Virus record (IMG/VR): IMGVR_UViG_3300042549_005931
Span: 205,134 to 269,133 of that record
Reading direction: 5' to 3' (one strand)
DNA length: 64,000 nucleotides
Part shown: positions 1 to 64,000 of the stretch, piece by piece
How the letters are laid out: every line of letters begins with the position of its first letter
How positions within the stretch are numbered: the first letter of the stretch is position 1
Notes under the pieces: model-generated
Told to the model about the DNA's origin: nothing
What the model saw: only the letters and a program-made list of their open reading frames with translations
The model's database searches: none
Program-made: the position numbers and the translations under genes

Positions 1-2
1 GA

Positions 3-70
3 GGTGTCTCGTATAACTAATACAATCCCCTAATAGGGACTGATGTAAGATTAAGATTCTTACGACACCG
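3..70 (+). ncRNA. compact tRNA-like cloverleaf (non-canonical)
   Basis: Four helices: GGTGTC/GACACC, GTAT/ATAC, TCCC/GGGA (6-nt loop CTAATA), GTAAGA/TCTTAC (loop TTAAGAT); directly upstream of tRNA-Glu. Confidence 0.45.
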
Positions 71-91
71 AACGTGATTGGATTATTAACC

Positions 92-166
92 GCCCCTATC
101 GACAAGCGGTTAAGTCACGTCCCTTTCACGGATGAGTCACGGGTTCGATTCCCGTTGGGGGTACCA
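92..166 (+). tRNA. tRNA-Glu(TTC)
   Basis: Cloverleaf, anticodon loop CTTTCAC, GGTTCGATTCC T-arm, encoded CCA. Confidence 0.95.
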
Positions 167-177
167 AAAGTTTTATT

Positions 178-426
178 ATGTTAGAACAAATATTGGAGTA
201 CTTTGGGGAAGAAGAATTTCTTAAAGCGGACGGATTCGATGAAGCCGTTATTGGTGTTGAAGAAAGTTCGATGAGACTAATCTATTCAGTTACCAAATGT
301 CTTGAGATATTGGTTACCAATGAAGAGATGTCATTAGAAGAAGCTATTGAGTATTTTGACTTTAATGTTAGAAGTGCTTATGTAGGTGATAAAACACCCA
401 TTTGGTGTGAGGATGGTTTTATGTAA
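178..426 (+). CDS. hypothetical acidic phage protein
   Basis: 82-aa ORF with plausible start context. Confidence 0.7.
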   Translation: MLEQILEYFGEEEFLKADGFDEAVIGVEESSMRLIYSVTKCLEILVTNEEMSLEEAIEYFDFNVRSAYVGDKTPIWCEDGFM

Positions 427-427
427 T

Positions 428-616
428 ATGAAAAAAATAATATATCTACTAATTGTAATTTTTACATTATCCGGTTGTTTTACTTATGTAAGAGAAACTG
501 GTAGATTTTACCCACGTAATAGAAATTTACAACCAAACCATAGAATGGGTATTAACGGTTACCATTTAAGAAATCAATATTATTTTAGACATATTCAACC
601 ATTAAAAAAAAGATAA
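428..616 (+). CDS. putative lipoprotein
   Basis: Restarted at ATG428: MKKIIYLLIVIFTLSGC, lipobox-like. Confidence 0.6.
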   Translation: MKKIIYLLIVIFTLSGCFTYVRETGRFYPRNRNLQPNHRMGINGYHLRNQYYFRHIQPLKKR

Positions 617-658
617 AGGATTGATTTTCAACATTTTTATATTTATAATAAAAAAGAT

Positions 659-1006
659 ATGTTAGACTTAAAAGAACTTTTAATTATGCTAGGATTGGCG
701 GTTGGTGGACCATCACACAGTCAAGATATGACTTTTTATCGACAAAAATTATCTAATGAAATGGTTTTAGAACAAAAACTAAAAGAAGAAATTAAAGCCT
801 TAGAATATAGAAAACTTTGGGACGATGTAAATCAAAAAGAAAATGCAGATTTTGCAGTTAGGTGGTTTAAAGATAAAAAATCGGAAGATAAATTAGGTAG
901 TTCAAAAAAAGATTTAAATAACACAAGAAAAAAAATAAAAGTATTAAAAAATATCCTTGAAAAAGATTCATTAGATAAGGTAGTACCTCAAACTCAGGTA
1001 CTTTAA
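659..1006 (+). CDS. hypothetical protein, signal peptide plus coiled coil
   Basis: ORF; TATTTATA at 640-647 upstream. Confidence 0.65.
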   Translation: MLDLKELLIMLGLAVGGPSHSQDMTFYRQKLSNEMVLEQKLKEEIKALEYRKLWDDVNQKENADFAVRWFKDKKSEDKLGSSKKDLNNTRKKIKVLKNILEKDSLDKVVPQTQVL

Positions 1007-1045
1007 TTTATTTTCGGATATTTATATATTATAAAAACAAAAATT

Positions 1046-1468
1046 ATGAAAAAATTATTATTTATTTTCGCGTTAGTTCTTGGTTGTACTTTTAGTTCAA
1101 CTGCTCAAGAATTGTTTGGTTCCGCAACTAACAAAGGTATGGACGGATACTTAACTGGTGGTTACATCAAAAAAGGATGGGGTGCCTATGTTGGTTTTAG
1201 ATATGATGCTGACCCTATGGTTAGTACTAAAACAGGTAGCTTTGATAAAACTATGAAATTTGGTGTTATTCGTATGTTTGCGAGTGAGAAAATTATGATG
1301 GGTGTGGGAATCCAACCTGTCGATAATGTTAACAAACCAAATGTTTTTATTGGTTACGCACCATTAAAATCGGAAGGATTGAAGATATGGGTTATTGGTA
1401 ATTTAGTAGGTTCTAATTTTACACCAGGTCTTGGTTTAACTTATAAATTATCACAAATTAATTTTTAA
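1046..1468 (+). CDS. exported, outer-membrane beta-barrel-like protein
   Basis: Signal peptide, alternating amphipathic Gly/aromatic strands, C-terminal GLGLTY motif. Confidence 0.6.
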   Translation: MKKLLFIFALVLGCTFSSTAQELFGSATNKGMDGYLTGGYIKKGWGAYVGFRYDADPMVSTKTGSFDKTMKFGVIRMFASEKIMMGVGIQPVDNVNKPNVFIGYAPLKSEGLKIWVIGNLVGSNFTPGLGLTYKLSQINF

Positions 1469-1520
1469 AAATTTACTATTAAATAAAACTTTTGTATATT
1501 TGTATATACTTATTAGAAAA

Positions 1521-1625
1521 ATGAAGAATTTATTAACAACAATATCGCTTAGTTTGAACCCGTCATATAATGATAATGGGAGAGGCGTGCAGACGTTAAT
1601 AAGTTCGGACCAAATATTAGGATAG
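1521..1625 (+). CDS. putative leader peptide (34 aa) of an attenuator
   Basis: MKNLLTTISLSLNPSYNDNGRGVQTLISSDQILG*; lies between a TATATTTG promoter element (about 1495-1502) and a terminator. Confidence 0.5.
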   Translation: MKNLLTTISLSLNPSYNDNGRGVQTLISSDQILG

Positions 1626-1648
1626 TAAATAAAAAAACTAAAATAAAG

Positions 1649-1685
1649 AAACCCGAACGACTTAAAAAATTGTTCGGGTTTTTTG
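1649..1685 (+). terminator. intrinsic terminator / attenuator hairpin
   Basis: AAACCCGAAC...GTTCGGGTTT followed by a T-run. Confidence 0.8.
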
Positions 1686-1704
1686 TTTTAATGAAACTTT
1701 TACA

Positions 1705-1756
1705 TATATTTGTAAAACAGTTCATCACATAGGTGGTGAAAAATGTTCTTTGACAT
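1705..1756 (+). promoter_or_regulatory. Bacteroidota promoter plus boxB-like hairpin and boxA-like element leading the tRNA array
   Basis: TATATTTG 1705-1712; hairpin TTCATCAC/GTGGTGAA; TGTTCTTTGACA 1744-1755. Confidence 0.6.
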
Positions 1757-1769
1757 TGTGAGAAAAAAT

Positions 1770-1854
1770 GCTCGGGTGGTGTAATGGTAGCCACGAAGGA
1801 CTTAAAATCCTTTGGACAGAAATGTCCGTGCCGGTTCGAGTCCGGCCCCGAGTA
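1770..1854 (+). tRNA. tRNA-Leu(TAA)
   Basis: Cloverleaf with long variable arm, loop CTTAAAA. Confidence 0.95.
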
Positions 1855-1971
1855 CAAATGTAATGACTTAGAAATAAGTGACGGAACAGACGCTATGTAT
1901 GAAATGGAAACTTTCGAAACTCGTATAAAAGAGTGAATTAGACACAAACCGTACAGACATTACATTAAATT

Positions 1972-2045
1972 GGTTCCGTAGCTCAGCTGGATAGAGCAAC
2001 TCTCTTCTAAAGAGTAGGTCTTTGGTTCGAATCCAAACGGAATCA
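1972..2045 (+). tRNA. tRNA-Arg(TCT)
   Basis: Stem ACTCT/AGAGT, loop CTTCTAA. Confidence 0.93.
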
Positions 2046-2050
2046 CATAT

Positions 2051-2125
2051 AGAGTAATGGGCTAATTGGTAAGCCGCTACATTTGGGTTGTAGACATCAT
2101 GGGGGTTCGAGTCCCTCTTATTCTA
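2051..2125 (+). tRNA. tRNA-Pro(TGG)
   Basis: Stem CTACA/TGTAG, loop TTTGGGT. Confidence 0.9.
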
Positions 2126-2133
2126 CATTAAAT

Positions 2134-2218
2134 GGTTTCGTTGCCGTAGTGGCCGAACGGTCCAGACTGTTAATCTGGTGAGTAACATCCATCGTAGGTT
2201 CGAATCCTACCGAGACCG
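2134..2218 (+). tRNA. tRNA-Asn(GTT), extended variable region
   Basis: Stem CCAGA/TCTGG, loop CTGTTAA, 15-nt variable region. Confidence 0.9.
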
Positions 2219-2270
2219 CTTGACTTTTTCGAATATTTTATGTATTTATTGTTAACTAAAAAAATTAATA

Positions 2271-2810
2271 ATGGGTAAGTACTTCGAAAAAATTATAGAT
2301 TTAAGAAATCAAGGAAAAACATATAAGGAAATATGTGTTGAATTAAACTGTGCAATGTCAACAGTGTCATATCACTGTAAGTTAAATAAATTGGGTGGCC
2401 ACACTGATAGACTGACAGATGAAGATAAGGTAGAACTTCAAAAATTATACAATGAAGTTGGCAGTTTAAAAAAAGTGGCTAAATTAAAAGGTTATGCATT
2501 TCAAACTGTTCAAAAATATGTAACAATAAAAAATAGAACAAAAAAAGTTTCAAAATCCGAAGCGGTAATAGAATGGAGAAAAAGAACTAAGATAAAATTA
2601 GTTGAATATAAAGGTGGTAAATGTCAAATTTGTGATTACAATAAATCATTCAATGCATTACATTTCCATCATATTAACCCAAATGAAAAAGATTTTTCAA
2701 TATCAGGTAAATCATTATCATTTGACAAATTAAAAACTGAGGTTGATAAATGTATTTTAGTATGTTCAAATTGTCATTCTGAAATACATGAAGGTTTAAT
2801 AACATTATAA
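2271..2810 (+). CDS. free-standing HNH homing endonuclease with N-terminal HTH repeats
   Basis: CQICDY...LHFHHIN...CILVCSNCHSEIH; inserted between tRNA genes. Confidence 0.9.
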   Translation: MGKYFEKIIDLRNQGKTYKEICVELNCAMSTVSYHCKLNKLGGHTDRLTDEDKVELQKLYNEVGSLKKVAKLKGYAFQTVQKYVTIKNRTKKVSKSEAVIEWRKRTKIKLVEYKGGKCQICDYNKSFNALHFHHINPNEKDFSISGKSLSFDKLKTEVDKCILVCSNCHSEIHEGLITL

Positions 2811-2811
2811 C

Positions 2812-2887
2812 ACCCTTATGGACAAACGGCAAAGTCACTGGTTTTAGGCACCAGGTTTTATAGGTTCGAATCCTATTAGGGGTACCA
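2812..2887 (+). tRNA. tRNA with TAG (Leu) anticodon but short variable loop
   Basis: ACCCTTA/TAGGGGT acceptor stem, loop TTTAGGC, 5-nt variable loop, encoded CCA. Confidence 0.85.
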
Positions 2888-2904
2888 ACTAAATTTTTAA
2901 TATT

Positions 2905-3024
2905 ATGGCAGTTACATCAAAAAGAGTTGCAAAGAAAGCTAGTAAAGCTTTAAGTAGTAAAAAAACGAGTAAAACAACTAAGACTCTTGCAGGTAGTGCA
3001 TTGAGACAAAGAAGAAAAAAATAG
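2905..3024 (+). CDS. 39-aa highly basic peptide
   Basis: MAVTSKRVAKKASKALSSKKTSKTTKTLAGSALRQRRKK*; too short for the ORF track. Confidence 0.7.
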   Translation: MAVTSKRVAKKASKALSSKKTSKTTKTLAGSALRQRRKK

Positions 3025-3029
3025 TAATT

Positions 3030-3112
3030 GGGAGTGTTGAGCAACGGTTGCTTAGCAGACTGTAAATCTGTGGTCTACGACATTGGCGGTTCGAATCCGT
3101 CCACTCCCACCA
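3030..3112 (+). tRNA. tRNA-Tyr(GTA)
   Basis: Loop CTGTAAA, long variable arm, encoded CCA. Confidence 0.95.
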
Positions 3113-3125
3113 AAACAAAAAAACT

Positions 3126-3686
3126 ATGGAATTCATTTACAGAAGAGAAAACGTATTATCAAAAGAACAATGTGATGAGATAATACAAAAGTTTGAAGAG
3201 TCTGATTTTAAATTGGCAGGTATTACCGCATCAGGTGTTAACGAATCTATTAAAAAATCTACAGACCTTACATTTCATCATAATACTTTAGATGATGAAA
3301 AAATTAATAATCTTTGGGGTGATACTGTTCGTAAAATTGTTCGTGATTTAAATTATCACATGAACAAATACAAGGAGGAAAATGAATACTTGAAATTTTT
3401 TAAAATAGAGATGGATTCATTCAACATTCAAAAGTACGAACCAAATGGTGGATTTTATACTTGGCATTGTGAAACCATTCATTGTTTAGATAGAGTTACC
3501 GCTTGGATGATATATCTTAATGATGTTGATGATGGTGGTACTGAGTTTATGAAACAAAAACACACGGAGAAAGCTGAAGCGGGTAAGTTAATTATATGGC
3601 CAGCAGATTGGACACATGCACATCGAGGTCAGGTTAGCACTACCAAAACAAAATATATTTTAACAGGTTGGTTTAGTCAAAAGTAA
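3126..3686 (+). CDS. 2OG-Fe(II) oxygenase (prolyl-hydroxylase-like)
   Basis: YTWHCE...MIYLNDVDDGGTEF...WTHAHRG. Confidence 0.9.
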   Translation: MEFIYRRENVLSKEQCDEIIQKFEESDFKLAGITASGVNESIKKSTDLTFHHNTLDDEKINNLWGDTVRKIVRDLNYHMNKYKEENEYLKFFKIEMDSFNIQKYEPNGGFYTWHCETIHCLDRVTAWMIYLNDVDDGGTEFMKQKHTEKAEAGKLIIWPADWTHAHRGQVSTTKTKYILTGWFSQK

Positions 3687-3687
3687 T

Positions 3688-4254
3688 ATGGAATTCATTT
3701 ATAGAAAAGAAAATGCATTATCATTAGATTTATGTAATGATATAATTACTAAATTTAATGAATCTAATTTACCTGAACCGGGTGTAGTAGGAAAAGGTGT
3801 AGTTGAAGAAATAAAAAAATCGATAGATTTATCTTTCCATGCCGATTCATTAAACACTAAAGAATTACAAGATATATGGGGTCCACCATTGGGTGAAAGT
3901 ATTCCAATTATTAATTCATGTGTTCAAGAATATTGTGATAAATTTGAATATTTGAAAATGATGAGTTCATTTAAAATGGAAGCTTTTAATATTCAAAAGT
4001 ATGAACCGGGTGGTGGATTTTATACTTGGCATTGTGAAGCTACTTTAAAAATAAGACGTGTTGTTGTTTGGATGGTTTATTTAAACGATGTTGACGATGG
4101 AGGAACCGAATTTATACATCAAAACCATATCGAAAAAGCGGAAGCTGGTAAATTATTGTTGTGGCCGGTTGATTGGACACATGCACATAGAGGACAAATT
4201 AGTTATACCAAAACAAAATATATTTTAACAGGTTGGTATTCTATACCCCAATAA
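3688..4254 (+). CDS. 2OG-Fe(II) oxygenase, tandem paralog of 3126..3686
   Basis: Same motifs and near-identical C-terminal half. Confidence 0.9.
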   Translation: MEFIYRKENALSLDLCNDIITKFNESNLPEPGVVGKGVVEEIKKSIDLSFHADSLNTKELQDIWGPPLGESIPIINSCVQEYCDKFEYLKMMSSFKMEAFNIQKYEPGGGFYTWHCEATLKIRRVVVWMVYLNDVDDGGTEFIHQNHIEKAEAGKLLLWPVDWTHAHRGQISYTKTKYILTGWYSIPQ

Positions 4255-4301
4255 TCGTTGAAATATACGATAACAGATTTTATCGTTAGATTAAACGATA
4301 T

Positions 4302-4375
4302 GGACTTATAGCTCAGATGGTTAGAGCAGGTCGCTCATAACGACAAGGTCACAGGTTCGAGCCCTGTTTGGTCCA
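4302..4375 (+). tRNA. tRNA(CAT), probably Ile2 (lysidine type)
   Basis: Loop CTCATAA; body resembles bacterial Ile2 rather than initiator tRNA. Confidence 0.85.
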
Positions 4376-4455
4376 CAAAAAGTGTCTTGGTATGCTCTGA
4401 CGAAAGTCAACGACAAGGTCTCGGTAGGCAGAACGCGTCTGATTCTACCCAAAAC

Positions 4456-4529
4456 AGAAGATTAGCTCAGTTGGTTAGAGCATTTGGTTTACATCCAAAG
4501 GGTCATAGGTTCGAATCCTATATCTTCTA
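4456..4529 (+). tRNA. tRNA-Val(TAC)
   Basis: Stem TTTGG/CCAAA, loop TTTACAT. Confidence 0.95.
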
Positions 4530-4596
4530 CAGAAAACTGAGATAGGATATTATTGATATGGATACAATTCCTGATAATATTGCTACTCAGTTGATT

Positions 4597-4672
4597 GCGA
4601 AAGTAGCTCAGTTGGTAGAGCATTACCTTGCCAAGGTAAGGGTCGCGAGTTCGAATCTCGTTTTTCGCTCCA
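4597..4672 (+). tRNA. tRNA-Gly(GCC)
   Basis: Loop TTGCCAA, T73, encoded CCA. Confidence 0.95.
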
Positions 4673-4674
4673 TA

Positions 4675-4782
4675 AGGAGCTCCCGCTTTAAGGTGAAGGA
4701 CACGCGGGCGAATAACTTTCAGGGTAAGTTGTAAAAGAACTCGAAACCTTAAGTCTAGTGTGGGAGAGACTCCTACCCACAC
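4675..4782 (+). ncRNA. unassigned pseudoknotted structured RNA
   Basis: CCCGC/GCGGG, TTAAGG/CCTTAA, AACTT/AAGTT, GTGTGGG/CCCACAC, AGGAG/CTCCT. Confidence 0.5.
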
Positions 4783-4786
4783 ACAA

Positions 4787-4858
4787 GCGAATATAGCACA
4801 GCGGTTAGTGCTCTGGTCTTCCAAACCGGAAACGACAGTTCGAATCTGTCTATTCGCT
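4787..4858 (+). tRNA. tRNA-Gly(TCC)
   Basis: Loop CTTCCAA. Confidence 0.95.
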
Positions 4859-4867
4859 CTATTAATC

Positions 4868-4940
4868 GGGATTGAGGTCAAACGGTTAAGATGTCGCCCT
4901 GTCACGGCGCACGGAGCGGGTTCAACTCCCGTCAGTCCCG
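4868..4940 (+). tRNA. tRNA-Asp(GTC)
   Basis: Loop CTGTCAC. Confidence 0.93.
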
Positions 4941-4943
4941 CAT

Positions 4944-5014
4944 TCCTCTATGGTGTAACGGTAACACAACTGTTTTTGGTGCAGTTATTCATGGTTCGAA
5001 TCCATGTAGGGGGT
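4944..5014 (+). tRNA. tRNA-Gln(TTG)
   Basis: Stem ACTGT/GCAGT, loop TTTTGGT. Confidence 0.9.
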
Positions 5015-5017
5015 CAA

Positions 5018-5213
5018 TGAGTAAGAGATACTCAGCAGTCTTTAATCCAAGACTCATTTAAAAATGGATAGGATAATAGACTGGACATCCTTAAACGCCA
5101 GTCTCTTGGGAATAAAGCTGGAAAATCGTCCTTGCTCCCAGTAACGATTGACTTTTTAATGAGGGATGCCTCGCAGGTTTTTCAAACAGCTAAATAACCG
5201 AAATAACTACTCA
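5018..5213 (+). ncRNA. unassigned multi-pseudoknot RNA of about 195 nt
   Basis: Closing helix TGAGTA/TACTCA plus several hairpins whose loops have downstream complements. Confidence 0.55.
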
Positions 5214-5239
5214 CATATAATCTCAATGTGGGGAAACAA

Positions 5240-5321
5240 GGAGAGGTGGACAATGGTCGTTGAGCGGTCTTGAAAACCGTCGGGTGTAAAAGCTTTGCAG
5301 GTTCGAATCCTGTCCTCTCCG
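5240..5321 (+). tRNA. tRNA-Ser(TGA)
   Basis: Loop CTTGAAA, long variable arm. Confidence 0.92.
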
Positions 5322-5378
5322 CACCCTACAATCCCATGTCGGCTCGAGTGGGTGAGAGTATAGGTATCGGGCCCTTAT

Positions 5379-5467
5379 AGAGGGTTGGGTGAGTGGCTTA
5401 AACCAGCAGTTTGCTAAACTGCGGATGGGGTTAAACCTGTCCACCGGTTCGAATCCGGTATCCTCTA
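5379..5467 (+). tRNA. tRNA-Ser(GCT)
   Basis: Stem GCAGT/ACTGC, loop TTGCTAA, long variable arm. Confidence 0.92.
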
Positions 5468-5481
5468 CACTATTTATATGA

Positions 5482-5676
5482 ATGATATTACAACTTAATC
5501 CAACAATACCAATTATACGTGTAAGTGACGGAATGAAAGGTTACGCATTTATGGTTATCGATTATTCTCAAGAACATGATTTATATTTCACATGTGGAAT
5601 GGATGATGGTGAAATTTGGACATTAAATAACAAAGAAATTAGGTTACAAAATAACATTACGTTAAATAGAAATTAA
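5482..5676 (+). CDS. hypothetical protein
   Basis: 64-aa ORF; TATTTATA at 5471-5478. Confidence 0.7.
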   Translation: MILQLNPTIPIIRVSDGMKGYAFMVIDYSQEHDLYFTCGMDDGEIWTLNNKEIRLQNNITLNRN

Positions 5677-5679
5677 CAT

Positions 5680-5831
5680 TGTAGTGTGACGAAATTGGCA
5701 GACGTACCCTCCTGTCTCGGGGGTGTGGAACAAGAAATAGATTGATAATATTAGGGGGTAGACCACCAGCTTGCAAGCGTCATGTTATCAGTTGAATCTC
5801 CACTTGAGTGGTTCGAATCCCTCCACTACAG
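5680..5831 (+). ncRNA. tRNA-like RNA with a ~80-nt variable arm and abnormal anticodon loop
   Basis: TGTAGTG/CACTACA acceptor, Leu-type D arm, ACCCTC/GGGGGT around loop CTGTCTC, GGTTCGAATCC T-loop. Confidence 0.75.
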
Positions 5832-5833
5832 CT

Positions 5834-6679
5834 ATGAAAATATTATTTATTAACGATTTCCAAGGTGTTGATTATTTAAATGATACCATATTTCACGGTG
5901 GACGAAGTCTATTTGGTGAAAATTTTGTAGAATCAAATGATGCTTGGTACATGTATGATGATATAACACCACACACCAAAAGTTCATTATATGGTATGGG
6001 GTTTACTATTGCAGGTAAATTAAATAGGATATCTATCGACACCACTAATATTCTTGAAAAAATTAAAGATAGGTTTTTTGATTTAATAATTTATGGTTCA
6101 GTTCATAGAAATATTTCTTATTTTGATGAAGTAATCAAATCATATAAATCAAATGAAATTGTTTTTTTAGATGGTGAAGATGAAACATATTTTAATGAAA
6201 AAATAATTGGATATGGGGTTTATTTTAAAAGAGAATTAATCAAAGAAAGAGAATGTGTTTTACCAATAAGTTTTAGTATTCCAAAAGAATTGATTAATAT
6301 TAATACATGTAAAGAAAAAGTTTTAGCAATGCCTTCATCTTATGAAACGGGATATATTTTTAATAAAGAAAATGATTATTATGAAGAATATAAAAAATCA
6401 TATTTTGCATTAACAAAAAAGAAAGGCGGATGGGATTGTTTAAGACATTATGAAATATTAATGAATGGTTGTTTACCATTGTTTCATAATTTACACGAAT
6501 TACCCAAAAATATAATGATTCATTGGGATAAAAATTTGTTACAAGAATGCCTCAATCTATTTTGGGAATTCAGATTAGATGAACAAAAATACATAAATTT
6601 AAAATCTCGAGTTGTTGATAATCTCCATAATAATTTAACAACTGAAAGTATGGTTAATTATATATTATCAAAATTATGA
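5834..6679 (+). CDS. glycosyltransferase-like protein
   Basis: Restarted at ATG5834 (MKILFI); KKGGWDCLRHYEILMNGCLP motif typical of phage GT-B-like proteins. Confidence 0.65.
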   Translation: MKILFINDFQGVDYLNDTIFHGGRSLFGENFVESNDAWYMYDDITPHTKSSLYGMGFTIAGKLNRISIDTTNILEKIKDRFFDLIIYGSVHRNISYFDEVIKSYKSNEIVFLDGEDETYFNEKIIGYGVYFKRELIKERECVLPISFSIPKELININTCKEKVLAMPSSYETGYIFNKENDYYEEYKKSYFALTKKKGGWDCLRHYEILMNGCLPLFHNLHELPKNIMIHWDKNLLQECLNLFWEFRLDEQKYINLKSRVVDNLHNNLTTESMVNYILSKL

Positions 6680-6733
6680 TAGGACACTACAGCTAAACCA
6701 TTAAAATATTAATTGATAAAATGAAAAAATAAA

Positions 6734-7195
6734 ATGAAACAATTCAAAACCCTCCATGGTAAACCGATACCAGAGGTTGTAGAGTACATCAAGGATTACA
6801 TCTCAACAAGAGAGAATGTTCAAATTCTCATCGGTTCCGACTCACAATGTTATGCTAACACAAAGACCGTTTACGGTGTTGTTATTGCTCTTTACACTTC
6901 CGGTAAAGGTGCACATGTATTGTGTACACGTGAGACGGTTCCTATGGAGAGGAATATGAATCTTCGTTTAATGACTGAAGTTTGGAAGTCTATTGAACTT
7001 GCAGAATATCTTAGAGAAAACGGTATTCAAAAAGCCGACTTTATTGATATTGATTTAAACCCTGATAGAAAATACAAATCAAACAGTTCTTTAAGACAAG
7101 CAATTGGTTTTGTTGAGGGTATGGGTTATCAAGCAAGATGGAAACACGAAGGTGCAATTATAACATATGCCGCTAATCATTTAGTAAGATTATGA
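6734..7195 (+). CDS. RNase H-like YkuK/DUF458 family protein
   Basis: ILIGSDSQ...TEVWKSIELAEYL...IDIDLN motifs. Confidence 0.8.
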   Translation: MKQFKTLHGKPIPEVVEYIKDYISTRENVQILIGSDSQCYANTKTVYGVVIALYTSGKGAHVLCTRETVPMERNMNLRLMTEVWKSIELAEYLRENGIQKADFIDIDLNPDRKYKSNSSLRQAIGFVEGMGYQARWKHEGAIITYAANHLVRL

Positions 7196-7347
7196 GCAAG
7201 GATATGGACCGTCTTAGTGAAGACAATTACAAACAACGAAATGAATCTTATATTCAGAGACTTCGAGATGAACGTGAAGAGAAATTAAAGAAACGTTATG
7301 AAGAATTGAGAGGAACAAAACTGGAAGAAAAAAAAGAAGATAAATGA
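7192..7347 (+). CDS. small charged protein (51 aa)
   Basis: ATGA overlap with the previous stop; MSKDMDRLSEDNY... Confidence 0.55.
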   Translation: MSKDMDRLSEDNYKQRNESYIQRLRDEREEKLKKRYEELRGTKLEEKKEDK

Positions 7348-7394
7348 TTTCGTATTTTAAAATTTTTTATTTATATTTTTAAAAAATAAGAAAT

Positions 7395-7604
7395 ATGAAA
7401 TGTATCAAAAGTAAAGACGGTGAGATTCGTCGAGTGTCAGATGTAGATGCTGACAACAAAGTTAAAGTACATGGATGGAAGTTTGTACCGAAGTCTGAAT
7501 GGAAATTAAACGTAAGAGGTTCGGTAAATGTTAAACAAAACGCACCGAAAGAAAAGAAAGAAAAAGTAGTTAGTGAGTACAAAGAAAAAAAATCAAAAAA
7601 ATAA
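7395..7604 (+). CDS. small basic hypothetical protein
   Basis: 69-aa ORF. Confidence 0.6.
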   Translation: MKCIKSKDGEIRRVSDVDADNKVKVHGWKFVPKSEWKLNVRGSVNVKQNAPKEKKEKVVSEYKEKKSKK

Positions 7605-7636
7605 TTTAATATATTTTGTTTTTTAAATTTTTTTTC

Positions 7637-7692
7637 GTAAGTTTGTAAAAGAAATCACAACGGTGGTTTTTTAAAAGAGAAAGTTCTTTGAA
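7637..7692 (+). promoter_or_regulatory. Bacteroidota promoter plus boxB-like hairpin and boxA-like element
   Basis: TAAGTTTG 7637-7644; AAATCAC/GTGGTTT hairpin; AGTTCTTTGAA 7682-7692. Confidence 0.55.
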
Positions 7693-7699
7693 TTAAAGA

Positions 7700-8470
7700 T
7701 ATCGGCGGTCTATAGTCGTTAAATAAACTACGAAAGTAGGATAAAGTGAATCGAAAGTTATAAACGGTTTGCGGTTTCGGTAACGGAACTCGAGTAGACA
7801 AGCAAGACATCATCTGTCCTTAGTTCCGAGGGTAACACTGTAGGAAATGGATAGGTGACTTGGCAATCTGAGTTGTCAAGTTGAGGTGGGAACACTAATA
7901 AGAGTAACTTGTGGAACTTTACAAGAAATGGGACCTCCAATCTCACTATTGTGTTGTTCAATATCATGGGTACCTTAAAATCGAAAGGTATGGTGAAGTA
8001 CGAGTGGTGTCGTTATCATCCTTAATAAAACCCTACCAAGAGTTTTATTTTGAAGGTGTCCAAAAGTATGGAGGTTGGGAGACTTCAGAGAGTAGTTTAG
8101 TATTCTGTTGTTCAAAAGATAATGGAGCTGGCAGACGGGCCACTACTTTCAAGATTCGGAAACAAAAAACCCTTACAATGGTGTAAATCAAAAAAAAGGA
8201 AAAGTGCTCGTCAGTCGTTGGAAACAGGTGACTACATAGTCGTGAGATGTTCACGGCCATAGAAGACCCCAAGTCCGATATGATTTTTGAGAAAAGTTCT
8301 ATATAGTGCGGCGGTATTGTATAGAGAAGAGTAACGAGAGAGTATTCAACGACTTAAGGATTGGTTAATCTAATTGACCGTCACTGATTGGTACAGTTCA
8401 AAAGACTGTGGATAAGAGAAGAATCAATAATGTCTCTAAAGTCAATCACAAAATGGTGTAATCTCAGCCA
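7700..8470 (+). ncRNA. giant structured ncRNA, probably GOLLD (ROOL as alternative)
   Basis: ~770 nt without a credible ORF, many hairpins and GNRA loops, own promoter and terminator, next to a phage tRNA array; assigned from recall, needs Infernal. Confidence 0.65.
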
Positions 8471-8547
8471 AATTAAAAAGACATTTTTAGGTTTCTTGGA
8501 ACCATAATAATCCAAGTGGTGGAATTAACCTTAATCGGTTGGCCCTT

Positions 8548-8576
8548 AGGGATGGAGAAATCTATCCCTTTTTTTA
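8548..8576 (+). terminator. intrinsic terminator
   Basis: AGGGATGGA-GAAA-TCTATCCCT plus T-run. Confidence 0.85.
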
Positions 8577-8603
8577 TTCATTTATTTTATTTATATTTGT
8601 TTT

Positions 8604-9350
8604 ATGAGAATCGTTTGTATTTCTGACACCCATGACCTTCATCAAAAGATGACACATAAGTTACCGAAAGGTGATGTGTTAATCCATGCGGGTGATGTTA
8701 GTAATATTGGAGAACAACCCGATGTAACACGATTTATTCATTGGTTCATGAATATTGAAGGATATGATTCTAAAATATTTATTGCCGGTAATCACGACTT
8801 TGCATTTGAGAGAATTAATGAACCACACCATAAAGGTGATTTTGAATGGTTATCTAATTTAATCAATGAAGAAAATCTATCTCAATCTAATGTAACATAT
8901 TTGGAAGATAATTTCATTACCATTGAAAGTCCTGAATTCTCAAGACCAATTAAGATTTATGGTAGTCCTTGGCAACCTGAATTTTATAATTGGGCATTTA
9001 ACTTACCACGTGGTGGTGATGATATGTTTGAGAAATGGAATATGATACCCGATGATACAGATGTATTAATCACACACGGACCGGCAGAGAATGTTAGGGA
9101 CTTTGTTCCTAATGGTCAAATCGTTGGTTGTGGTATGTTAAGACATCGTATTGAAACAATTAGACCGGCATTACATGTATGTGGTCACATACATTACGCA
9201 TACGGTGTGTCTTTAGTTAATAGTATTATGTATGTGAATGCGGCAATATGTGATGAAAGATATTCACCATCAAATAAACCTATTGTCATTGACCTAAAAG
9301 AAGTTGATGGCGAGATTTTAGCTTACTTAGTAGAAGATGAATCCAATTAG
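8604..9350 (+). CDS. calcineurin-like metallophosphoesterase
   Basis: SDTH, HAGD, AGNHD, THGP and GHIH motifs. Confidence 0.92.
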   Translation: MRIVCISDTHDLHQKMTHKLPKGDVLIHAGDVSNIGEQPDVTRFIHWFMNIEGYDSKIFIAGNHDFAFERINEPHHKGDFEWLSNLINEENLSQSNVTYLEDNFITIESPEFSRPIKIYGSPWQPEFYNWAFNLPRGGDDMFEKWNMIPDDTDVLITHGPAENVRDFVPNGQIVGCGMLRHRIETIRPALHVCGHIHYAYGVSLVNSIMYVNAAICDERYSPSNKPIVIDLKEVDGEILAYLVEDESN

Positions 9351-10002
9351 TGTAGTTATCTCAACAAGAGAAATTGATAATGATTATTTGAAACATGTTA
9401 GTAAGGTGTTTTCACATCCTAAAACTGAAATCATTATTTACGAAAACCAAGGTGATTTTTCGTTACCTGAATTGTATAATAAGGGATTAAAGGATTCAAA
9501 AAATGAGGTTGTTGTGTTCATGCACGATGACCTCATCATTGAAACACCTAATTTAACCCCCAAAATCTTACGACTGTTCAACGATAATCCTGAGTATGGT
9601 ATAATCGGTGTTGCCGGTACTGATAATCTCCTGAGTGGAATGTGGTGGCAAGATAGAGAATCTATGCAAGGTCAAGTCGGTCATGAACATGAAGGAAGAA
9701 AACATACCAACAAATACTCCGGTACATTTGGTGAAAACTTAAAAGAAGTTGTTGTAATTGATGGTTTGTTTATGTGTATTCATAAGGAGAGAATTAAACA
9801 TAACTTCAACGAACAATTTGAAGGATTTCACTTCTACGATTTACCAATCTGTTTGGAGAATTATCTTGACGGAGTAAAAATTGGTGTAACAACCAAAATT
9901 AAATTAACACATAAGTCAATTGGTGTTACAAATAAAAAGTGGGAGAAAAATAAGTTGTTATTTGAAGCTCTATATGAGAAGAAATTACCAATTAAGATTT
10001 AA
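9337..10002 (+). CDS. GT2-like glycosyltransferase
   Basis: YNKG...VVVFMHDD...VVIDGLFM...FHFYDL. Confidence 0.8.
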   Translation: MNPISVVISTREIDNDYLKHVSKVFSHPKTEIIIYENQGDFSLPELYNKGLKDSKNEVVVFMHDDLIIETPNLTPKILRLFNDNPEYGIIGVAGTDNLLSGMWWQDRESMQGQVGHEHEGRKHTNKYSGTFGENLKEVVVIDGLFMCIHKERIKHNFNEQFEGFHFYDLPICLENYLDGVKIGVTTKIKLTHKSIGVTNKKWEKNKLLFEALYEKKLPIKI

Positions 10003-10037
10003 CCCTAATAATCAAATATTTATATATAAAAAACATT

Positions 10038-10289
10038 ATGAAAAAATTAATAGAATTTATTAAAAACCTTTTTGTTAAAGTTGATAAGATTGAACAAGAA
10101 GTAGAACAAATGGTTGAAAAAAGTAATGCTTCACCTGAAACTAAAGTTAAACTTAAAAAAGAGTTAAAGAAAATTGATGCGGTTGAAGAACAAGCTAAAG
10201 AAGCCGTTATTGACGCTGTCGAGAAAGTTGAAGTGGCAGTTGAGGTTGTAAAGAAAAAGAAACGTTATTACAGACCAAAGAAAAAATAA
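10038..10289 (+). CDS. hypothetical coiled-coil protein with basic tail
   Basis: 83-aa ORF; TATTTATA at 10017-10024. Confidence 0.7.
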   Translation: MKKLIEFIKNLFVKVDKIEQEVEQMVEKSNASPETKVKLKKELKKIDAVEEQAKEAVIDAVEKVEVAVEVVKKKKRYYRPKKK

Positions 10290-10335
10290 ATTGGTATAGT
10301 AAAATATTTTACATACATTTGTAAAACATTTACAT

Positions 10336-10737
10336 GGGGATGACCGGCATTTGACTGGCGTTTGTATTGTAAGTGGGCACGTAGTCAGACTTCATCTATG
10401 ACTTAAATAAACGGTGGAAACTTTTAGACGGCAACGTTTACAAAAACATGGAAATTGCGGGTATTCTTGCAACTTCTAACGTAGCAGTAGCCTAAGGCAA
10501 ACCTACAACGGGTCGACTGACATATAACCTAGGAACAGAAGTCTTCAAAGTGTGATACCACTCAGAGTGTCAAAGGTCTCGTTCAGAGTGCTACCTTAAG
10601 TGAACTCGACACAGTTATTGGTAACGATGTCAAAATAGGAACCAATTATTTGTCTATTGAGAACTAATAGAATAAACGTGTAGTCCATTTATTATTCGGC
10701 GGACAGGACCAGGGTTCGAATCCCTGCATCTCCACCA
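10336..10737 (+). ncRNA. ssrA: tmRNA; predicted tag (A)GNVYKNMEIAGILATSNVAVA
   Basis: GGGGATG/CATCTCC-ACCA with G3.U70 pair, T-arm GGTTCGAATCC, internal tag ORF 10430-10495. Confidence 0.93.
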
Positions 10738-10741
10738 AAAC

Positions 10742-10769
10742 AAAAACCCATCATTTGATGGGTTTTTTT
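10742..10769. terminator. bidirectional terminator
   Basis: AAAAACCCATC-ATTT-GATGGGTTTTTT. Confidence 0.85.
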
Positions 10770-10779
10770 ATATCTTTAT

Positions 10780-10895
10780 GTTCTCAGGTCCTATAACGAC
10801 CAAAAGGTCCGAAGACCCTTTTGTCGAGATTTAAGAACACCTCCTTTTCGTTTATAAAAGTTATCGTCTAACGGCGACCAAACCAATCAGACTCT
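10780..10895 (-). ncRNA. putative small structured RNA
   Basis: Minus strand has a cUUCGg hairpin and further stems, no ORF; sense TATTTATA motif at 10898-10905. Confidence 0.45.
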
Positions 10896-10913
10896 CTTAT
10901 AAATATCGCAAAA

Positions 10914-10944
10914 AAAAGAGTTAGACGATTTATCTAACTCTTTT
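10914..10944 (-). terminator. intrinsic terminator
   Basis: AAAAGAGTTAGA/TCTAACTCTTTT. Confidence 0.8.
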
Positions 10945-10960
10945 AATGAAAAAAATTCAA

Positions 10961-13105
10961 TTATCTTTTTTGCCAAACATAACGAGCACCCTTGTCTGTG
11001 GCAGTCACATTAGAAGGGTCATATTCCATTTTATCTAAATACCTATCAAGTTTTTGTTTTTCTGACGGTTCAAGTGCCGGACCATTATATGCTGTTCTAC
11101 CAAGTACACCTGTTGCATTAAACAAACCATTCTGAACTAATGAATTATAATATGCGGCATCTGTCATACCTTCAGATGCCGATGCTCCCGACGCTGATGT
11201 ATTTGCACTTGGTATTTTAGGAAGGTCAACCGATTTCATTTGAATTGGAGTTCTTAAGTATTTAACATCAGCACCACCCTCAGTTGAAGTTGCTGTTTGT
11301 GCAACACTACCTTGTTTACAATCTGCCATTACTTTATCATATATAGCTTTAGTAATACCATTTTTTACATCATGTCCCTTTTCAATTAATTTATTACGAG
11401 TATTAGGTCCAAATTTACCATCAGATGAAAGGCCTAAACATGCTTGAATCTGTGCGATTTTTTGGTCTTTACATCCGTATGTTAATGGAGTAGTTTCAAT
11501 ATTTACATTCGAACAATCATAATATGTTCTACGAGTGGTACTTCCACCACCTCCTGAGTTTCCGTCTCCACCACCTGGTTTTCTGTCTTTGTCCCATACA
11601 ATTTTTAAATCACTTTCTTCACTTTGTTCACCAATAATGTTTACTTTTCTTGGTGATTGTTGTTGGTTAGGGTTGGTTTGTGTGGGTGTTACTGGTACAA
11701 CTTTACCACTTTCAATTTGGTCAAGTAATGCAATTAATTTTTCCTTTAATCTTACCGAACCTGGTTGAGATGTATATATCATCTTTAATGTTGTACGTAA
11801 ACTTGTATTTAAAAAATGTCCAGATTTTTCATAATAATGTAAAAAATCTTGAACTTTAGGACTAGTTGAATACTTAACTAATAAATTATATGCCTTTTGT
11901 AAATCACTTTGACTTACCGGAAAATCTAAAAAGTCAATCATATAATTAACATCCCTATCAACCTCAACGTCAGATTGCTCCATTAAGTATCTTTCATTCA
12001 ATACTCTTTTCACGATTTGACTCAGACTTTCATTTACTTGAGTTTTACCCATGTTTTCGTTTGTTTGAGCTTTACCAGCGGTACATGTCCATGTACCCAT
12101 ATCTTTATTTTGAAGATTCATTATTCTACCATTAGGATAAAATCGTAATCCACTTGGATACTTTTCAGAAGCTGGTGTAGTTACACCAACTTGTCCCGAT
12201 TTTGTTGTTGAAAGTTGTGCTTGTTTATTTTTAAGCATTGATGTTAAACAAGGACCCCAATTTGTTGGGGAAGTGTCTTCTATTGGGTTTCCATTTTCAT
12301 CAACAAGTACTACCGCAGTATCGTCAGTTGATTGATAGAAATAATAAAGTGCCGCTGCCCCTAATCCCACAGCTGTAAGTGTTGATAACATCTTATTATT
12401 TACAACTACTTTTTTAACTCTACCAGGGAATTTCATTAACCCTTCTTTAGTAGTTTTAAAAATACCTTTTACTGTTTTAATTACCACATTATTACCAAGA
12501 CCCTTGGCAATATTTGCTCCAGTACCTGTTGTTACTTTTGCATCTTTAGCAAGTAGTTTTTGGACTTGATTAATACTAATCTTATCCATACCCGAAATTG
12601 TTTTCTGAGCGTTAGCCCATTTTGACTGCATTTTACTTGCATTTTGAAATTCCTTGGTTGCCAATGATATATCTTTACTTGTGGCATTAGCATCTTTTGA
12701 TACTTTATTAATGTTACTTTTAGCGGCCTTAACATCAGCGGAGGCTAAACCTTTAGTATTTGCTGCTGTTTCAGCTATCTGTCTTTCTATACCTTCTTGT
12801 ACACTGTCCACCAATTTTTGTGCTTCGTTTTTATTAACTTTAACCAAATCATCAAACGACATTTTATGTTTTACTCTACACGCTTCTTGTGTTAATTCCT
12901 TAAGTGATTGTGCATATTCAGGAGTTTTACGGAATGAAGCTGCGGTAAATTTCTTACCACTTTTAACAACGTCATTTAATGCTTTATTTATTGCAGCTTC
13001 GGCTGCTGCACCAATTGTACTCTTAAAATTTTTACCAAATATTGAACTTATAAATTTTTGGAGAGCTCCTTCATTTAATAGTACTGATGTTTTATTGTTT
13101 TCCAT
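10961..13105 (-). CDS. large putative virion protein (Ala/Lys-rich N-half, one TM segment, PG-binding-like patch)
   Basis: 714 aa; several L/I-x-E motifs; SSDGKFGPNT resembles a PG-binding motif. Confidence 0.6.
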   Translation of the reverse strand: MENNKTSVLLNEGALQKFISSIFGKNFKSTIGAAAEAAINKALNDVVKSGKKFTAASFRKTPEYAQSLKELTQEACRVKHKMSFDDLVKVNKNEAQKLVDSVQEGIERQIAETAANTKGLASADVKAAKSNINKVSKDANATSKDISLATKEFQNASKMQSKWANAQKTISGMDKISINQVQKLLAKDAKVTTGTGANIAKGLGNNVVIKTVKGIFKTTKEGLMKFPGRVKKVVVNNKMLSTLTAVGLGAAALYYFYQSTDDTAVVLVDENGNPIEDTSPTNWGPCLTSMLKNKQAQLSTTKSGQVGVTTPASEKYPSGLRFYPNGRIMNLQNKDMGTWTCTAGKAQTNENMGKTQVNESLSQIVKRVLNERYLMEQSDVEVDRDVNYMIDFLDFPVSQSDLQKAYNLLVKYSTSPKVQDFLHYYEKSGHFLNTSLRTTLKMIYTSQPGSVRLKEKLIALLDQIESGKVVPVTPTQTNPNQQQSPRKVNIIGEQSEESDLKIVWDKDRKPGGGDGNSGGGGSTTRRTYYDCSNVNIETTPLTYGCKDQKIAQIQACLGLSSDGKFGPNTRNKLIEKGHDVKNGITKAIYDKVMADCKQGSVAQTATSTEGGADVKYLRTPIQMKSVDLPKIPSANTSASGASASEGMTDAAYYNSLVQNGLFNATGVLGRTAYNGPALEPSEKQKLDRYLDKMEYDPSNVTATDKGARYVWQKR

Positions 13106-13123
13106 GTTTATATTTTTATTTTT

Positions 13124-14266
13124 TTATTTTATTCCTGCCATTTGTAGTATTAAGTCACCTTCCTCATCTGAAAATTTAGCCTTTCCTAAACCTGTCATCT
13201 TTTGTAATTTTTGGTCAAATGATGCAATTGCTGTACCTACTTTATTCCCCTTATCAACTGTACTTATTCCGTGTTCAACACCTTTACCCACACCATAAAC
13301 CGCAACACCTGTTGCGGTTGCTTTTGCACCTTCTTTAGAGAATAATTTACTTAAGAAAGCTGAAAATTTAGTTAATACATTATCAATAAATCCTAAAATT
13401 TTAGATATAACACCAGTCGAACTTTTTCCTAATTTTTTTGATAATGTGTTAGCTACACTTTTTAATTGACCCTTTAAAGATGGAATTTTTGTTGCCAATG
13501 ATTCAAGCATCTTTACCATTGTTGGGGCGGCTTTTTTTACACCTTTTTTAGCTATTGCTGGTACCGTTTTTCTAAATGCTAAAGCCGCACCACCCGTAAA
13601 AACACACCCAATTAAATCGGCGATTAAGAAGAAAAACGGCATTTGCATTCTTCCTGGGTCTTGTGGGTCATAATCTCCAGTACCAATTTCGTATATATCT
13701 AATAGTACAACCACAAACCACACAATTGCGTTTGTCTTTGCGGCTAATATTGAAACAATAACGTCAATTACAATACCAACACCCGTATAAAGTCCACGTC
13801 TTACCCACCTTAATGCCGGTAGAACACCCTGATTAAATACCGTTTTTGCAGTTTCTATTGCCGCAGAACCTAATGTGGAACCAATATTTTTAATCCCTGA
13901 GGTTATTGAATCCCAAATACCTTCCGAAATAACTCCTTTGTCGGCAATCCATTCGGAAACTAATTCTTTTTTCCATACGATTGATTCCACAATATTGTTA
14001 ATGTTAACTTTAACTTCCTCATTTAAAGTTTCCATTTTGGAAATTGATTCGTTAATTAGTTCATTAAAAATATATGTATGTTCCCAAATTGAACCAATTG
14101 TATTTCCGTCACCACCTGCAACAAATACATTGTCCATGATGATTACATATTTTTCATTTTCAGTCAATACAAAATCGAACACAAAGTCTTTTGATTTTTT
14201 GGGCTCATATAAAGACCTAATTCTATCTCTTTCAGATTCCGTAATTATCATTTTTTGACGTACCAT
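13124..14266 (-). CDS. putative virion/membrane protein with IITESE leader
   Basis: 380 aa with hydrophobic helices. Confidence 0.65.
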   Translation of the reverse strand: MVRQKMIITESERDRIRSLYEPKKSKDFVFDFVLTENEKYVIIMDNVFVAGGDGNTIGSIWEHTYIFNELINESISKMETLNEEVKVNINNIVESIVWKKELVSEWIADKGVISEGIWDSITSGIKNIGSTLGSAAIETAKTVFNQGVLPALRWVRRGLYTGVGIVIDVIVSILAAKTNAIVWFVVVLLDIYEIGTGDYDPQDPGRMQMPFFFLIADLIGCVFTGGAALAFRKTVPAIAKKGVKKAAPTMVKMLESLATKIPSLKGQLKSVANTLSKKLGKSSTGVISKILGFIDNVLTKFSAFLSKLFSKEGAKATATGVAVYGVGKGVEHGISTVDKGNKVGTAIASFDQKLQKMTGLGKAKFSDEEGDLILQMAGIK

Positions 14267-14267
14267 A

Positions 14268-14540
14268 TTATTTTAATTGATTTGCTTTACCTCTCTTTAA
14301 TGTGGAACCTACAATGTCAGACCATTTAGTCACACCAATTTGATTGGCAGGACCTCTTGTAAGACCACTTTCCCACTTACCAACTGATGGATAACCTTGA
14401 CCACCAGATTGAGTACTTGATGTGCCTGCACTTGGTGTAGAAGAAACAGGTTCAGCTTCCGATTGTTCATCAATTTCTTGATTTTGAACTTCGTTTGAAA
14501 GGATTAACTTTAACTGTTTTTCGGTTATGATATATTCCAT
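14268..14540 (-). CDS. small protein with IITEKQ leader
   Basis: Restarted at MEYIITEKQLKLILSNE. Confidence 0.7.
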   Translation of the reverse strand: MEYIITEKQLKLILSNEVQNQEIDEQSEAEPVSSTPSAGTSSTQSGGQGYPSVGKWESGLTRGPANQIGVTKWSDIVGSTLKRGKANQLK

Positions 14541-14613
14541 AGTTAATAAATATCGACAAATCTCTTTGTGGTTTATATAAAATATGTAATTTTGTAAAAA
14601 ATATAAACATAAC

Positions 14614-15189
14614 ATGAAAAAATTACTGTTATTTTCATCATTATTACTATCAGGATGTCAAGTATATGAGTTTCCAAACGAGACACCGAGGTTGACAGGA
14701 GGTAAATGGGTATTATCAAACTACGATATTGTTGTAATTAATTCAATATCTAATGTTACTGTTATTAAAAACGATACTGTTTGTATCAACGCATTTAATG
14801 GGCAGAGTTATGTTAGTGGAAATGTTTTGATGAAACAATTTTATAACCAAACGGCAAAAGACAGAAGATTTGTAATTGGTAAAACAACTTGGGAATTTGA
14901 CAGTAACAGTAATCACTTATATTGTGATTTTATGGATAAAAATGGTTCATTAATGCCTACACATAATCCATATTGGGTTAACATGTCAGGATATACAAGA
15001 AATATATCAATAAGTAATGTTGAAAATGGTGGTGTAACAAATTATACGTTTGAAACAAACACTGTTGGTGTAAACCCACCTAAAATATTAAAATTATTGA
15101 GTCCCGAAATTGTAACTGATTTATATGTTGATGGTGGTAAAAGAGATAAGGGTGTGACAGTTAGAATACTATTAACCTTTATGAGATAA
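14614..15189 (+). CDS. putative lipoprotein
   Basis: LLLSGC lipobox; TAATTTTG promoter element upstream. Confidence 0.7.
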   Translation: MKKLLLFSSLLLSGCQVYEFPNETPRLTGGKWVLSNYDIVVINSISNVTVIKNDTVCINAFNGQSYVSGNVLMKQFYNQTAKDRRFVIGKTTWEFDSNSNHLYCDFMDKNGSLMPTHNPYWVNMSGYTRNISISNVENGGVTNYTFETNTVGVNPPKILKLLSPEIVTDLYVDGGKRDKGVTVRILLTFMR

Positions 15190-15190
15190 A

Positions 15191-15562
15191 TTACTCATCA
15201 TATATAGTTTCATCTAACCTTGAAAACATCTTGATAAACTGACCCGCCTTAGCGTTTGCCTCGTCTTCAATCTCACCACCAATATCCGGTGGTTTTGGTC
15301 CATCTAAACGACCATCTTCAAATTGTTTGTGATGTACGAGTTCATGTGCAATACTTCTCATCACATCGACTAACGCACGATTCTTACCGTATACCTTAAC
15401 GACTTTGTTTTCTTGTCTGTAATCGTAATTTGCGGTGGTTTTAAGACCATCTCTTGTTGCCTTCACTAATATCTCCGGCATATTTTTAATGTCTAACTCC
15501 TTTTTAACGAATTTAACAAATTCACTTAACTTATTTTCTTTCTTCTCGTCTAAAAAACTCAT
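15191..15562 (-). CDS. HExxH metallopeptidase-like protein
   Basis: AHELVHHKQ...EDEANA; restarted at MSFLDE. Confidence 0.7.
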   Translation of the reverse strand: MSFLDEKKENKLSEFVKFVKKELDIKNMPEILVKATRDGLKTTANYDYRQENKVVKVYGKNRALVDVMRSIAHELVHHKQFEDGRLDGPKPPDIGGEIEDEANAKAGQFIKMFSRLDETIYDE

Positions 15563-15632
15563 ATTAATAAATATAGAAAAATATATAAAATGATTATACA
15601 AAAAAATAACTATATTATGTATAATTAACGAT

Positions 15633-15959
15633 ATGATAGATTGGTATACTATAGAGTACTTGTACCCTAAGGCATTTAAAGAATTTAGTAAGAAGATGTT
15701 CCCTAATGTTGGGGTATTGAGTATATCGTCATTGGAGTTTTATGATACAAAGAAATTATATCATTTCTTTGATAAGGAAGGTGTTTATATGACAATTGAA
15801 ATGTATAATCCAAAACAATGGGTATTTTCCATATCATTACATAGTGGTATCGTATTAGGTCCAAGACAAGAATCTAAAACTACAAGAGAAGAGACAGAAC
15901 TTGATGGTTTTATTGAATGTTTTAAAGTTTTAGATAACTTAATTAAAGATAAAAAGTAA
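15633..15959 (+). CDS. hypothetical protein
   Basis: 108-aa ORF. Confidence 0.7.
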   Translation: MIDWYTIEYLYPKAFKEFSKKMFPNVGVLSISSLEFYDTKKLYHFFDKEGVYMTIEMYNPKQWVFSISLHSGIVLGPRQESKTTREETELDGFIECFKVLDNLIKDKK

Positions 15960-15961
15960 TT

Positions 15962-16258
15962 ATGGATATGTCTATTAATTTCTTATTGCAAGCAACCAGA
16001 GTATTGAACTTTGGTCATTATGACGAGGTTGAACTATCAATGACGTATAATTATATTACTGCACTTGACAATGAGATACTAAATGATTATTTTAATACAT
16101 GTACAATACTATCATATGATAATGACCTCGAATTATATATTGAGATTGTTGAAACATTAATCTTAGTGTTTGAAGAAAGAGAAGAATATGAAAAATGTGC
16201 AAAACTAAAACGTAAAAAAGAAGAATCAATAAAAATAATCAATACAAACAAAATATAA
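15962..16258 (+). CDS. hypothetical protein with UVR-like C-terminal motif
   Basis: EEREEYEKCAKLK. Confidence 0.65.
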   Translation: MDMSINFLLQATRVLNFGHYDEVELSMTYNYITALDNEILNDYFNTCTILSYDNDLELYIEIVETLILVFEEREEYEKCAKLKRKKEESIKIINTNKI

Positions 16259-16259
16259 T

Positions 16260-16355
16260 ATGGGTACAATTTTTCCTTGGTTTTTTTCATTTGCATTTGT
16301 TATCACGGGTTGCATTGTTATAATGATTGTCGATTATATCACTAAAAAAAGATAA
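16260..16355 (+). CDS. 31-aa single-TM peptide
   Basis: MGTIFPWFFSFAFVITGCIVIMIVDYITKKR*. Confidence 0.45.
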   Translation: MGTIFPWFFSFAFVITGCIVIMIVDYITKKR

Positions 16356-16455
16356 AATATAACCAAGTTATTATTTTAAATTTCTATATATTATAGCAAT
16401 AATATAATAATCAATAAATAGTTTTATTATATTTATGTATATATAAAATATACAA

Positions 16456-17493
16456 ATGAAACAATCTAAAATATTGTTTATCTTAAAAATAAAACAAAAT
16501 TATGGTGTCACTAACGATTATAGTATAGGACTAAGCACGGGTCTTTACAATTCAGCTCAATTTATGAATGAAATGTTAATAGATGGTGGATTTGATTCTC
16601 AAATGGTAAGTGTTGTTGACAACAATGATATTGATAGAGAGGTAACATTACACAAACCAACCCACGTTATTATTGAGGCACTTTGGGTTGTCCCATCTAA
16701 ATTCGAAGTTCTTTGCAAATTACACCCAAATGTTAAATGGGTAATTCGTTTACATAGTGAAATACCATTTTTAGCTAACGAAGGAATGGCGATGGATTGG
16801 TTAGGTGAATATTCAAAATATGATAATGTAATAATATCATGTAACTCACCTCAAACCACTAAAGATATTGAATTTTTTATTCGAGCCAAAACGGGTATTG
16901 ATAAAAAAATTGTATTTTTACCAAATTTTTATCCACAAGAATATAAAACAAAATCATTTAATTATAAAAGTGATATAATCCATGTGGGATGTTTTGGTGC
17001 GGTTAGACCACTTAAGAATCATCTTATACAAGCGGTCGCGGCAATTAAATTTGCAGATGAATTAGGTAAAAAATTACATTTTCATATTAATTCGGATAGG
17101 ATTGAACAAAAAGGAGAACCAATATTAAATAACCTATTAGGTATGTTTAATCATTTAGAACATAAAGGACATCAATTGGTACACCATGAATGGAGTGTTA
17201 GAGAAGAATTTATTCAATTATGTTCCACAATGGATATAGGTATTCAAATATCCTTTAATGAAACTTTTAATATAGTAGGGGCTGATGTGATTTCACAGGG
17301 GGTTCCGTTAGTATCATCACCAGAAATACCTTGGGCTAATTCATTATTTACCGCAAGACAAACAAATACGGATGATATTGTAAATTCATTATTATGTACT
17401 TACAAATACCCTAAAATTAATGTGTTATTAAATCAAAGAGGTCTTAAACAATATACAAATAAAACAAAAAAAATATGGTTTAAGTTTTTTTAA
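16456..17493 (+). CDS. GT-B fold (GT4-like) glycosyltransferase
   Basis: GCFGAVRPLKNH...SFNETFNIVGAD. Confidence 0.75.
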   Translation: MKQSKILFILKIKQNYGVTNDYSIGLSTGLYNSAQFMNEMLIDGGFDSQMVSVVDNNDIDREVTLHKPTHVIIEALWVVPSKFEVLCKLHPNVKWVIRLHSEIPFLANEGMAMDWLGEYSKYDNVIISCNSPQTTKDIEFFIRAKTGIDKKIVFLPNFYPQEYKTKSFNYKSDIIHVGCFGAVRPLKNHLIQAVAAIKFADELGKKLHFHINSDRIEQKGEPILNNLLGMFNHLEHKGHQLVHHEWSVREEFIQLCSTMDIGIQISFNETFNIVGADVISQGVPLVSSPEIPWANSLFTARQTNTDDIVNSLLCTYKYPKINVLLNQRGLKQYTNKTKKIWFKFF

Positions 17494-17521
17494 CGATATT
17501 TATATAGGTAAATAATATAAT

Positions 17522-17662
17522 ATGGCATTATTAAAAATTTCTGACGAGGAACGAAATAGAATTTCGGAACAACATAAAAAACTTGAAAAACAAGTCCAAC
17601 AAAATAAAGACGAATTAAAAAAAGGTTTACAACCACCTGAAAATAAAAAAACCTCCAATTAG
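17522..17662 (+). CDS. 46-aa protein with ISDEERNRI leader-like N-terminus
   Basis: MALLKISDEERNRISEQHKK...; TATTTATA at 17497; bidirectional terminator at 17645-17672. Confidence 0.6.
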   Translation: MALLKISDEERNRISEQHKKLEKQVQQNKDELKKGLQPPENKKTSN

Positions 17663-17674
17663 GAGGTTTTTTTA

Positions 17675-20029
17675 TTAGTTTTCTCTACGTTCATCTCTAT
17701 TATAATGTTCAAAACGATTGTGTTCGGTTGGTGTTGCCAACAATATACCAAAATTCATTTTACCTTTAACGGTGTCTTGATACATTTGAGACATCCATGT
17801 TTGTTCATATGGATGTTGCCATTTGGTATCTAAAAACATTTTCTTATTACCTTCTCTTGAAACCACTTGTGGCCAATTACAATAGTAAATTTCACCGGTT
17901 GCGTATGGTAATTGTCTATGTGACTTTATATTTTTAAATTTCTGAAATGGGGCCAAGTTAACATCATCAGAATTTTTTATTGGTACTTCAGGGAATAATT
18001 CCGCTCTTACGTGTGCCGGAACATTATGCCAAGCCCATTGTTTTGTATTATCACCAAAAAACTCACTAAAATTCCATTTAAGAAAATCAAAGTTTTCCAT
18101 CCATATAATATTCATCATGATATTATAGAAGTCATTTATTTTTCTTCTAAATCCATTTCTACAAAACTCATCTTTACCCAAGTAAAAAAACATATCATCC
18201 TCAAAAAAGAAATGATAATCAAATTCATTTTCTTCAGCATGTTCAGCAATAAATTGTCTACCACCACATATACCTAAATTATCTTTTTTAATCTCAACAA
18301 ATCCATATTTCTCACATAATTCTTTATACTTTTCATCAGTTGATTTATCGATTGAATTATTTAATAGGAATTTTTTTGGTTGGGTTAAAAAGTTATTATC
18401 ATATATTTCAAATGAAGTGCATAATTTTTCAAATTGACTTGGAGAGTTATAAGTTAATACATATAAAGCTACATTATTCATGTTATGTTCATTAATTTTT
18501 ACGTTACCACCTGATTCAACCTTAGGTGTTAAGTTATCGGTTTTTAAATTTTCAAAAAACAAACCCAATAATCCATTATGTTCTATTTCAAAATATTGGA
18601 AATATTCCGGGTACTTGTATAGTAAAATAGTAAATAAACTTTCTTCAGTACCCATATATCCCATACCCAATGTTGTGGACATCAAATTATAATACAACTC
18701 ATTAACCTTTGGTATTAAATGTTTTGGACCACCAAATATGCCGCCTCTTGCAACTTTATCTACCTCACCGCCAGCATATTCACACATTGGAGAATATTCA
18801 AATCCATGTATTTCAACTTTACCATCATAAGGGAAAGATACAAAACTAAATTTGGAAAAATACTTGTCAATTTTTTTAATAACGTTATCATGTGAAAAAT
18901 AACCTTCATGCACGGTATTGGTTAATGCACCATCAATCCAAACTAAATGTGATGAATTAAATGGGTCCATAATCATCGCATCATTTAATAAAAACATTTT
19001 TGACATAACAATTGGATTGTACATATCTAACTTTGCTTGAGTGCTTTCAACTAACCAACCAACTTGATTATACCAATCTGGATTTGTTCTAATCTTTTGT
19101 ATTTTATCATACAATTCCCCGTTATTCTTAAACCAATCTAATTCTTTAACAATAATTAAAGTGTTATGTTCTGACCTACGTTCCTTAACAAAATCTTTAT
19201 ATTTTTCTTCGATGAAAATAATCATATTATCTTCAACTAACATAAGTTTCTTTAGATGGTTAAGATAGTGGTCGAATTTTCTACTCCAACCTTCAGTAAG
19301 TTCTTCTCTTTTAATATCCCATATTCCCGTCACAATTGTAGTACCGCCATAGTTAATCTCTTTTTTCGGTTCTTTCTGTGGATTTAAATTTTCAACAACA
19401 CCATTCTTTTTGTATACACCTAATTGTTCACATACTTCGATAACAGTATACTCGACACCTCTTTCTTTAAATGTATCCTCAATTGCAGCTCTAACACCAG
19501 GTAAATCAAATCGTTGATAATCATGAAAACAAATATAACCTCCGTCACTAACTCTATCAAAAATTTTATTTAAACTATCATAAATCGAATCGTAAAAGTC
19601 ACCATCTAAAAATGCAAATGATATTTTTTCTGGTAATTTATCTTCAGGAACATCTTTAAACCAATCCTTATGAATAATTGGTGTTGGTATGTTATTTTGT
19701 TCAAAATTTGAGATTAGAATTTCTTCAGTACTTTTTAATGTTCCCGCTTTCCATCCAGTGTTTTCTTCCCATTTTGATAACGGAGGTAAACCCTCAAAAG
19801 AATCATAAACATATAATTTTTTTTCTGATTCCATCTCAATTAATGTCTTCATCAAATACTTTGATGATTCCCCAACATAGCAACCAAATTCTGTAACGTC
19901 ACCCTCTATGTTCTCTTCAATTGATTTAATCAAAAAACTAACTAAATTTTTTATTTGGTCATCGTTTATTATTGATGAGTCAATTTTTTTATTTTCAAAT
20001 TTTAAAATATTATCTTTTTTACTAATCAT
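17675..20029 (-). CDS. fusion of TylF/NovP-type O-methyltransferase, HtrL/YibB-like domain and GT-like domain
   Basis: EFGCYVG...DSFEGLP...FLDGDFY...FHDY; TIVTGIWDI...MSKMFLL...WIDG; C-terminal FFEDD. Confidence 0.8.
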   Translation of the reverse strand: MISKKDNILKFENKKIDSSIINDDQIKNLVSFLIKSIEENIEGDVTEFGCYVGESSKYLMKTLIEMESEKKLYVYDSFEGLPPLSKWEENTGWKAGTLKSTEEILISNFEQNNIPTPIIHKDWFKDVPEDKLPEKISFAFLDGDFYDSIYDSLNKIFDRVSDGGYICFHDYQRFDLPGVRAAIEDTFKERGVEYTVIEVCEQLGVYKKNGVVENLNPQKEPKKEINYGGTTIVTGIWDIKREELTEGWSRKFDHYLNHLKKLMLVEDNMIIFIEEKYKDFVKERRSEHNTLIIVKELDWFKNNGELYDKIQKIRTNPDWYNQVGWLVESTQAKLDMYNPIVMSKMFLLNDAMIMDPFNSSHLVWIDGALTNTVHEGYFSHDNVIKKIDKYFSKFSFVSFPYDGKVEIHGFEYSPMCEYAGGEVDKVARGGIFGGPKHLIPKVNELYYNLMSTTLGMGYMGTEESLFTILLYKYPEYFQYFEIEHNGLLGLFFENLKTDNLTPKVESGGNVKINEHNMNNVALYVLTYNSPSQFEKLCTSFEIYDNNFLTQPKKFLLNNSIDKSTDEKYKELCEKYGFVEIKKDNLGICGGRQFIAEHAEENEFDYHFFFEDDMFFYLGKDEFCRNGFRRKINDFYNIMMNIIWMENFDFLKWNFSEFFGDNTKQWAWHNVPAHVRAELFPEVPIKNSDDVNLAPFQKFKNIKSHRQLPYATGEIYYCNWPQVVSREGNKKMFLDTKWQHPYEQTWMSQMYQDTVKGKMNFGILLATPTEHNRFEHYNRDERREN

Positions 20030-20778
20030 ATCTCATTTTTTAATAATTCTAAATCATACGGAACATTTGTCCCATTAATTTTTTGAAATGTCACTTCTTT
20101 ATTATCACTTTTGTATTCTTCCATAAATTTTAAATTTTCTTCAAGAAGATGTGACATTGTCCATCCTAATTTATGACAAAACCATCTACTCACATTCGCA
20201 TTTAATGGTTCTCTATCCATTATTATTAGTCTATCATATTGTCTTGAAATAAAATACATTAAATGTTCAAAACCTTCTGGATTTGGTATTGAATAGAGAT
20301 AATCAAAAAATTCAACACTGTGTAATTTCATATCTTCAAAAATATTATTTTTGTTTGTATTGGCAAAGAATATATCGGTAGACATATTAATTCTTTTGTA
20401 CCATATATTACCAGCATATGCACAATTTTGATTTTCAATATTCTTTAATATTTGAATTAATTTTTTTTCGTCCAATAACCAACTATCGATGGATAGTTTT
20501 ACCCATAAATTTACCCCGTTTGATTTTAGAAAATCATATCCACCTAATGTTAACTCACAATCTGCATCCGCATAATCACATCCACTTGGGTGTCTATCAT
20601 TACCTCTACCCCCATTAGGTTTATATTGACATCTAAAATCACATTCAAAATTTTCATCCGAACCATTATAACATAATGCAACATGTGGTTTTATTATTTC
20701 ATATGAATCTAATATTTTTTTTAGTTCAGGCCAATACTCCTCTCTATTATAACAAGTAATTATAAAATTAACATTCAT
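20026..20778 (-). CDS. hypothetical protein, GT-A-like
   Basis: 250-aa ORF inside the glycan cluster. Confidence 0.6.
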   Translation of the reverse strand: MNVNFIITCYNREEYWPELKKILDSYEIIKPHVALCYNGSDENFECDFRCQYKPNGGRGNDRHPSGCDYADADCELTLGGYDFLKSNGVNLWVKLSIDSWLLDEKKLIQILKNIENQNCAYAGNIWYKRINMSTDIFFANTNKNNIFEDMKLHSVEFFDYLYSIPNPEGFEHLMYFISRQYDRLIIMDREPLNANVSRWFCHKLGWTMSHLLEENLKFMEEYKSDNKEVTFQKINGTNVPYDLELLKNEI

Positions 20779-20781
20779 ACT

Positions 20782-22299
20782 CTACAAAGGATTATTTTTA
20801 ATATATTCTTCTCCATTTATTTCCGGTGTGGATTTACTTCCTCCCTGATATCTTCTTGATGCGTCGGTATGACCAACATATGGACCCTCACCTAAATTAC
20901 CATATAAAAAAGTACCCCAATCATCTTTGATGTCATCCCACTTATTTTCCGATATAATTTTTCTATATGTCGGTATCATTGTCTCCTCAACATTATGTTG
21001 ACCTTGATGTATTTTACCTACACCACCATTATCGATATATAATTCAAACCACTCTTTCATTTTAGATAATCGAAACATTGCCGGATTGTTAGACCATCTA
21101 CAAACCGTAATTAAATCAACCTCACTAACTCTATTTTCTAAATCAAAAGGTGTTACGTTATTATCAATATCTGTGGCAATATCAAACCCTCGCATGACAT
21201 TATCATCTTTAGAAAACCAAACCGCATTTATAAAGTTGTGGTTATTAAACGCATCAATTAAAGATAAAAAATCAATGTTGTCCTTTTTAAGGAAAACCCA
21301 ATCATGCTCTAAAAATATAAAATATGGTGTACGTATTTTTTTCACCATACTATCTAAACTATTAATTAATCCACCAAATCCGGTTGAAAGTGTTATATTA
21401 AATTCACTAATATAATCTCTGAAATATGCATTTAATCTAACCTGTTCAAGTCTAACATCAAACCCACTCGTCTCATCATAATGGATTAAAATTTTACATT
21501 TTTTTAATTCATTAGGTAAACTATGGAATAAATATTTTAAGTAAAACATATAATTTTCAACAAAGTGACCTGTAATAACAATTGTAACTTCTTTTTCTAT
21601 TTTATTTTCCATAAAGTTTTCTTTGTAATTATCAAATAAAAATCTATGATAATTTCCTTGAATCCATGTACTATAATCAACGGGACCTCTTGGTTGAAGA
21701 GTTGAAACAAATCCACTTGCATGGTTAATTAGTAATGGTAAAGTTGTTAATGTTTTAAATCCGTAATTATTTAACAGGGGAAGATAATCGTCTATTGCAA
21801 TGTAATCTCTTTTGTAATTGGAATTATCCAATAAAAATTGATAAGCTCTTTTCTTAATCAAATATGCCCACGCTCCCGTACTTTTATCAACCACACCTAA
21901 ATTTTCGGTAATTGGTACTATAAATGATTTAGGATTACACCCAAATAAAAGTACATCCCATTCTACATTTTCTAAATCACTTTTAACCTTTTCTATAGAG
22001 TCTTTAAAAAATGTTTTTTCTGTTTTTATTGGGAGATAACATTCATCTTCAATATTAATATCATCCTCAACAACAAATATAATTTCTAAATCTTCATCTA
22101 ATGATTGTTTGAATATACCTAAATGACTTTTGGTGCAAGAAAATTGTATCATTTCATCAGTCAATGCATCAAATCTTTCTAACCCCTCTATTTGATATTT
22201 TAAAATTAAATTTTCTATGTGTTCTTTTCTGTCAACAGATGACGATAGATTAATATAAAATCCCTTATCGGCAAAAGTATTACCTAATATACTAAACAT
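20782..22299 (-). CDS. GT25-like glycosyltransferase fused to a second GT-A-like domain
   Basis: YINLSSSVDRK...CTKSH...VVEDD; FLEHDW. Confidence 0.78.
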   Translation of the reverse strand: MFSILGNTFADKGFYINLSSSVDRKEHIENLILKYQIEGLERFDALTDEMIQFSCTKSHLGIFKQSLDEDLEIIFVVEDDINIEDECYLPIKTEKTFFKDSIEKVKSDLENVEWDVLLFGCNPKSFIVPITENLGVVDKSTGAWAYLIKKRAYQFLLDNSNYKRDYIAIDDYLPLLNNYGFKTLTTLPLLINHASGFVSTLQPRGPVDYSTWIQGNYHRFLFDNYKENFMENKIEKEVTIVITGHFVENYMFYLKYLFHSLPNELKKCKILIHYDETSGFDVRLEQVRLNAYFRDYISEFNITLSTGFGGLINSLDSMVKKIRTPYFIFLEHDWVFLKKDNIDFLSLIDAFNNHNFINAVWFSKDDNVMRGFDIATDIDNNVTPFDLENRVSEVDLITVCRWSNNPAMFRLSKMKEWFELYIDNGGVGKIHQGQHNVEETMIPTYRKIISENKWDDIKDDWGTFLYGNLGEGPYVGHTDASRRYQGGSKSTPEINGEEYIKNNPL

Positions 22300-22960
22300 A
22301 CTTTAATAGTTCTTTTTTAATTATTAATTTATTTCCCTCCTCATATTGAACTTCGGCAATGTCGTCAATTAAAACTACCTCATCCATATTGTTAATCCGT
22401 TCAATTAAATCAGAAAACCCTCTAACTTTATCATTGTTTATATGTAGATTTATATCCTCAAATAAAATTAAATCAGGGATAATGTTGTTATCAAAAGCCT
22501 GTAGAATAATTTCACTATCCATTCCCTCACAATCAATTTTTAAAAAATTAATTTTATCAATTTCATATTTTTCAATGAGGTCTTTAAATGTTATTTTAGT
22601 TACAGGTATTTTATCGGTATATTCACTTTCTTCTCTAAAAAAAGAACATAACCCTCTTGAATCATCATTTTTTGGTGTTATTAAAAAATCCTCACCTTTT
22701 TCAATGTGTATCGCCGAATTTTCGTACTTAAAATTGTTATTCGGGTAATGTTGTTGATAATTACTCACGAGCAAATCAAATCTCTCTTTAACAGGTTCAA
22801 CAAATAAACTTGACCAATTTATGTTTAATAAATTAGATAGGAAAACCTCATCTACAAAGATACCATCATTTGCACCTATTGAAACGAATGTGAAATTTTC
22901 GTTATCACTAATGTTACTTAATATTTTTTTTAATTTTATCATATTAATATCTATCTTCAA
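22292..22960 (-). CDS. FkbM-family methyltransferase
   Basis: IGANDG...FVEP...LKIDCEGMD. Confidence 0.85.
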   Translation of the reverse strand: MKIDINMIKLKKILSNISDNENFTFVSIGANDGIFVDEVFLSNLLNINWSSLFVEPVKERFDLLVSNYQQHYPNNNFKYENSAIHIEKGEDFLITPKNDDSRGLCSFFREESEYTDKIPVTKITFKDLIEKYEIDKINFLKIDCEGMDSEIILQAFDNNIIPDLILFEDINLHINNDKVRGFSDLIERINNMDEVVLIDDIAEVQYEEGNKLIIKKELLKYV

Positions 22961-23696
22961 ATACGTGATGAGTCACAAAAAGTGTATCAGTATGTATTAA
23001 TTTATAATCCGACATCGGTATTACAAACGATAAGTTTGATAGATATCCGGTTTTATATCCGTAAGGTTTTTCATAACCATAGTTGGCAATGAAATCCCAT
23101 TTATTGAAAAAGTTTAATAAGCTTTCTTTATCTTTTCCAAAAAATAATTGATTTGTTCCATCCAAAGTGTCGTAGTCATCACCAAATTTTAAATTTAAAT
23201 CATCAATATATTGTTGGTGGTAATAAAATAATTCTTGATTTGGATGTCTGTGTTTATAAACAAATCGTGCGGAAGACGTTTTAACGGTATTTGGTTCGTA
23301 TAAACTCATTAAATGATTCATAACTACTTCTTTTGAAAAACCGTCTTTTATTTTAGTGTCACATTCTAAAAAATATAAACCTAAATAACCATCTTCGGCA
23401 GCCTTTCTAAGAATAAACCGTCTCAAATTCCACGGATATCTAGCCGGATATAAACCCGCCGGGTCTTCAGGTAACGGCTCATTAATTTTTGAATTTTCAT
23501 TATCTTTTCTTAAATCTTCAATATCAAAAACTTTTATTAGTGGATGATTTTCATATTCACTAAATTCTTTTTTTAGATTTGTTGAGATATAAAATGGTAT
23601 ATCCAAACCCAATTCTAAAAATCTTTTAATATTATAATCCTTTACTCTCTTGACGTAATTAGGATAATTGGCCTCAGTTAAAAAACAAATATTCAT
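22944..23696 (-). CDS. hypothetical protein, GT-like
   Basis: 250-aa ORF in the glycan cluster. Confidence 0.6.
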   Translation of the reverse strand: MNICFLTEANYPNYVKRVKDYNIKRFLELGLDIPFYISTNLKKEFSEYENHPLIKVFDIEDLRKDNENSKINEPLPEDPAGLYPARYPWNLRRFILRKAAEDGYLGLYFLECDTKIKDGFSKEVVMNHLMSLYEPNTVKTSSARFVYKHRHPNQELFYYHQQYIDDLNLKFGDDYDTLDGTNQLFFGKDKESLLNFFNKWDFIANYGYEKPYGYKTGYLSNLSFVIPMSDYKLIHTDTLFVTHHVFEDRY

Positions 23697-23697
23697 A

Positions 23698-24951
23698 TTA
23701 TAAAACCCCCGTTAATCTTTCTCCCCACCCATGTTTTTCAGAATGTGCCCAAACGACCCATTTATGTGGTTTTTTAACTGTATCAAAACTTCTCCAAACC
23801 TTACAATAACCATCCGGGTCGTTTTTCATCATTCTAATTTCATTAACATCGGCATCCTTTCTGTAAATCTCAACCCCATCCTCATCTTCAAATGCGACGG
23901 CCCAAAATGTATAATCATCATGTGGTACTTGACTATAATTAATATCGATACAATGTTTGAATATTTGTGAGAATGATTTTTGATACTCATCAAAATCTTC
24001 AATTACAGGATTCGGTGCCAAATTATTTTCTAACGTATATTGTTGTACACCACGTTTTTTAAACGATAAACCCGAATACGCTTCATATTCCGCCAATGTT
24101 CTTTTTGTACCAAAGTCATATACACCAAAATCAACATCTTTAACTTCACCGTCCATCTCAAATAATTTACGATTACGTTTATGACAATTATTATTTCTTG
24201 TTACCCAAACAGGGTCATCGTCCCATTGTTTCTTTCTACCTTTTCTTGTGTATTCATGCCAAACAAGTACTTTATGTGGGTGAAATAAATCATACCCATT
24301 AGTAAAAGCTCTAACAGCAATTGAAATTTCTTCACCATGAAAATAATACTCAGGGTCGTGAGGCACCTCAACGGTAAACTGACCTAATGTAAAACAAAAG
24401 TGTGCGGAATAGAATCTTGCCGGTACGGGTTCCGTTCTTTCTTGATAATCATCAATAGTTGCAGGAATAAAAAATACCGCACCTTCTGGAATAAATCTAT
24501 CAAAATTCATTTTCCAAGGTTGTAAAACTCTACCCGATGGGTCGTTGTCAGGGTCAAATGACGAAACATAACCGGTTAATAAAGGTTTCTCATGACCTTT
24601 CTTTTGGAGTTGTTTAATCATACCAATTGCCTCAACATCCCAATCTTGAATAAATCTATGATGTGAATCTAATTGAAGTGTGTATTCTTCACCGTCATAT
24701 TGTTGTTGTAATTGATTTCTCGCCCAACAAGCACCTTGACTATCTTTATAATCGATATCAATAATTTTGAATCTTTTATCTTTTTTAAACTCATCAAGAT
24801 TGTCCCACTCATCTTCAGGTGAATGTTGCCAAGCAATTGAAAAAACCAATTTTTTAGGGTTTTTTGCCTTTTCAATACAATCTTTAATAGTTGGAATTAA
24901 TTGAGGGTCTCTATAAGAGGCTATTTGAATAAATATTTTTCCGTTTCCCAT
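23698..24951 (-). CDS. GT60/Gnt1-like (Skp1 hydroxyproline GlcNAc-transferase family) glycosyltransferase
   Basis: IASYRDP...GACWAR...LQLDSHHRF...SAHFCF...HGEEI. Confidence 0.82.
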   Translation of the reverse strand: MGNGKIFIQIASYRDPQLIPTIKDCIEKAKNPKKLVFSIAWQHSPEDEWDNLDEFKKDKRFKIIDIDYKDSQGACWARNQLQQQYDGEEYTLQLDSHHRFIQDWDVEAIGMIKQLQKKGHEKPLLTGYVSSFDPDNDPSGRVLQPWKMNFDRFIPEGAVFFIPATIDDYQERTEPVPARFYSAHFCFTLGQFTVEVPHDPEYYFHGEEISIAVRAFTNGYDLFHPHKVLVWHEYTRKGRKKQWDDDPVWVTRNNNCHKRNRKLFEMDGEVKDVDFGVYDFGTKRTLAEYEAYSGLSFKKRGVQQYTLENNLAPNPVIEDFDEYQKSFSQIFKHCIDINYSQVPHDDYTFWAVAFEDEDGVEIYRKDADVNEIRMMKNDPDGYCKVWRSFDTVKKPHKWVVWAHSEKHGWGERLTGVL

Positions 24952-25062
24952 GTAATGTTTTTTTTATAATGTAGGTAAAAAAATTCATTTAATAAACCTA
25001 ATGATATTTTTTTTAATAAAAATATTGTAGTATATTTGGTCGTTAAACTAAACAATAAAGGT

Positions 25063-26136
25063 ATGTCAAAACAACTTTTCGATTTCGATGATATTCTAAT
25101 TCAACCGGCAGATGTGACCCGAATTGAAAGCCGTAGTGAAATTAATGCACGTTACCGTGATTATTTACCACTCATGACCGCACCAATGGATACTGTTGTT
25201 AGTGAAGAGAACAAACGTCTATTTGATGATTTAGGTATTAGGGTTGTGTTACCAAGAATAAGTAACCCGAACGATAACTACGTTTCAAGTAGTGAATTCC
25301 TATCATATAGTTTAACTGACTTTGAAAGAATATTCTTGGATAGAACACCGGAACGTAAGTACCGCAAAATGTGTGCACTAATTGATGTGGCTAATGGCCA
25401 TATGGAAAATGTATATGAGTTTGCCAAATCCGCAAAGATAAAATACGAAGATGACTTGATATTAATGGTTGGTAACGTAGCCAATCCGGATACATATTAT
25501 AGATTCGCATCAATTAATGTTGATTATGTGAGAATTGGAATTGGTAATGGTGCGGGTTGTTTAACCACACAACAGACCGGCATTGGTTACCCTATGGCAT
25601 CGTTGATTGAAGAATGTGGTAATATACAAACAAAAAAATTTTACATGGGTAATTGTAATCCATATGAAACAAAAATTGTTGCTGATGGTGGATTCCAAAA
25701 ATACTCTGACGTTATCAAAGCTTTAGCCTTAGGTGCTGATTATGTTATGTTGGGGTCTATATTCAATAAAGCTTTGGAAAGTGCGGGAGAGACACAAAAA
25801 ATGATTCATCACCAAATGGGTGGGTGGGAAACTATTGACCAATATAGTGATGGAGCCAAACAAATGTTAGAATCTGATATTCGTCTTAAAAAAGTGTTTA
25901 GAGGCATGAGTACCAAAGAAGTCCAACGTGATTGGGGTAAAGAGAAGTTAACAACATCAGAAGGTGTGGTTAGAGAACATAGAGTAGAATATACTTTAAG
26001 TCAATGGGTGGAGAACTTTGAAGATTATCTTAAATCGGCAATGAGTTATACCAATAAAAAAACCTTACCGGAGTTTATCGGTAAGGTTAAATATAACTTT
26101 ATTACTATGAATAGTTTAAAAAGATTCAGTAAGTAA
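25063..26136 (+). CDS. GMP reductase / IMP dehydrogenase family protein
   Basis: TAPMDTV, IDVANGH, RIGIGNGAGCLT, ADGG, ADYVMLGS, FRGMS. Confidence 0.88.
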   Translation: MSKQLFDFDDILIQPADVTRIESRSEINARYRDYLPLMTAPMDTVVSEENKRLFDDLGIRVVLPRISNPNDNYVSSSEFLSYSLTDFERIFLDRTPERKYRKMCALIDVANGHMENVYEFAKSAKIKYEDDLILMVGNVANPDTYYRFASINVDYVRIGIGNGAGCLTTQQTGIGYPMASLIEECGNIQTKKFYMGNCNPYETKIVADGGFQKYSDVIKALALGADYVMLGSIFNKALESAGETQKMIHHQMGGWETIDQYSDGAKQMLESDIRLKKVFRGMSTKEVQRDWGKEKLTTSEGVVREHRVEYTLSQWVENFEDYLKSAMSYTNKKTLPEFIGKVKYNFITMNSLKRFSK

Positions 26137-26373
26137 TTAGATGTCGAAATCTTTTTCTTCTTGAGCAGATAATTCACCATCTCTTTTCATACCCTCTTTA
26201 ATATATGTTCTAATTAATTTAGATACTTCCATACCTTTGTGTTCTGCAACCTTTTCGATTTCATTGAAATAAGCAGGTACCACTCTAAAGGTTACCATCT
26301 TAATTAATTGCTTATGTTTTGGTTGGTCTGAATGTCCGATAGGGGACGAATCATTTGATTTTTTAGATGCCAT
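26137..26373 (-). CDS. ribbon-helix-helix-like DNA-binding protein
   Basis: MVTFRV...IEKVAEHKGMEVSKLIRTYI. Confidence 0.65.
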   Translation of the reverse strand: MASKKSNDSSPIGHSDQPKHKQLIKMVTFRVVPAYFNEIEKVAEHKGMEVSKLIRTYIKEGMKRDGELSAQEEKDFDI

Positions 26374-26445
26374 TGTATTACATTTTATATATAAATATTT
26401 GATAAAGTCTTAATTATTCACTATATTAGTAAAAAAAACAAAAAT

Positions 26446-26796
26446 ATGTCAGAAGAAGCAAAAAGTACAACAAAACAGTGTGAGGAATTGTATCCTGAAA
26501 CAACATCCGAATTTAAAAAAATCTTAAAAGAACAATATGATTTGTTCTGTAGAAAACAATTAAATTACGGACCCGATAATATTTCAGTAGGAACTCGTTG
26601 TGAGAAACCTGAAGAAATTAAATTGTCTCAAACGGGTTTGTGGTTCCGTATGAATGACAAAATACAGAGACTTAAGCAATTGGTATTATTAGGTCACGAT
26701 GATACTGTTGGTGAAAGTATTCAAGATAGTTATCAAGATTTATCGGTCTACGGCATTATTGCTCAGATTGTAAGTCGTGGTAAATGGGGAAAATAA
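26446..26796 (+). CDS. DUF1599 / nucleotide-modification-associated domain protein
   Basis: KQLNYG...FRMNDKIQRL...DSYQDLSVYGII. Confidence 0.75.
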   Translation: MSEEAKSTTKQCEELYPETTSEFKKILKEQYDLFCRKQLNYGPDNISVGTRCEKPEEIKLSQTGLWFRMNDKIQRLKQLVLLGHDDTVGESIQDSYQDLSVYGIIAQIVSRGKWGK

Positions 26797-26842
26797 TCCC
26801 CATTTATTTTTTGATGACTATTTATTGAAAACGAAAAAAAAA

Positions 26843-27196
26843 ATGAAAGTGAACATAAATCAACAATCCTTTGTGGCATTTTTAGAAAATGTTACGGAGA
26901 CTATAGTTTCAAACGTTAATGTTGAAAACTATTTTTCATTACCCCAAGATAAAAAGATGAATGTTCTTTATGTAGTTTTTAAATTAATGAAAAATTCATT
27001 AAAAGTAAGAACAAAATTTAGTGACGAAGACTTAAAAGATTTTGTTAACGTTCTTATGAAAAGTAACGTAAACTCAGAAAATTATGAATTTGCTGCAATT
27101 CTAAAAGACATTAGTAACAATTTTGATTCAATCAATGAGGTTACTAAACCGGTTAAAAGACAAACAAGAACAATTAAGACCGGTCCTAAGGAGTAA
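26843..27196 (+). CDS. hypothetical protein
   Basis: Restarted at MKVNIN. Confidence 0.65.
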   Translation: MKVNINQQSFVAFLENVTETIVSNVNVENYFSLPQDKKMNVLYVVFKLMKNSLKVRTKFSDEDLKDFVNVLMKSNVNSENYEFAAILKDISNNFDSINEVTKPVKRQTRTIKTGPKE

Positions 27197-27434
27197 TATC
27201 CTCAAATTCAACATCTTTAATTTCTCGTAAAAACAAATAAACCCCACCATATTGTGGGGTTTTTAATAATATATCACATAACCACAAATCTTTAAGATAC
27301 CTTGCGTAATCTTCTTCAATACGGTCAATCCTTATTCTCTTAAACCCTAAGTAGAGTTTACCGTTATATGGGAATAATTTATTGGTTAAAGTAGTTGTCA
27401 TCAAATAGTCGAAACATGAGATATGTAATCCCAA
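27186..27434 (-). CDS. hypothetical protein
   Basis: ORF; true start may be 27401. Confidence 0.55.
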   Translation of the reverse strand: MGLHISCFDYLMTTTLTNKLFPYNGKLYLGFKRIRIDRIEEDYARYLKDLWLCDILLKTPQYGGVYLFLREIKDVEFEDITP

Positions 27435-27473
27435 TTAACAATATAACAGAAATTACTACAATAATAAACATTA

Positions 27474-28103
27474 TTACTTAAATGTAAAACCTGTTAATTT
27501 TTCTATTTGTGACACCGGTACTTCGTTATTTTCAAACCCATCTGGATTTGATAAATCATTGTTAAATAAGTACGCATGCCATTTTCCAGCAACCTGAACT
27601 ACTTTCCAACATTGTGTGGGAACCGATACCAACCCAATTTTCTTTGCTTCACCAACTGAACCACTCCATACTCTCACTTTTGCACTAATTAATGCCCAAT
27701 TTCTGGTTGCGGTTTCTAATGATTTCCAATCTCCAGCATTTAATCTATGTGTTTGTGCAACCATATTTGAGAAATAAAAACATTCATCTTGTACCGCTTG
27801 GGTTTGGCAAAGGTTGTCAGCTGCCGGCATTACATGTCCTCTATCGTATCCACTTTTTACATAGTAAACTGCAATATTAGTTTCATCTACCAATTGTGGG
27901 TCGGGCTTAAAGTTATCCTTTCTTTTTAATGGAGTTGGACAACCTACCATCGCTTTTGTTGTTTCCCATTGTACCAACACTGGATATCTTTTTGATTTAC
28001 TGAAGTGTGTTGTGTAATTTGTGTGTTTTAAGACAACGATGTCTTGAGCAATTATACTAAAAGGTAATATACCAATTAGTAAAAGTAACATTAGTTTTTT
28101 CAT
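27474..28103 (-). CDS. secreted DNA/RNA non-specific endonuclease
   Basis: Signal peptide; DRGHVMPAAD...FSNMVAQ...LNAGDWKSLE. Confidence 0.9.
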   Translation of the reverse strand: MKKLMLLLLIGILPFSIIAQDIVVLKHTNYTTHFSKSKRYPVLVQWETTKAMVGCPTPLKRKDNFKPDPQLVDETNIAVYYVKSGYDRGHVMPAADNLCQTQAVQDECFYFSNMVAQTHRLNAGDWKSLETATRNWALISAKVRVWSGSVGEAKKIGLVSVPTQCWKVVQVAGKWHAYLFNNDLSNPDGFENNEVPVSQIEKLTGFTFK

Positions 28104-28127
28104 AGTTTGTTTTGTTTAAAATTGTGT

Positions 28128-28937
28128 TTATAAATTTATACCCACTCCGATAATGCCATTTCTTCGTATTGGGTCATAGTCTAGTTTAATGGTGGCATAT
28201 TTGAAATCGTGTATTATACCAAATTTCATTGTCATAAAGTCCGAATTATATTTTGGGAATGTGATGTATCCAATTCTATCTTTTCCTTGAAATCTCACTT
28301 CCTCATTTCCTAAACCCAAAGATATGTGCATTCCGTTTCTACCATATCGTTTACCGATACCTGCGTAGAATACTTTGTTAGATACCCAATCCTCAACTAA
28401 TGGGAAATCAACAATATCTAAATTACCAAATGGAAAATATGACGATGAATTTTTTTGCGTTGATTGTTGATATTCCAATAATACATAGTTTACATGTCCT
28501 ATTGCCAACCAACCACCAATCTGATTACCTTTTGATGTTTGTACACCAAATGCCCAACGCATTGGTTTAACACTTATAGTGTCTCTCTTACCATCTTTGT
28601 AGATACGAACTTGACCTCTTTGTCTATATCCAAAGTCATCATAGAAATAATATGGATACATGTTGTAATATCCAAATCCATTAAACCATGGATACACACC
28701 ACCCACCCAAACTTGTCTGTTACGGTAATATGGGGTATTTGGATATTCTCTATATTGTGGTGTACTTCTCCATCTACTCACACCTTCATTACGATTTGGT
28801 TGTGAGTATTCTCTATTTGATGGTACGTTTACGCTACTCCTTTGTTGTGGTGCAGTTGTTGCACCACTTCTCCAAGAGGATACTTGTCCTAATAACAATG
28901 TTGGTAATAACAAAAATAATAATATTAATTGTTTCAT
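28128..28937 (-). CDS. exported outer-membrane beta-barrel-like protein
   Basis: Signal peptide, disordered N-terminus, amphipathic strands, terminal GVGINL. Confidence 0.6.
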   Translation of the reverse strand: MKQLILLFLLLPTLLLGQVSSWRSGATTAPQQRSSVNVPSNREYSQPNRNEGVSRWRSTPQYREYPNTPYYRNRQVWVGGVYPWFNGFGYYNMYPYYFYDDFGYRQRGQVRIYKDGKRDTISVKPMRWAFGVQTSKGNQIGGWLAIGHVNYVLLEYQQSTQKNSSSYFPFGNLDIVDFPLVEDWVSNKVFYAGIGKRYGRNGMHISLGLGNEEVRFQGKDRIGYITFPKYNSDFMTMKFGIIHDFKYATIKLDYDPIRRNGIIGVGINL

Positions 28938-28985
28938 AGTTATAATTATTTTACAACTATAAATATCAATTAAACAATTATCTTA

Positions 28986-29753
28986 TTACGCACCCACCGC
29001 TTTACTGAATCCATTAGGACAAGTTTTAGTACATACCAAAGATGCAACAACCGGTGCAACTGCCGCTCCGATTGCAATACCAACTCCCGCAGGTGTTGCC
29101 CATAAAGCTGCCGAATCTAAACTGTAGTAAATACAATTTGATATTACATTTTTTAATAGTTGAGAATCAACACTTCCACCAACACCGGGTATTTCTAAAA
29201 ATGCGTTCGCCACTATTGAACCCATTGCGGTTGCTACCGTTGATTTGACAGCAATATCGGCAGTATAAAGAACCGGTGTTGCCATTAACGACAATGTGGT
29301 TGAAGTTGCAGCTCCCGCAGGTTGTGCGGGTGTGAATGCTGCAACACAACCCATAGAAATTGCCGCAGTTATTCCAATTGTACAAGCATTTGCATCTGCC
29401 CATTTATATGCTGACACCGCACCCGCTGCAACTATTTCAACGCCTGCCACAATTTGTTGTTCAGCTTGTTTGGATAATTGAATAAATTCGCTTTGAGTTA
29501 CATCAAATCCCACCTTTGCAAATTCCTCAGTACTACTTGCAATGGTACAAGCCACGCTTTCTACTCTATGCGCACTATCGGTGGCAAATGTTGCTGAATA
29601 ATTGTATGCATCTACTACACCACCTATTGCAACGTTTATACCATCTCCTATTGGTTTAATAACTGCATCATTAATTGGTTGAATTACGTTATCATTAATT
29701 GTATTTCCCAAATCTACAAATGCGTTTTCAATTGCTTTTCCTGCTCCGCCCAT
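28986..29753 (-). CDS. Ala/Gly-rich hypothetical membrane or virion protein
   Basis: 255-aa ORF. Confidence 0.65.
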   Translation of the reverse strand: MGGAGKAIENAFVDLGNTINDNVIQPINDAVIKPIGDGINVAIGGVVDAYNYSATFATDSAHRVESVACTIASSTEEFAKVGFDVTQSEFIQLSKQAEQQIVAGVEIVAAGAVSAYKWADANACTIGITAAISMGCVAAFTPAQPAGAATSTTLSLMATPVLYTADIAVKSTVATAMGSIVANAFLEIPGVGGSVDSQLLKNVISNCIYYSLDSAALWATPAGVGIAIGAAVAPVVASLVCTKTCPNGFSKAVGA

Positions 29754-29780
29754 AATTTTTGTTTTTTTTAGTTCAATAGT

Positions 29781-30089
29781 TTATTTTATTTCCATTTTCA
29801 TTAAGTATAGTTCATCATTTTCAAAAAAATCTTTGAATCCAAACATTTTTGCTAATTTCTTTGCTTTTAGATTACCTTTTACAGGTGCTCCATATATTTC
29901 AGTATATCCCTCATCCTTAAAGTTTTGAAGAATACTATTATAAATATTTAACATTCTTTTAAAAAAAGAATATGACCATACCTCCTCATTAAAACTTACA
30001 TGTATTGCAATTTTTGTTCTATTAAAAAGATAATCACACTCCACCAATACTTCTTCATCTTCATATAGTGTAACCCGTATCGATGTCAT
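29781..30089 (-). CDS. hypothetical protein, possibly GNAT-like
   Basis: GNLKAKKLAKMFGF resembles GNAT motif B. Confidence 0.5.
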   Translation of the reverse strand: MTSIRVTLYEDEEVLVECDYLFNRTKIAIHVSFNEEVWSYSFFKRMLNIYNSILQNFKDEGYTEIYGAPVKGNLKAKKLAKMFGFKDFFENDELYLMKMEIK

Positions 30090-30092
30090 ACA

Positions 30093-30659
30093 TTATTTTA
30101 TAAGATGATTTTTGGTTATATAATTAAAAATATCTAAAGACGTTTCTTGGTTAACATTAAAATCTATAAAATCTATGTTATTACTTACCAGCTTATGTTT
30201 TATTTCCTCGTCAATTTGTTTTGATTCGTTTAAGTCTTGGAACCTACCATTTTGGTCATAGGTTTCATCGTTTCTATTGAGGAATATGTTTAGACTATTG
30301 TACTTCTTAAATAAGCTTAAAATGAAAGTATCATATGTTTCATCATAGAACGTTGCAGGATACTCCGGCGTATCATTATATCTTTCCTTATATACCAAAC
30401 CTAATATGATTGGTGAATCAACAATTATATAATCAACTTTTCCATACAACCTACTAATGTTCCTATGTTGATTGGCCGTAATATAAAATTGGTCTTTAAT
30501 TGCTGAGAAGTTTTCCTCCCAAGCAACAATCTTAGGAAACTCAAATGTTAGTTCAACATCCATGTGATGTTTTTTCATTTCGGTAAATAAACCCGATGAT
30601 TGTGTGGACTTTCCGATGCCTGGACCGCCAAAGAAATTAATTATTAAGCTCATATCCAA
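30093..30659 (-). CDS. P-loop NTPase/kinase (AAA_28/NadR-like)
   Basis: GGPGIGKST Walker A; IIVDSP Walker B. Confidence 0.8.
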   Translation of the reverse strand: MDMSLIINFFGGPGIGKSTQSSGLFTEMKKHHMDVELTFEFPKIVAWEENFSAIKDQFYITANQHRNISRLYGKVDYIIVDSPIILGLVYKERYNDTPEYPATFYDETYDTFILSLFKKYNSLNIFLNRNDETYDQNGRFQDLNESKQIDEEIKHKLVSNNIDFIDFNVNQETSLDIFNYITKNHLIK

Positions 30660-30718
30660 ATATATATTTTTTTTGTGTAAATAACAATATATTTATTTAT
30701 TTAAAGGTATTTATTACT

Positions 30719-31024
30719 ATGGAAAACATGTACACCGTATTATTAACCGCAGTCACAGTATTAGGCTCTGCCGGGGCTTGGAGGTTCTACGAAAGAAGAG
30801 CATTACACAAAGAAAGAGATGAAGATTTTATTCGTCATGACTGTAAAGATAGAATTTCTAAGTTAGAAGGATTATTAGAATCGGCATCAAAAGAGAAAGA
30901 TGAATTACGTACAATGGTTTTAACGTTAACCAGAGAAGTTGCGGCATTAAGTGTTAAAGTTGAATATCTAACCAAAGAAAACGAAGTATTACATAAAACA
31001 ACAACAAGAACCAAAAAAGTTTAA
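30719..31024 (+). CDS. TM plus coiled-coil protein (holin-like)
   Basis: N-terminal TM segment followed by heptads. Confidence 0.55.
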   Translation: MENMYTVLLTAVTVLGSAGAWRFYERRALHKERDEDFIRHDCKDRISKLEGLLESASKEKDELRTMVLTLTREVAALSVKVEYLTKENEVLHKTTTRTKKV

Positions 31025-31590
31025 CAACTTTTGGTTAACAAATCGAATATAGTTATAATATCTTCCAAACACAAATAATTATAACATTCGGAATATCCTG
31101 AGAAGGATTCTAAAACGGGTCTGTATTTTTTTACAGACCTTTTTTTATTTAACGTATCTTTAATATCTGATTCAAGTTTTTCAGCATTTGGTGTATCAAT
31201 CCTTCTCAATATAGATTCAACCACATATCCATCATAACCATATGCTTTACTGAATCTCCTCATAATAAAACGTTTTGATGTGATACCAACTTTGACAAAT
31301 GTTTTACCGGTACTCTCTTCTTTAATTAATACAAGATAAAGTGATTTGGGTAACTTAGATATTTTCTTTTTCTTATCTTGTGATTTTTTTACCAACTTTA
31401 AATTAACATAATCTTTGGCCTTATCCAATGTTTTAAATTCTTTTACATCACGATATGGATTTGCAACAACTTTCTTAAAACGTTCAATAAAGATTGTCTT
31501 ACCACTATCTACTTGATATTTCACACCCTTCAATGTTTTAATCTCATAGATTGAATAATATCCAATGTTTAATAATAGTTTTTGTGACAT
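31021..31590 (-). CDS. GIY-YIG/T5orf172-like nuclease domain protein
   Basis: LYLV...VKVGITS...RRF...AEKLE. Confidence 0.65.
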   Translation of the reverse strand: MSQKLLLNIGYYSIYEIKTLKGVKYQVDSGKTIFIERFKKVVANPYRDVKEFKTLDKAKDYVNLKLVKKSQDKKKKISKLPKSLYLVLIKEESTGKTFVKVGITSKRFIMRRFSKAYGYDGYVVESILRRIDTPNAEKLESDIKDTLNKKRSVKKYRPVLESFSGYSECYNYLCLEDIITIFDLLTKSC

Positions 31591-31666
31591 AATAATAGAT
31601 ATAGTATAATCAATAAATCCTTGATTTTGTAGATAAAAAAAGATATTTATTTAATATTTATGTATT

Positions 31667-33403
31667 ATGGATATTAAAAAAATCATTCGTCAATTTTTAT
31701 TAGAACAAGAGGGTGAAGAGGCGGCACCACAACAACCACAGTTAACAAGACAACAAAGAGAATCATATGACCGTTTAGCTGCAAAATGGAAACAAGAAAA
31801 TCCTGAATTAAGTGATGATGAGGCAATGAAAATTTTCGTTGAGTTTAGAAAGGCATTATCCTTAATAAAAGATGAAACTCAGCCAGAAGTAAAATCATTT
31901 TTATTTCGAGGTAATGGTAAGTACACCATTAACGACTTAAGAACACCAAACAAAGTAAGTCTTCAAGACCTATTAGATTTTTTACTTGAATTAACAAGAT
32001 TCCGTATTAAACTTGGTGGTGGTGTAGACGAAAGAGCCAATTTAGAAAGACAAAGAATTGACAACATTTTTAATGAAAAAGTTGATAGAGGAGGTACAGG
32101 TTCCATCACACCAAAAAAGATTGAAGAATCTAAAAAAATGTGGGAAGGTCAACAAAATCTTGTAATTGATGAGGGTAACTTTAGAGTATACGAAATTAAT
32201 ACACAACAAGACGCTCAAAGATTTGGATACTATTATCAAGAAAAACTTAGAGAATTAGTTACTTACAATGTTGATAACCAAGTTGGTTCACTTATTGACA
32301 TATATAGGTCAAAGGATGATTACGCAAATCAACCTAGAACAAGATACTCGGTAACACCTTGGTGTGTTTTTAGTAGAGGTGAAGACCAAAAAGTGAGTTA
32401 CAAAAATCAAATGATTGTAAATCCAATTCGTAACATGTATACCAGTTATCGAAATGGTGCATTTTTCTATGTAGCAATTGATGAATCGAAAGATTTATTT
32501 GCACCGGGTGGCGAATATTACATTAGTACAATAATGGCAAGAAGTGATGGTGGTTTTAAAATCGCTTCAATGTATAATGGTGAATATAACGTATCACAAC
32601 AAGAGTTATTAAAAATTTATCCAAAATTACAAGGTCATTTTGATTCGTTTAATTATAAACCATTTGACCGTAACGCTGAGACTGACGAAAATGTCCCACA
32701 AAGCATAACTGACATCGTCAATGAAAATGAAGGTTCACCTAATGCTTTTTGGATGCAAACAATTGACACTAAAAGAGCATTTATTGAAGCTGGTGGATTT
32801 TTGAAAAATCCAAAATCGTGGGAAGCTATGAATAATGATTTGAGAAAAGAATATATAGACTCACTTCAAGACCACGATGCAAGACAAAAGATTGGTTCGG
32901 AAGAATTTATGAAGGCAATTTTCAAATCGGGTACCGCACTTAAACAAAGATTAGATAACAAATTGAAAGCCCTTGGTTTTTCAGGCATTGGTTATTTGGT
33001 TGACGACTTTATGAAAATTAATTACGGACCAGATTTTTATGGTAAGAAAAATAGTTTGATTAGAATATACAAAAACATTCATACTAAGTTGTATGGTATC
33101 TATGATGTTAATGAGGGTACTTGGTTAAATAGAGATGGAGTTGAGTATGAAGCCGAATTTACATTACGGTCATTACCAAAATCTGAAGATGTGTTTGATG
33201 ATGAAAATGATAAAATTTATACTGTAAATGAATTTGTTTCACCAAACGCTAAGTTCTATACATTAACTGACTTGGATGATAATGATTATAAAGTATATAT
33301 ACTATCTGAAAAGAAATATCGTGAATTAAAAGAAAAATTGGGTGATGACATTACACAACCTGATTTTGATACTGATACCGATATTGGTGAACAACACATA
33401 TAA
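31667..33403 (+). CDS. large hypothetical protein with LLEQ leader; partly paralogous to 38399..39352
   Basis: 578 aa; shared WC...MYTSYR...FY block. Confidence 0.7.
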   Translation: MDIKKIIRQFLLEQEGEEAAPQQPQLTRQQRESYDRLAAKWKQENPELSDDEAMKIFVEFRKALSLIKDETQPEVKSFLFRGNGKYTINDLRTPNKVSLQDLLDFLLELTRFRIKLGGGVDERANLERQRIDNIFNEKVDRGGTGSITPKKIEESKKMWEGQQNLVIDEGNFRVYEINTQQDAQRFGYYYQEKLRELVTYNVDNQVGSLIDIYRSKDDYANQPRTRYSVTPWCVFSRGEDQKVSYKNQMIVNPIRNMYTSYRNGAFFYVAIDESKDLFAPGGEYYISTIMARSDGGFKIASMYNGEYNVSQQELLKIYPKLQGHFDSFNYKPFDRNAETDENVPQSITDIVNENEGSPNAFWMQTIDTKRAFIEAGGFLKNPKSWEAMNNDLRKEYIDSLQDHDARQKIGSEEFMKAIFKSGTALKQRLDNKLKALGFSGIGYLVDDFMKINYGPDFYGKKNSLIRIYKNIHTKLYGIYDVNEGTWLNRDGVEYEAEFTLRSLPKSEDVFDDENDKIYTVNEFVSPNAKFYTLTDLDDNDYKVYILSEKKYRELKEKLGDDITQPDFDTDTDIGEQHI

Positions 33404-33429
33404 AAAAAAGGGACATTAAGTCCCTTTTT

Positions 33430-34272
33430 TTATGCTAACAATTTATAATATTCTTTAAAGTGTTTTATACGGTCAGCCAATCCAATTGTACCTCCGTTAA
33501 CTCTTTTAGTAATCTTTGTCACAACTGCATCAGAAGAACCTTCATCTGCCATCTTATGTAACCCATTCTTAGAGAAGAACCAAGCTGCGGATAATAATGC
33601 ATAACTTGATGCAACCTTGTCAGGATTTGAACATATATCTTCATTAATTGATTTACCAAATGATGTATAGTTTTCTTTACCGGTCAATTGAATATATCCA
33701 CGACCTCTAAATTTATATCCCTCTTGTGTTGGTTCGGGACCATTACCCATTCTACCACCATAAACCTTAGAAGCTATCTTCACAGGATTTCTAGCGTAAG
33801 GTGTTGCCGCAGCCTCAGTTGGAAAATATTTCTTAAACGTTCCAGTTAACCCCTTAGCTGAATAATTTAAGTTTTCTTGTGTAGCTCTAAAACCTCCCGA
33901 TTCGTGTCCACATTGTGCCAAGAAATGTGCTAATCTTAATGGTGTGTTAATTGCAAATTTAGCAGCAGTGTCAGGTATCTGTGCGATAACTGCATCAGGT
34001 ATATGACCACGTAACTTCTCAAGTTTTAGACCACCAGCAGATGCCACTGGTGCCGGTTCTGTAATTAGTGTTGGTGCGGATACCGTACTCTCACTAAACA
34101 TTTTACCCCATGTACCATCACCAACAATACCATCAGCAGTCAATCCATGTTTAGATTGCCATTCTCTAACGGCTGCGTCAGTCTTTGGTCCAAACTTTCC
34201 TATTGGGTCTACTCCCAATTTTTGTTGGAGTTTCTTTACATCTTCTCCTTCGGAACCTAATTTTAATAACAT
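33430..34272 (-). CDS. endolysin, PG-binding domain plus GH19
   Basis: GKFGPKT/DGIVGDGT repeats; HFLAQCGHESGGF; RGRGYIQLTG. Confidence 0.92.
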   Translation of the reverse strand: MLLKLGSEGEDVKKLQQKLGVDPIGKFGPKTDAAVREWQSKHGLTADGIVGDGTWGKMFSESTVSAPTLITEPAPVASAGGLKLEKLRGHIPDAVIAQIPDTAAKFAINTPLRLAHFLAQCGHESGGFRATQENLNYSAKGLTGTFKKYFPTEAAATPYARNPVKIASKVYGGRMGNGPEPTQEGYKFRGRGYIQLTGKENYTSFGKSINEDICSNPDKVASSYALLSAAWFFSKNGLHKMADEGSSDAVVTKITKRVNGGTIGLADRIKHFKEYYKLLA

Positions 34273-34422
34273 ATTTGTGTTTGTTTTATAGTTTATTATA
34301 TACTATAAATACTTGGAAAAAGGATTACTTTCGTTAGTCAAAGTTTTAAATGATAATAACACATTTTAAAATCTTTTTGATGATTTGTAGGATATTTATA
34401 AATTCATACCTATTTTTGTGAT

Positions 34423-34884
34423 ATGAAGAAAACAATTTTTGCATCCGCGATTGTTCTTTTTTCATTCGTATCTTTTGGTAACACATTAGATTCTTTATCG
34501 AAAAAAGACACCATTAAGAGTAAAATTGGTGAAATCAACAAGAATACCTTGTACAATCAGATTGTCGAAGCGGGTATTCAATTTCCTCAAATCGTTCTGG
34601 CTCAAGCTCTTTTAGAATCAGGACATTTTAAATCCAAACTGTTTAAGTATAATAACAATTTGTTTGGTATGCGTTTGCCCAAAGCAAGAAAGACCACAGC
34701 TATTGGAAAGAAACGTCATTACGCCGTTTATAAAGATTGGATAGGTTCAGTCGAAGATTATAAACATTGGCAAAATAAAATCCCAAATAAACACAAGAGT
34801 TCTAAGAAGGCTTACTTGAGGTACTTAAGTCGTTATTACTCGAAATCGGGAAATTATAGTAAAAAATTGAAAAAAATTATCTAA
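34423..34884 (+). CDS. exported glucosaminidase (GH73-like)
   Basis: Signal peptide; LAQALLESG...NNLFGM. Confidence 0.85.
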   Translation: MKKTIFASAIVLFSFVSFGNTLDSLSKKDTIKSKIGEINKNTLYNQIVEAGIQFPQIVLAQALLESGHFKSKLFKYNNNLFGMRLPKARKTTAIGKKRHYAVYKDWIGSVEDYKHWQNKIPNKHKSSKKAYLRYLSRYYSKSGNYSKKLKKII

Positions 34885-34916
34885 TAAAAAACCCCTCATT
34901 TTGTGAGGGGTTTTTT

Positions 34917-35351
34917 TTATAAGAATCTTTTAAAATTTGCTTTTATTTTTTGAACAGATTCGTTCATCATTTCATTCTCTTCTTCCTCATCTTCTTCTTC
35001 TTCCTTCTCATCTTCTTTTTCTTCGTCACCCATCACAGGAACTTCATTTTCTTCTTCCTCCTCATCCTCTTCTTCTTCCTCATCTTCTTTCTCTTCACTC
35101 TTACCACTTAAGATAGTACTTTTTGCTAAACTAAAAATCCCTTCAATATAGTCTGGGTCTTTGCAGTTATCAGGGAATAATTCACAATATAAATCGGCAA
35201 TCTTTTCGATTGACTCGTGAGTAGATTCTTCTTTCTCTTCTTCTTCGTTAGCTTCTTTAGCAAAACCAAATCCTGCTTGTTGCTCTTGAATATTCTTTGA
35301 TTTAATAATTCTTTTTAATTGTTCTTCGGTAATTTTGATTTTATTTGCCAT
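34917..35351 (-). CDS. acidic low-complexity protein with ITEEQ leader (scaffold/core-like)
   Basis: Poly-E/D tract; C-terminal MNESVQKIKANFKRFL. Confidence 0.7.
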   Translation of the reverse strand: MANKIKITEEQLKRIIKSKNIQEQQAGFGFAKEANEEEEKEESTHESIEKIADLYCELFPDNCKDPDYIEGIFSLAKSTILSGKSEEKEDEEEEEDEEEEENEVPVMGDEEKEDEKEEEEDEEEENEMMNESVQKIKANFKRFL

Positions 35352-35472
35352 TTTGATTTTATTATATAAATATATGGATTTTAATAAAAAAGGGATAAGA
35401 GTAGCGAATTCTTATCCCGACACCTGAGGCCATTACTAACCCGGTCCTAAGTTGGGTCTTCAAACCCAATTA

Positions 35473-35832
35473 TCATTCGTCACCACGCCATCTTCCTGGT
35501 GCGTTTTGGTATATATCTGACATCATGTTAACATAATTTTTTTCAACCTCATCTCTATTTGTAACACTTGCAATTAGTTTTGGAATCATATTGGAAATGT
35601 TTTCAATCGATAATTTAATACTTTCAATATATTCCTTTTCTGCCGGTGTGTATTTGCCATCTCCAAATAACATGGTTGACGTAGCATCGGCAATATGACC
35701 ATTTACCTTCTCAAGAAAAAAATTGCCTCTATATAAATTATATATTAGTTGGTTATCCTTATCGGATAAATCTTCATTAACTAATGAGGTAGTTATTCTT
35801 TTTAATTGTTCTTCACTTATTTTGACTTTCAT
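35473..35832 (-). CDS. leader-bearing hypothetical protein
   Basis: MKVKISEEQLKRITTSLVNED. Confidence 0.75.
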   Translation of the reverse strand: MKVKISEEQLKRITTSLVNEDLSDKDNQLIYNLYRGNFFLEKVNGHIADATSTMLFGDGKYTPAEKEYIESIKLSIENISNMIPKLIASVTNRDEVEKNYVNMMSDIYQNAPGRWRGDE

Positions 35833-35835
35833 ATC

Positions 35836-36465
35836 TTATAACTTAGGTTTTATCATATTATAAATTAATTCACTAATATCTTCAGGGTCAGTGATTCCCG
35901 CTTTCTGTACTTTACCTTTTAACATGTTAAGATACCCCTCAAACATTTTATCGGTATAATTGTCATAACCACCTGTATCTCTAACATTTTGGTCTGCCGG
36001 TATAACACCCATTGATTGTAGTTGTCTACATTTTCTCAATGCAAATTGGTCAGCAACATTCTCAATATATCTTAAAAATCCAACGGCACCATCTGTTTCC
36101 AATTCACCTGTATACATATCATATATCAATTCCTTACTATATTTGTTGTATTGGTGTTGATGCGCAATCTCATGAAAAATAACAAACATCAAATCAGCCA
36201 ACGCATTTGGATTTGGTTTTAATCCATCTTCTAAAAGTCCACTTGATATTACAACTCTATTGTGTAACGATAAACCATTTGCCATTGACATTGGTTCGAA
36301 ACCAATATTCTGACATCCTGATTTTTCAATATTTGATTTAATAGTATTCCTATGTTCATCAAGTTCAGGGAATTTATTAACTATTTGGTCAATAAATAAA
36401 TCCATACCACCAGTTTCCTCGTTGAGTAATTTAAAATATTGACTTTCAGTTAAAATGATATTCAT
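35836..36465 (-). CDS. leader-bearing HExxH metallopeptidase-like protein
   Basis: MNIILTESQ...LLNEE; FHEIAHQHQ...ENVADQFA. Confidence 0.75.
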   Translation of the reverse strand: MNIILTESQYFKLLNEETGGMDLFIDQIVNKFPELDEHRNTIKSNIEKSGCQNIGFEPMSMANGLSLHNRVVISSGLLEDGLKPNPNALADLMFVIFHEIAHQHQYNKYSKELIYDMYTGELETDGAVGFLRYIENVADQFALRKCRQLQSMGVIPADQNVRDTGGYDNYTDKMFEGYLNMLKGKVQKAGITDPEDISELIYNMIKPKL

Positions 36466-36884
36466 TACTTATGTTTTATAATTAATTCTCCCAAAACTTC
36501 TAAACGACCCACTTCTTTTTGGAATGTAGTTTGGTCCATCTCTAATGAAATACTTTTTAATGTTTCTTTAAATTCTTTTTTTGCATCATCAACATCAAAC
36601 TTACCTTCTTTCGCTTTTTTATAATATGGAAATTTCACTTTAAAGTGATGATAGGTTAACATTGCCGGACCACCTTTTCTTTTTGAATTCTCAGCAATCT
36701 TTTCGGCCCCACCTAATCTTTTCTCCGCAAACTCATCAAATACTCTTGGTGAATTGTTTCTACCACATTTATGACAAAGATACGGTTTTTTACCACCTTC
36801 AGATTTTTTCCAAGACCAACCACATTGACATTCAATATTGTCAACTTTCTCTTCAAATAATAAGTCAATTAATTTAATTCCCAT
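36465..36884 (-). CDS. hypothetical protein with Zn-ribbon
   Basis: CQCG...CHKCG; MGIKLIDLLFEE N-terminus. Confidence 0.7.
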   Translation of the reverse strand: MGIKLIDLLFEEKVDNIECQCGWSWKKSEGGKKPYLCHKCGRNNSPRVFDEFAEKRLGGAEKIAENSKRKGGPAMLTYHHFKVKFPYYKKAKEGKFDVDDAKKEFKETLKSISLEMDQTTFQKEVGRLEVLGELIIKHK

Positions 36885-37390
36885 TATACTTCAGAATCTT
36901 CGTTAAACATTAAATCATACCAAGACATCGGTAATACAACAGATATTTTAGTTTTTTTATCGTTGACATCGACTCTAATAAGATTATTCATACTATCACG
37001 ATATTCCATACCACCAAATATACGTAACACCTCATTATAAATTTCTTCAGTAAAATCTAAACGAATAGCAAACAAATCATTGGAAGTTTCTGGTTTAATC
37101 AATTTATATCCTTGAGCTTCACCTAATTCTCTTAATTCTCTTGCCATTACCTCATCATCACCTTCACCACCCTCAATAAATGATTGTCTTTCAGGTTCTC
37201 TAAATGATTCAGGTATATCAGTTTCACCACCACTTTTTAAGTAGTCAATTTCATCTTGAGCCATACCCTCTAACCCAACTTCATTATATTTGTCAAGTAT
37301 TAAATCGTATATATGTGAATCAAAATCCTCATTGATTAATGATGAAATTCTTTTCAATTGTTCTTCTGTTAATATAATTTTCTTTCCCAT
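36884..37390 (-). CDS. leader-bearing acidic protein
   Basis: Restarted at MGKKIILTEEQLKRISSLINED. Confidence 0.75.
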   Translation of the reverse strand: MGKKIILTEEQLKRISSLINEDFDSHIYDLILDKYNEVGLEGMAQDEIDYLKSGGETDIPESFREPERQSFIEGGEGDDEVMARELRELGEAQGYKLIKPETSNDLFAIRLDFTEEIYNEVLRIFGGMEYRDSMNNLIRVDVNDKKTKISVVLPMSWYDLMFNEDSEV

Positions 37391-37406
37391 GTATATAAAT
37401 ACTATT

Positions 37407-38390
37407 TTATTTTGAATCTTCAGCAAATTTTGCTCTTGCACGAATAAGTCCTTGTTCTGCCGGTGTAAATTTGTTTAATGGATAATACCAATAAAATGCA
37501 TATGCAAATTCCGGGTCATAATTTTTACACATATAAAAGACTTTATCACGATGAAATTCAGCTAGCTGTTTTTTTGACATTTGAGATAATACTGTTATTA
37601 CGTTATCCGCTCTAAGTTTTTTAATATAAACTCCCGGATAAATATTTTTAGGTCCTTCTTTCACCAATTTTATTATTAATTCAGTCACCAAATTAAAACC
37701 TTTACCCGAAGATTCAGGAAAATTGTCGGCATATTCAATAATCGCCTCAACTTCAACACTATTTAAGTTAGAACCTTTAGCGTCAACAATTTTATTGGCA
37801 ATTATTATGGTATATTTAAATAGACCACAATAATGTAACAACGCGGTTACCGCATCATCATATGTTTCATTATGTGGATTATTTTTTAAATAATTTTCAG
37901 TATAATATCTAATTAAATAAAATCTTTTTTCATGAATATCTAACGTATCTTCTTGCCACGAGGTGACGTTTTCTCTCATAGAGTATAATACCGCTCTCAA
38001 AATATCGGTTTTCATATTGGGGCCCAATACGTCAATTATTTTTTTACCGGTACTCACCACATCCTGTGAATTAGAAATCATTAACTCAATTAATGAAACA
38101 TCACCATTTAACTTTTCACCTTTATATTTTATGAAGTTATCAATTACAGCGTCACCATGTTTTTTTAAAAGGAATAAATAAACATCTTGATAAAATGACT
38201 GAAAATTTTCATATAGTTTAGGAATTAATTCTTCGGGTAATAATTTTAGTTCATAATATTCTAAATTACCAACAAGCACTCGTTTTCTTAAATAAGTTTT
38301 TAAAATATTTGGCGAAAGTCTTTCTACCTGATACCGAGTTAATCTTACACCACTATCCGCATATTGTCTTAATAAATCCTTATTATCCAT
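37407..38390 (-). CDS. helical-repeat hypothetical protein
   Basis: 327-aa ORF. Confidence 0.7.
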   Translation of the reverse strand: MDNKDLLRQYADSGVRLTRYQVERLSPNILKTYLRKRVLVGNLEYYELKLLPEELIPKLYENFQSFYQDVYLFLLKKHGDAVIDNFIKYKGEKLNGDVSLIELMISNSQDVVSTGKKIIDVLGPNMKTDILRAVLYSMRENVTSWQEDTLDIHEKRFYLIRYYTENYLKNNPHNETYDDAVTALLHYCGLFKYTIIIANKIVDAKGSNLNSVEVEAIIEYADNFPESSGKGFNLVTELIIKLVKEGPKNIYPGVYIKKLRADNVITVLSQMSKKQLAEFHRDKVFYMCKNYDPEFAYAFYWYYPLNKFTPAEQGLIRARAKFAEDSK

Positions 38391-38398
38391 TTTAGAGA

Positions 38399-39352
38399 TT
38401 ATTTACCCAATAAATAATCAAATTGTTCATCGGTTAATATGTGACCACGCCCAATATATTTTGATTTATAATCATATGGTAATTTAATAAACCATTCCAA
38501 ATCTGTGTTACGAAAACCTAATAATTGTTGTTCACGTTCCTCTTCAGGTGTTTTTGGTCTATTCTGCAACAACTCATCAACAGGTACTCCCATTGATTTC
38601 AAATATTGAACATATCCATTTGCATCGTTTCCATATTCCGAAATATTACCTGTGTGATTATCGGCATCTGTTAATAATGGACCTCTTTGTGTGTGGTCAA
38701 ATACTACAATATGTAATGGGTCACTTAAATCAACCGAACCATCCTCATTTGTTTTCATCTTATTTTTGTCTACAATAAAATAAAATGTTGAAGTTTGATT
38801 ATCTCTATAAGATTGATACATACTATTTCCTGGTTGACCAATACAGAAACTATATCTTTTACCCGTCAATCCACCTTGTGTATATTTTATACATCTACCA
38901 ACATCAACACCATCATAAATGTCAATGTTGTTACCTGACCACATTGTTTTATCCATGGCCTCAATGTCCTCATCATCCATAGAATATGAACTTGATTTTG
39001 GTTTTTCAGCATATTTGTTTTTTTCTCCGTGGATAAATTCTGAGAATGCAATAAAATTATCATATGTATTGTTACCAACCATTAAACGACCTTTAGAAAC
39101 TTGAGCCGGCATAATTCTTTTTTTGGTAACCAATTCGTCATAATCATTCATCACATCAACAATATTACCAAGGTCTTTATAACCACCAGCATATAATACC
39201 GCCATCAACGGGATGTTCTTTTGATTTTGAGATTGGTCATTTGCCGCAAAATAACTAATTATTTTTTCAGGTGATTCTACATTGGACTTCTTAAGATAAG
39301 CCAAACCTGTGGCTTCAGTGGCTCTTGATTCAAATAAATCTATTAATTTCAT
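38399..39352 (-). CDS. hypothetical protein, partly paralogous to 31667..33403
   Basis: MKLIDLFES; SFCIG...MYQSYRD...FYF. Confidence 0.7.
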   Translation of the reverse strand: MKLIDLFESRATEATGLAYLKKSNVESPEKIISYFAANDQSQNQKNIPLMAVLYAGGYKDLGNIVDVMNDYDELVTKKRIMPAQVSKGRLMVGNNTYDNFIAFSEFIHGEKNKYAEKPKSSSYSMDDEDIEAMDKTMWSGNNIDIYDGVDVGRCIKYTQGGLTGKRYSFCIGQPGNSMYQSYRDNQTSTFYFIVDKNKMKTNEDGSVDLSDPLHIVVFDHTQRGPLLTDADNHTGNISEYGNDANGYVQYLKSMGVPVDELLQNRPKTPEEEREQQLLGFRNTDLEWFIKLPYDYKSKYIGRGHILTDEQFDYLLGK

Positions 39353-39364
39353 ACTATATAAATA

Positions 39365-40051
39365 TTACACATCGAAACATTTTACGTTTCCTTCTTTATC
39401 TAATCCAAATTGTTCAAAACTTCTATCAAAATATTCAAACCTCCCCATAGTACCCTCAACACCAAGAACACAATCACGTAGATTAATGAAAAAATCCGAA
39501 ATTGATGGGTCGTACTCATTTAATTTATCAACAACCTCCCCATATTTCTTTTCATTTTTTGAACCATCAATCAAACCAAATATACCTCTTGAAAAACCAA
39601 TCTCCTCGATGGCGTTTTGTAATTTAATACACTCTTGTTTGAAACCCTTCGTATCTAATCTATCCATAATGGCAACACCAAGGTTACTATAATATAAATT
39701 TTTATATGGTTTTACTTTATGAATTGAAACATAAAGGTTAGGATATTTGTCAAAGAATTCTTTTTCTTTAACTAAATCCTCGTAACCCCATAATTTAAAA
39801 ACCAAATCAGGATTGGTGTGTGATAAATAAACTTCACGTTCCCTACCTTTACCTAATATTTTTTTTTCTCTAGTTCTAACCTCATCAAGGTCCCTTACTT
39901 CCTTATCATATTCTTTAAAACGTAAAGGATTGGACATCATTGCAGATTTAGGGAACAAACGTTTCTTTCTTGTGTTTGCAAGTGTACGACCCCTCTCGTC
40001 TAATTCAGATTCTATATGTTTAATTTGGGATTCGGTTAGTATAACTTTCAT
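39365..40051 (-). CDS. leader-bearing protein-kinase-like fold protein
   Basis: LGKGREREVY...VFKL...IMDRL...QFG...CFD. Confidence 0.6.
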   Translation of the reverse strand: MKVILTESQIKHIESELDERGRTLANTRKKRLFPKSAMMSNPLRFKEYDKEVRDLDEVRTREKKILGKGREREVYLSHTNPDLVFKLWGYEDLVKEKEFFDKYPNLYVSIHKVKPYKNLYYSNLGVAIMDRLDTKGFKQECIKLQNAIEEIGFSRGIFGLIDGSKNEKKYGEVVDKLNEYDPSISDFFINLRDCVLGVEGTMGRFEYFDRSFEQFGLDKEGNVKCFDV

Positions 40052-40062
40052 ATTATTAAATA

Positions 40063-40800
40063 CTACTTATTCACCCATTTATCGATTGCACTCATATAAT
40101 TCTCACCCATATGGTCCTTAATAGTTTCACCAGAAAATAATGATTTAATATAATCCCAATAATACCCTAATGTATTCTCACCCTTCTTAACATTACCATC
40201 ACTATCAAGTCTCAATTGGAAATTAACATGTTGAAATCCAATGTATGGTGTATGTGTAACCAAATCATTATTATGAACAACACGGATACTTTCTATATCA
40301 CTCTTATCAAAGTTTTGTTTGAATACCTTGTTACCCACACGTGGACTACCAATTGTACAACACTCCACATGAAATCCGTAAAATCTGTCCTTAATACTAT
40401 AAGCCATCAATGTTGCAACCGCGCCACCCAAACTATGTCCACATACAACCACACTATCAACTGTGCTCATCCCCTCATTAGCTTCCCTAATTGCAGAATA
40501 AACATCTTCAGCCACCGGTTCCCAACAAGACTTAAATCCAATGTGAACCTTCTCACCCTCCTTGATAAATGGTACTTTCTGAATAGAACCATCATTCTGA
40601 AAATCTTTCTTCGATTCACTTCCTCTGAATACAACATATATTCTTCTATTCTTTATCGCAACAAACCCCTGTGTGTCCGATGGCTTGTGCTCAATCCATT
40701 TTACCAAACCTAACTTATGGTTTTCCCAATCAATGGATTCCCGTGTCTGATATGCAAGAACAGCAAGTCTCGCATTGTATTGTATTTCTTTGTTTGTCAT
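40063..40800 (-). CDS. lipase, class 3
   Basis: VFRGS, VHIGF, GHSLGG, GSPRVGN, DLVT. Confidence 0.92.
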   Translation of the reverse strand: MTNKEIQYNARLAVLAYQTRESIDWENHKLGLVKWIEHKPSDTQGFVAIKNRRIYVVFRGSESKKDFQNDGSIQKVPFIKEGEKVHIGFKSCWEPVAEDVYSAIREANEGMSTVDSVVVCGHSLGGAVATLMAYSIKDRFYGFHVECCTIGSPRVGNKVFKQNFDKSDIESIRVVHNNDLVTHTPYIGFQHVNFQLRLDSDGNVKKGENTLGYYWDYIKSLFSGETIKDHMGENYMSAIDKWVNK

Positions 40801-41069
40801 TTTCTTTCAATTAAATCTTCAACAAATTTATCGCGTTGTTCTCTTAGATATTTTTCTCTATCCAATAAACGTTGTCTCTCATCTTCAGTTAACTTTAATA
40901 CCAAAGCTTCTTTCTCATCAATCATCTTTTTATACTCCTCAAGTTGTGATTTAAAATTCACATTCTGATAGTACAATATCCCAACCAATAATATAATGGT
41001 AAATGATTGTTCTTTTAACTTATTAAAAAATGTATCGGTGATAGTACCACCTTTGTTTTCTGTACTCAT
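40797..41069 (-). CDS. TM plus coiled-coil protein (holin-like)
   Basis: FTIILLVGILYY TM segment. Confidence 0.55.
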   Translation of the reverse strand: MSTENKGGTITDTFFNKLKEQSFTIILLVGILYYQNVNFKSQLEEYKKMIDEKEALVLKLTEDERQRLLDREKYLREQRDKFVEDLIERK

Positions 41070-41075
41070 ATTAAA

Positions 41076-41678
41076 TTATTCCTCCAATTTTAATTCCAAA
41101 ATATTAATTTGTTTTTTAATTTTTTCTTTTTCTTCTTTATAATCGGCAAGATATATTTTATAATAATCCCAAACATATTTATCATTAGGGTCCAATAATC
41201 CCTTTTCAGTTAACTCAATAGTTCTATTCAAACTATTTAACTTATCCGTTAGTTCTTTTAATTTAATTTTTAATTTAAGTTTATCCATCCCAATTTTACG
41301 TTGCTTTTTTCTTTCTCTCTCTTCTCTTTTGGCAATTTCTTCTTCTTCATCTTCTTTTTCTACAGTATTTAAATCAACACCATATTCGTTATATTTTTTT
41401 GGTCCATTATTATATGGTAATGGTTCAATACCATAAGAACTACCTCCCCCAAACATATAATTGTCATATTCATCACCATCCAATTTAAAATCAATTTCGT
41501 GACCATATTTAACCAACTCCATGTACAATTTTGGATTTTTTTCTCTTATTTCATCCATATTATCATAATGAGCGGCATCATTCATTAAAGTCACGATATA
41601 ATCATCGTCTGTTAATTGTGGGGTTGAAATCTCTGATATTACGTATTTAATTTGTGTTTCACTTAATATTATTTTCAT
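41076..41678 (-). CDS. leader-bearing hypothetical protein
   Basis: MKIILSETQIKYVISEI. Confidence 0.72.
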   Translation of the reverse strand: MKIILSETQIKYVISEISTPQLTDDDYIVTLMNDAAHYDNMDEIREKNPKLYMELVKYGHEIDFKLDGDEYDNYMFGGGSSYGIEPLPYNNGPKKYNEYGVDLNTVEKEDEEEEIAKREERERKKQRKIGMDKLKLKIKLKELTDKLNSLNRTIELTEKGLLDPNDKYVWDYYKIYLADYKEEKEKIKKQINILELKLEE

Positions 41679-41691
41679 AATATATAAATAC

Positions 41692-42267
41692 CTATATTTT
41701 CACATTAAAGTTTATCACACATCGAACATTCTCAGTAGGTCCACTACTCGAATGATACCGGTTACCATTAAACACCAATACCCTACCCTTCTTTGGTGTA
41801 ACCGTTTGAATTACATTTAGTTCACCGGTCCTATCACCCAATACCTTATCGAAAATATACGTATCACCATCCGAATCATTTACGTAGTATAATACAACCA
41901 AATGTTCATATGACACATCAATATGTGGATTGTCAAATTCCTTTCTTTTGTTTAATGGGAATTGTATAAAAGACCTACCATTACAGATATCCTTTAATGT
42001 GAAATTAAAATTATTACATACAAGTTCCGGTATCACCCTTGTCTGTGATAAAAGATAGTCATTAACATATGGTGGATTATCTTGTTTGATGTAACAACCA
42101 ATTCCCGGTGTAACATCTTTAATTCCTAATCTCTTTATTTCGTCAGGTGATAATGCAATGTCTTGAAAGAATATCCAAGGCAATGGTGATGATAAAAATA
42201 GTTGTTCCATTTTATCTTGAACGTCCAATGGAATCACATCGTCCAATATATAAATTTCATTTATCAT
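41692..42267 (-). CDS. 2OG-Fe(II) oxygenase
   Basis: PHID...LYYVNDSDGDT...VFNGNRYHSS; restarted at MINEIY. Confidence 0.85.
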   Translation of the reverse strand: MINEIYILDDVIPLDVQDKMEQLFLSSPLPWIFFQDIALSPDEIKRLGIKDVTPGIGCYIKQDNPPYVNDYLLSQTRVIPELVCNNFNFTLKDICNGRSFIQFPLNKRKEFDNPHIDVSYEHLVVLYYVNDSDGDTYIFDKVLGDRTGELNVIQTVTPKKGRVLVFNGNRYHSSSGPTENVRCVINFNVKI

Positions 42268-42333
42268 AAAGAACAATATAAATAAAAAACCCCAAGTTTC
42301 CAAGGGGTTATTTTATTATACAATAATTAATTG

Positions 42334-42969
42334 TTACTTGTTCCTATTCTTTAAATACAAATTAGTATGATATTCCATATGACTATTCAATAATTTAATA
42401 TCATTTTCTACATCAGAATAAAATTTCTCCTCATCTCGTAATTCTATGGCCATTGAAGTAGGTGTAAAATTAGTGTATGGTTTAAATTTATAAAATATTC
42501 TCGTCAATGTCTTAAACGTACTTATTACATTTAACCATTTTAATAATTCCAATTTTACTTTTTCCCATAATTCAAATTCTATGCTCTTCAGTGCAAATTC
42601 TTTTTTTATCTCACCATCATCATCTCTACGAATACGTTCAACATTCCAAAATATTTGTAATGTTAACATACACATTTCAATATCTTCAAATTTACTGTAC
42701 CCTTTTTTTGTGGTAAATATTGGGATATCAAAAACCATTGTTACATAACCTGGATACATACTCCCTTTTTCCTCATTTTTTCCCAAAAATTGTATGTTTT
42801 TAACAAATTCTCCGTCTGAATTAGGTTCAATATCATTATCTTGGTTTATCTCAGGTTCAACATTATTATCAACTTCAGGTTCCTCATCATCAAACCAACC
42901 GGAATTTTGTTCGTTTAAACCCATAATTTTTTTTATATGGGATAGCTCTTCGTTTAAATTAGTTTTCAT
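42334..42969 (-). CDS. leader-bearing hypothetical protein
   Basis: MKTNLNEELSHIKKIMGLNEQ. Confidence 0.75.
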   Translation of the reverse strand: MKTNLNEELSHIKKIMGLNEQNSGWFDDEEPEVDNNVEPEINQDNDIEPNSDGEFVKNIQFLGKNEEKGSMYPGYVTMVFDIPIFTTKKGYSKFEDIEMCMLTLQIFWNVERIRRDDDGEIKKEFALKSIEFELWEKVKLELLKWLNVISTFKTLTRIFYKFKPYTNFTPTSMAIELRDEEKFYSDVENDIKLLNSHMEYHTNLYLKNRNK

Positions 42970-43061
42970 ATGTTTAATAAATATACCGGAACCGGTATAT
43001 GTGCATAAAAAACCCCCTTGTTTCCAAGGGGTTCGTTATTTTAATTTAATGGGATTGTTTG

Positions 43062-43595
43062 TTAGCGTTCGGCACCCATTACATCCCCTTTAATTTTTTG
43101 ACCTTCAATATCGGCAATAACTTTACCATCAACCTTAATGTTGAAGTATAACATCTTTGCAACATTGTTGATATTCTGTGTTAAATAACCCTGTGGTTTA
43201 TTCCCAACGATTGCGTTATTGGTCAATCTTGCACCCAACGTGGTTTGTATCTTTGATATGATTGGACCATTTATTTTAACAATGTTTGGGTCAATAAATG
43301 TGATGGTCATTGCCATAGCACCAACCGCAGGGTTCACCTCAGATTGTGTGAAAGTAATGGTTGATGTTAATTTATTTTCTAACGTATAACTTAGTTGATT
43401 ATCATTATCAACCACGTAATCATATGTAAGTTTCATATAGTTAGCAAAACCTTTCCACGAATCTATTTTCATTGTTGGTTGTGCAACTGCTGTGGTTTTT
43501 GCCGGTACATTAAACTTATTACTTACCGCTTGCTCATTAATCATTCCATCAATGACCTTCTTAATTTGTTCTTCTGTGAATATATATTTTTTCAT
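43062..43595 (-). CDS. leader-bearing protein, paralog of 45818..46339
   Basis: Restarted at MKKYIFTEEQ; shared DPNI.K...IQT.L...G..P.GYL.Q block. Confidence 0.75.
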   Translation of the reverse strand: MKKYIFTEEQIKKVIDGMINEQAVSNKFNVPAKTTAVAQPTMKIDSWKGFANYMKLTYDYVVDNDNQLSYTLENKLTSTITFTQSEVNPAVGAMAMTITFIDPNIVKINGPIISKIQTTLGARLTNNAIVGNKPQGYLTQNINNVAKMLYFNIKVDGKVIADIEGQKIKGDVMGAER

Positions 43596-43936
43596 TATGC
43601 GTACATGTCGTTTGTAATAGAGTAATATAATTTTTCCCAATCTCTAACAGTTATACTATCATTAGGATTTACAAATTGTTTGATTGTTTCTTTCAATACC
43701 TCAACCATTTTTTCTGGTGTCACATTCGAATCTTCAGTATGACCACCATCTAAATGTTCCACAATAAACAATAATTGTTCTTGTAGATTAATACCATTTG
43801 ATTTAGTTTCACTTTCCATATCAGATGAATAATCTTCGAAAGATTGTTCATTCAATCCTTTCTTATATCCATGTGACTGATGTTGTTTAAGGATTTGTTC
43901 CCTTTCAGATTCTGTTAAATTAAAATTCTTATACAT
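43595..43936 (-). CDS. leader-bearing hypothetical protein
   Basis: MYKNFNLTESEREQILKQH...GLNEQ. Confidence 0.75.
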   Translation of the reverse strand: MYKNFNLTESEREQILKQHQSHGYKKGLNEQSFEDYSSDMESETKSNGINLQEQLLFIVEHLDGGHTEDSNVTPEKMVEVLKETIKQFVNPNDSITVRDWEKLYYSITNDMYA

Positions 43937-44019
43937 AATAAATTGTTTTCTATATAAATACCCTATAAGCATAAAAAAACCCCACCATATGGTGGGGTTT
44001 TTATCTTAAATTAAAATCT

Positions 44020-44805
44020 TTAATCGAGTGTACCGTTTTCTCTCCTTAATTCAAAGTCTTTTAATCGAGCATTTAATTTTTTTCTCTCACTGTCACGGTA
44101 GTCATCAAATGAAGCATATTTGGCATCATATGGTTCCTCTAAATTCGGGTCTCTTCTACTTTGTCTAACCTCCTTCTCAAAAGATGCCGCATTTGGTGAT
44201 TTTCTATACTTACCATATACATCATTATTGATGTGGTCTTCATATTTTTGAATGTCTTCAATTCTTCCATTCCAATCATACCATTCATTTGGTCCAAACT
44301 CCACAGCGATTCTACCGTTATAACTATTTTGAAATTTGTTGGTCATTGCAACTTTTTCTTCGTCGGTTAATTGTTTAGGTGAGTCTATTTTAATTTTAGT
44401 TAACCAAATCATACCCATACCCTCATTTAATGATTTTTTAAATCTATTAAGTATTTTTTGGATTGATTCTTGAAGTGGCTCAAGTTCCGCCGGTTCAGGT
44501 TTAGTCACCTCTTCGTCATGTTTAATTTCTGGAGGTAAAAATTTTGTAGTAGTTACATAAGGGATTGTCTTTTCATTTGGTGATTTTATTTTATTTTTAG
44601 GATTCGCAGCATTAAACTTTTGCATGTATTGTGCGGGTGTAATTTTACCTTTTCTTTTTAAATCCCATAAATTTGAGTTGTAATCGTTCAAATCACTTAA
44701 TCTTTTGGATTCCTCGGGTGAAATTGCGTTTACTTGTTGTTCTGACACAATCCCACGTATCAATTCAACCAATTTCGATTCTGTTAGTCTAACTATTTTT
44801 TTCAT
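44020..44805 (-). CDS. leader-bearing hypothetical protein
   Basis: MKKIVRLTESKLVELIRGIVSEQ; internal LQESIQK...LNEG. Confidence 0.75.
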   Translation of the reverse strand: MKKIVRLTESKLVELIRGIVSEQQVNAISPEESKRLSDLNDYNSNLWDLKRKGKITPAQYMQKFNAANPKNKIKSPNEKTIPYVTTTKFLPPEIKHDEEVTKPEPAELEPLQESIQKILNRFKKSLNEGMGMIWLTKIKIDSPKQLTDEEKVAMTNKFQNSYNGRIAVEFGPNEWYDWNGRIEDIQKYEDHINNDVYGKYRKSPNAASFEKEVRQSRRDPNLEEPYDAKYASFDDYRDSERKKLNARLKDFELRRENGTLD

Positions 44806-44869
44806 TTTAAAAGTTTTTTATTATAAATATATTATATCATATAAAAATCCCGGTTCCGGCGTACGAGTT

Positions 44870-45805
44870 TTATTTTAATATGTCTGGAACATATACCCAA
44901 GCATTCTGTTTATACGTGCCGTACTTCTTAAGCGCGGATGTTGTTCTGTGCCAACCCTCCTGAAGTTCATACTTACCATCTTTTGTTTGAATAACAATAA
45001 TTGGTTCGGGAGATACCCCAACCTTTTCCAATTGGGATTGTTGGGTGTTATGTCTCTCCTCATCTTTTGGTATGTCGGTTCTAACAAAACCACCCATCTT
45101 CTTTATTAAATCCTTTTTGTTATTATCTGTGAATATATCTATGGAAACATCTAATATCCGGTATTCCCACTGTCCCTTACCATGACCCTCCACAAAACTT
45201 TCCACAAAGGACTTAATTAATCTTCTATGTAAATCAGCACTACCTTGGTCATATTTCTTTGTCTCGTAATTGGGAAGATATTCTTTGCTGTTCTTGTATA
45301 ACCAATCCCTTAACACATACTCAGGCCAATCTTGTCCTGTAAGTTCTTTTGTTTTGGTTCTAACATAGTTCATCCACGAATTCCTAATCTCAGTGACAAT
45401 ACCCACATTCTCCTCTAACTTTAATTTCTTCTTATACTTAACATCCTTCTCCGGTATTATAATAACCTTGGCATTCTTAACACCCATCTGTTTAAGTGCC
45501 GTATACCTATGATGTCCATCAATTATCTCATACCCACCCTTTACCTTATGTACCAACATCGGCATTACCTTCTTATGTTTCTTATAATACTTGATTATAC
45601 CATCAACCTTATCCTGATACTCCTTCTCCTGTTCATCACTCTTTGGTTGATTGAATTTTAATTTACTCAAGGGTACACTAACCTTATCAGTCTTCTCAAG
45701 GTCACCCTTAGCCCAATTGAACTTAGCCCCCTCACCCTTTTGAATATGAGCCCATATCCTTTCACGTAAACTACCAACTTGAGATTCTGTAAGAATAATA
45801 TTCAT
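44870..45805 (-). CDS. leader-bearing protein with two ParB/Srx-like domains
   Basis: MPMLV...YEIIDGHHRY and EPIIV...YELQEGWHR. Confidence 0.75.
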   Translation of the reverse strand: MNIILTESQVGSLRERIWAHIQKGEGAKFNWAKGDLEKTDKVSVPLSKLKFNQPKSDEQEKEYQDKVDGIIKYYKKHKKVMPMLVHKVKGGYEIIDGHHRYTALKQMGVKNAKVIIIPEKDVKYKKKLKLEENVGIVTEIRNSWMNYVRTKTKELTGQDWPEYVLRDWLYKNSKEYLPNYETKKYDQGSADLHRRLIKSFVESFVEGHGKGQWEYRILDVSIDIFTDNNKKDLIKKMGGFVRTDIPKDEERHNTQQSQLEKVGVSPEPIIVIQTKDGKYELQEGWHRTTSALKKYGTYKQNAWVYVPDILK

Positions 45806-45817
45806 AATGTATTTGTT

Positions 45818-46339
45818 TTAATTTTTTCTTGTTGATTGAAATGTATTATAATCACCGTAATCCCTAATATTATCATCCGGTGTATTTGCAATGGTATAAC
45901 CATTAATCTTAATCACATTGAATAATATATTGGCAACCTTATCAATGGTTTGTATTAAATAACCCTCAGGACTATTTCCCATAATGGTATTATCAACCAA
46001 CTTGGTTTTTAATAAAGTCTGAATCGTAGATATACTTGCACTATTCGTTTTGATTATATTAGGGTCATTGATTTTTATCTCCATTGATATTCTACCGGTG
46101 TTCATATCAATTGGTGTCCAAGCAATAACCATGGTAACCAATTTTTCAAAGTCATATGTTAATCTGTTTTCATTCTCTATGGTATATCCATATGTTGATT
46201 CCAAGTGATTACTTAAGTTATCCCAATTATGTTGTGTTGCCGGACTAATTACACGTTTAACTGTCTGTTCATTTAATGGTTCCTTATATCCCATAACCTC
46301 GCGGATACGTAAAACCTCTTCGTTGATATTCTTTTTCAT
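45818..46339 (-). CDS. leader-bearing protein, paralog of 43062..43595
   Basis: MKKNINEEVLRIREVMG...LNEQ. Confidence 0.75.
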   Translation of the reverse strand: MKKNINEEVLRIREVMGYKEPLNEQTVKRVISPATQHNWDNLSNHLESTYGYTIENENRLTYDFEKLVTMVIAWTPIDMNTGRISMEIKINDPNIIKTNSASISTIQTLLKTKLVDNTIMGNSPEGYLIQTIDKVANILFNVIKINGYTIANTPDDNIRDYGDYNTFQSTRKN

Positions 46340-46345
46340 ATTGTA

Positions 46346-46720
46346 TTACGGTCTTGATGGAAATATACCTTCCACACATATTATATAATTTAATCCCAAA
46401 TATTGCGAGTCAAGTATTGCACATGGCATTTGATTAGCATAAGTTAATGTGGGTACAATCGATTCGGTACCACCGGACTCACCCAATGTAACCGTTTGTG
46501 TACCTGACGCGTTTACACCGGTACCCTTTACAAATTTACTACATAAGTTCGGTAATTGAAAATTGTTATTCTGTATATCACCACCATATGTATTTCCCAA
46601 TATTGCATATAATGCTTCATGTTCATTTATTGCTAATGTCTGTCCTTGACATAACATATAACCTTGCGGTGCAAAGTTTCCAGCAAATAATTTTATTACT
46701 CCTATTAGTTCGTCATTCAT
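46346..46720 (-). CDS. phage tail collar domain protein
   Basis: IGVIKLFAGNFAPQGYMLCQGQ...LYAILGNTYGG...LPNL. Confidence 0.88.
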   Translation of the reverse strand: MNDELIGVIKLFAGNFAPQGYMLCQGQTLAINEHEALYAILGNTYGGDIQNNNFQLPNLCSKFVKGTGVNASGTQTVTLGESGGTESIVPTLTYANQMPCAILDSQYLGLNYIICVEGIFPSRP

Positions 46721-46785
46721 AATATATTTCTTTTACAATAAATATTGGTACAATAAAAAAACCCACCTAATGGTGGGTTTTTATG

Positions 46786-47721
46786 TTATTTAAGAAAGAA
46801 CTGATATCTATCCATTAACTTTTCCTTACTCGGAGCGAGCAAGTTACCATTTTTCTTCTTCTTAATCGTATCATAATTAATGAAACAATCAAAACCATAT
46901 AAAATGGCCGATACAAGTGGTTTGGCATTTGCGTAACTCAATGAGGTCCAAATAAGTGACAATTCCTCATAAAGAACATTAAATACATAATGAACCCCAT
47001 CCATCTCAACATCATTGTTAACCGTGGTATATCCATTACGATACATCTTAATTAATTGATGAACCATTGGGTTATTAATACCATATTTTTTGGTAATTAA
47101 TAACAAGGTAACCAAGACAGCTCCCGACATACGTTTAAACGTATCCAAGTTTTGTGAATCAATGAATTGTAACTCATCCCAAAAATAATCCAACAACAAC
47201 TCAAAATCCACCTTCTGTAATAAGACACCATTCTCATTGTGAGCATAATATCCGGCAAACTCCAATGCTATCTTGTATTTCCCCTGTCTGAAAATCTTGC
47301 TGACCGGTTCAAACTCTCTCTCACGATGAAGACCGGTAATCTTCTCATTGGACTTCTCGGCCGATACCTGATTGTCAATACTACCATATAATCTCTTGGT
47401 CTCCCCCTCATCATCACACTCATATATGGTGATGTCCATCGGAAACGGTGGAATTAAATCCGGTCGTCTTTTATACACCTCTGTACGTGTATTACCATCC
47501 AACAAGAACATATCACCAACTTTATACTTCCCAAAATTTTTCACCGCAAGACCCACCTTAAACTCTGATTGAGTTGGTGTATATGACTCCTCCAAAATTT
47601 TTGTTACCTTAGGTACACGAGGAAGAACATCACGATTACGATTGTATGGTTTAATCGAACTAACCTTGTCAAATGACCACTCTGTTTTAGTTGTTTTGTA
47701 CTTTTTGAAATTCGGTTTCAT
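46786..47721 (-). CDS. hypothetical protein, possible ParB-like N-terminus
   Basis: FLLDGNTR motif. Confidence 0.6.
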   Translation of the reverse strand: MKPNFKKYKTTKTEWSFDKVSSIKPYNRNRDVLPRVPKVTKILEESYTPTQSEFKVGLAVKNFGKYKVGDMFLLDGNTRTEVYKRRPDLIPPFPMDITIYECDDEGETKRLYGSIDNQVSAEKSNEKITGLHREREFEPVSKIFRQGKYKIALEFAGYYAHNENGVLLQKVDFELLLDYFWDELQFIDSQNLDTFKRMSGAVLVTLLLITKKYGINNPMVHQLIKMYRNGYTTVNNDVEMDGVHYVFNVLYEELSLIWTSLSYANAKPLVSAILYGFDCFINYDTIKKKKNGNLLAPSKEKLMDRYQFFLK

Positions 47722-47722
47722 A

Positions 47723-48643
47723 TTATTTTTCTTTTATTAGTTGAACGTTAAATTTTGTTTTTTCATTAATCATACGAATTGTTAATAAAGTATCACGTAG
47801 TGAAAACTTTGGATTGAAGTAGTACCCGTTACCAATGTACTCATGACACGGCTTCATCTCCTTACCCAATTGTGACCTCCATATTATACCCTCCAATTTT
47901 TTAGGACCAATCTCCTTAACCAACCGAAACATACTATCCTTGTTATTCTTACCCTTAATGTGTTTCCCCCTATATACGAAAGATACTGTGGACGCTTTTT
48001 CACGTTGAGTCTTAATGTCCACCACAATTGGTTGCTCAATAACAGATACCGGTACTTCAATCACCTTATTACAAGACTCAATAAATTTCAATACATGCTT
48101 ATATGATGTACCCTCCAATAAATTGTGTTCTTTAAAGTAGAAATTAACATCTTCCTGTTTAATACTCACAGACATACCAACCTTATCATTGTTCATGTTG
48201 GATAACTTCGTACCATTTTGATAACTCAACTTTAATGATTGATTATTTGTAATAACATCCTTATTCACACAATAATACTTGGCCTTAAAGTTATCATTCG
48301 AATTAACAAAACATAAAATGAAATAATCAAATTTTTGCCACCCACGAATGTTACGAATACTGTAAGTACCCTGTTTACTGATAAATGAAATCTTTAACTC
48401 CGAGTATTTGGTTTTACCAATACGACAATCACCTAACTCTAATGCCGGTGATACCTCTACCATTCCATTATCGGAATCGTAACAAACCTTCTTCGGGAAT
48501 AATGACCCGTAAACGTTGGGTGTACATTTATATGATAAACCACAGATGAATTCATCCATCGGTAAATCATAATCAGACCCATCAACGTTGTTTGAAATGG
48601 ACTTACGTTCCTTCGCCATCTCAATGTAATGTTTTCTTTTCAT
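47723..48643 (-). CDS. hypothetical protein
   Basis: 306-aa ORF. Confidence 0.65.
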   Translation of the reverse strand: MKRKHYIEMAKERKSISNNVDGSDYDLPMDEFICGLSYKCTPNVYGSLFPKKVCYDSDNGMVEVSPALELGDCRIGKTKYSELKISFISKQGTYSIRNIRGWQKFDYFILCFVNSNDNFKAKYYCVNKDVITNNQSLKLSYQNGTKLSNMNNDKVGMSVSIKQEDVNFYFKEHNLLEGTSYKHVLKFIESCNKVIEVPVSVIEQPIVVDIKTQREKASTVSFVYRGKHIKGKNNKDSMFRLVKEIGPKKLEGIIWRSQLGKEMKPCHEYIGNGYYFNPKFSLRDTLLTIRMINEKTKFNVQLIKEK

Positions 48644-48834
48644 ATATTATTTTTTTTTGATGTCACAAAGATATACGGTTAATTTTTTCCCTCCAAACAA
48701 ATTGGTAAAAAAAATATTCGATTTTCTAAAAAAAAATTATTCGTGGAGGGGAAATATAATATACACAATTATTATATAATGTTCTATTGAGATGTATTGG
48801 ACGTTTATTAACTTTTTAAAGGTTCCTAATTTTT

Positions 48835-49035
48835 TTAAAATTTTCCGGAAATTTTTTTTTCCGATATGGGGGTATATTGGATATTACCGGATTTTTTCCG
48901 GAAAAATTTTCATCGAGGTATTGTCCCCCCTATATAGACCCCCCAAAAAACACTATATAAGGGGGGATACGGGGAGGGGGGTCCCCCCCACATAGGGTGT
49001 AGGGGGTATGTCACCCCGGTAACGTTCCCCCACAG
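48835..49035. other. G/C-homopolymer palindromic element at the strand switch (candidate terminus/pac/origin)
   Basis: TTTTCCGGAAA palindromes; CCCCCCTATATAG/CTATATAAGGGGGG inverted repeat; G-tracts. Confidence 0.55.
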
Positions 49036-49139
49036 TTTAGGGCGTCCTATTCTTCAGACTCTGTAAAAAAATATTACCTTACCTATTGTATATTAAATTG
49101 TAATCAGTTATATTTGTGTGTACCAAATGTAATAATGAA

Positions 49140-49247
49140 ATGAGAAATCAAAAAAAGAGAGATATCTCTCACGACCTTTCCCTCGATGTTATCGGTGTAA
49201 CTATCTTGGGTATGATTGTATGTATGTTCTTATCCTTAATCCTTTAA
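49140..49247 (+). CDS. 35-aa TM peptide
   Basis: MRNQKKRDISHDLSLDVIGVTILGMIVCMFLSLIL*. Confidence 0.55.
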   Translation: MRNQKKRDISHDLSLDVIGVTILGMIVCMFLSLIL

Positions 49248-49251
49248 TGTT

Positions 49252-49440
49252 ATGATGAATAGTTTAAAAAAATCTTTGTTGTTTGGTGGGGTAATCATAT
49301 CCTTTATTGGAATTTTATATCACGTTATCCAAATGATATCAACGAATGAGTTTGTTCATTTTGTATGTTTCTTTTTATGGATGGTTATTAGTGGTGGTCT
49401 TGTCCTATGGTTTGGTCACGAAGAAAATAAGTATTCTTAG
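49252..49440 (+). CDS. small 2-TM protein
   Basis: Two hydrophobic segments. Confidence 0.65.
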   Translation: MMNSLKKSLLFGGVIISFIGILYHVIQMISTNEFVHFVCFFLWMVISGGLVLWFGHEENKYS

Positions 49441-49480
49441 TTCGATTTTTTGTGTTTAATTTTTGTTGTTAGCGATTTTT

Positions 49481-49515
49481 AAAAATCCCTCGGTCTTATA
49501 GGTCGGGGGATTTTT
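49481..49515 (+). terminator. intrinsic terminator (near-copy at 51049-51081)
   Basis: AAAAATCCCTCG-GTCTTATAGGT-CGGGGGATTTTT. Confidence 0.75.
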
Positions 49516-49928
49516 GTTTAAGGAGAATTCTCTACAAGGTTGTAAAGGTGAAAAACTTACCGGGACAATATACCCCGGTAACATATTTTCAGGAACCTGT
49601 TGGTGAGGTCATCGGAACCTTCCGATAGTGTAACGGGAACCTTCCGTAAATTACTCAACCTGGTAATGTTTATCACCCGGACGACCGGTTAATAATTTCT
49701 CAAAAAAAATGTAACCTGGTAATGTTTTCGTGAAGAGAAAAAGTTTTTTCTGTTTTCATTTTTCAACCTGGTAATGTTTTTAAACAAAAGGGGACGTCTG
49801 GTTTTTTTCTTATTTAGAATGAATATAAATTTCATGGGGGTATTGTGTATTCAAGATAAAATCGTTATATTTGTTCACGGTTTTAAAGTAAACCTCAACA
49901 TCGGAAATGGTTCCGAGTTGTCACTCTA

Positions 49929-50237
49929 ATGTTTAATGTTATGGTCTATACCAAAGAAATTATCCAAGAGAAGTTGTCATCAGACATTCGTTGGATTGAG
50001 AGAGGTGTTCTTGTTTTGTTCGGTCGTCAAACCGAGGATGAGAAATCTTCACAAGTTACCAAGTGGGAAAATGGTCGTGGGTTCAATAGTTCAGATAGTC
50101 GTTATCTGACTTATGTTTCAAAGTACCTAATGGGTGGTCGTCATCTATCGGGTAGACATCTTGAAAAGGTGTCCTTGAAGTTACCAAAGTATTGGAAACA
50201 GATTCAAGAAGAAATTCAATTAAAGGGGGGTAGTTAA
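49929..50237 (+). CDS. early phage protein (RQTEDE...NGRGFN motif)
   Basis: 102-aa ORF; no Ala. Confidence 0.75.
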   Translation: MFNVMVYTKEIIQEKLSSDIRWIERGVLVLFGRQTEDEKSSQVTKWENGRGFNSSDSRYLTYVSKYLMGGRHLSGRHLEKVSLKLPKYWKQIQEEIQLKGGS

Positions 50238-50711
50238 CCCCTCTTTTTTTGTGTCTGAAGTGAAAACTTTACCGGGATGATAACTTATATGGTTTAAGGA
50301 ATTATCGTGTCTTAAATCAAAGATTCATCCTGGTAAAGTTTGTCTGGTTCTCATCTGGTTTTTTTTCTGTGTGTTTGGTAATGTATCCTGGTAAACTTTT
50401 GTTTATTTTCCGGTCCGGATGTAACCTTACATCTATTGGTAATACAACCTGGTAAAGTTTATGGGACGAGAAAAAAAATATCATAATATTCTTGTTTTAT
50501 ATACCGGTTTGCCCTACCTTTGTATTGTACCAAATGAGATAATGAAATGAAATAGTCGAAACACAAACTGACAAATAAAAAATAAAAGAAGGAGATGAGG
50601 TTGTTAAAGTTTACCGGGTTGAAAAAGCTTCACCGGTCAGGAACCCTCATAACTTTACCAGGATAAATCCGTCTAAGAAGAAAACAATCACACATTAAAT
50701 TTATAAAACGT

Positions 50712-51023
50712 ATGTATATTACCTTAACTAATTCAAAGTCAAAAAGAAAAACTATTATCAATTGGGGACAAGTTCATTCTTGTTATGAGTTGTTGGATAG
50801 AGAAACGAGAAGTAGAGTAACTAAGATTAACTTTAGTAAAGATAGTTACATCATTGTATCGGAGAAGTTGGAGGACATCCACAAACTATTAACGAAATTA
50901 AACTTTGGTTTATCCCAAGATGTTGAGTGGGATAGTGAACCGAATTTCGATGAGGTTATCGAAGATGAGTATAACACGAACCGTAGAGGAAATTACCGGG
51001 AACGTGATTACAATAGATTTTAG
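50712..51023 (+). CDS. early hypothetical protein (possible FlbD-like small beta domain)
   Basis: YITLT...IIN...TKINF...YIIVSE; no Ala. Confidence 0.6.
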   Translation: MYITLTNSKSKRKTIINWGQVHSCYELLDRETRSRVTKINFSKDSYIIVSEKLEDIHKLLTKLNFGLSQDVEWDSEPNFDEVIEDEYNTNRRGNYRERDYNRF

Positions 51024-51255
51024 ATTGTCAAAAGAGTAGTGTAGATTAAAAACCCTCAATCTTATAGGTTGGGGGTTTTTTGTCGCCTTTAGAAAAAAGG
51101 TGTATTACACTATGGGGGTATTGTATTACACATAAGGGTCGTATTACGTATCCCGGTAAAATAAGGTACCAGGTCCTGACGGTCATGGTCTTGAAAATAA
51201 ATTTATTATGGAGTGTTGTATATTAAGAGAATAGTGTTATATTTGTGAGAACAAA

Positions 51256-51585
51256 ATGATAAATGATATGAGAACTTTTTCAAGAACTTACTACACAGAG
51301 AAACTGAACATTACGATTAGAATAAAAAGAGATGAATTATGTTCGATGGGTTGTCGATTGACAATAAAAGATAGAATGAAAAGAGATTATTGGGGTATGG
51401 ATAGAATTGTTTATTCACAATTTTACAACGATAAGAAGATGTTTACAAAATATCGGAGACAAATGATTGAAACAAAAGTACCGGGAAAGGTGGTTAATGA
51501 AATCATTGACGATATTAAGATGAACCTTAGGTTTGAAAAAGTTGTGGTGTATCAACCAATCGAAACAAAAATGTTTTGGGATTAA
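51256..51585 (+). CDS. early hypothetical protein
   Basis: 109-aa ORF; no Ala. Confidence 0.7.
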   Translation: MINDMRTFSRTYYTEKLNITIRIKRDELCSMGCRLTIKDRMKRDYWGMDRIVYSQFYNDKKMFTKYRRQMIETKVPGKVVNEIIDDIKMNLRFEKVVVYQPIETKMFWD

Positions 51586-51741
51586 TTACCGGGATTTTAT
51601 CCCGTATGAGGTTATCCCGGTAAATTAATGAACCGGGTCCTGACCCGGTCATGGTTGTTATTTAGAATCATTATAAATTTCATTGGGGTATTGTATATTA
51701 AATTAAAAGAGTTATATTTGTATCAATTAAATGATAATGAT

Positions 51742-52551
51742 ATGAAACTAAATGACAAATCCTTAATTAATGTATTGGACAGTAAAGGGTTCAAAGAACA
51801 CCATTTATCGTGGACACAAAAAAATGTTGAGTATTTTTTTACTCACTATGATAAGTTCATGGAAAAATATGGTGATGATAATATTTTTGAGAATTTTTCT
51901 TGTAAAGAGTATTTTTATTCACAAAAAGTTACAAGAAGATTAATTTTTTCAAAAAAGTCTTTGAGTAATTTGGATAACTACCAAGTACCAAAAGAAATAA
52001 GAGTGGAAGTATTAAGAACATTACCTAATCGAGTGGACTTGATACAATTAAATAATGATGAAGTAGTAAAGTATGTAAAAACCGATAAAATGGTTTGTGT
52101 TACTTTTAATATCGAAGATAACCATACTAATGAAATCAAAACGTTTTTCTTTTCAATCAATTTAGAAACGGGTTATGTTTCGTATGATAATTACGATTAT
52201 CAAACTAATAGAGAGATTGAGTTTAATGAAATGAAAGAAAAGTATTACAACAAGTTTATGGTTGTGGTTACTTATTTGGAATTAACCCCCGTTACTTATT
52301 CAATCATTGAGGGTCAAAGAAGTTACGGAACAAAGAAAGAAGATAAGGTAAAGAACGAAACAAATAAACGTTTCATTATGGTAAAAACTAATTGGAACGT
52401 GGAAACAATTAGTCTATTCGATATTCATGTTCGAGGTCATTGGAGATTACAACCTCACGGAGTAGGTCGTTCACAATACAAGTACATCTACATTCAACCT
52501 TTTGAAAAAGGTATTACAAGAAGATTATCACAAAGAGAGTTGGTTTCGTAA
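51742..52551 (+). CDS. early protein with C-terminal VRGHWR motif
   Basis: Restarted at MKLNDK; 269 aa; no Ala. Confidence 0.75.
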   Translation: MKLNDKSLINVLDSKGFKEHHLSWTQKNVEYFFTHYDKFMEKYGDDNIFENFSCKEYFYSQKVTRRLIFSKKSLSNLDNYQVPKEIRVEVLRTLPNRVDLIQLNNDEVVKYVKTDKMVCVTFNIEDNHTNEIKTFFFSINLETGYVSYDNYDYQTNREIEFNEMKEKYYNKFMVVVTYLELTPVTYSIIEGQRSYGTKKEDKVKNETNKRFIMVKTNWNVETISLFDIHVRGHWRLQPHGVGRSQYKYIYIQPFEKGITRRLSQRELVS

Positions 52552-52736
52552 CCAACTTTTTTTTTGTCCTGAGATGGAACAATTTACCGGGATGTTCTAA
52601 AAGTATTACGTCCCGGTAAACTAATTACCTGAGACTCATCTCAAGTTGGTCAAAAAAAAATTAAATTATTTTTTCATATTGTGTTGTATATTAATTTATT
52701 ATGACTTATATTTGTTCACACAAAACAAATAATGAA

Positions 52737-52940
52737 ATGGAAAAAGTTAATGTAGTCCAAACAAGGTACAAGAATCTCACTAATGGTATGAGAGGTACGT
52801 TCAAATTATCCGATGGTACACAAACCAAATTCGAGGTATTCGACAATGGGGAAGTGAAACAAACGGGTACAACCGAAGCTAATCTGTCGGTAACATTCCC
52901 ACACTTAATTGAGTTAGTTCACTTTTTCACCAACCAATAA
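52737..52940 (+). CDS. early hypothetical protein
   Basis: Restarted at MEKVNV. Confidence 0.65.
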   Translation: MEKVNVVQTRYKNLTNGMRGTFKLSDGTQTKFEVFDNGEVKQTGTTEANLSVTFPHLIELVHFFTNQ

Positions 52941-53033
52941 AAATGAAAAGTTTACCGGGGTGGTTAATAGAATTCATAGAATTCCTATTACTCTTATGTG
53001 TATTTATATCTTATTCAGTTAAACTTATCTATA

Positions 53034-53222
53034 ATGGAAAAGACACAACTAATCGGTAAGAGAATCCGAATCAATCACATGGACGACATGTTACCCGTAC
53101 CTGATGGGACAGAAGGGATAATTACCGGGATTGACGACATCGGACAAATACAAGTGAAATGGGATAATGGAAGTACCTTATCCGTAATAGATGATATTGA
53201 TGACTACGAAATCTTAAACTAA
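53034..53222 (+). CDS. DUF4314-like protein
   Basis: GTEGIITGIDDIGQIQVKWDNGSTL. Confidence 0.8.
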   Translation: MEKTQLIGKRIRINHMDDMLPVPDGTEGIITGIDDIGQIQVKWDNGSTLSVIDDIDDYEILN

Positions 53223-53395
53223 TGAACGAACAATTTGTAAAATACATAATGGATATGTTAGAAACTTATCCACAACATAGAAACGATATTCGAGATTTGT
53301 TCAGACTTTGTAAGGACGAAATTAGGGAGGGTGGTTCCCCACAACACGAAATGGACTTATGTCGTAATGACATTGAGGAGTTGGTGAAGGGTTAG
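53222..53395 (+). CDS. 57-aa early protein
   Basis: TAATG overlap; MNEQFVKYIM...ELVKG*. Confidence 0.65.
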   Translation: MNEQFVKYIMDMLETYPQHRNDIRDLFRLCKDEIREGGSPQHEMDLCRNDIEELVKG

Positions 53396-53558
53396 AAAGT
53401 TTACCGGGATAAAGTCTGTATTACTTGTCCCTATCGTATTACATCCTGGTAATATTTTTCCCATCTCCTCGATGAGTGGAGTAAAAAAAATATATCATAT
53501 AATACTTGTTAATATTATAATTGTTTTATAATTTTACTAAACAAAAAATGATATTATA

Positions 53559-54056
53559 ATGAAAAAAAATCAATTAAAAGGTATTTTTACTGAATTAAAT
53601 GAAACTATCACACGTAAGAGTGCATTTAATTCTTTTATTGAAACGGAGAACATTTCAACCGATGTTACTTTGGAAATGTCAAGAATTGGTCTCATTCGTA
53701 AAAATGCATATAAACAATTACAAGAATTAAAAACTGATTATATCAATCTGATTAACGACAAGAAGGTTAAAGAATTGTTTGAGAAGTTTGAGAAGTTAGA
53801 AACTGCAATTGTCCAACATAGAAGTATATTAGCGACAGAAGTTAAATTGGGTTTAATAAATCAAAAGAGAGGTAGAAGTGAAACAAGTTACGTAATTGCT
53901 CGAGCACCCTTCTATCACCCAAACAAAGTGAAATCAGAAATTTCTGTGTATTTAGGTAAGACCGAAATTTTAGGTAATGATTTGGTAAAGTTATCCAATG
54001 ACAATGAGTTTATGAAGAGAGCTGAATTAGAATTGGTTTCATCAATGTTGCGTTAA
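53559..54056 (+). CDS. hypothetical protein, compositional outlier
   Basis: 165 aa with 7 Ala, unlike its neighbours. Confidence 0.7.
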   Translation: MKKNQLKGIFTELNETITRKSAFNSFIETENISTDVTLEMSRIGLIRKNAYKQLQELKTDYINLINDKKVKELFEKFEKLETAIVQHRSILATEVKLGLINQKRGRSETSYVIARAPFYHPNKVKSEISVYLGKTEILGNDLVKLSNDNEFMKRAELELVSSMLR

Positions 54057-54271
54057 AGATATTGACAATAAAACTTTACCGGGACAACGTCCCAATATAG
54101 TTACATCCTGGTAAAGTATTTGGTGTCGTTACATCAGTCGGTTCTTCCTTATTTAGAATGATTATAAATTTCATTAAAGTATAAAAATATTTTAGGTTAT
54201 ATTAGTATAAGTCGTATTAAATGACGACCTTTGTTAAGTCGATAATGACACAGAACCTTAAAAGTTTTAAA

Positions 54272-54829
54272 ATGGAAACTTTAATGAATGAGAATGGTGT
54301 AATCACCAAAAATGATTTGGTCTTAATTACTAAGACACAAATGTTAGGTCTGTTTTTGGGAGTAACAAAACCCGAAATGATTAACTTGATAACGGAAACC
54401 AATGTAAAAACCAACAAAACGGGTAACCCCTATTACAAACAACTTGTGAAGAAGTCGAAGTGTAACTATTTGTTATGTTCGGATTATACTACAAGGGTAA
54501 ATAATAACCGAGTTAAAGAGGGTAAAGAAACGGATTTTGTTTCAGAAAAGTCAAGTGGTAAATTTCATATTTCCCCTTGTGTATTGATGGATGAAAAAAC
54601 ACAAACAAAACACTACCTAATGGTGGAGAGGTTTGTGGAGGTTAAACCAAAGGTTCAGTATTTTTTTAATGAAGAACCGATTGAGTTTGATATGTTCAAA
54701 CAATTCTTATCACCAATTAGTGAAAACAAATCACAAGGGTTGGATAGGAAAGTAATTGTAAATACTCCTTTGTTCGATTCGATTGTAGGATTCACTTTCA
54801 GAGGTCGTAAGTATAGTGTAATTGAGTAG
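54272..54829 (+). CDS. early hypothetical protein
   Basis: Restarted at METLMNE; no Ala. Confidence 0.72.
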   Translation: METLMNENGVITKNDLVLITKTQMLGLFLGVTKPEMINLITETNVKTNKTGNPYYKQLVKKSKCNYLLCSDYTTRVNNNRVKEGKETDFVSEKSSGKFHISPCVLMDEKTQTKHYLMVERFVEVKPKVQYFFNEEPIEFDMFKQFLSPISENKSQGLDRKVIVNTPLFDSIVGFTFRGRKYSVIE

Positions 54830-54856
54830 TTCGTTTTTTTCATAGTTTGGTGGTTA

Positions 54857-54888
54857 AAAGGGTAGGACAATGTTCTACCTTTTTTTTT
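54857..54888 (+). terminator. shared cassette terminator (near-copies at 56174, 57253, 60884)
   Basis: AAAAGGGTAGGACAATGTTCTACCTTTTTTTT. Confidence 0.8.
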
Positions 54889-55090
54889 GTCTGATGTTCT
54901 GAGATGGTAAAAGTTTACCGGGATAAGTTAAGTATTACACGGGGGACGAAGAAGACTGGAAAACTTTACCAGGATGGATTTGTCCCGGTAAATTTCCTAC
55001 CTGTCGTTACTGTGTCAGGATTTGTCAAAAAAAATTAAATCTTTTTTGGTATAAGTGTTGGAATTGTAATACCTATTTTGTAATTTAGAT

Positions 55091-55450
55091 ATGTCAAATA
55101 AAAACAATGATATGAATACGAAAACCGTTTACAATGTAATGAGAGGAATTGAACCTTTCACACAAAGAGAATTTGATGTTCACCAAACATTAAAAGTTCT
55201 AACCCACAACAAACTTATTTGGATAACGTGGGGAGTCAATCTTCGAAGTATCTGTGGACTTGAACGTAAGTGTCTTGTCTTCAAACCCAACGGACAATAT
55301 TTTAAAGACTTTGTCTGTGTAACTCTTGGATGGGATGATGTTTACCAGGTTCATTTTATGAACGACAAGTACAAAGTCGTTAAGTCAATTGAAGGTGTGT
55401 ACTTTGATATGTTGGTGGATGTGATTGACGGATACATTGAAACTCGATAA
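55091..55450 (+). CDS. early hypothetical protein
   Basis: 119-aa ORF; no Ala. Confidence 0.72.
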   Translation: MSNKNNDMNTKTVYNVMRGIEPFTQREFDVHQTLKVLTHNKLIWITWGVNLRSICGLERKCLVFKPNGQYFKDFVCVTLGWDDVYQVHFMNDKYKVVKSIEGVYFDMLVDVIDGYIETR

Positions 55451-55571
55451 TTTACCGGGAGGAGAAATCCTCCCGTTAACAAGAGCTACGGTACCAAACT
55501 TTACCGGGATAAAAATAAGTTTTGTAAAATGAAATTAATGTTATATCTTTGTAACCCAAACAAATGACACA

Positions 55572-56153
55572 ATGAATATTAGAGAAGAAAGAATTGACAA
55601 TTACATTTTGAGATTATTTTATGATGAGAGTCCGACGAATCCTCGAGAGGACTACAATCTTACCAGGATGGTGTGTTTCCACAAGAGATACGACTTGGGG
55701 GATAGTCACGACTACAAACACGATGACTACGATAGTTGGGATGAGATGGAGAAGAACATTACCAGGATGGAGAACCCTATTGTTATCAAACCCTTGTATA
55801 TGTACGAACATGGTGGAGTTACTATTAAGACAAGTCCGTTTGGTGATAGATGGGATAGTGGTCAAATTGGTTTTGTCTTTATCCGTAAGGATGATGTACG
55901 GAATGAATTCTCAATCAAGAGATGTGGTCAGAACATGGTGGAGAGATGTGATGTATTACTTGAAGGGGAGGTTGACGTGTATGACAAGTACCTACAAGGA
56001 CAAGTATATGGGTATGAGATAGGTAAAATAAATGAAGATGGTCAGGAAGAAGGTTTAGAAAGATGTGGAGATTATCTTGATGAAGACCAATGTGTTCACG
56101 ATGGAATGGTATCATTGAATTGGTTTAAAGAAAATGAGAAAGTATTGGTTTAG
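55572..56153 (+). CDS. early acidic protein (LYMYEHGG...RWDSGQIG motif)
   Basis: 193-aa ORF; no Ala. Confidence 0.75.
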   Translation: MNIREERIDNYILRLFYDESPTNPREDYNLTRMVCFHKRYDLGDSHDYKHDDYDSWDEMEKNITRMENPIVIKPLYMYEHGGVTIKTSPFGDRWDSGQIGFVFIRKDDVRNEFSIKRCGQNMVERCDVLLEGEVDVYDKYLQGQVYGYEIGKINEDGQEEGLERCGDYLDEDQCVHDGMVSLNWFKENEKVLV

Positions 56154-56398
56154 GTTTTCCTTATTATTGTTTAAAAGGGTAGGACGATGTTCTACCTTTT
56201 TTTTTGTATTACACTTGAGGAGTCTGAAGTCAGGACCTGAACCAAAAGTTTACCGGGATGAGATGTATTACCCCGGTAAAGTTATGAGTCGGAGAAAAAT
56301 TATTTGGTCTTCCAAAAAATAATTAAATTAATTTTTGACAAGTAGTAGGATATTAACTTACTATCAGTTATATTTGTGAACATTTAAACAATAATGAT

Positions 56399-56644
56399 AT
56401 GTCAGTACAACAAAAAGAAATGATTGAAAAGTGGGACAAGGTTTCACAAGATGTTTTGAAAGGTAGAACTATTGTAGAAGTTCGTTACCTTAACGATGAG
56501 GAAATGGAAATGATGGGTTGGTATAATAGACCAATTTGTTTTTTCTTGGACAATGGTGTTAGTTGTATCCTATCATCTGATGATGAGGGGAACGATGGTG
56601 GAGTTTTATTCTACGGAGAAAATGGAGTGTTACCAACCCTTTAA
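56399..56644 (+). CDS. early hypothetical protein
   Basis: 81-aa ORF; no Ala. Confidence 0.72.
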   Translation: MSVQQKEMIEKWDKVSQDVLKGRTIVEVRYLNDEEMEMMGWYNRPICFFLDNGVSCILSSDDEGNDGGVLFYGENGVLPTL

Positions 56645-56655
56645 ACAATAATGTT

Positions 56656-56871
56656 ATGTTAATTACAAGAACAAGTCAGATTTCAAGAACCGATTTTACA
56701 ATGGAGTTGGATATTACCTACGACCAATTGGATAGGATTAATAATCGTTACGAGACCAAAGAACTCATTCAGAACATTGTACCAAACTTGTCGAAGGAGG
56801 AACGGGAGTTTTTAATTACCGGGATAACCCCAAAAGAATGGAATGAATTGTTTAACCCAATTGATGTGTAA
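56656..56871 (+). CDS. early hypothetical protein
   Basis: 71-aa ORF; no Ala. Confidence 0.72.
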   Translation: MLITRTSQISRTDFTMELDITYDQLDRINNRYETKELIQNIVPNLSKEEREFLITGITPKEWNELFNPIDV

Positions 56872-56872
56872 A

Positions 56873-57013
56873 ATGGAAGTTAAAATCGAAGACCTTATCA
56901 AATTACTTGAAGAACAAGTTAGTAAGGGAGTAACCAAAGTACAACTTAATGGTACTTTAATGTCCGAAGAGGATGGTAACTTAATTATTTTGTCCACCGA
57001 AAAACAAATGTAA
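56873..57013 (+). CDS. 46-aa early protein
   Basis: MEVKIEDLIKLLEEQ...; fills the gap in the operon. Confidence 0.65.
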   Translation: MEVKIEDLIKLLEEQVSKGVTKVQLNGTLMSEEDGNLIILSTEKQM

Positions 57014-57014
57014 A

Positions 57015-57230
57015 ATGAAAGTAGTATCAGTCCGTATTACAGAACAACCAAAAGACTTGTTCGACCCACTACCAAGAGTATTCGTAACAACCGAAGATGG
57101 TGTGGAACATTTCCTTTACCAATATTACCCCGATGAGATTAGTTTCACGGAGAGTGAGTTGATGGGATTAACATTAGAAGAGTGTGGTAGATTATATACC
57201 GAGAAAGATATTAGATATTTGAGGTCGTAG
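57015..57230 (+). CDS. early hypothetical protein
   Basis: 71-aa ORF; no Ala. Confidence 0.72.
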   Translation: MKVVSVRITEQPKDLFDPLPRVFVTTEDGVEHFLYQYYPDEISFTESELMGLTLEECGRLYTEKDIRYLRS

Positions 57231-57540
57231 TGGTTTTTTTGTTTGTGGTTATAAAAGGGTGGGACAATGTTCCACCTTTTTTTATGGACTGAAGTCAGGA
57301 ATCTTCTGAGATGGAAAAGTTTACCGGGATGGTGGAGTGTATTACGTCCTGGTAATGTTTGTCTGGCGCAGCTCTGGTCCATCAGGTTATTTATCCCGGT
57401 AAACTTATGAGTCACAGAAAAATTCTTGGATGTTCCAAAAAAAATAATTGTTTTTTTTTCATATAACATTTGTAATTGTAATATTAATTGACTAATTTAG
57501 TGTTGTAGATAATGGTATCTACATTAACCCCTTTAATGTT

Positions 57541-57876
57541 ATGAGTACAATGGTAGTAAATCAAGAAGTCGAGTTTTCAATGGATGATATTGATAACGAG
57601 GTGTATTTTGAAATCACGGGTAAAATGGTTTTCAACGAGATTTTGGTTCAAGAAATTTTTGATGTGATTGTGGAATCGGATTGGTTCGTTCAAGGTAACA
57701 AGACCGAAGGTCTATTGTCAATCGGTCAGAGATTGAAAAATGGTATCGAGGTTAATCTCGATTGGAAGTCAATCACAATGGGTGAGGATTGGGATTCGGA
57801 TGAAACGGAAGAACACGAAAAGGATTTTATCCTATCGTGGGATGAGGATAATAAGATTGTCCTTACACCAAGGTAA
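57541..57876 (+). CDS. early acidic protein
   Basis: 111-aa ORF; no Ala. Confidence 0.72.
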   Translation: MSTMVVNQEVEFSMDDIDNEVYFEITGKMVFNEILVQEIFDVIVESDWFVQGNKTEGLLSIGQRLKNGIEVNLDWKSITMGEDWDSDETEEHEKDFILSWDEDNKIVLTPR

Positions 57877-58079
57877 TACGAAGGGAGAACGAAAGTTCTC
57901 CTTTTTTTTGTCCCTGATGGTAAAAGTTTACCGGGATACCCTGGTAAAGTTTTCTACCCGTCACTGTCGACAGGTGATAAAAATTAATTAATTTTTTTTG
58001 TTACAAGGTGTTGTTTATATCGAAAATTAAACTATCTTTGTGTGTGGATAATGGTGTCCACAATAATCCAATAAACAAA

Positions 58080-58988
58080 ATGGAAACACAACTCGTTTTA
58101 AATGACCGTATTACACAATTATTAGACCAAACCAACCTGAATTGGAAGGTGAAAGAATCACCTATCTATACTAAGGTAGATGACAATGAGATTTTAGTAT
58201 CAGATAAAAAAGTATTACTTCGTGAAGACACACACGAGATTTTAGGTTTACACTCTGATGGATATGTACCGTTCCAAAATTATGAGATGTTAGAATTACT
58301 TGATAAGGTTTCTCAACAAACGGGTTTACCAATTCATAGAGGTGGTTTGTTTGGTAACGGTAAGAAGGTGTATATCCAACTTCAATCACACGAGTTCAGA
58401 ATTCAGAATGTTGGTGGAGTTTGGGACACTATCTCAGGATATGTTACCGGGATAAACTCATTCGATGGTTCCACTTCATTATCATTTGGTCCTAGTACCA
58501 AAACAATCTCATGTCAAAATACTTTCTTTGGAGCTTATAAGGAAATGGGTACAAAGATTCGTCACACAAAAAACATGGGGGTAAAGATTGACGAGGTGTG
58601 TAGACGAATTGAAGGTGTGTTGGTAGAGGAGAGAAACAACTTCGAAAATATCAAGAAGATGTCTGAAAGTCCTTTTGAGATGAACACATTAGATTCTGTA
58701 ATACGAACTATGTTTGACCTTGACCGTAATGTGGATTTAAAAGATACTGATAAATTATCGGGGGTAACTCGTAATAAATTATCTCGATTCTATATCGACC
58801 TTAACGGTGAACTTCGTGAGAAGGGTAACAATGTTTGGGGATTGATGTCGGGTGTAACAAAATATACTACTCACTCTGTGATTAAGGGTGATAACTCCGA
58901 GAAAAAGATGTTTGGTAGTACGGGTAATCGTGAGAGAAAGATTTTCTCCGACCTTGTAAACTATACCAACCACTTGGAACTCGTTTAA
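58080..58988 (+). CDS. DUF932/DUF945-family protein
   Basis: LNWKV...LLREDT..ILG...YVPFQN...GKKVY...NSFDGS...TISCQNT; 1 Ala in 302 aa. Confidence 0.8.
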   Translation: METQLVLNDRITQLLDQTNLNWKVKESPIYTKVDDNEILVSDKKVLLREDTHEILGLHSDGYVPFQNYEMLELLDKVSQQTGLPIHRGGLFGNGKKVYIQLQSHEFRIQNVGGVWDTISGYVTGINSFDGSTSLSFGPSTKTISCQNTFFGAYKEMGTKIRHTKNMGVKIDEVCRRIEGVLVEERNNFENIKKMSESPFEMNTLDSVIRTMFDLDRNVDLKDTDKLSGVTRNKLSRFYIDLNGELREKGNNVWGLMSGVTKYTTHSVIKGDNSEKKMFGSTGNRERKIFSDLVNYTNHLELV

Positions 58989-58992
58989 GATT

Positions 58993-59160
58993 TGTTGTCG
59001 ATAGGTGAAAACCTAAATTAACTCACCGATGTCTTGGTGAGAGAAGAATAAGGATAAGTATTACAGGGTGTCCCTACCGACAATGTTGGACTTAAAATAT
59101 TCACCCCGTATTACCGAGTGTGGGAGGTTTTGTAAAATCATTAACCCACATCCTTATTAA
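58993..59160 (+). ncRNA. putative pseudoknotted RNA downstream of the DUF932 gene
   Basis: TTGTCG/CGACAA, TAGGT-GAAA-ACCTA, AATAAGGAT/ATCCTTATT, TGTGGG/CCCACA; terminator at 59168-59198. Confidence 0.5.
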
Positions 59161-59415
59161 AGACACTAAAACCCTCTACCCAACGGAGGGTTTTTTTATT
59201 GCCCTCAGGAACCTGAAGACAGGACCTGGGTGAAAAGTTTACCGGGATATCCTGGTAATGTTTCCACCATGCGCTGGAGCTGCGCTGTAATCGTCCCGGT
59301 AAAGTATTGGAGCTGCGCTGTACTGTGTTAATTAAAAAAATTATTTAACAAAGTAGTATGATATTAACTTAATAGTGTTATCTTTGTAAATCGTTTCACA
59401 TAAACAATAAATGAT

Positions 59416-59751
59416 ATGAAAAGTGGTAACATTGTGGATTTAAGTAACCTCGATACACGGGATTTAATCGAGGAGTTACAGAACAGGGGGTATATGACCG
59501 GTTTGTTATTTTGTAGGGAGGATGTAGACCTTCAACTTGAAAGTTTAAATGATGGGTATCGTGGTCTAAACCTTACCTTGACTGATGAGGAAAAGGACGA
59601 AATCCTTGAAGGAGACTTACCTATTGATTGGACTTGTGAAAGAATCAATGAGAGTATCTATGATGGTGTCTTTAATTTTTTCAGTGAGGAGATTAATAAG
59701 TGGGAGGAAAAAGATTTGGGTGAGAAGATGAGAAACGGATTTGGAAACTAA
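59416..59751 (+). CDS. early acidic protein
   Basis: 111-aa ORF; no Ala. Confidence 0.72.
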   Translation: MKSGNIVDLSNLDTRDLIEELQNRGYMTGLLFCREDVDLQLESLNDGYRGLNLTLTDEEKDEILEGDLPIDWTCERINESIYDGVFNFFSEEINKWEEKDLGEKMRNGFGN

Positions 59752-60031
59752 TAAATTACCAGGATATATGGAAACATTTCAATTTTACAAAGACGAAAAG
59801 ATGACGATTTGGTATCGTGGTAAGTTCGAGGTCGAAGCTAACTCGGAGGAGGAAGCTATCGAGATGGTTAAGGAACTTGAAAAGACAAATAAGTTAGATA
59901 ACTACGATGTTTATTGGGAAATTTTGGATGACACTATGGAAGGGTTAACGGTGGGAGATAATGGTGGTTATTCCACAGAAGAAATATACACAGGTAGTGG
60001 AGACATAATTTGGGCCAATGGAAAGGAATAG
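59741..60031 (+). CDS. early acidic protein
   Basis: FEVEANSEEEAIE motif. Confidence 0.72.
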   Translation: METNKLPGYMETFQFYKDEKMTIWYRGKFEVEANSEEEAIEMVKELEKTNKLDNYDVYWEILDDTMEGLTVGDNGGYSTEEIYTGSGDIIWANGKE

Positions 60032-60242
60032 TGTAATCAAGAAACTCAGGGACGGTGAACCATTGGAACTTTACCGGGATGGATTGTTCATTACTCTCCA
60101 ACTAAACAAACGACATAAAAGAATTTGTTGGGAACGATGGGTATCTGTTAACAAAACCTCTTGGATGAATTGGAATTTATTCTTATCTTTACGGGACGTA
60201 ATACAAATCTATAATGATTATGAAAAAAGAAAAACTGATTAA
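60018..60242 (+). CDS. early hypothetical protein
   Basis: Overlapping operon ORF. Confidence 0.65.
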   Translation: MERNSVIKKLRDGEPLELYRDGLFITLQLNKRHKRICWERWVSVNKTSWMNWNLFLSLRDVIQIYNDYEKRKTD

Positions 60243-60543
60243 GAAAATCCAACAGGTGTTGGATGACTTGGACACTCGTAGTATTAATGTACATGAGTTA
60301 GACACGGAATCATCGATTAACATTGGTGATTTGGCCAACGGTGATATAACGGAATGTGTAGAAACACTTCGTTACGATGATGTATCCACCATAGTTTACC
60401 ACAACGGTAACGAGATAGAGTGGAGTGATAAAGATTACCGGGACTTACCTCTCAATACATTAGAGGAAATCCTTGAAGCTTTACAATACTATAAAATAGG
60501 TTTTGACAAAACATTAGACGTAATACGAGATGAAAACTATTAA
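60220..60543 (+). CDS. early acidic protein
   Basis: Overlapping operon ORF, restarted at MKKEKL. Confidence 0.68.
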   Translation: MKKEKLIKKIQQVLDDLDTRSINVHELDTESSINIGDLANGDITECVETLRYDDVSTIVYHNGNEIEWSDKDYRDLPLNTLEEILEALQYYKIGFDKTLDVIRDENY

Positions 60544-60823
60544 AACGATTGACCAAATTATTTCAGAGAGTGTAGAAGAGCACGTACTAACTTGTATTGA
60601 CCGGGTTAATAAGGGATTTAAAGTTGTAGAGGTTGAGGTTCCATTAGAATATTCATCCAAAGTGTTTACCTTACTAAACGATGAGATTAGTTATGGTGTT
60701 AGAATGTATGGGTGGAAGTTCGGAGTTTTCTCACAGGGAGAGTTCGAAGGTAAGATGGCTCAAACTATTTTAAAAGAAAACAATAGAGTGTTTAAAAGAT
60801 ATTTTTTAAAATACACTTTATAA
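60530..60823 (+). CDS. early hypothetical protein
   Basis: Overlapping operon ORF. Confidence 0.68.
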   Translation: MKTIKTIDQIISESVEEHVLTCIDRVNKGFKVVEVEVPLEYSSKVFTLLNDEISYGVRMYGWKFGVFSQGEFEGKMAQTILKENNRVFKRYFLKYTL

Positions 60824-61090
60824 TTTGTAAGATGTTACTTATATTTTGATTACAAATTATTTGTGTTCATATTTTGTGTTTGGGAAAAGGGTTGGCAGAA
60901 ATGTCAACCTTTTTTTGTGCTCGTGTATTACCTGTGCACTGTACCTGCACAGCAGTGAAGTTTACCGGGACAACCTGGTAATGTATTACCTGCAGCAACT
61001 GCAGAGCCTTCAGGTAAAAAAAGTTATTAAATAATGTTTGTTATATTGAAAACTATTTTGTAATTTTAATCCATCAAATAAACAAATGAT

Positions 61091-61858
61091 ATGGAATTTA
61101 AAAACTTAACACAAACAAAAAAGGATTTAGGACTTAACTATTTAGGTTCGGTTAGTAAAACCACCAAACATATTAAGTCAATTGAGTACAACGAATTGGT
61201 TTACACTATCTACTTGTCACCTGCAGACAGTAGTGGGTATGAGGTGTGTCCATTACGAAACGACGAATGTACCGACCTTTGCCTTAATGAGTCCGGTATG
61301 AACCGAATGAGTATGAATGACGAATTGATTAATAGAAGTCGTATCAAAAAAACTAAATTGTTTTTTGAGAACCGTGAATACTTTGTCAAGTGGATGGTAT
61401 ACGAAATCGAATCCACCAAACTAAAAGCTGAAAAACTTGGTATGAGTTTTAGTGTACGTATCAATAATACTTCAGACATTAATCCTTTATCATTTTATCT
61501 TGAAGTTAACGGAAAAAAATTAAATGTATTGGATTTATTCCCCGATGTACAATTTTACGATTATACAAAAGTTCCCAACCGAATGAAGTTAATGATGTTA
61601 TATCCTAATTACGATTTGACATTTTCTTATGACGGTTATAATAAAGATACTTGTCTACAGATGTTAGAAAATAATGTTAGGGTGGCCGTTGTGTTTGATA
61701 AGTTACCGGGAGAATTATGGGGGTACAAAGTTATCGATGGTGACTTGTATGACATGAGATATCGAGATGAGAAAAATGTAATTGTCGGACTGAAGTTCAA
61801 ACGAGTTCGAAAGAAACTACATAAGGATTATAAGTTCGTAATACAAAACCCACAATGA
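61091..61858 (+). CDS. GP88-like protein (Cys-motif, radical-SAM-like)
   Basis: EVCP...CTDLCL...VRINNTSD...QFYDYTK...YDLTFS...IDGD...VGLKFK. Confidence 0.78.
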   Translation: MEFKNLTQTKKDLGLNYLGSVSKTTKHIKSIEYNELVYTIYLSPADSSGYEVCPLRNDECTDLCLNESGMNRMSMNDELINRSRIKKTKLFFENREYFVKWMVYEIESTKLKAEKLGMSFSVRINNTSDINPLSFYLEVNGKKLNVLDLFPDVQFYDYTKVPNRMKLMMLYPNYDLTFSYDGYNKDTCLQMLENNVRVAVVFDKLPGELWGYKVIDGDLYDMRYRDEKNVIVGLKFKRVRKKLHKDYKFVIQNPQ

Positions 61859-62108
61859 TGTGGGTTTTTTTATGCACTCAGGAATCTGAAGGCAGGACCT
61901 GGATGAAAAGTTTACCGGGATATCCTGGTAAAGTTCCATTTGGGAAACACAGCAGCGCAAAACCATCCCGGTAAAGTTTCCCTGGCAACAACAGCAGCGC
62001 TGACTTCAGAAAAAAAATTAAAATATTTTTTACCTATGTGTTGTGATTTAGTAAAAATGTATTATCTTTGTACAAGTAATAAGTCAAACAATTTAAACTT
62101 TTAATGTT

Positions 62109-62657
62109 ATGGGATTAGATATGTATCTATCGAAAAAGACCTATGTTAAACAATGGTCACACGACAAACCCGAAGAACAATTCGAGGTGTCTGTTAAACG
62201 AGGTGGTAAACCTTTCAAGAAAATCGAATCAAGTCGGGTTTCTTATGTTACGGAAGAATTGATGTATTGGAGAAAAGCCAATCAGATTCATGGATGGTTT
62301 GTACACAACACACAGGAAATTGTGGAGGAAGTCAAATACTATGTAACCAAAGAAGATTTGGATAACTTACTTGATGTTTGTAAACAAGTATTGGATGTTA
62401 TGAGTAAGTCCAAGATGAAGACAGTCCAAGTTCGTAGTGGTTGGAGTGGTGGTGAGGAAACTTATTCCGATGTTGAAACTTACGATTGTGAGGATGAGAT
62501 TAGAGAATTACTCCCACCAACAGAAGGATTCTTCTATGGTTCTTACGAGATTGATGAGTGGTATAAACAAGCCATCGAGGAAACTGTGGAGTTCTTGGAA
62601 AAAGAATTACCAAAGTCCGATGAACACGATGACTTCGAGTATTACGCGAGTTGGTAA
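62109..62657 (+). CDS. conserved phage protein (MGLDMY...YWRKANQIHGWF motif)
   Basis: 182-aa ORF with a recognisable phage motif. Confidence 0.75.
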   Translation: MGLDMYLSKKTYVKQWSHDKPEEQFEVSVKRGGKPFKKIESSRVSYVTEELMYWRKANQIHGWFVHNTQEIVEEVKYYVTKEDLDNLLDVCKQVLDVMSKSKMKTVQVRSGWSGGEETYSDVETYDCEDEIRELLPPTEGFFYGSYEIDEWYKQAIEETVEFLEKELPKSDEHDDFEYYASW

Positions 62658-62719
62658 TATAAAAAAATAATCGGGATATCGTTTGGAATAATGGTATCCC
62701 TTTTATAATTTTGTAAACG

Positions 62720-62968
62720 ATGAAAGATTTATTCAATAATTCAAGACCAGTTCAGATTGAAATCGGTGAATGGTGGTTCAACGGGAGATTCATCCAAAAA
62801 CAGGTGCATCCGTTGCTTAGTCCTTATGTATCCTTTAATGATAATGAGGATGGTTATATGGTTCAAACTCACACAACCTTTAAGGAAGCAACTAAGTATT
62901 GTTTGGATAATCCTTGTAATACCCCACAACACCAACCAAAAGATTTTATAAGTTCATTTAAAAACTAA
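62720..62968 (+). CDS. hypothetical protein
   Basis: 82-aa ORF; TAATTTTG upstream. Confidence 0.65.
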   Translation: MKDLFNNSRPVQIEIGEWWFNGRFIQKQVHPLLSPYVSFNDNEDGYMVQTHTTFKEATKYCLDNPCNTPQHQPKDFISSFKN

Positions 62969-62974
62969 TATCAT

Positions 62975-63682
62975 ATGCCCAATTGGTGTAGTAACTATAT
63001 TACGATTTCGGGAGAGGAATCTAATATGAAACCCTTATACGATTTTTTTCGTGAAGGTGAAGAAATAGTCGAAACGTATTACAAACAATTCAGAGAATTC
63101 CGTGAGAACTTTCCTGATGAGGACGCGTTTAACTCAATAGGTATGAAAGAGGTATTCGTTATGTCTACCCTTGTACCTGAGGATGAGGAATTTGAAAAGA
63201 TTAAAGAGAGTGGTCAATATCTGTTATCACCTTACACAGAATTTTGGGGTTGTAAGTGGGACATCCATATTCACGACGGACTAATCACTGAGTGTACTCC
63301 AACAAAGATTCAATTATCACCAATAACCGCTTGGTCACCACCTGAACCATTCTGTAAAAGATTGTCAAAGAAGTATGGTGTTGATGTGGAGATTAGTTTT
63401 TTCGAGGGTGGAGCTAACTTCGCTGGTCGTAGTCGTTTTTCAAACGGAAAAGAAATCGAGAGTGTAATGTATACCTATCGTGAAGGGATGTATTACTTGG
63501 AAACTGAAATTTTTTGGGGGGAGACCTATAGTGATTTAGAATGGATGTTCTGTGAAAATCCAAATATCACATTCGACGAAGTGTTAGGACAGATGTACCC
63601 TTTCGTTAAAGATGAGAATGATATAAAAGAATTAAACGAACTCTATCATAATTTTAAAGTAGATGAAACAACAGGAGAATAA
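62975..63682 (+). CDS. YubB/DUF1281-like ferredoxin-fold protein
   Basis: MPNWCSN...WGCKWD...TAWSPP...FFEGG..FAG. Confidence 0.78.
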   Translation: MPNWCSNYITISGEESNMKPLYDFFREGEEIVETYYKQFREFRENFPDEDAFNSIGMKEVFVMSTLVPEDEEFEKIKESGQYLLSPYTEFWGCKWDIHIHDGLITECTPTKIQLSPITAWSPPEPFCKRLSKKYGVDVEISFFEGGANFAGRSRFSNGKEIESVMYTYREGMYYLETEIFWGETYSDLEWMFCENPNITFDEVLGQMYPFVKDENDIKELNELYHNFKVDETTGE

Positions 63683-63938
63683 ATTGAGAGTAAAGTATAG
63701 TAACTTTCAAACCAATATGAATTTCAACGAGTGGGCACAAACCTTTAAGGTGTCCACTCTTGTCCCTGAACAATTTGATAGATGGGACAGCAAGTTAGAT
63801 AAGTGTAATGAGAGTGAAAAACGAATGATGATTACTTCCATGTATGAGAACGATATCACCATCCCAATCAGTACAAGAATTTTAAGTAGTATAAAACAAT
63901 TAATAAATAAAGAAAGATGTCAAGAGAAAACAGATTAA
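63663..63938 (+). CDS. hypothetical protein
   Basis: Overlapping ORF. Confidence 0.6.
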   Translation: MKQQENKLRVKYSNFQTNMNFNEWAQTFKVSTLVPEQFDRWDSKLDKCNESEKRMMITSMYENDITIPISTRILSSIKQLINKERCQEKTD

Positions 63939-64000
63939 CAGGTGGAGTATTTACCGGGATTGTAGGTACCTCCGAAAAAATTAGTTCATACGATAAGTTT

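What the first reader, a model, noticed from the sequence alone, without database searches (positions are those of the whole stretch)
5018..5213. About 195-nt RNA with up to three pseudoknots between tRNA-Gln and tRNA-Ser
Seen: closing helix TGAGTA/TACTCA. Hairpin AGTCTT/AAGACT has loop ATCC matching GGAT (5066 or 5071). Hairpin AGACTGG/CCAGTCT has loop CATCC matching GGATG (5164-5168). Stem TGGGA/TCCCA encloses AATCGT, matching ACGATT (5144-5149). Every loop having a downstream partner is unlikely by chance. Inference: an undescribed ornate ncRNA.
Basis: partly seen in the sequence, partly recalled or inferred. Interest (0 to 1): 0.62.

Follow-up and report, generated by a model that had tools for sequence, protein, structure and literature searches.

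The report
Ornate phage RNA between tRNA genes
A gene for an RNA of about 220 nt, wedged between two tRNA genes of an uncultivated freshwater jumbo phage, belongs to an uncatalogued family (at least 109 distinct copies in viral metagenome contigs) whose seven helices and three pseudoknots are kept by compensatory mutations, so it is a real, new structured RNA whose function is still unknown.

Summary
Comparative data confirm most of the fold and correct the rest.

A covariance model built here finds about 150 copies in IMG/VR phage contigs: 109 are unique, and 95 differ from each other by more than 2.5%. None of them matches any Rfam 15 family. No copy was found in 50,697 GenBank phages, and no convincing copy in bacterial genomes.

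Nested helices P1 to P7 pair in 91.2% of cells. 40 of 46 pairs show compensatory changes.

Three pseudoknots are supported by partner-permutation tests:
- PK1, P2 loop 5045-5049 with 5065-5069: z = 16.
- PK2', 5071-5074 with P3 loop 5087-5090: z = 10.
- PK3, 5124-5129 with 5144-5149: z = 9.

- The closing helix TGAGTA/TACTCA. Both strands sit in local hairpins, P1 and P7.
- CATCC with GGATG at 5164-5168.

The RNA runs from about 5016 to 5239 on the + strand. It starts 2-3 nt after one tRNA and ends just before the next, and the flanking tRNA identities differ between phages.

My best reading is a stable RNA excised from the tRNA-array transcript by tRNA-processing enzymes and acting in trans. 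Its function is unknown. It resembles GOLLD, ROOL and T4 rnaC/rnaD in lifestyle only.

The parts
5016..5239 (+). Whole predicted RNA: from just after tRNA-Gln to just before tRNA-Ser. The conserved, model-matching unit is 5015-5238.
   Evidence: CM R1 match 5015-5238, 223.6 bits. Homology to other contigs stops at these borders, where the flanking tRNAs differ. G.U pairs are frequent, for example U.G in 85 of 95 sequences at 5211:5231, which fixes the + strand.
5018..5034 (+). P1 hairpin, TGAGTA/TACTCA, with loop AGAGA. The loop is nearly invariant.
   Evidence: 99.3% of cells paired. 3 of 6 pairs have double changes: CG at 5018:5034, GC and UA at 5020:5032, GC at 5022:5030.
5037..5054 (+). 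P2 hairpin, AGTCTT/AAGACT. Its loop is the 5' strand of PK1.
   Evidence: 95.4% paired. 4 of 6 pairs have compensatory change; for example 5039:5052 is UA 72, AU 15, GC 3.
5045..5069 (+). Pseudoknot PK1: ATCCA 5045-5049 pairs with TGGAT 5065-5069.
   Evidence: 91.0% paired. Pair types: 5048:5066 CG 59, AT 12, TA 11; 5046:5068 TA 49, AT 19, CG 9, TG 9. Partner permutation z = 16.2, 0 of 5000.
5071..5090 (+). Pseudoknot PK2': GGAT 5071-5074 pairs with ATCC 5087-5090 in the P3 loop.
   Evidence: 91.7% paired. 5071:5090 is CG 37, GC 34, AT 13. Permutation z = 10.3, 0 of 5000. Many sequence solutions occur, including GGGT/ATCC, CGGT/ATCG, CCGC/GCGG, TAGC/GCTA, GTTGT/ACAAC and AGCTG/CAGCT.
5078..5104 (+). 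P3 hairpin, AGACTGG/CCAGTCT, with a 13-nt loop. Some relatives carry an insertion of about 50 nt in this loop.
   Evidence: All 7 pairs show compensatory changes; for example 5081:5101 is GC 33, CG 32, UA 10. Variants are listed.
5107..5140 (+). P4 (TGGG/CCCA) plus P4a (AGC/GCT and GG/CC), with a conserved internal loop AATAA(A).
   Evidence: 5108:5139 is GC 58, UA 14, CG 11, AU 9, the top mutual-information pair. 5118:5134 is GC 61, CG 20, AU 8. The inner GG/CC pairs are weak, at 43.5%.
5124..5149 (+). Pseudoknot PK3: AATCGT 5124-5129 in the P4a loop pairs with ACGATT 5144-5149.
   Evidence: Permutation z = 9.0, 0 of 5000. At least 12 different complementary solutions occur, including AATCAT/ATGGTT, CGACAC/GTGTTG, TGGCAT/ATGCTG, TCACA/TGTGA and AATCCT/AGGATT. 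Column-wise pairing is 79.9% despite alignment shifts.
5161..5172 (+). P5 hairpin, GAGG/CCTC. The loop occurs in two family-wide states, GGATGC and GTAAGA.
   Evidence: 5162:5171 is GC 49, AU 17, UA 17, CG 6. The loop state co-varies with 5206 in J6/7; this is unexplained.
5174..5200 (+). P6 helix: C5174-G5200, GGTT/AACC and TTT/AAA, with a bulged T5195. Some relatives replace it with a longer insert.
   Evidence: 5174:5200 is CG 66, AT 12. 5178:5197 is UA 60, GC 21.
5210..5232 (+). P7 hairpin, CTCACAT/ATGTGGG, with conserved loop AATCTCA. ATCTC 5220-5224 is complementary to GAGAT 5025-5029 in the P1 loop.
   Evidence: 96.0% paired, and all 7 pairs have compensatory change. The loop-loop complementarity holds in 99.8% of cells, but the only changes are 7 one-sided wobble changes, so the kissing contact is inferred.
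4944..5015 (+). Upstream tRNA-Gln(UUG). Its 3' end lies 2-3 nt before P1.
   Evidence: ARAGORN and Rfam.
5240..5322 (+). Downstream tRNA-Ser(UGA). Its 5' end lies 7 nt after P7.
   Evidence: ARAGORN and Rfam.

Best explanation
Window 5016-5239 (+) encodes a member of a previously uncatalogued family of structured non-coding RNAs of about 215 nt, carried by uncultivated freshwater phages, many of them jumbo phages of 200-465 kb.

Shown here:
- The RNA folds into seven helices, P1 to P7.
- It has three pseudoknots. Two consecutive H-type knots form a 5' domain: the P2 loop with 5065-5069, and 5071-5074 with the P3 loop. A third knot ties the P4a loop to 5144-5149.
- All of these are maintained by compensatory evolution.

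Inferred:
- The gene has no promoter or terminator of its own and is transcribed as part of the phage tRNA array.
- It starts 2-3 nt after one tRNA and ends a few nt before the next, so host tRNA-processing enzymes release it. RNase P would cut at the 5' end of the downstream tRNA. RNase Z/BN or RNase E plus trimming would act at the 3' end of the upstream tRNA. I put this at about 0.7.
- The invariant, mutually complementary loops of the terminal hairpins P1 (GAGAU) and P7 (AUCUC) close the molecule by a kissing contact, or join molecules to each other. I put this at about 0.5.
- The mature RNA acts in trans as a compact scaffold that binds a protein or RNA partner connected with tRNA or translation takeover, or with counter-defence. 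It would be made in step with the phage tRNAs. I put this at about 0.35, and the partner is unknown.
For: - Family and structure: CM R1 finds about 150 copies in fetched IMG/VR loci. Of these, 143 are full length, 109 are unique and 95 are below 97.5% identity to each other.
- Nested structure: 91.2% of cells paired; 40 of 46 pairs have double changes; covariation score 0.359 against at most 0.092 for slid controls; 0 of 500 shuffles reach it.
- Pseudoknots: partner-permutation z = 16.2, 10.3 and 9.0; mutual information; column tables.
- Strand: abundant G.U pairs that would be A.C on the other strand.
- Not coding: 1-nt indels in J1/2 shift the only short ORF (alignments).
- tRNA-array context: 72 of 143 copies have a same-strand tRNA ending within 15 nt upstream, and 84 of 143 have one starting within 15 nt downstream. 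At least 14 different tRNA identities occur on each side, with a median of 9 same-strand tRNAs per locus.
- No sigma-70-like promoter lies directly upstream, and no terminator follows P7.
- Single copy in the own genome and in 4 near-complete genomes.
- Habitat: lake and freshwater metagenomes from 17 studies.
- RNA libraries: freshwater metatranscriptome contigs cover the element or close relatives. X17 has depth 363 at 5029-5109, X16 has a 211-nt contig on 5093-5238 and X20 has a 242-nt contig on 4974-5069. The ORF at 5839-6700 is uncovered in those runs.
Against: - No direct evidence of transcription ends, stability or processing. The RNA-library data are assembled contigs at >= 88% identity, partly from relatives, and cannot show ends or exclude DNA carry-over.
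- About 40-50% of copies lack an ARAGORN-called tRNA directly on one side, so tRNA-dependent processing cannot be the only route, unless those gaps hold unrecognised tRNA-like genes.
- The P1-P7 loop contact rests on conservation, complementarity and 7 wobble-compatible single changes. No double compensatory change was seen.
- Single-sequence thermodynamics give no signal, z = -0.98.
- Nothing here identifies a partner or a phenotype.
Confidence: 0.6

Rival explanations
1. It is a cis-acting element of the tRNA operon, such as a processing platform, insulator, attenuator or terminator between tRNAs, rather than a stable trans-acting RNA.
For: - It lies inside the array, immediately flanked by tRNAs on the same strand.
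- P5 followed by a U-rich stretch scores as terminator-like.
Against: - One copy per genome against 9-26 tRNAs per locus, so most tRNA junctions do without it.
- About 215 nt, three pseudoknots and invariant loops are far more than processing signals need.
- The U-run after P5 is the covarying 5' strand of P6, and conserved structure (P6, P7) plus a tRNA follow it.
Confidence: 0.15
2. It is a catalytic RNA: a new self-cleaving or otherwise catalytic ribozyme with a pseudoknotted core.
For: A double-pseudoknot 5' domain and strictly conserved unpaired nucleotides (AAUAAAG, CCCAGUA, UUGAC, and the loops of P1, P5 and P7) resemble ribozyme cores.
Against: - No match to any ribozyme model in Rfam 15 at E <= 10.
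- The ends can be made by tRNA enzymes without self-cleavage.
- No conserved candidate cleavage site was identified.
Confidence: 0.1
3. It self-assembles into RNA-only multimers, as GOLLD and ROOL do, through intermolecular P1-loop:P7-loop kissing.
For: - The two terminal loops are almost invariant and complementary, at 99.8%.
- The genomic niche matches that of GOLLD and ROOL, which form homo-oligomeric cages held by a few contacts (PMC12286853).
- GOLLD is present in the same window and in 3 of 10 element-bearing genomes.
Against: - The RNA is several-fold smaller than GOLLD or ROOL.
- The same complementarity can be satisfied within one molecule.
- No structural data exist.
Confidence: 0.15
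4. It is a degenerate or expanded tRNA, or a tRNA mimic occupying a tRNA slot.
For: - It occupies a slot in the array between tRNAs.
- Other odd tRNA-like genes occur nearby, for example 5681-5833.
Against: - No cloverleaf, no T-loop and no acceptor pairing. The 5'/3' closing helix is not supported.
- ARAGORN and the Rfam tRNA, tRNA-Sec, tmRNA and tRNA-like models are silent on it.
Confidence: 0.04
5. It is chance self-complementarity in an AT-rich spacer, not a functional RNA.
For: The MFE z-score is only -0.98, and the centroid holds few pairs. Matches of 4-6 nt are common by chance.
Against: About 150 homologues exist, with compensatory changes in 40 of 46 nested pairs and in three pseudoknots.
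Confidence: 0.01

Closest known systems
GOLLD RNA (RF02032) and ROOL RNA
   Same: - Ornate, multi-pseudoknotted RNAs of unknown function, encoded by phages or prophages, often in or near tRNA islands (PMC12286853).
- GOLLD comes from lakes, and one copy lies 2.85 kb downstream in this window.
   Different: - No sequence or structure similarity. R1 hits the window only once, and the GOLLD and ROOL models do not hit the element.
- The element is 3-4 times smaller.
- GOLLD is absent from 7 of 10 large genomes that carry the element.
Phage T4 stable RNAs, species 1 and 2 (rnaC, rnaD)
   Same: They are small stable RNAs encoded inside the phage tRNA cluster, abutting a tRNA. rnaD starts 1 nt after tRNA-Arg. 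To my knowledge they are co-processed with the tRNAs and their function is still unknown.
   Different: - They are 139 and 119 nt.
- R1 with filters off gives no match at either gene, with a best score of 5.9 bits elsewhere in the locus.
- rnaC carries a tRNA-like T-arm, which this RNA lacks.
freshwater-1 RNA motif (RF02979)
   Same: A small RNA motif from freshwater metagenomes. A sub-threshold copy (61.9 bits, gathering score 72) sits in the tRNA array of a family member's locus, L177.
   Different: It is a simple 62-nt motif with an unrelated sequence, and it does not overlap the element.
Anonymous candidate structured RNAs from IMG/VR (Fremin et al. 2023, PMC10690425)
   Same: That catalogue holds 8,495 covariation-supported candidates mined from the same IMG/VR collection, some near tRNAs or tRNA-like.
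   Different: The text names no motif with this architecture or context. The supplementary tables are not held, so overlap could not be checked.

Membership tests
Any Rfam 15 family (4227 models) | Covariance-model score at or above the family's gathering score, or at least a significant E-value | tested here: not met
   - There is no gathering-level match in 5016-5239.
- At E <= 10 only noise appears: mir-7132 at 14 bits and HOTAIR_2 at 12.9 bits.
- No overlapping match appears in 15 other family members.
GOLLD RNA | Match to RF02032 (conserved 3' domain), or forming one unit with it | tested here: not met
   - GOLLD matches 8088-8470, 2.85 kb away, with ORFs and two tRNAs between.
- The element is found without GOLLD in 7 of 10 large genomes. 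The positive control for that search worked.
tRNA / tRNA-like RNAs (tRNA, tRNA-Sec, tmRNA, YrlA, skipping-rope and others) | Cloverleaf or L-shape hallmarks: acceptor pairing of the 5' and 3' ends, and a T-arm with a T-loop | tested here: not met
   - ARAGORN and the Rfam models do not call it.
- The 5'/3' closing helix is contradicted by the informative substitutions.
- There is no GTTCRANYC-type T-loop in the sequence.
T4-type stable RNAs of the tRNA cluster (rnaC/rnaD) | Encoded within the phage tRNA cluster, directly next to tRNAs on the same strand | tested here: met
   A tRNA lies within 15 nt in 72 of 143 copies upstream and 84 of 143 downstream. The T4 layout is shown.
T4-type stable RNAs of the tRNA cluster (rnaC/rnaD) | Sequence or structure homology to rnaC or rnaD | tested here: not met
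   R1 with filters off over the T4 tRNA region gives nothing at rnaC or rnaD. The best score is 5.9 bits, elsewhere in the locus.
T4-type stable RNAs of the tRNA cluster (rnaC/rnaD) | Accumulates as a discrete stable RNA processed out of the tRNA precursor | not testable with these tools
   Only assembled contigs from RNA libraries are available. They show presence, not ends or stability.
Known self-cleaving ribozymes (HDV-like, glmS, twister, hatchet, pistol, hammerhead, hairpin) | Match to the class model | tested here: not met
   No Rfam ribozyme model matches at E <= 10.
Known self-cleaving ribozymes (HDV-like, glmS, twister, hatchet, pistol, hammerhead, hairpin) | Site-specific self-cleavage | not testable with these tools
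   Self-cleavage needs an in-vitro assay, which these tools cannot provide.
IMG/VR csRNA catalogue (Fremin 2023) | Listed among the 8,495 DNAVirus_* models | not testable with these tools
   The supplementary files are not held.

The most novel reading that the evidence does not exclude
The RNA is a new class of self-organising phage RNA. Its invariant, mutually complementary terminal loops, P1 (GAGAU) and P7 (AUCUC), would link copies head to tail into RNA-only rings or cages. Alternatively its doubly pseudoknotted core is catalytic. Either reading would give jumbo phages a third, much smaller 'ornate RNA machine' beside GOLLD and ROOL, made stoichiometrically with their tRNAs.
Probability: 0.2. 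Interest if true: 0.9.

Novelty: categorically new. Interest (0 to 1): 0.74.

Why it matters
Ornate bacterial and phage RNAs are rare. They have repeatedly led to new biology: riboswitches, ribozymes, and most recently the RNA-only nanocages of GOLLD and ROOL.

This family has several useful properties:
- It is abundant in freshwater phage contigs and supported by strong covariation.
- It is compact enough (about 215 nt, three pseudoknots) for chemical probing, crystallography or cryo-EM.
- It sits in phage tRNA arrays, which are currently discussed as tools for codon adaptation and for countering tRNA-targeting host defences.
- The same arrays hold at least two further conserved non-tRNA spacers. 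Phage tRNA arrays may therefore be a general reservoir of undiscovered small RNAs, in the manner of T4 rnaC and rnaD, whose function is still unknown after decades.

As a new RNA family it fits no catalogued class. Its lifestyle (tRNA-array-embedded, function unknown) does have precedents.

Tried and rejected
1. It is pairable in 96.7% of cells only because both sides are conserved. Nearly every informative change keeps local P1 or P7 and breaks this helix; none favours it.
2. It pairs in 60.3% of cells, with z = 2.7. Relatives with the same P3 loop carry a GTAAGA loop in P5, and relatives with the GGATGC loop lack CATCC in the P3 loop.
3. PK1 with GGAT at 5071. It pairs in 42.6% of cells.
4. 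Part of GOLLD, or its 5' domain. Rejected.
5. Homology to T4 rnaC or rnaD. None was found.
6. Copies in cultured phages. blastn of two family members against 50,697 GenBank phages found nothing. The model finds nothing in Xanthomonas phages XacN1 and Xoo-sp13 or in Stenotrophomonas phage CM1, which share one of the window's glycosyltransferase genes at about 50% amino-acid identity.
7. Copies in bacterial genomes. The pattern scan of genome contigs gave 21 hits. My own estimate is that about 23 are expected by chance: 20 fixed bases, 21 gap lengths, 596 Gb, two strands. None scores above 17 bits with R1. This scan was limited to one exact pattern, so it is not proof of absence.
8. A small ORF, ATG 5017 to TAA 5061. 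The frame and length are not conserved because of 1-nt indels.
9. An intrinsic terminator at P5. Rejected because P6, P7 and a tRNA follow it and the U-run is a covarying helix strand.
10. An alternative pairing between the similar P2 and P3 stems (AGUCU/AGACU repeats). It is not conserved in relatives.
11. P5-loop pairing with J6/7. AGA/UCU is possible only in the GTAAGA state. This remains unexplained.
12. Supplementary tables of PMC10690425. They are not available.

Not used: the large protein searches, structure prediction and any alternative genetic code, none of which was needed.

Full report
**Setting.** The window is the last 64 kb of a 269-kb IMG/VR virus record, estimated 81% complete. 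Its first 5.5 kb is a tRNA array on the + strand. ARAGORN tRNAs there, and Rfam adds a tRNA at 4868-4940. The array is followed by a GOLLD RNA at 8088-8470 (280 bits) and a tmRNA at 10336-10737. The finding lies in the 224-nt gap between tRNA-Gln (4944-5015) and tRNA-Ser (5240-5322). Near-identical DNA occurs in lake and freshwater metagenomes from 17 studies.

**Observation.** On this sequence alone the case is weak. The MFE z-score is -0.98 on the + strand and -1.33 on the - strand. A crude count of perfect hairpins whose loops have a downstream complement is reached by only 8 of 2000 dinucleotide shuffles. That count is inflated by the repeated AGUCU/AGACU words shared by P2 and P3. No Rfam 15 family matches at gathering level, and only noise appears at E <= 10.

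**Homologues.**
- An exact 27-mer from the second hairpin recurs in three other IMG/VR contigs. These align over window 5025-5236 at 78-85% identity, while their flanking tRNAs differ.
- A gapped pattern across P4 retrieved 49 loci.
- A covariance model built from 37 sequences with a hand-drawn nested structure (R1) finds about 150 matches of 54-226 bits in the fetched IMG/VR loci. Of these, 143 are full length, 109 are unique and 95 remain after removing pairs at or above 97.5% identity (alignment A3).
- The 21 hits of the same pattern in 596 Gb of bacterial and archaeal genomes match my own chance estimate of about 23. None scores above 17 bits with R1.
- No GenBank phage has a blastn-detectable copy. 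R1 finds none in three cultured jumbo phages that share a glycosyltransferase gene with the window.

**Nested structure.** On A3 the 46 nested pairs form standard pairs in 91.2% of 4142 cells, against 75.8% when partners are shuffled. Forty pairs have changes on both sides. The covariation score is 0.359, against 0.039-0.092 when partners are slid by 1-3 columns, and no shuffle out of 500 reaches any measure. The helices in window coordinates are:
- P1: 5018-5023 with 5029-5034.
- P2: 5037-5042 with 5049-5054.
- P3: 5078-5084 with 5098-5104.
- P4: 5107-5110 with 5137-5140.
- P4a: 5116-5118 with 5134-5136.
- P5: 5161-5164 with 5169-5172.
- P6: 5174 and 5176-5182 with 5192-5200.
- P7: 5210-5216 with 5226-5232.

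Frequent G.U pairs, such as U.G in 85 of 95 sequences at 5211:5231, place the RNA on the + strand, the strand of the tRNAs.

**Pseudoknots.** I tested loop-partner complementarity without relying on the alignment. I scored the best duplex between each sequence's own two segments and compared it with randomly re-paired segments from other family members.
- PK1, P2 loop with J2/3: own 5.55, permuted 4.21, z = 16.2.
- PK2', the end of J2/3 with the start of the P3 loop: 4.05 against 3.14, z = 10.3.
- PK3, P4a loop with the start of J4/5: 4.70 against 3.97, z = 9.0.
- Each of these was reached by 0 of 5000 permutations, and four unrelated segment pairings gave |z| <= 0.4.

Mutual information with APC correction independently ranks 5071:5090 (CG 37, GC 34, AT 13) and the four PK1 pairs among the top pairs. 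Column tables give 91.0% pairing for PK1 and 91.7% for PK2'. Each knot is realised by many different sequences. Examples are GAAUCA/UGAUUC, GGUCUA/UAGACC and UUGCCAA/UUGGUAG for PK1, and CGACAC/GUGUUG and UGGCAU/AUGCUG for PK3.

Where lineages changed P1 or P7, the change is almost always compensated locally and breaks the long-range helix. Examples are C-G at 5018:5034, G-C at 5020:5032 and 5022:5030, and 5212 C>U with 5230 G>A in 9 sequences. No change favours the long-range helix.
- The P3-loop CATCC does not track GGATG at 5164-5168. Pairing is 60.3% with z = 2.7. The P5 loop exists as GGATGC or GTAAGA whatever the P3 loop is.

**Further features.**
- The P1 loop (AGAGA plus U) and the P7 loop (AAUCUCA) are almost invariant. 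GAGAU 5025-5029 is complementary to AUCUC 5220-5224 in 99.8% of cells. The only changes are 7 one-sided wobble-compatible ones, so a kissing contact is inferred, not shown.
- The P5 loop state co-varies with J6/7: 5169:5206 is C/A in 46 sequences and A/U in 45. I cannot explain this by simple pairing.
- Some relatives carry an extra hairpin of about 50 nt in the P3 loop, or a longer insert in place of P6. This marks those elements as peripheral.

**Context and mechanism.**
- Of 143 copies, 72 have a same-strand tRNA ending within 15 nt upstream, and 84 have one starting within 15 nt downstream.
- The neighbours include at least 14 tRNA identities on each side, and the loci hold a median of 9 same-strand tRNAs. 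The element is therefore a cassette of tRNA arrays, not an appendage of one tRNA.
- It is single-copy in five large genomes.
- GOLLD accompanies it in only 3 of 10 large records, and the positive control for that search worked.
- No promoter-like site directly precedes it, and no terminator follows P7.

The simplest mechanism, which is inference, has three steps:
1. Transcription within the array.
2. Release by RNase P on the 3' side and by tRNA 3'-end processing on the 5' side.
3. Folding into a compact knotted RNA that acts in trans.

Assembled contigs from freshwater RNA libraries cover the element or close relatives. X17 has depth 363 at 5029-5109, and there are short contigs of 196-242 nt. 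The neighbouring ORF at 5839-6700 is uncovered. This agrees with expression, but contigs cannot show ends, strand or abundance.

**Comparison with known systems.**
- In lifestyle it resembles GOLLD and ROOL, ornate phage RNAs near tRNA islands (PMC12286853).
- It most closely resembles the T4 stable RNAs rnaC and rnaD, which abut tRNA-Arg in the T4 tRNA cluster.
- It is not homologous to any of them.
- A catalogue of 8,495 anonymous IMG/VR candidates exists (PMC10690425), but its tables are not held, so overlap cannot be excluded.
- Other papers retrieved describe unrelated RNAs.

**Verdict.** This is a real, widespread and apparently undescribed structured RNA family. The function remains unknown.

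**Constraints.** The one read-laying run used 2,401 letters. No alternative genetic code and no large protein search were used.

Noticed in passing
window 4377-4455 (+): The 79-nt spacer between tRNA-Met and tRNA-Val is conserved at 82-92% identity in 17 hits (11 unique) from other phage tRNA arrays. It folds into two hairpins with compensatory changes (GUCUUGG/ACAAGG versus GUCUCGG/ACGAGG; GGUAG/CUACC versus GGUGG/CCACC versus GUCUG/CAGAC) and has an invariant loop CUCUGACGAAAGUCAAC. There is no Rfam or ARAGORN match. It is probably a second undescribed small RNA of these arrays.
   Followed up: partly
window 5681-5833 (+): A tRNA-like gene of about 150 nt, with acceptor-like ends (GUAGUG...CACUAC), a GGUUCGAAUCC T-loop, an anticodon-arm-like hairpin and a long hairpin of about 70 nt inserted before the T-arm. 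It is conserved in L240, L021 and L097. ARAGORN (with introns allowed) and Rfam do not call it. A 77-nt contig of very high depth (about 6500) in RNA run X17 lies on 5702-5780. This also means the real start of ORF 5771-6679 is probably the ATG near 5834.
   Followed up: partly
window 4673-4786 (+): The 114-nt spacer between the two tRNA-Gly genes is conserved in L036, L097, L021, L206 and L176, at 72-100% identity. RNAalifold predicts hairpins. With only 4 unique sequences, the structure cannot be judged.
   Followed up: partly
window 8088-8470 (+), probably extending upstream to about 7600: A full match to the GOLLD RNA model (280 bits) lies 2.85 kb downstream of the finding. The ORF-poor stretch upstream of it may hold the variable GOLLD 5' domain. 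GOLLD is also present in 2 of 9 other large phage records that carry the new RNA.
   Followed up: partly
window 10336-10737 (+): A phage-encoded tmRNA, with tag peptide GNVYKNMEIAGILATSNVAVA. A related contig (L216) has a tmRNA 212 nt upstream of its copy of the new RNA.
   Followed up: no
window 4868-4940 (+): A tRNA (Rfam, 50 bits) that ARAGORN does not report. By eye its anticodon loop reads GUC (Asp).
   Followed up: no
window 5164-5169 and 5203-5208: The P5 loop exists in two family-wide states, GGAUGC and GUAAGA. These co-vary almost perfectly with J6/7: (A/G)AC versus UCU, with 5169:5206 as C/A in 46 sequences and A/U in 45. Only the GUAAGA state can pair (AGA/UCU). This could be a tertiary contact, a protein site, or linkage by descent.
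   Followed up: partly
L177 996-1056 (+): A sub-threshold match to the freshwater-1 RNA motif (RF02979, 61.9 bits, gathering score 72) lies inside the tRNA array of a phage contig that also carries the new RNA.
   Followed up: no
L222 4571-4648 (+): ARAGORN calls a suppressor-type tRNA with anticodon UUA ('tRNA-Stop') in the array of a related phage contig. This hints at stop-codon recoding in that phage.
   Followed up: no
L046 1017-1158 (-): A partial group I intron match (RF00028, 34 bits, cut by the locus end) lies next to the tRNA array of a related contig.
   Followed up: no
many loci, gaps of about 150-290 nt beside the element: Where no tRNA directly abuts the element, the nearest tRNA often lies at recurring distances (about 196-212 nt and 266-288 nt). 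This suggests further unrecognised RNA genes in these arrays.
   Followed up: no

Follow-up and report, generated by a model that had tools for sequence, protein, structure and literature searches.

Leader-bearing genes at the locus

The window analysed here, 64 kb in length, is the terminal part of a 269-kb IMG/VR contig derived from a huge T4-like phage of freshwater Bacteroidota. Within it, at 13.1-14.6 kb and 34.9-46.3 kb, lie 14 minus-strand genes whose products robustly share an N-terminal leader, in 12 cases of style 1 and in two of style 2 (Table 1; the genes are named after their start positions). The original prediction had been that about 18 unrelated proteins carry such a leader, in two styles. 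The number 18 is reached only by adding four weaker cases, and next to both predicted styles there is a third, MKL(I/L)D(I/L)(I/L)xE, to which three of these weaker cases belong. Style 3 recurs strongly in related phages and is found also in gp231 of Flavobacterium phage immuto. The downstream bodies are indeed unrelated by BLASTP, with the exception of the pair g43595 and g46339 (40% identical).

Table 1. Leader genes, weaker cases and neighbouring features of the window (positions in the window; w, weaker case).
Feature	Coordinates	Strand	Length (aa)	Style	N-terminus	Remarks
Weak case	10961..13105	-	714	w	MENNKTSVLLNEGALQKF	internal segment VNESLSQIVKRVLNE; directly downstream of g14540 and g14251
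g14251	13124..14251	-	375 (from leader ATG)	1	MIITESERDRIRSLYE	sites ITE5, LYE16
g14540	14268..14540	-	90	1	MEYIITEKQLKLILSNEVQNQEIDEQ	sites ITE7, IDE25
Weak case	31667..33403	+	578	3-like (w)	MDIKKIIRQFLLEQEGEE	L009 and L010 homologues begin MNITDLVYDVLVEE
Glucosaminidase (PF01832)	34423..34884	+				Sec-type signal peptide, no leader
g35351	34917..35351	-	144	1	MANKIKITEEQLKRIIKSKNIQEQ	very acidic body (35% D+E); TATTTATA at 35365-35372
g35832	35473..35832	-	119	1	MKVKISEEQLKRITTSLVNED	
g36465	35836..36465	-	209	1	MNIILTESQYFKLLNEE	HExxH body, metallopeptidase-like
Weak case	36465..36884	-	139	3 (w)	MGIKLIDLLFEEK	then zinc ribbon
g37390	36884..37390	-	168	1	MGKKIILTEEQLKRISSLINED	acidic body; TATTTATA at 37394-37401
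Weak case	38399..39352	-	317	3 (w)	MKLIDLFESRATE	
g40051	39365..40051	-	228	1	MKVILTESQIKHIESELDE	basic module RGRTLANTRKKRLFPKSAMMSNPLRFKEYDKE, then protein-kinase-like body
Lipase_3 gene	40063..40800	-				no leader, within array; Pfam E=8.7e-29
g41678	41076..41678	-	200	1	MKIILSETQIKYVISE	TATTTATA at 41683-41690
g42969	42334..42969	-	211	2	MKTNLNEELSHIKKIMGLNEQ	
Terminator-like hairpin	43014..43031	-				between g43595 and g42969
g43595	43062..43595	-	177	1	MKKYIFTEEQIKKVIDGMINEQ	body paralogous to g46339
g43936	43595..43936	-	113	1	MYKNFNLTESEREQILKQHQSHGYKKGLNEQ	TATTTATA at 43953-43960
Terminator-like hairpin	43975..44002					following g44805
g44805	44020..44805	-	261	1	MKKIVRLTESKLVELIRGIVSEQ	TATTTATA at 44822-44829
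g45805	44870..45805	-	311	1	MNIILTESQVGSLRE	ParB_N domain, then second ParB-like half
g46339	45818..46339	-	173	2	MKKNINEEVLRIREVMGYKEPLNEQ	
Tail-collar-like gene	46346..46720	-				no leader, at array border; PHROG tail-protein matches
Terminator-like hairpin	46757..46782					

That the recurrent leader is real, as had been claimed, is borne out by the distribution of its core. The six-frame translation of the 64-kb window contains 10 matches to the style-1 pattern [ILV][TS]E[ESTK][QE], and all 10 sit 2-6 residues past the opening ATG of a genuine minus-strand ORF. Among ORFs of at least 50 aa, 200 residue shuffles gave a mean of 1.2 matches and a maximum of 6, against the 10 observed. Both matches of the style-2 pattern N[ILV]NEE lie 3 residues past a start ATG, and in leave-one-out HMM searches 10 of the 12 style-1 leaders outscored the best non-leader segment of the window. 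The conservation is one of the peptide, with Thr encoded by four codons and Ser by both TCN and AGY; the leader starts are A/U-rich.

For several bodies a probable fold could be named. The HExxH protein g36465 has a weak Pfam match to M48, and ESM Atlas points to the M48, M78 and SprT-like families. The body of g40051, modelled confidently by AF2 (pLDDT 42-56 for residues 1-60), resembles APH and Ser/Thr kinases in Foldseek (probability 0.99), its nearest Atlas cluster being Phage_T7_kinase. In g45805 the ParB_N domain (Pfam E=4.5e-7) is accompanied by ParB-like PHROG matches. The body of g14251 contains hydrophobic Gly-rich segments resembling membrane spans, which would be unusual in cargo stored in a capsid, and has a weak tape-measure PHROG match. 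The weak case at 10961..13105 has no significant Pfam match; by eye, its C-terminal stretch has a peptidoglycan-binding-like appearance.

Exchange of the leader in related phages

A search of other genomes with a leader profile had been proposed beforehand, and the style-2 profile did find 379 distinct N-terminal carriers (at most 50% identity) among 1.84 billion proteins. Nearly all of the best 150 matches begin at residue 1, and the best matches of at least 110 aa comprise at least 41 body families. One relative (L004) encodes about 14 leader proteins in 20 kb. Leaders and bodies are combined in different ways: one body family bears four different leader variants, each joined at an invariant NEQ, and the database protein P0141 fuses a g43936-type leader to the g43595 body at NE/Q (slashes mark junctions and cleavage sites). 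Phages differ in whether the ParB-like body follows a style-1 or a style-2 leader, and in relatives the second half of g45805 occurs alone behind either of these. Database proteins contain the C-terminal domain of the 36465..36884 protein after a style-1 leader and the basic module. The leader is a module exchanged among bodies, with its second Glu as the joint. In homologues of the glucosaminidase it replaces the Sec signal peptide, which is consistent with another way of bringing the enzyme to the cell wall, and in one relative it stands in front of a domain akin to the peptidoglycan-binding portion of the lysin.

Candidate cleavage sites and the head module

All 14 robust leaders contain (L/I/V)-x-E at residues 14-30, and 13 of them have an additional one at residues 5-9, where the remaining leader has FTE. 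Cleavage by the T4 prohead protease gp21 takes place after L/I-X-E (PMC9026906). Two of the leader tripeptides, LTE and ITE, are those of the T4 gp23 site (FLTE/A) and the T4 IPI site (TITE/A), while many leaders close with INE or LNE. Past the second Glu conservation drops abruptly; the column entropy of 150 style-2 carriers rises from 1-2 bits in the stretch ending with this Glu to 3.6-4.0 bits from P2' on. Q, E or D is frequent at P1' of the second site, unlike the A, S or T of the T4 sites checked and the A of this phage's own capsid-protein site; this counts against processing in the capsid. So does the shortness of the (L/I)-x-E motif. In addition, T/S-E-x-Q is a classic helix N-cap, so that the first Glu may owe its conservation to structure. 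The leader, amphipathic and acidic, lacks a hydrophobic core. In the two AF2 models (g40051 and g43595) it is predicted to form a helix of its own at low confidence, with a disordered linker after it, outside the body fold; the g43595 model has the helix at residues 8-21, closing with INE21, then disorder over residues 22-43 and a confidently predicted body.

The same contig carries, some 20-30 kb upstream of the window, a T4-type head module in T4 gene order: Terminase_6N, Portal_T4 (gp20), Peptidase_S77, an acidic scaffold-like protein of 392 aa in the gp22 position, and the Gp23 capsid protein. The S77 prohead protease, of the gp21 family, matches T4 gp21 (PDB 5jbl) with E=6e-12 and keeps the His and Ser motifs (ELNHP and GISSRG, aligned to ELNHP and GVSSRG of T4); near its N terminus ILIE/Y aligns to T4 LLIE/T. 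Residues 68-106 of the capsid protein align to residues 89-127 of T4 gp23. Directly upstream of this aligned part is YLINE/AA, which does not vary among 47 distinct capsid proteins of the clade; a variable stretch comes after it. LINE/AA is the predicted maturation site of the capsid protein, and its INE also ends several leaders. A phage-encoded ribosomal protein S21 lies within the head module, and genes for a ClpB-like AAA+ ATPase and HSP20 are close to it.

Promoter motif and array layout

Most leader genes had been credited with the promoter TATTTATA. An exact copy is present within 45 nt upstream of 5 of the 14, and of 9 when one mismatch is allowed, the leader genes devoid of it sitting within operons. 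The motif is nevertheless a general promoter of this phage group and not specific to leader genes. Six of 16 head/tail genes have it in the 45 nt before the gene, as against 1 of 27 presumptive early-block genes, and it is found upstream of head genes in Flavobacterium phage immuto too; it is probably a late promoter. Since it also precedes genes that are surely not cargo (lysin and lipoprotein genes), it indicates shared timing at best. The terminator-like hairpins give the array a cassette-like layout, away from the head module and near the lysin and a tRNA cluster.

What the leader may do

The analogy with the T4 capsid-targeting sequence (CTS), at the heart of the original prediction, held at every point that could be tested, namely the T4-type head module, the gp21-family protease, the (L/I/V)-x-E sites, the tripeptide shared with the capsid-protein site and the exchangeable module. 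By this analogy we consider it rather probable (about 0.6) that the leaders are capsid-targeting propeptides of the T4 kind, carried by an enlarged set of cargo proteins. Because the tag ends in a T4-type head-protease motif, the proteins bearing it are likely to be packaged in the capsid and delivered together with the DNA. The cargo genes would be transcribed together with the head genes from the common TATTTATA promoter. The leader, some 20 residues made of a short hydrophobic stretch and then a helix beginning at T/S-E, would bind the scaffolding core during prohead assembly, and the S77 protease may cut after Glu at one or both sites. The mature cargo would be freed within the head and leave it with the DNA at the next infection. 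For the leader proteins we infer scaffold binding, cleavage, presence in the virion, ejection and an effector role alike; the kinase-like fold, the ParB-like domain and the HExxH motif are what suggests that the cargo could be an effector arsenal.

Among the other explanations, an uncleaved docking or oligomerisation helix that recruits the proteins to some other shared partner in the infected cell, and not to the capsid, seems to us unlikely. A predicted isolated helix on a flexible linker is typical of docking peptides, the P1' residues are unlike those of T4 sites, and candidate partners can be suggested (the ClpB-like AAA+ protein and HSP20 encoded near the head module, a replication or transcription factory, or the membrane). 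A docking helix leaves unexplained, however, why conservation stops exactly at a Glu with L/I at P3, why the same tripeptide stands at the predicted maturation site of the capsid protein and why the position is strictly N-terminal.

It is more doubtful still that the shared N terminus has no targeting role and is either a relic of common ancestry or the homology used for cassette-shuffling recombination, as with PeSL elements. The cassette-like array, with promoters and hairpins between genes, and the P0141 fusion at the shared NEQ would suit such a view, and shuffling through PeSL elements has been documented for T4-type phages (PMC2839356). Against it, what is conserved is the amino-acid sequence, while synonymous codons change freely and even the Ser codon family is switched, the three styles have different sequences with the same (L/I)-x-E site layout, and the leader is kept on hundreds of carriers with dozens of body families. 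It looks as if recombination takes place at the leader because the leader is conserved, and not the other way round.

Very improbable, in our view, is an RNA-level enhancer of translation initiation for the Shine-Dalgarno-poor mRNAs of Bacteroidota, perhaps acting with the phage S21 encoded in the head module: the A/U-rich starts would agree with it, but codons vary synonymously at conserved residues, conservation spans at least 20 residues up to a defined Glu, and head genes under the same promoter lack the leader. We give as little credence to a non-classical export signal across the cytoplasmic membrane, which the glucosaminidase and the lysin-related domain of relatives could evoke, considering the amphipathic, acidic leader, the cytoplasm-type cargo bodies (an ATP-dependent kinase-like fold, ParB-like domains) and the fact that the 101 kb examined showed no dedicated secretion genes.

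Comparison with known systems

The closest counterpart of the proposed capsid-targeting leader is the CTS of the T4 proteins IPI, IPII, IPIII and Alt, which is removed by gp21. In both phages a short N-terminal tag is common to otherwise unrelated proteins and ends in (L/I)-x-E (IAE/A and ITE/A in T4). The targeting sequence is all that T-even internal proteins have in common (PMC3012670), and residues 1-10 of IPIII suffice for capsid targeting (PMC9026906). The gp21-family protease, gp20 portal, gp23 capsid protein and scaffold-like protein follow the T4 order, the cargo set differs among related phages (PMC3012670, PMC9026906), and the cargo genes are located apart from the head module and close to lysin and tRNA cluster, as are ipI-III in T4. 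Beyond M-K and h-x-E, however, the leader has no sequence similarity to the T4 CTS MKTYQEFIAE. It has about 20 residues, a conserved helix and two candidate sites, compared with 10-19 residues in T4, shows much stronger conservation than the 10-residue targeting sequence of T4, and comes in three interchangeable styles. The putative cargo set is also much larger, with at least 14 members in one window, and includes proteins of enzyme size, the longest having several hundred residues, in contrast to the small, basic internal proteins of T4.

The propeptides found on head, inner-body and ejection proteins of the giant phages phiKZ, 201phi2-1 and SPN3US likewise belong to large genomes with many head-internal proteins, and are cut after Glu, at several sites per propeptide, by proteases of the gp21 lineage (PMC5694885, PMC9026906). 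Those proteases prefer S/A-x-E, whereas P3 here is L, I or V; their propeptides often exceed 100 residues and share no short leader, in contrast to the short common module described above, and the head module of our phage is clearly T4-like, including the scaffold-like protein in the gp22 position. The Dar antirestriction proteins of P1 are reported to be large enzymes built into the head and injected to act early, whose packaging requires the N-terminal region (PMC9024508). In P1, packaging proceeds through an ordered set of partner proteins and is not known to use a common cleavable leader, and the head is not of the T4 type. Finally, the PeSL promoter/stem-loop cassettes in hyperplastic regions of T4-type phages resemble the array in being ORFans with their own promoter and terminator hairpin that are shuffled between relatives (PMC2839356). 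Their elements carry early sigma-70-like promoters and stand between genes, whereas the motif found here is used by head genes and the conserved element covers the first ~20 codons and is selected at the peptide level.

Unrelated proteins with a common N-terminal leader

The style-1 core of the leader, [ILV][TS]E[ESTK][QE], appears 10 times in the six-frame translation of the window, and all ten matches are located 2-6 residues past the ATG of a real minus-strand ORF; when the residues of the ORFs were shuffled (n = 200), the mean was 1.2 matches and the highest count 6. The style-2 core, N[ILV]NEE, has two matches, each 3 residues past the start. In leave-one-out tests, 10 of the 12 style-1 leaders scored above every non-leader segment of the window. 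No BLASTP similarity was detected among the carrier bodies, except for those of g43595 and g46339 (leader genes are named by their minus-strand start coordinate), which are 40% identical and bear different leader styles. These results bear out the original prediction that unrelated proteins share an N-terminal leader. Its estimate of about 18 carriers resolves into 14 robust and four weaker ones, and to its two N-terminal styles, both of which were seen, a third has to be added, MKL(I/L)D(I/L)(I/L)xE, which recurs in relatives and to which the weak cases in the window belong. The coordinates of the features discussed are collected in the table.

Coordinates of the features discussed in the text
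Feature	Sequence	Position (strand)	Remarks
Region with the leader arrays and the lysin they flank	window	1-46 kb	near the tRNA cluster
14 tRNA genes and a tmRNA gene	window	92-5468 and 10336-10737 (+)	tRNA genes by ARAGORN
Fifteenth tRNA gene	window	4868-4940	Rfam
Two tandem paralogous 2OG-Fe(II) oxygenase genes	window	3126-4254 (+)	PF13640; within the tRNA cluster
Full-length GOLLD RNA	window	8088-8470 (+)	Rfam RF02032; 280 bits vs gathering score 150; model positions 1-416
True signal peptide	window	14614	
Glycosyltransferase-like and methyltransferase-like gene block	window	16456-24951	assigned by eye; includes a 784-aa multidomain protein
Glucosaminidase-domain protein	window	34423-34884	true (Sec) signal peptide
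Gene whose C-terminal domain is a basic-module partner	window	36465-36884	
g40051	window	39365-40051 (-)	basic module at residues about 17-57
Same basic module, related contigs	L009; L010; L011	near 15074; near 14347; near 11577	
Third similar 2OG-Fe(II) oxygenase ORF	window	41692-42267 (-)	inside the leader array
g43936	window	43062-43936 (-)	together with the adjacent g43595; compared with P0141
Three 22-nt direct repeats	window	49650-49779 (+)	consensus ATTxxTCAACCTGGTAATGTTT; spaced 52-56 nt
Presumptive early gene block	window	49.9-64 kb (+)	
Two large secreted proteins	L107, just upstream of window	3864-7423 (-)	643 and 542 aa; signal peptides
ClpB-like double AAA+ protein	L110, upstream of window	15602-17623 (-)	673 aa
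HSP20 small heat-shock protein	L110	17792-18157 (+)	
Ribosomal protein S21 gene	L112, upstream of window	9246-9434 (-)	PF01165; contig position about 178.8 kb
P0199, style-2 carrier	L198, another metagenome	694-2250 (+)	518 aa
T4 internal-protein genes	L194 (NC_000866)	65.4-73.9 kb	ipII, ipIII, ipI

A candidate cleavage motif linking the leaders to the head protease

In T4, the prohead protease gp21 cleaves after the Glu of L/I-X-E. The 10 N-terminal residues of IPIII are enough to direct it to the capsid, and an Asp at the cleavage position prevents processing while leaving targeting intact (PMC9026906). The T-even internal proteins are diverse and have the targeting sequence as their sole common part (PMC3012670). 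The sites read from the T4 record are FLTE|AEIGG in gp23, MAKINELLRE|S in gp24, MKTYQEFIAE|A in IPII and IPIII, and ...TITE|A in IPI. In the window, (L/I/V)-x-E is found at residues 14-30 of all 14 robust leaders, and 13 of them have an additional site, usually LTE or ITE, at residues 5-9.

A T4-type head module is located 20-30 kb upstream of the window on the same contig. It comprises Terminase_6N, Portal_T4, a 245-aa and a 141-aa protein, Peptidase_S77, an acidic 392-aa protein and the Gp23 capsid protein, which is the T4 order 17-20-67-68-21-22-23. Gene order and composition make the acidic protein, at the gp22 position, a candidate scaffold, and place the 245-aa and 141-aa proteins at that of gp67/68. 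The peptidase (PF03420 match on the contig stretches L111/L112; gene at L112:10001-10684) matches the T4 gp21 structure (PDB 5jbl, E=6e-12) and has kept the catalytic motifs, with ELNHP and GISSRG aligned to ELNHP and GVSSRG of T4; it is precisely at the His and the Ser of these motifs that the crystallised 5jbl chain departs from wild type. Near the N-terminus of the phage peptidase, ILIE|Y is the counterpart of LLIE|T in the T4 alignment, a T4 sequence that fits the published cleavage logo (review, PMC9026906). The module also contains a ribosomal protein S21 gene, on the opposite strand between the portal-side genes and the protease.

Residues 68-106 of the capsid protein align with residues 89-127 of T4 gp23, and YLINE|AAVSD, with its Glu at residue 60, is found just upstream. 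Across 47 distinct capsid proteins of the clade LINEA does not vary, and the stretch behind it does. INE, the tripeptide at the predicted site of the capsid protein, and LNE are the commonest leader endings. Alignment and motif predict cleavage sites in both the leaders and the capsid protein of this phage. Weaknesses of the cleavage reading are that (L/I/V)-x-E is a very short motif and that T/S-E-x-Q is also a helix N-cap. Residue P1', small at the T4 sites, is often Q, E or D in the leaders, which counts against T4-type cleavage. AlphaFold models both the g40051 and the g43595 leader as a separate low-confidence helix (residues 8-21 in g43595, ending at INE21), followed by a disordered linker and then a confident body. 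The leader might, as a rival explanation, be an uncleaved docking helix for another partner, against which stand the predicted sites common to leaders and capsid protein.

Exchange of leaders in related phages

On related contigs of 17-335 kb, found via the ParB-like cargo, genes that combine these N-termini with other bodies stand in dense runs; one such contig, L004, has about 14 of them within 20 kb. The leader is a trait common to a clade of phages and takes three styles. Besides style 3, these are style 1, M-x(1-5)-h-h-(T/S)-E-x-Q-h-K..., including the variant MSKIIKLTESDLxxLVKRVIKEQ, and style 2, MNL(N/Q)ENIxR(I/V)K(E/Q)(V/L)MG(L/I)..E. Orthologous bodies do not keep to one style from phage to phage. 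The ParB-like body, where it is a single domain, follows a style-2 leader in contigs L002-L004 and a style-1 leader in L009-L010; its counterpart in the window follows a style-1 leader too and has an additional ParB_N domain. The body family of g43595 and g46339 is found behind four different leaders, one of them of the type carried by the neighbouring gene g43936. The junction with the body is an invariant (I/L/M)NEQxV, after which comes a variable Pro/Ala/Lys linker. In the database protein P0141 a g43936-type leader continues directly into the g43595 body, with the common NE|Q as the precise point of fusion; it looks as if recombination at the conserved end of the leader had caused a deletion between these neighbouring genes.

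Searching a leader profile across related sequences, as proposed along with the original prediction, was productive. The style-2 profile, built from ten leaders and searched against 1.84 billion cluster representatives (cut-off E<=0.001), recovered 379 proteins, and among the top 150 nearly every match begins at residue 1. Half of these 150 (75) have at least 110 aa, and they fall in 41 BLAST body families. In 146 of the 150, (L/I/V)-x-E is found 3-4 residues past MG, and the columns have an entropy of 1-2 bits as far as the Glu, of 2.9 at P1' and of 3.6-4.0 from P2' on. The LNE columns were part of the profile, which makes recovery of the motif partly circular, but not the abrupt loss of conservation beyond it. 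The leader behaves as a separable module ending at the second-site Glu; a relic of recombination or ancestry is a rival explanation of such a module, to be weighed against its strong conservation on so many body families. One style-2 carrier (P0199) has leucine-rich-repeat-like SLPEGL(K/E)VGGDL repeats.

Other probes were less useful. An ESM Atlas search with the leader alone was uninformative, a homologue search with residues 1-40 of g37390 returned nothing but orthologues, whose conservation profile, biased by hit selection, was discarded as evidence, and for the genomic context of two style-2 representatives only short contigs were recovered. The octapeptide TEEQLKRI proved unspecific in an IMG/VR scan, being N-terminal in just 19 of 42 in-frame matches and also found inside unrelated proteins.

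The cultured Flavobacterium phage vB_FspM_immuto (NC_055915.1) has the same head module, including the prohead serine protease. The leader HMM found no style-1 or style-2 leader in it. Different proteins of this phage begin with recurrent N-termini of its own that contain (L/I)-x-E: MKKQILSEQF(R/K)RMQxLAGIITES (gp083, gp230), M..NFxL(R/K)xFL(T/V)EN(K/R)L... (gp077, gp076, gp003) and, in style 3, MIKLIDLLTES (gp231). No virion proteome was found in the literature for this nearest cultured relative. Since a cultured phage with the same type of head module bears such N-termini, the idea can be tested at the bench.

The proposed cargo proteins

In g40051 the fold of the body is like that of protein kinases (Foldseek matches to APH(2'') and Ser/Thr kinases, probability 0.99; nearest Atlas cluster Phage_T7_kinase); g45805 has a ParB_N domain and g36465 an HExxH motif, with weak leads to M48-like peptidases. 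Very acidic proteins are encoded by g35351 and g37390, and g14251 has segments resembling membrane-spanning ones; the others are ORFans. Foldseek gave no significant match for the g43595 body, and Pfam found almost nothing besides Glucosaminidase in 20 leader proteins of relatives. This domain follows a Sec signal peptide in our phage and a leader in L003 and L004, an exchange consistent with a change from one route to the cell wall to another.

After its leader, g40051 has a conserved basic module, (I/L)DERSRxLAxTRKKRLFPKSAMMSNPxRFKEYDKEV, that opens with another (I/L)-D-E. In database proteins this module is found after a leader or between two domains, and among its partners are a membrane protein, a pterin-4a-carbinolamine dehydratase domain (PF01329) and the domain at the C-terminus of another window gene.

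A further rival explanation, an export signal, is hard to reconcile with cargo of the kinase-like and ParB-like kinds. The leaders are amphipathic and acidic, whereas Sec or lipoprotein signal peptides have a hydrophobic core of 10-20 residues after a basic N-terminus; true signal peptides do occur elsewhere in the window. As for a translation signal at the RNA level, the conserved leader residues are spelled by several synonymous codons (Ser by both TCN and AGY), therefore selection acts on the peptide and not on the nucleotide sequence, and this explanation is unlikely.

Promoter motif and timing

A distance of 10-30 nt separates the motif (G)TATTTATA from the terminase, portal, protease and scaffold-like genes downstream of it. 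Within 45 nt upstream, TATTTATA precedes 6 of 16 head/tail genes, 5 of 14 leader genes and a single one of the 27 genes in the plus-strand block that is presumptively early. It also precedes the lysin and lipoprotein genes, as well as head genes in immuto, and is modestly enriched in the window (21 sites vs 13.3 expected). The promoter that had been attributed to most leader genes is thus present at some of them as a general motif and was rejected as a leader-specific feature; it would mark a temporal class, probably late, rather than leader genes as such. A hairpin followed by the motif flanks several leader genes. Sigma-70-like sites were not enriched (93 found vs 110 expected).

The phage, its host and its surroundings

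The whole contig (IMGVR_UViG_3300042549_005931) has 269,133 bp, of which the window is the last 64 kb (positions 205,134-269,133). The lineage is abundant in the lakes behind JGI sample 3300042549 and the KRAE22-1 ENA assemblies. The window is AT-rich and encodes a tmRNA (tag peptide GNVYKNMEIAGILATSNVAVA) and 14-15 tRNA genes. No close relative of the window was found among 50,697 deposited phage genomes by megablast of the array and tblastn of two leader proteins. By capsid protein, the nearest cultured relatives are immuto and Rhodothermus phage RM378. Since, in addition, many proteins of this genome have Bacteroidota-style signal or lipoprotein peptides, the host is probably a member of the Bacteroidota.

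Several other features of the region deserve mention. A GOLLD RNA sits between the tRNA cluster and the tmRNA gene. The glycosyltransferase/methyltransferase-like block separates the two groups of leader genes. The 22-nt repeats, which could be regulatory or origin-related, are placed in a divergent, gene-poor stretch of 1.3 kb that immediately precedes the first plus-strand gene of that block. The two large secreted proteins upstream have a weak C-type lectin match and similar C-terminal domains and are followed by small lipoproteins; lectin and cohesin-domain proteins are annotated at a comparable place in immuto.

Proposed mechanism and significance

Taken together, we propose that the leaders are T4-like capsid-targeting propeptides, with a probability of about 0.6 for the mechanism as a whole. 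The cargo would be made together with the head proteins, the leader would bind the scaffolding core, the S77 protease would trim it at one or both (L/I/V)-x-E sites, and the mature cargo would remain in the head and enter the next host with the DNA. On a broader scale, we would give even odds that T4-like huge phages which infect freshwater Bacteroidota and form a widespread clade use a capsid-loading code of about 20 residues, in three styles each ending in a protease site, to load hundreds of unrelated, freely exchangeable cargo families (including kinase-like, ParB-like, metallopeptidase-like and LRR-like proteins and a peptidoglycan hydrolase) as ready-made proteins for the next infection.

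Of all phage molecules, injected proteins are the first that host defences encounter, and identifying them by sequence alone is very difficult. If the proposal is true, the leader would be a sequence tag for finding them in metagenomes, and a single short profile would be enough to retrieve the repertoire of injected proteins from a large group of uncultured phages. The T4 targeting principle, known from a few small internal proteins in coliphages, would be ancient, and would here extend to dozens of cargo proteins in each genome, with leader styles that can replace one another. The T4 tag is already in use for packaging foreign proteins into phage heads, and natural alternatives to it would become available.

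Comparison with known systems

No description of leaders of this kind outside T-even and phiKZ-like phages was found in a literature that is incompletely searchable. A comparison with PeSL cassettes points both ways: those cassettes have an early sigma-70-like promoter and a stem-loop in the intergenic space flanking ORFans, and several leader genes are flanked by a hairpin followed by a promoter motif, but this motif is that of the head genes. The head propeptides of phiKZ/SPN3US have an S/A-x-E motif and are long, often more than 100 residues (PMC5694885), while P3 of the style-2 leaders is L (85), I (53) or V (8), never S or A, and the leader has about 20 residues; by both features it is not a propeptide of that type.

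The T4 system is the closest. In T4, ipII and ipIII adjoin the lysozyme gene e and ipI is just past the tRNA cluster, an arrangement comparable to that of the leader arrays here, which may be coincidence. The leader differs from the T4 tag in its length, its strong conservation and its three interchangeable styles, and the two systems differ in the number and size of the cargo proteins and in host group. The likenesses are a short, strictly N-terminal tag on 14 otherwise unrelated proteins, leader ends that at sequence level are gp21-type (L/I)-x-E, and a gp21-family Peptidase_S77 encoded with its catalytic residues. Each feature of the T4 system that sequence can test outright was found, a scaffolding core and expression at the time of prohead assembly are possible further ones, and the leaders would appear to work like its targeting sequences and internal proteins.

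What the first reader, a model, noticed from the sequence alone, without database searches (positions are those of the whole stretch)
49014..63960. Dense polar array of a TTACCRGG(A) DNA motif confined to the early region
Seen: about 55 copies in 15 kb and none noticed in the left 48 kb. Spacers typically open with AAAAGTTTACCGGGAT and contain inverted partners at variable distance, including near-palindromes TTTACCGGGATATCCTGGTAAW (59238, 61911; similar at 57927, 60961). About 12 copies lie inside CDS (e.g. 50993, 53122, 55660, 55759, 56816, 58444, 59756, 60070, 60435, 61703). These fall in different reading frames (LPG, ITG, YRD) and are all + oriented, while reverse copies are only intergenic. 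This points to selection on DNA rather than protein, as with Chi, KOPS or parS sites. Inference: loading or orientation sites for a protein that pulls in, protects or organises the first-entering DNA, or recombination sites for cassette shuffling.
Basis: partly seen in the sequence, partly recalled or inferred. Interest (0 to 1): 0.87.

Follow-up and report, generated by a model that had tools for sequence, protein, structure and literature searches.

The report
Polar DNA word punctuating phage early genes
A 14-16-base asymmetric DNA word occurs 54 times in the early-gene block of an uncultivated 269-kb phage. It follows strict orientation rules and is conserved in related phages even at silent codon positions, so it is most likely a binding site for an unknown protein that controls or insulates these genes.

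Summary
TTACCRGG occurs 54 times (31 on +, 23 on -), all between 49015 and 63958, against about 3 expected. The full consensus is AAAsTTTACCRGGAT.

The window is the last 64 kb of a 269-kb viral contig that is cut inside the array. Eleven metagenomic relatives (70-93 % identical) carry the same array. They show it spans about 18.5 kb and is bounded on both sides by oppositely oriented, motif-free genes.

- **Block type.** It consists of short units with Bacteroidota-type host promoters and intrinsic terminators, encoding small ORFans and anti-restriction-type families.
- **Spacer grammar.** The order is terminator, forward copies, reverse copies, about 95 nt, promoter. The divergent arrangement never occurs.
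- **In-gene copies.** All are co-oriented with the gene and conserved at third codon positions (96 % versus 71 % in flanks).
- **Evidence against selected pairing.** There is no pairing covariation, and same-orientation tandem arrays vary in copy number (4 versus 12).

The best reading is a sequence-specific protein site on double-stranded DNA that acts with polarity to transcription. It sits in terminator-promoter junction modules that are also crossover points for cassette gain and loss. The nearest analogues are L5 stoperators and T4-type PeSLs. The binder and the function are not shown.

The parts
49015..63958 (.). The whole motif array as visible in the window: 54 copies of TTACCRGG, 31 on + and 23 on -. 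It continues beyond the contig end.
   Evidence: Relatives L129 and L139 show about 3.5 kb more of the array beyond the window end.
48644..49115 (.). Left boundary. This is a divergent non-coding region between the - strand genes and the + strand block. It holds a conserved element with G/C runs and TTCCGGAA palindromes (about 48840-49060), the first motif copy (49015, -), and the first host-type promoter (-7 box at about 49109).
   Evidence: It is 83 % identical to L143.
49441..49928 (+). Junction module S1: terminator, 49557(+), then reverse copies at 49574, 49659, 49715 and 49767 (the last three 52-56 bp apart), then a promoter (-7 box at 49866).
   Evidence: The orthologous spacer in L143 has 12 reverse copies, 11 of them at 52-82-bp spacing (mostly 53-58 bp).
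50238..50711 (+). Junction module S2: terminator (50222-50246), 50269(+), reverse copies at 50329, 50387 and 50448, a promoter (-7 box at 50515), then two forward copies in the 5' leader (50611, 50655).
51024..51255 (+). Junction module S3: GTATTAC three times, a reverse copy at 51152, and a promoter (-7 box at 51238). Its forward partner is the in-gene copy at 50993.
51586..51741 (+). Junction module S4: 51586(+) directly after the stop codon, 51616(-), and a promoter (-7 box at 51713).
51629..52610 (+). Insertion/deletion cassette (promoter, gene 51742-52551, terminator, forward copy). It is absent from L126, L144 and L143. It is flanked by direct reverse copies TCCCGGTAAA at 51616 and 52612.
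   Evidence: alignment A1.
52552..52736 (+). Junction module S5: terminator, 52584(+), GTATTAC, 52612(-), A/T run, and a promoter (-7 box at 52707).
52941..53033 (+). Short spacer with a lone forward copy at 52952.
53396..53558 (+). Junction module S6: 53401(+), GTATTAC twice, 53445(-).
54057..54283 (+). Junction module S7: 54076(+), 54107(-).
54830..55090 (+). Junction module S8: bidirectional terminator (54856-54884), 54915(+), 54966(+), 54984(-), and an A/T run.
55451..55571 (+). Junction module S9: 55452(+), 55501(+), no reverse copy. The -7 box at 55544 lies 43 nt after the second forward copy.
56154..56398 (+). Junction module S10: terminator (56173-56201), 56250(+), GTATTAC, 56272(-), and a promoter.
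57231..57540 (+). Junction module S11: terminator, 57321(+), 57348(-), 57395(-).
57877..58079 (+). Junction module S12: terminator (57880-57905), the near-palindrome 57928(+)/57940(-), and a promoter (-7 box at 58033).
58989..59415 (+). Junction module S13: terminator (59168-59194), the near-palindrome 59239(+)/59251(-), 59295(-), GC-rich GCTGCGCTG words, and a promoter.
   Evidence: L144 has a two-gene cassette inserted here, flanked by repeats of about 40 nt that include a reverse copy.
59752..59767 (+). Forward copy at 59756, between a stop codon and the next ATG inside an operon.
60824..61090 (+). Junction module S14: terminator, the pair 60962(+)/60974(-), and GTATTAC on both sides.
60975..61923 (+). 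GP88 cassette (gene 61091-61858). It is absent from L142, where the crossover lies within the forward/reverse pair module.
   Evidence: alignment A3.
61859..62108 (+). Junction module S15: terminator, the near-palindrome 61912(+)/61924(-), 61967(-), and a promoter (-7 box at 62063).
50993..51000 (+). In-gene copy (reads N-Y-R-E), 30 nt before the stop codon.
53122..53129 (+). In-gene copy (reads I-T-G-I) in the DUF4314 gene.
55342..55349 (+). In-gene copy (reads V-Y-Q-V).
55660..55667 (+). In-gene copy (reads L-T-R-M).
55759..55766 (+). In-gene copy (reads I-T-R-M).
56816..56823 (+). In-gene copy (reads I-T-G-I).
58444..58451 (+). In-gene copy (reads V-T-G-I) in the DUF932 gene.
60071..60078 (+). 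In-gene copy (reads L-Y-R-D).
60435..60442 (+). In-gene copy (reads D-Y-R-D).
61703..61710 (+). In-gene copy (reads L-P-G) in the GP88 gene.
63951..63958 (+). In-gene copy (reads F-T-G-I) in the gene cut by the contig end.

Best explanation
The motif, AAAsTTTACCRGGAT with core TTACCRGG, is a recognition site on double-stranded DNA for a sequence-specific protein of this phage family. The protein has not been identified.

The sites punctuate one block of about 18.5 kb made of short, co-oriented early transcription units that the host RNA polymerase reads. Each unit ends with an intrinsic terminator followed 23-49 nt later by one or more forward sites. The next unit begins with one or more reverse sites, the last of which lies 85-99 nt upstream of the promoter's -7 box. 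Further forward sites lie inside genes, always co-oriented with transcription.

My inference is that the bound protein acts with polarity towards transcription. In one orientation RNA polymerase can pass it, or it blocks elongation on command. In the other orientation it stops read-through before the next promoter. The array would then insulate, and probably coordinately shut off or time, the early units. This is how the asymmetric operators and 'stoperators' of the mycobacteriophage L5 repressor work.

Because the same word sits in every terminator-promoter junction, the junctions are also the places where homologous exchange adds and removes gene cassettes, as described for PeSL cassettes of T4-type phages.

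**Shown:** the sites, their grammar, their conservation, and cassette ends at the sites.

**Inferred:** protein binding, polarity of action, and a regulatory purpose.
For: 1. **Sequence-specific constraint on single sites.**
   - In-gene copies are 97.5 % identical in relatives against 85 % for flanks. At third codon positions the figures are 96 % against 71 %.
   - In intergenic copies the 7 fixed bases are 100 % conserved in about 40 comparisons per orientation. The R position flips freely and flanks are 75-79 % identical.
2. **An asymmetric, self-contained word.** No second box occurs at a fixed distance.
3. **Polarity.**
   - In-gene copies are 11 to 0 co-oriented in the window.
   - In relatives' ORFs of at least 100 aa the count is 30 to 0, after setting aside two spurious ORFs.
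   - Coding constraints cannot explain this, because two of three frames tolerate the reverse word.
4. **Grammar.** Adjacent arrangements within 70 nt are +- 44, -- 30, ++ 18 and -+ 0. The last reverse copy lies 85-99 nt from the -7 box, in two classes about 10 nt apart. Forward copies follow predicted terminators by 23-49 nt.
5. **Evidence against selected base pairing.**
   - Forward-to-reverse distance varies from 12 to 65 nt.
   - There is no covariation at the R/Y position: G/C 22, G/T 12, A/C 5, A/T 2.
   - There is no strand asymmetry in folding energy (p = 0.23).
   - Same-orientation tandem arrays differ in copy number between relatives, 4 against 12, as iterated protein sites do.
6. 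**The block is driven by host-type promoters.** The pattern TTG-N17-21-TAnnTTTG occurs 11 times on + against 1.0 expected. Terminator-like sites number 29 against 10 expected.
7. **Documented precedent.** The L5-type repressor binds more than 20 asymmetric 13-mers. Their orientation tracks transcription and their reversal abolishes repression (PMC9283540).
Against: - No binder was identified. Pfam finds no DNA-binding domain in any early-block protein. The one HTH protein in the window was not located and is not among the 20 small ORFs checked individually, including those closest to the array.
- In L5 all sites share one orientation relative to transcription. Here 23 of 54 are reversed, and the model needs an extra assumption to explain them.
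- Many units have no forward site inside the transcribed part, so 'silencing' cannot be general. Insulation fits better than shut-off.
- The constant distance of about 95 nt to the promoter may only reflect common descent of duplicated junction modules. Two module types are visible.
- The conservation statistics treat related sequences as independent, and BLAST may anchor on the motif.
- There are no expression or binding data, because the phage is uncultivated.
Confidence: 0.4

Rival explanations
1. The motif is only the stem of a conserved stem-loop, a bidirectional attenuator or terminator in the junction modules, as in PeSLs. On this view its sequence is uniform because of recent duplication and gene conversion between junctions, not because a protein reads it.
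For: - Forward/reverse pairs occur in 13 of the 16 full junction spacers and are flanked by an A-run and a T-rich tail (AAAAG...AGTTTT).
- Four motif-containing hairpins are scored as terminator-like, two of them complete forward/reverse pairs on the + strand.
- G-T pairs in stems are also described for PeSL stem-loops (PMC2839356).
- Indels are flanked by these modules.
Against: - Lone in-gene copies have no partner, yet they are conserved at synonymous sites.
- Tandem arrays of up to 12 reverse copies, or 3-5 forward copies, cannot pair with one another.
- There is no covariation: A/C mismatches (5) outnumber A/T pairs (2).
- Loops reach about 50 nt.
- The unit-specific terminators already present differ in sequence, so a stem as such does not require this word.
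Confidence: 0.2
2. The sites are the ends of mobile gene cassettes, cut and joined by a dedicated recombinase or transposase. This would be an integron- or TIR-like system in a phage. Each cassette would be [reverse site - promoter - gene - terminator - forward site].
For: - The (+)n(-)m grammar with no -+ arrangement equals cassettes bounded by inverted ends.
- Three of three indels examined are flanked by direct copies of a site.
- Gene content varies greatly between relatives.
Against: - No integrase, transposase or recombinase family was found in the left 49 kb or in the block. Note that 205 kb of the genome is unseen.
- Breakpoints are not closer to the motif than random intergenic positions.
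- One junction repeat is about 40 nt long, which is typical of homologous exchange.
- No inversions between + and - copies were seen.
- In-gene copies under purifying selection make no sense as cassette ends.
Confidence: 0.1
3. The motif is a polar signal for a DNA-tracking or DNA-coating machine. It could be a Chi-like signal against an end-entering nuclease, or an orienting or loading site for a protein that pulls in or protects the first-entering DNA.
For: - Copies inside genes are co-oriented, and the density is high.
- The block is almost free of GpC, the usual target of phage C5-MT/TET/glycosyl hypermodification (PMC8256090). It may therefore be the unmodified, unprotected part of the genome.
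Against: - 43 % of copies point the other way and are tied to promoters and terminators.
- A Chi-type word should be frequent in host genomes, but the five sampled hits of the genome scan showed only 2-5 copies per 8 kb.
- In relatives the block is internal, flanked by genes on both sides.
- Nothing shows which DNA enters first.
Confidence: 0.1
4. The motif works in RNA: UUACCRGG in early mRNAs would be the target of a ribonuclease or RNA-binding protein, comparable to T4 RegB acting on GGAG.
For: In-gene copies are all in the sense orientation and are therefore present in mRNA.
Against: - Most copies (43 of 54) lie after terminators and before promoters, so they are transcribed only by read-through.
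- Reverse copies and their tandem arrays have no role in this model.
- There is no Rfam match and no strand asymmetry.
Confidence: 0.08
5. The sites are targets of an epigenetic switch. The CCNGG core would be methylated by the phage C5-methyltransferase encoded in the block, changing promoter use over time.
For: - Every copy contains CCNGG.
- CCNGG is depleted elsewhere: O/E 0.43 in the left 49 kb, and 9 non-motif sites against about 24 expected in the block.
- A C5-MTase gene lies inside the array in relatives.
Against: - The conserved word is 14-16 nt, far longer than any C5-MTase specificity.
- The MTase is closest to DNMT3-type enzymes, and phage enzymes of this context usually act at GpC (PMC8256090).
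- The R position flips freely between A and G.
Confidence: 0.07

Closest known systems
Operator/'stoperator' sites of the mycobacteriophage L5 (cluster A) immunity repressor gp71
   Same: - Both have dozens of copies of an asymmetric word of about 13-16 bp in one phage genome.
- Copies lie in short intergenic spaces and at promoters.
- Orientation correlates with the direction of transcription.
- Host RNA polymerase transcribes the target genes (PMC9283540).
   Different: - Here the density is about ten times higher (one per 280 bp).
- The sites are confined to one 18.5-kb block instead of spread genome-wide.
- 43 % of copies are reversed in a fixed forward-then-reverse grammar.
- Copies lie inside genes, and tandem arrays occur.
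- No gp71-like or other HTH protein was found in the block.
- The phage is a 269-kb uncultivated phage with Bacteroidota-type promoters, and nothing indicates lysogeny.
PeSL (promoter-early stem-loop) mobile regulatory cassettes of T4-type phages
   Same: - Both are repeated composite terminator/promoter junctions: a host-type early promoter, an AT-rich upstream region, and a stem-loop with G-T pairs.
- Both are concentrated in a plastic region of small ORFans.
- In both, indels between close relatives are flanked by the repeats (PMC2839356, PMC4122927; searches compared).
   Different: - PeSLs are defined by the promoter consensus and a generic stem-loop, not by one conserved asymmetric word.
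- Lone co-oriented in-gene copies under synonymous-site constraint are not described for them.
- Same-orientation tandem arrays are not described for them.
- A strict forward-then-reverse grammar is not described for them.
Phage P1 C1 repressor operators
   Same: An asymmetric 17-bp operator is dispersed at many promoters. Some operators are 'bivalent' pairs in inverted orientation.
   Different: P1 has about 17-20 sites over the whole genome and a known repressor. Sites inside genes with a polarity rule are not a feature.
Chi, KOPS and parS polar or centromere-like DNA words
   Same: They are short over-represented words whose orientation matters.
   Different: - Those are skewed genome-wide, and Chi and KOPS are shared with the host chromosome.
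- Here the word is confined to one transcription block, is nearly balanced in orientation overall, and was not found as an array in the genome collection.
- No canonical ParB is present.

Membership tests
L5-type operator/stoperator system | Many copies of one asymmetric site of about 13 bp in the phage genome. | tested here: met
   There are 54 copies of an asymmetric 14-16-nt consensus. They are confined to one block, not spread genome-wide.
L5-type operator/stoperator system | Site orientation follows the direction of transcription. | tested here: inconclusive
   Inside genes the count is 11 to 0, and 30 to 0 in relatives. However, 23 of the 43 intergenic copies are reversed, always downstream of the forward ones.
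L5-type operator/stoperator system | A monomeric two-domain HTH repressor (gp71 family) is encoded by the phage. | tested here: inconclusive
   No HTH or other DNA-binding Pfam family was found in block proteins. One HTH_38/GerE-type protein lies somewhere in 1-49 kb. 205 kb of the genome is unseen.
L5-type operator/stoperator system | The bound site blocks elongation in one orientation only. | not testable with these tools
   This needs a reporter assay with the binder.
PeSL-type regulatory cassettes | A composite of a host-type early promoter, an AT-rich upstream region and a stem-loop/terminator in intergenic spacers. | tested here: met
   (11 promoters against 1 expected; 29 terminator-like sites against 10).
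PeSL-type regulatory cassettes | Concentrated in a plastic region, upstream of small genes of unknown function. | tested here: met
   There are 16 junction spacers in 15 kb. Most proteins have no family match, and gene content varies among relatives.
PeSL-type regulatory cassettes | Indels between close relatives are flanked by the repeats. | tested here: met
   Three of three junctions examined meet this. In the overall breakpoint test, breaks are enriched in spacers but not specifically at the motif.
PeSL-type regulatory cassettes | Formation of excised mini-circles. | not testable with these tools
   This needs phage DNA.
Chi/KOPS-type polar words | Genome-wide strand skew, and sharing with the host chromosome. 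| tested here: not met
   The overall ratio is 31 to 23. There are zero copies in 49 kb of flanking phage DNA. The five sampled genome hits showed no arrays.
ParB/parS | A palindromic site of about 16 bp plus a canonical ParB (CTPase N-domain, HTH, dimerisation domain). | tested here: not met
   - Only 4 of 13 window pairs are contiguous palindromes, and single sites are conserved on their own.
- The neighbouring protein has only a ParB_N/Srx-like core with DGHHR.
- Phage ParB-like proteins of this context are documented as activators of base dioxygenases (PMC13229309).
Integron attC cassettes | An adjacent integrase with attI, promoterless cassettes, and imperfect inverted repeats recombined as folded single strands. 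| tested here: not met
   No integrase family was found. Each cassette has its own promoter. There is no strand asymmetry or covariation.

The most novel reading that the evidence does not exclude
The word could be the address label of a new kind of phage genome compartment. On this reading, a protein reads a directional 16-nt signal to mark, coat or mobilise the block of anti-defence cassettes. That block is the only part of the genome kept free of GpC, and hence probably free of the phage's own base hypermodification. The system would combine polar transcription control with dedicated cassette exchange, a phage counterpart of an integron whose 'attC' also acts as an insulator.
Probability: 0.12. 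Interest if true: 0.85.

Novelty: new variant of a known kind. Interest (0 to 1): 0.62.

Why it matters
Early 'host-takeover' and anti-defence blocks are the fastest-changing and least understood parts of large phage genomes.

Here a single conserved, directional word marks every unit of such a block across a family of uncultivated phages. This gives three things:
- **A handle to find the regulator.** The word can be used for DNA-affinity capture.
- **A computational flag.** It marks early or anti-defence islands in metagenomic contigs of this family.
- **A concrete case for study.** It shows how regulatory junctions double as crossover points for swapping cassettes.

If the polarity reflects an orientation-dependent block to RNA polymerase, it would extend the stoperator principle. 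That principle is so far known from temperate actinobacteriophages. This case would carry it to a phage with no detected lysogeny genes and Bacteroidota-type promoters.

Tried and rejected
- **Close relatives in phage isolates.** There is no megablast match. Distant DNA and protein matches reach only jumbo Xanthomonas/Stenotrophomonas phage glycosyltransferases and generic DUF932 proteins.
- **IMG/VR.** The 16-mer, a degenerate 16-mer and the DUF932 protein each found only the source contig.
- **Walking beyond the window.** The viral-contig store ends at the window end. The exact-protein look-up showed that this is the contig end. Two conserved probes taken from relatives' extensions found nothing at the other contig end.
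- **Literal motif in the literature.** Only primers and unrelated sequences turned up.
- **Regular spacing of forward copies.** Not significant.
- **Second promoter box at a fixed distance from the motif.** None found, so the motif is not a two-box promoter for a phage polymerase.
- **RNA or single-strand hairpin selection.** There is no covariation and no strand asymmetry, and no Rfam family matches.
- **Motif-specific breakpoints.** They are no better than random intergenic positions.
- **ParB_N-like neighbour as the binder.** Rejected as unsupported.
- **Locating the HTH protein.** Two rounds of 10 small ORFs did not find it.
- **Cellular genomes.** The five sampled hits held only isolated copies (2-5 per 8 kb).
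- **C5-MTase specificity.** It could not be inferred; the best structural relatives are DNMT3-type enzymes.

Full report
**1. The observation**

TTACCRGG occurs 54 times in the window, 31 on + and 23 on -. All copies lie between 49015 and 63958, and there are none in the first 49,014 bases. Dinucleotide-preserving shuffles give 3.1 on average and never more than 9.

An unbiased k-mer contrast of the right 15 kb against the left 49 kb puts words of this motif at the top for k = 7 to 10. Oriented alignment of the copies extends the consensus to AAA[G/C]TTTACCRGGAT.

**2. Source of the window**

The window is positions 205134-269133 of a 269,133-bp viral contig: IMGVR_UViG_3300042549_005931, which is also GCA_043534435.1 JBFDMA010013334.1. 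The right end of the window is the contig end and cuts a gene, so the array is truncated. The other 205 kb could not be read. The complete scan for the commonest 16-mer found no further copy on that contig.

No cultured relative exists in the phage collection. The rest of the window carries:
- 14 tRNA genes and a genuine tmRNA;
- tail-collar, lysis and nuclease genes;
- a set of glycosyltransferases, methyltransferases and 2OG-Fe(II) oxygenases that suggests DNA hypermodification.

**3. The block**

From about 49.1 kb onward all genes are on the + strand, and before 48.6 kb they are on the - strand. The block holds about 30 small genes in about 16 transcription units.

The Bacteroidota-type two-box promoter pattern (TTG, 17-21 nt, TAnnTTTG) occurs 11 times on the + strand against 1.0 expected, nearly always just upstream of a start codon. 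Terminator-like hairpins number 29 against 10 expected.

The few recognisable proteins are DUF932, GP88, a DUF1281_C/Api92-like protein, DUF4314 and a weak DpnD/PcfM match. These families are typical of anti-restriction or early islands. 'Early block transcribed by the host polymerase' is therefore a reasonable inference, and so is a Bacteroidota host. Neither is shown.

**4. Grammar**

Printing every spacer with its features marked shows one plan:
- stop codon;
- intrinsic terminator with a T-run;
- 23-49 nt later, one or more forward copies;
- 0-45 nt, often containing a second enriched word, GTATTAC;
- one to four reverse copies;
- a unit-specific inverted repeat and an A-run/T-run;
- the promoter.

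Pooling the window and six relatives, adjacent copies within 70 nt are arranged +- 44 times, -- 30 times, ++ 18 times and -+ never. The last reverse copy starts 85-99 nt upstream of the -7 box, in two classes about 10 nt apart. No second conserved box lies at a fixed distance from either kind of copy.

**5. Copies inside genes**

Eleven copies lie inside genes, all co-oriented with the gene, in three reading frames. Shuffling synonymous codons within each gene gives 1.3 forward and 0.2 reverse copies on average, with at most 5 forward copies in 1000 shuffles. The reverse word is compatible with two of three frames, so coding cannot explain its absence.

**6. Relatives**

A paired-motif pattern scanned over metagenome contigs returned 20 stretches. 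Eleven of them are homologous to the block at 70-93 % nucleotide identity and carry the motif at the same density, for example 48 copies in 9.1 kb in L144 and 45 in 13.4 kb in L143.

One 23.5-kb contig (L143 plus L129) and L139 extend beyond the window end. They show that the array continues for about 3.5 kb. It then stops at a conserved non-coding region, after which genes are again on the other strand. On the left, about 6 kb of flank in L143 has no copy. The array is therefore co-extensive with the co-oriented block, about 18.5 kb.

The same paired pattern returned only five stretches from the cellular genome collection, each holding 2-5 copies in 8 kb and none homologous to the window.

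**7. Constraint**

Around the 11 in-gene copies, relatives are 97.5 % identical within the 8-mer and 85 % in the flanks. At third codon positions the figures are 96 % and 71 % (Fisher p about 1e-9, with the caveat that the relatives are not independent).

In relatives' ORFs of at least 100 aa, 30 copies are co-oriented. The two exceptions are spurious ORFs.

For intergenic copies, the seven fixed bases are identical in all of about 40 orthologous comparisons per orientation. The R position changes in about 20 %, and the flanks are 75-79 % identical. The word is therefore under purifying selection as a nucleotide sequence, whether alone or paired.

**8. Pairing or protein?**

Forward and reverse copies could form a hairpin, and a few are scored as terminator-like. 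Several results argue against selected pairing:
- The distance between partners ranges from 12 to 65 nt.
- The variable position shows no covariation: G/C 22, G/T 12, A/C 5, A/T 2, which is what independence predicts.
- The + strand folds no better than the - strand (p = 0.23).
- Lone copies are conserved.
- The first spacer of the block has 4 reverse copies in the window but 12 in L143, 11 of them spaced 52-82 bp apart (mostly 53-58 bp).

These features fit iterated protein sites on duplex DNA better than an RNA or cruciform structure. No Rfam family matches.

**9. Cassette turnover**

Collinear blocks between the window and its relatives break mostly in spacers. Of the block ends, 32 % lie within 15 nt of a motif centre, against 10 % for random positions but 26 % for random intergenic positions. 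The motif itself is therefore not demonstrably the breakpoint.

At base resolution, three of three indels are flanked by direct repeats that include a copy:
- The cassette 51629-52610 lies between two TCCCGGTAAA copies, and 'empty' relatives keep one.
- The GP88 cassette is missing in L142, with the crossover inside the forward/reverse pair.
- A two-gene cassette in L144 is flanked by repeats of about 40 nt.

No integrase, transposase or recombinase family was found in the window. This is the pattern described for PeSL cassettes of T4-type phages (PMC2839356, PMC4122927).

**10. Mechanism**

The best-supported account is a sequence-specific DNA-binding protein whose asymmetric site is used with polarity to transcription.

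The documented precedent is the mycobacteriophage L5-type repressor. [quoted passage not shown] Their orientation tracks transcription, and reversing a site abolishes repression (PMC9283540).

Applied here:
- Forward sites, inside genes and just after terminators, are the orientation compatible with, or controlling, rightward transcription.
- Reverse sites, which occur only in non-transcribed DNA just upstream of each promoter, would stop read-through and insulate the next unit.

This explains four things: the confinement to the block, the grammar, the absence of reverse copies in genes, and the selection on single copies. It does not identify the protein. It needs a separate role for the reversed copies, which L5 does not have. 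It also cannot be a general shut-off, because several units have no internal forward site. I give it 0.4. The broader claim, that this is a protein-recognition site on DNA, I put at roughly 0.65-0.7.

**11. Candidate binders**

The ParB_N-like gene next to the array (44870-45805, -) has only an Srx/ParB-fold core with DGHHR. In phages, such proteins next to 2OG oxygenases are documented activators of base dioxygenases with only trinucleotide preference (PMC13229309). It is not a good candidate.

One HTH_38/GerE-type protein exists somewhere in the left 49 kb, but 20 small ORFs checked individually, including those closest to the array, did not contain it.

**12. Rivals**

These are set out in the rival list with their evidence: a pure stem-loop attenuator (0.2), dedicated cassette recombination (0.1), a Chi- or coat-like polar signal (0.1), an RNA target (0.08) and a methylation switch (0.07).

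**13. Side observations that may matter**

- GATC is absent from all 64 kb, with about 180 expected.
- GpC is almost absent from 49-59 kb (O/E 0.00-0.10 in nine of ten 1-kb bins, 0.24 in the other; about 19 sites in 10 kb). The depletion starts exactly at the left edge of the array, and the same is seen in the relative.
- Phage C5-methyltransferases that feed TET-type oxygenases and glycosyltransferases mostly act at GpC (PMC8256090). A C5-methyltransferase gene lies in the block in relatives. The window also carries oxygenases and glycosyltransferases. The early block may therefore be kept free of the phage's own base modification.
- CCNGG, the core of the motif, is depleted everywhere except in the motif.

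**14. Verdict**

The feature is real, non-random, conserved and under selection. Its nearest relatives in concept are known (stoperators, PeSLs), and its function and binder are unknown. I file it as a new variant of a known kind, with interest 0.62.

Noticed in passing
window 49001-59000 (and L143+L129 oriented 6001-15000): The GpC dinucleotide is almost absent. O/E is 0.00-0.10 in nine of ten 1-kb bins and 0.24 in the other, about 19 sites in 10 kb, and GGC and CGC codons number 0 in early genes. The depletion starts exactly at the array's left edge. The rest of the window has O/E of about 0.66. Phage C5-MT/TET/glycosyltransferase pathways act at GpC (PMC8256090), so the early block may be kept free of hypermodified bases.
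   Followed up: partly
window 1-64000: GATC is completely absent: 0 observed against about 136 + 46 expected from a first-order Markov model. This suggests strong avoidance of a GATC-specific host system.
   Followed up: no
window 1-64000: CCNGG is depleted outside the motif. O/E is 0.43 in the left 49 kb, and there are 9 non-motif sites against about 24 expected in the block. The remaining sites are often ACCNGGT. CCGG itself is over-represented (O/E 1.7-2.1).
   Followed up: partly
L139:4061-5029 (-), about 0.5-1.5 kb beyond the window end; orthologue in L129: A C-5 cytosine methyltransferase gene (PF00145, 1e-30; closest solved structures are DNMT3A/B) lies inside the motif array and itself carries co-oriented motif copies.
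   Followed up: partly
window 92-5468 and 10336-10737: There is a cluster of 14 tRNA genes and a phage-encoded tmRNA. The tmRNA is called by ARAGORN and confirmed by Rfam RF00023 (87 bits, E = 3e-34).
   Followed up: partly
window 48840-49060: A conserved non-coding element sits at the divergent left boundary. It has long G and C runs and three TTCCGGAA-type palindromes, and is 83 % identical in L143. It could be an origin, a packaging site or a regulatory site.
   Followed up: no
L139 original coordinates 1300-2000; L129: The right boundary of the block is a non-coding region of about 700 nt, rich in GTATTAC and (T)ACCGG words. It includes a 79-nt stretch identical between two relatives that are otherwise about 80-90 % identical.
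   Followed up: no
window 49000-64000, e.g. 51102-51150, 52603, 53418-53441, 56265, 57339: A second enriched word, GTATTAC, occurs 23 times on + and 8 times on - in the block, against 9 in the left 49 kb. It lies mostly between forward and reverse motif copies or just before a reverse copy.
   Followed up: partly
window 59265-59330, 60926-61010, 61942-62000: GC-rich words (GCTGCGCTG, CAGCAGCGC, CTGCAG) are repeated in the spacers S13-S15 of a block that is otherwise nearly free of GpC. GCGC has O/E of about 19 there.
   Followed up: no
window, upstream of most early start codons (e.g. 49127-49143, 50535-50550, 51256-51272, 51729-51744, 56386-56401, 59402-59418): A conserved leader of the type AATGATAATGAWATG, with several nested ATGs, lies immediately before the start codon. 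AATGATAT occurs 9 times on + and 0 times on - in the block. It may be a translation-initiation context in a host that does not use Shine-Dalgarno sequences.
   Followed up: no
window 17675-26136, 41692-42303, 44870-45805: Several genes suggest a DNA hypermodification module:
- a TylF-type methyltransferase fused to HtrL_YibB and a weak TAGT-like domain (784 aa);
- several glycosyltransferases;
- three 2OG-Fe(II) oxygenase hits;
- DUF1599;
- a ParB_N-like protein with DGHHR.

Compare the ParB-dependent phage dioxygenases described in PMC13229309.
   Followed up: partly
window 62109-63682: A stretch of about 2 kb inside the block (three genes and spacer 62658-62719) has no motif copy. The gap is conserved in L129 and L139. 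Its short spacer has a terminator and a promoter but lacks the word.
   Followed up: no
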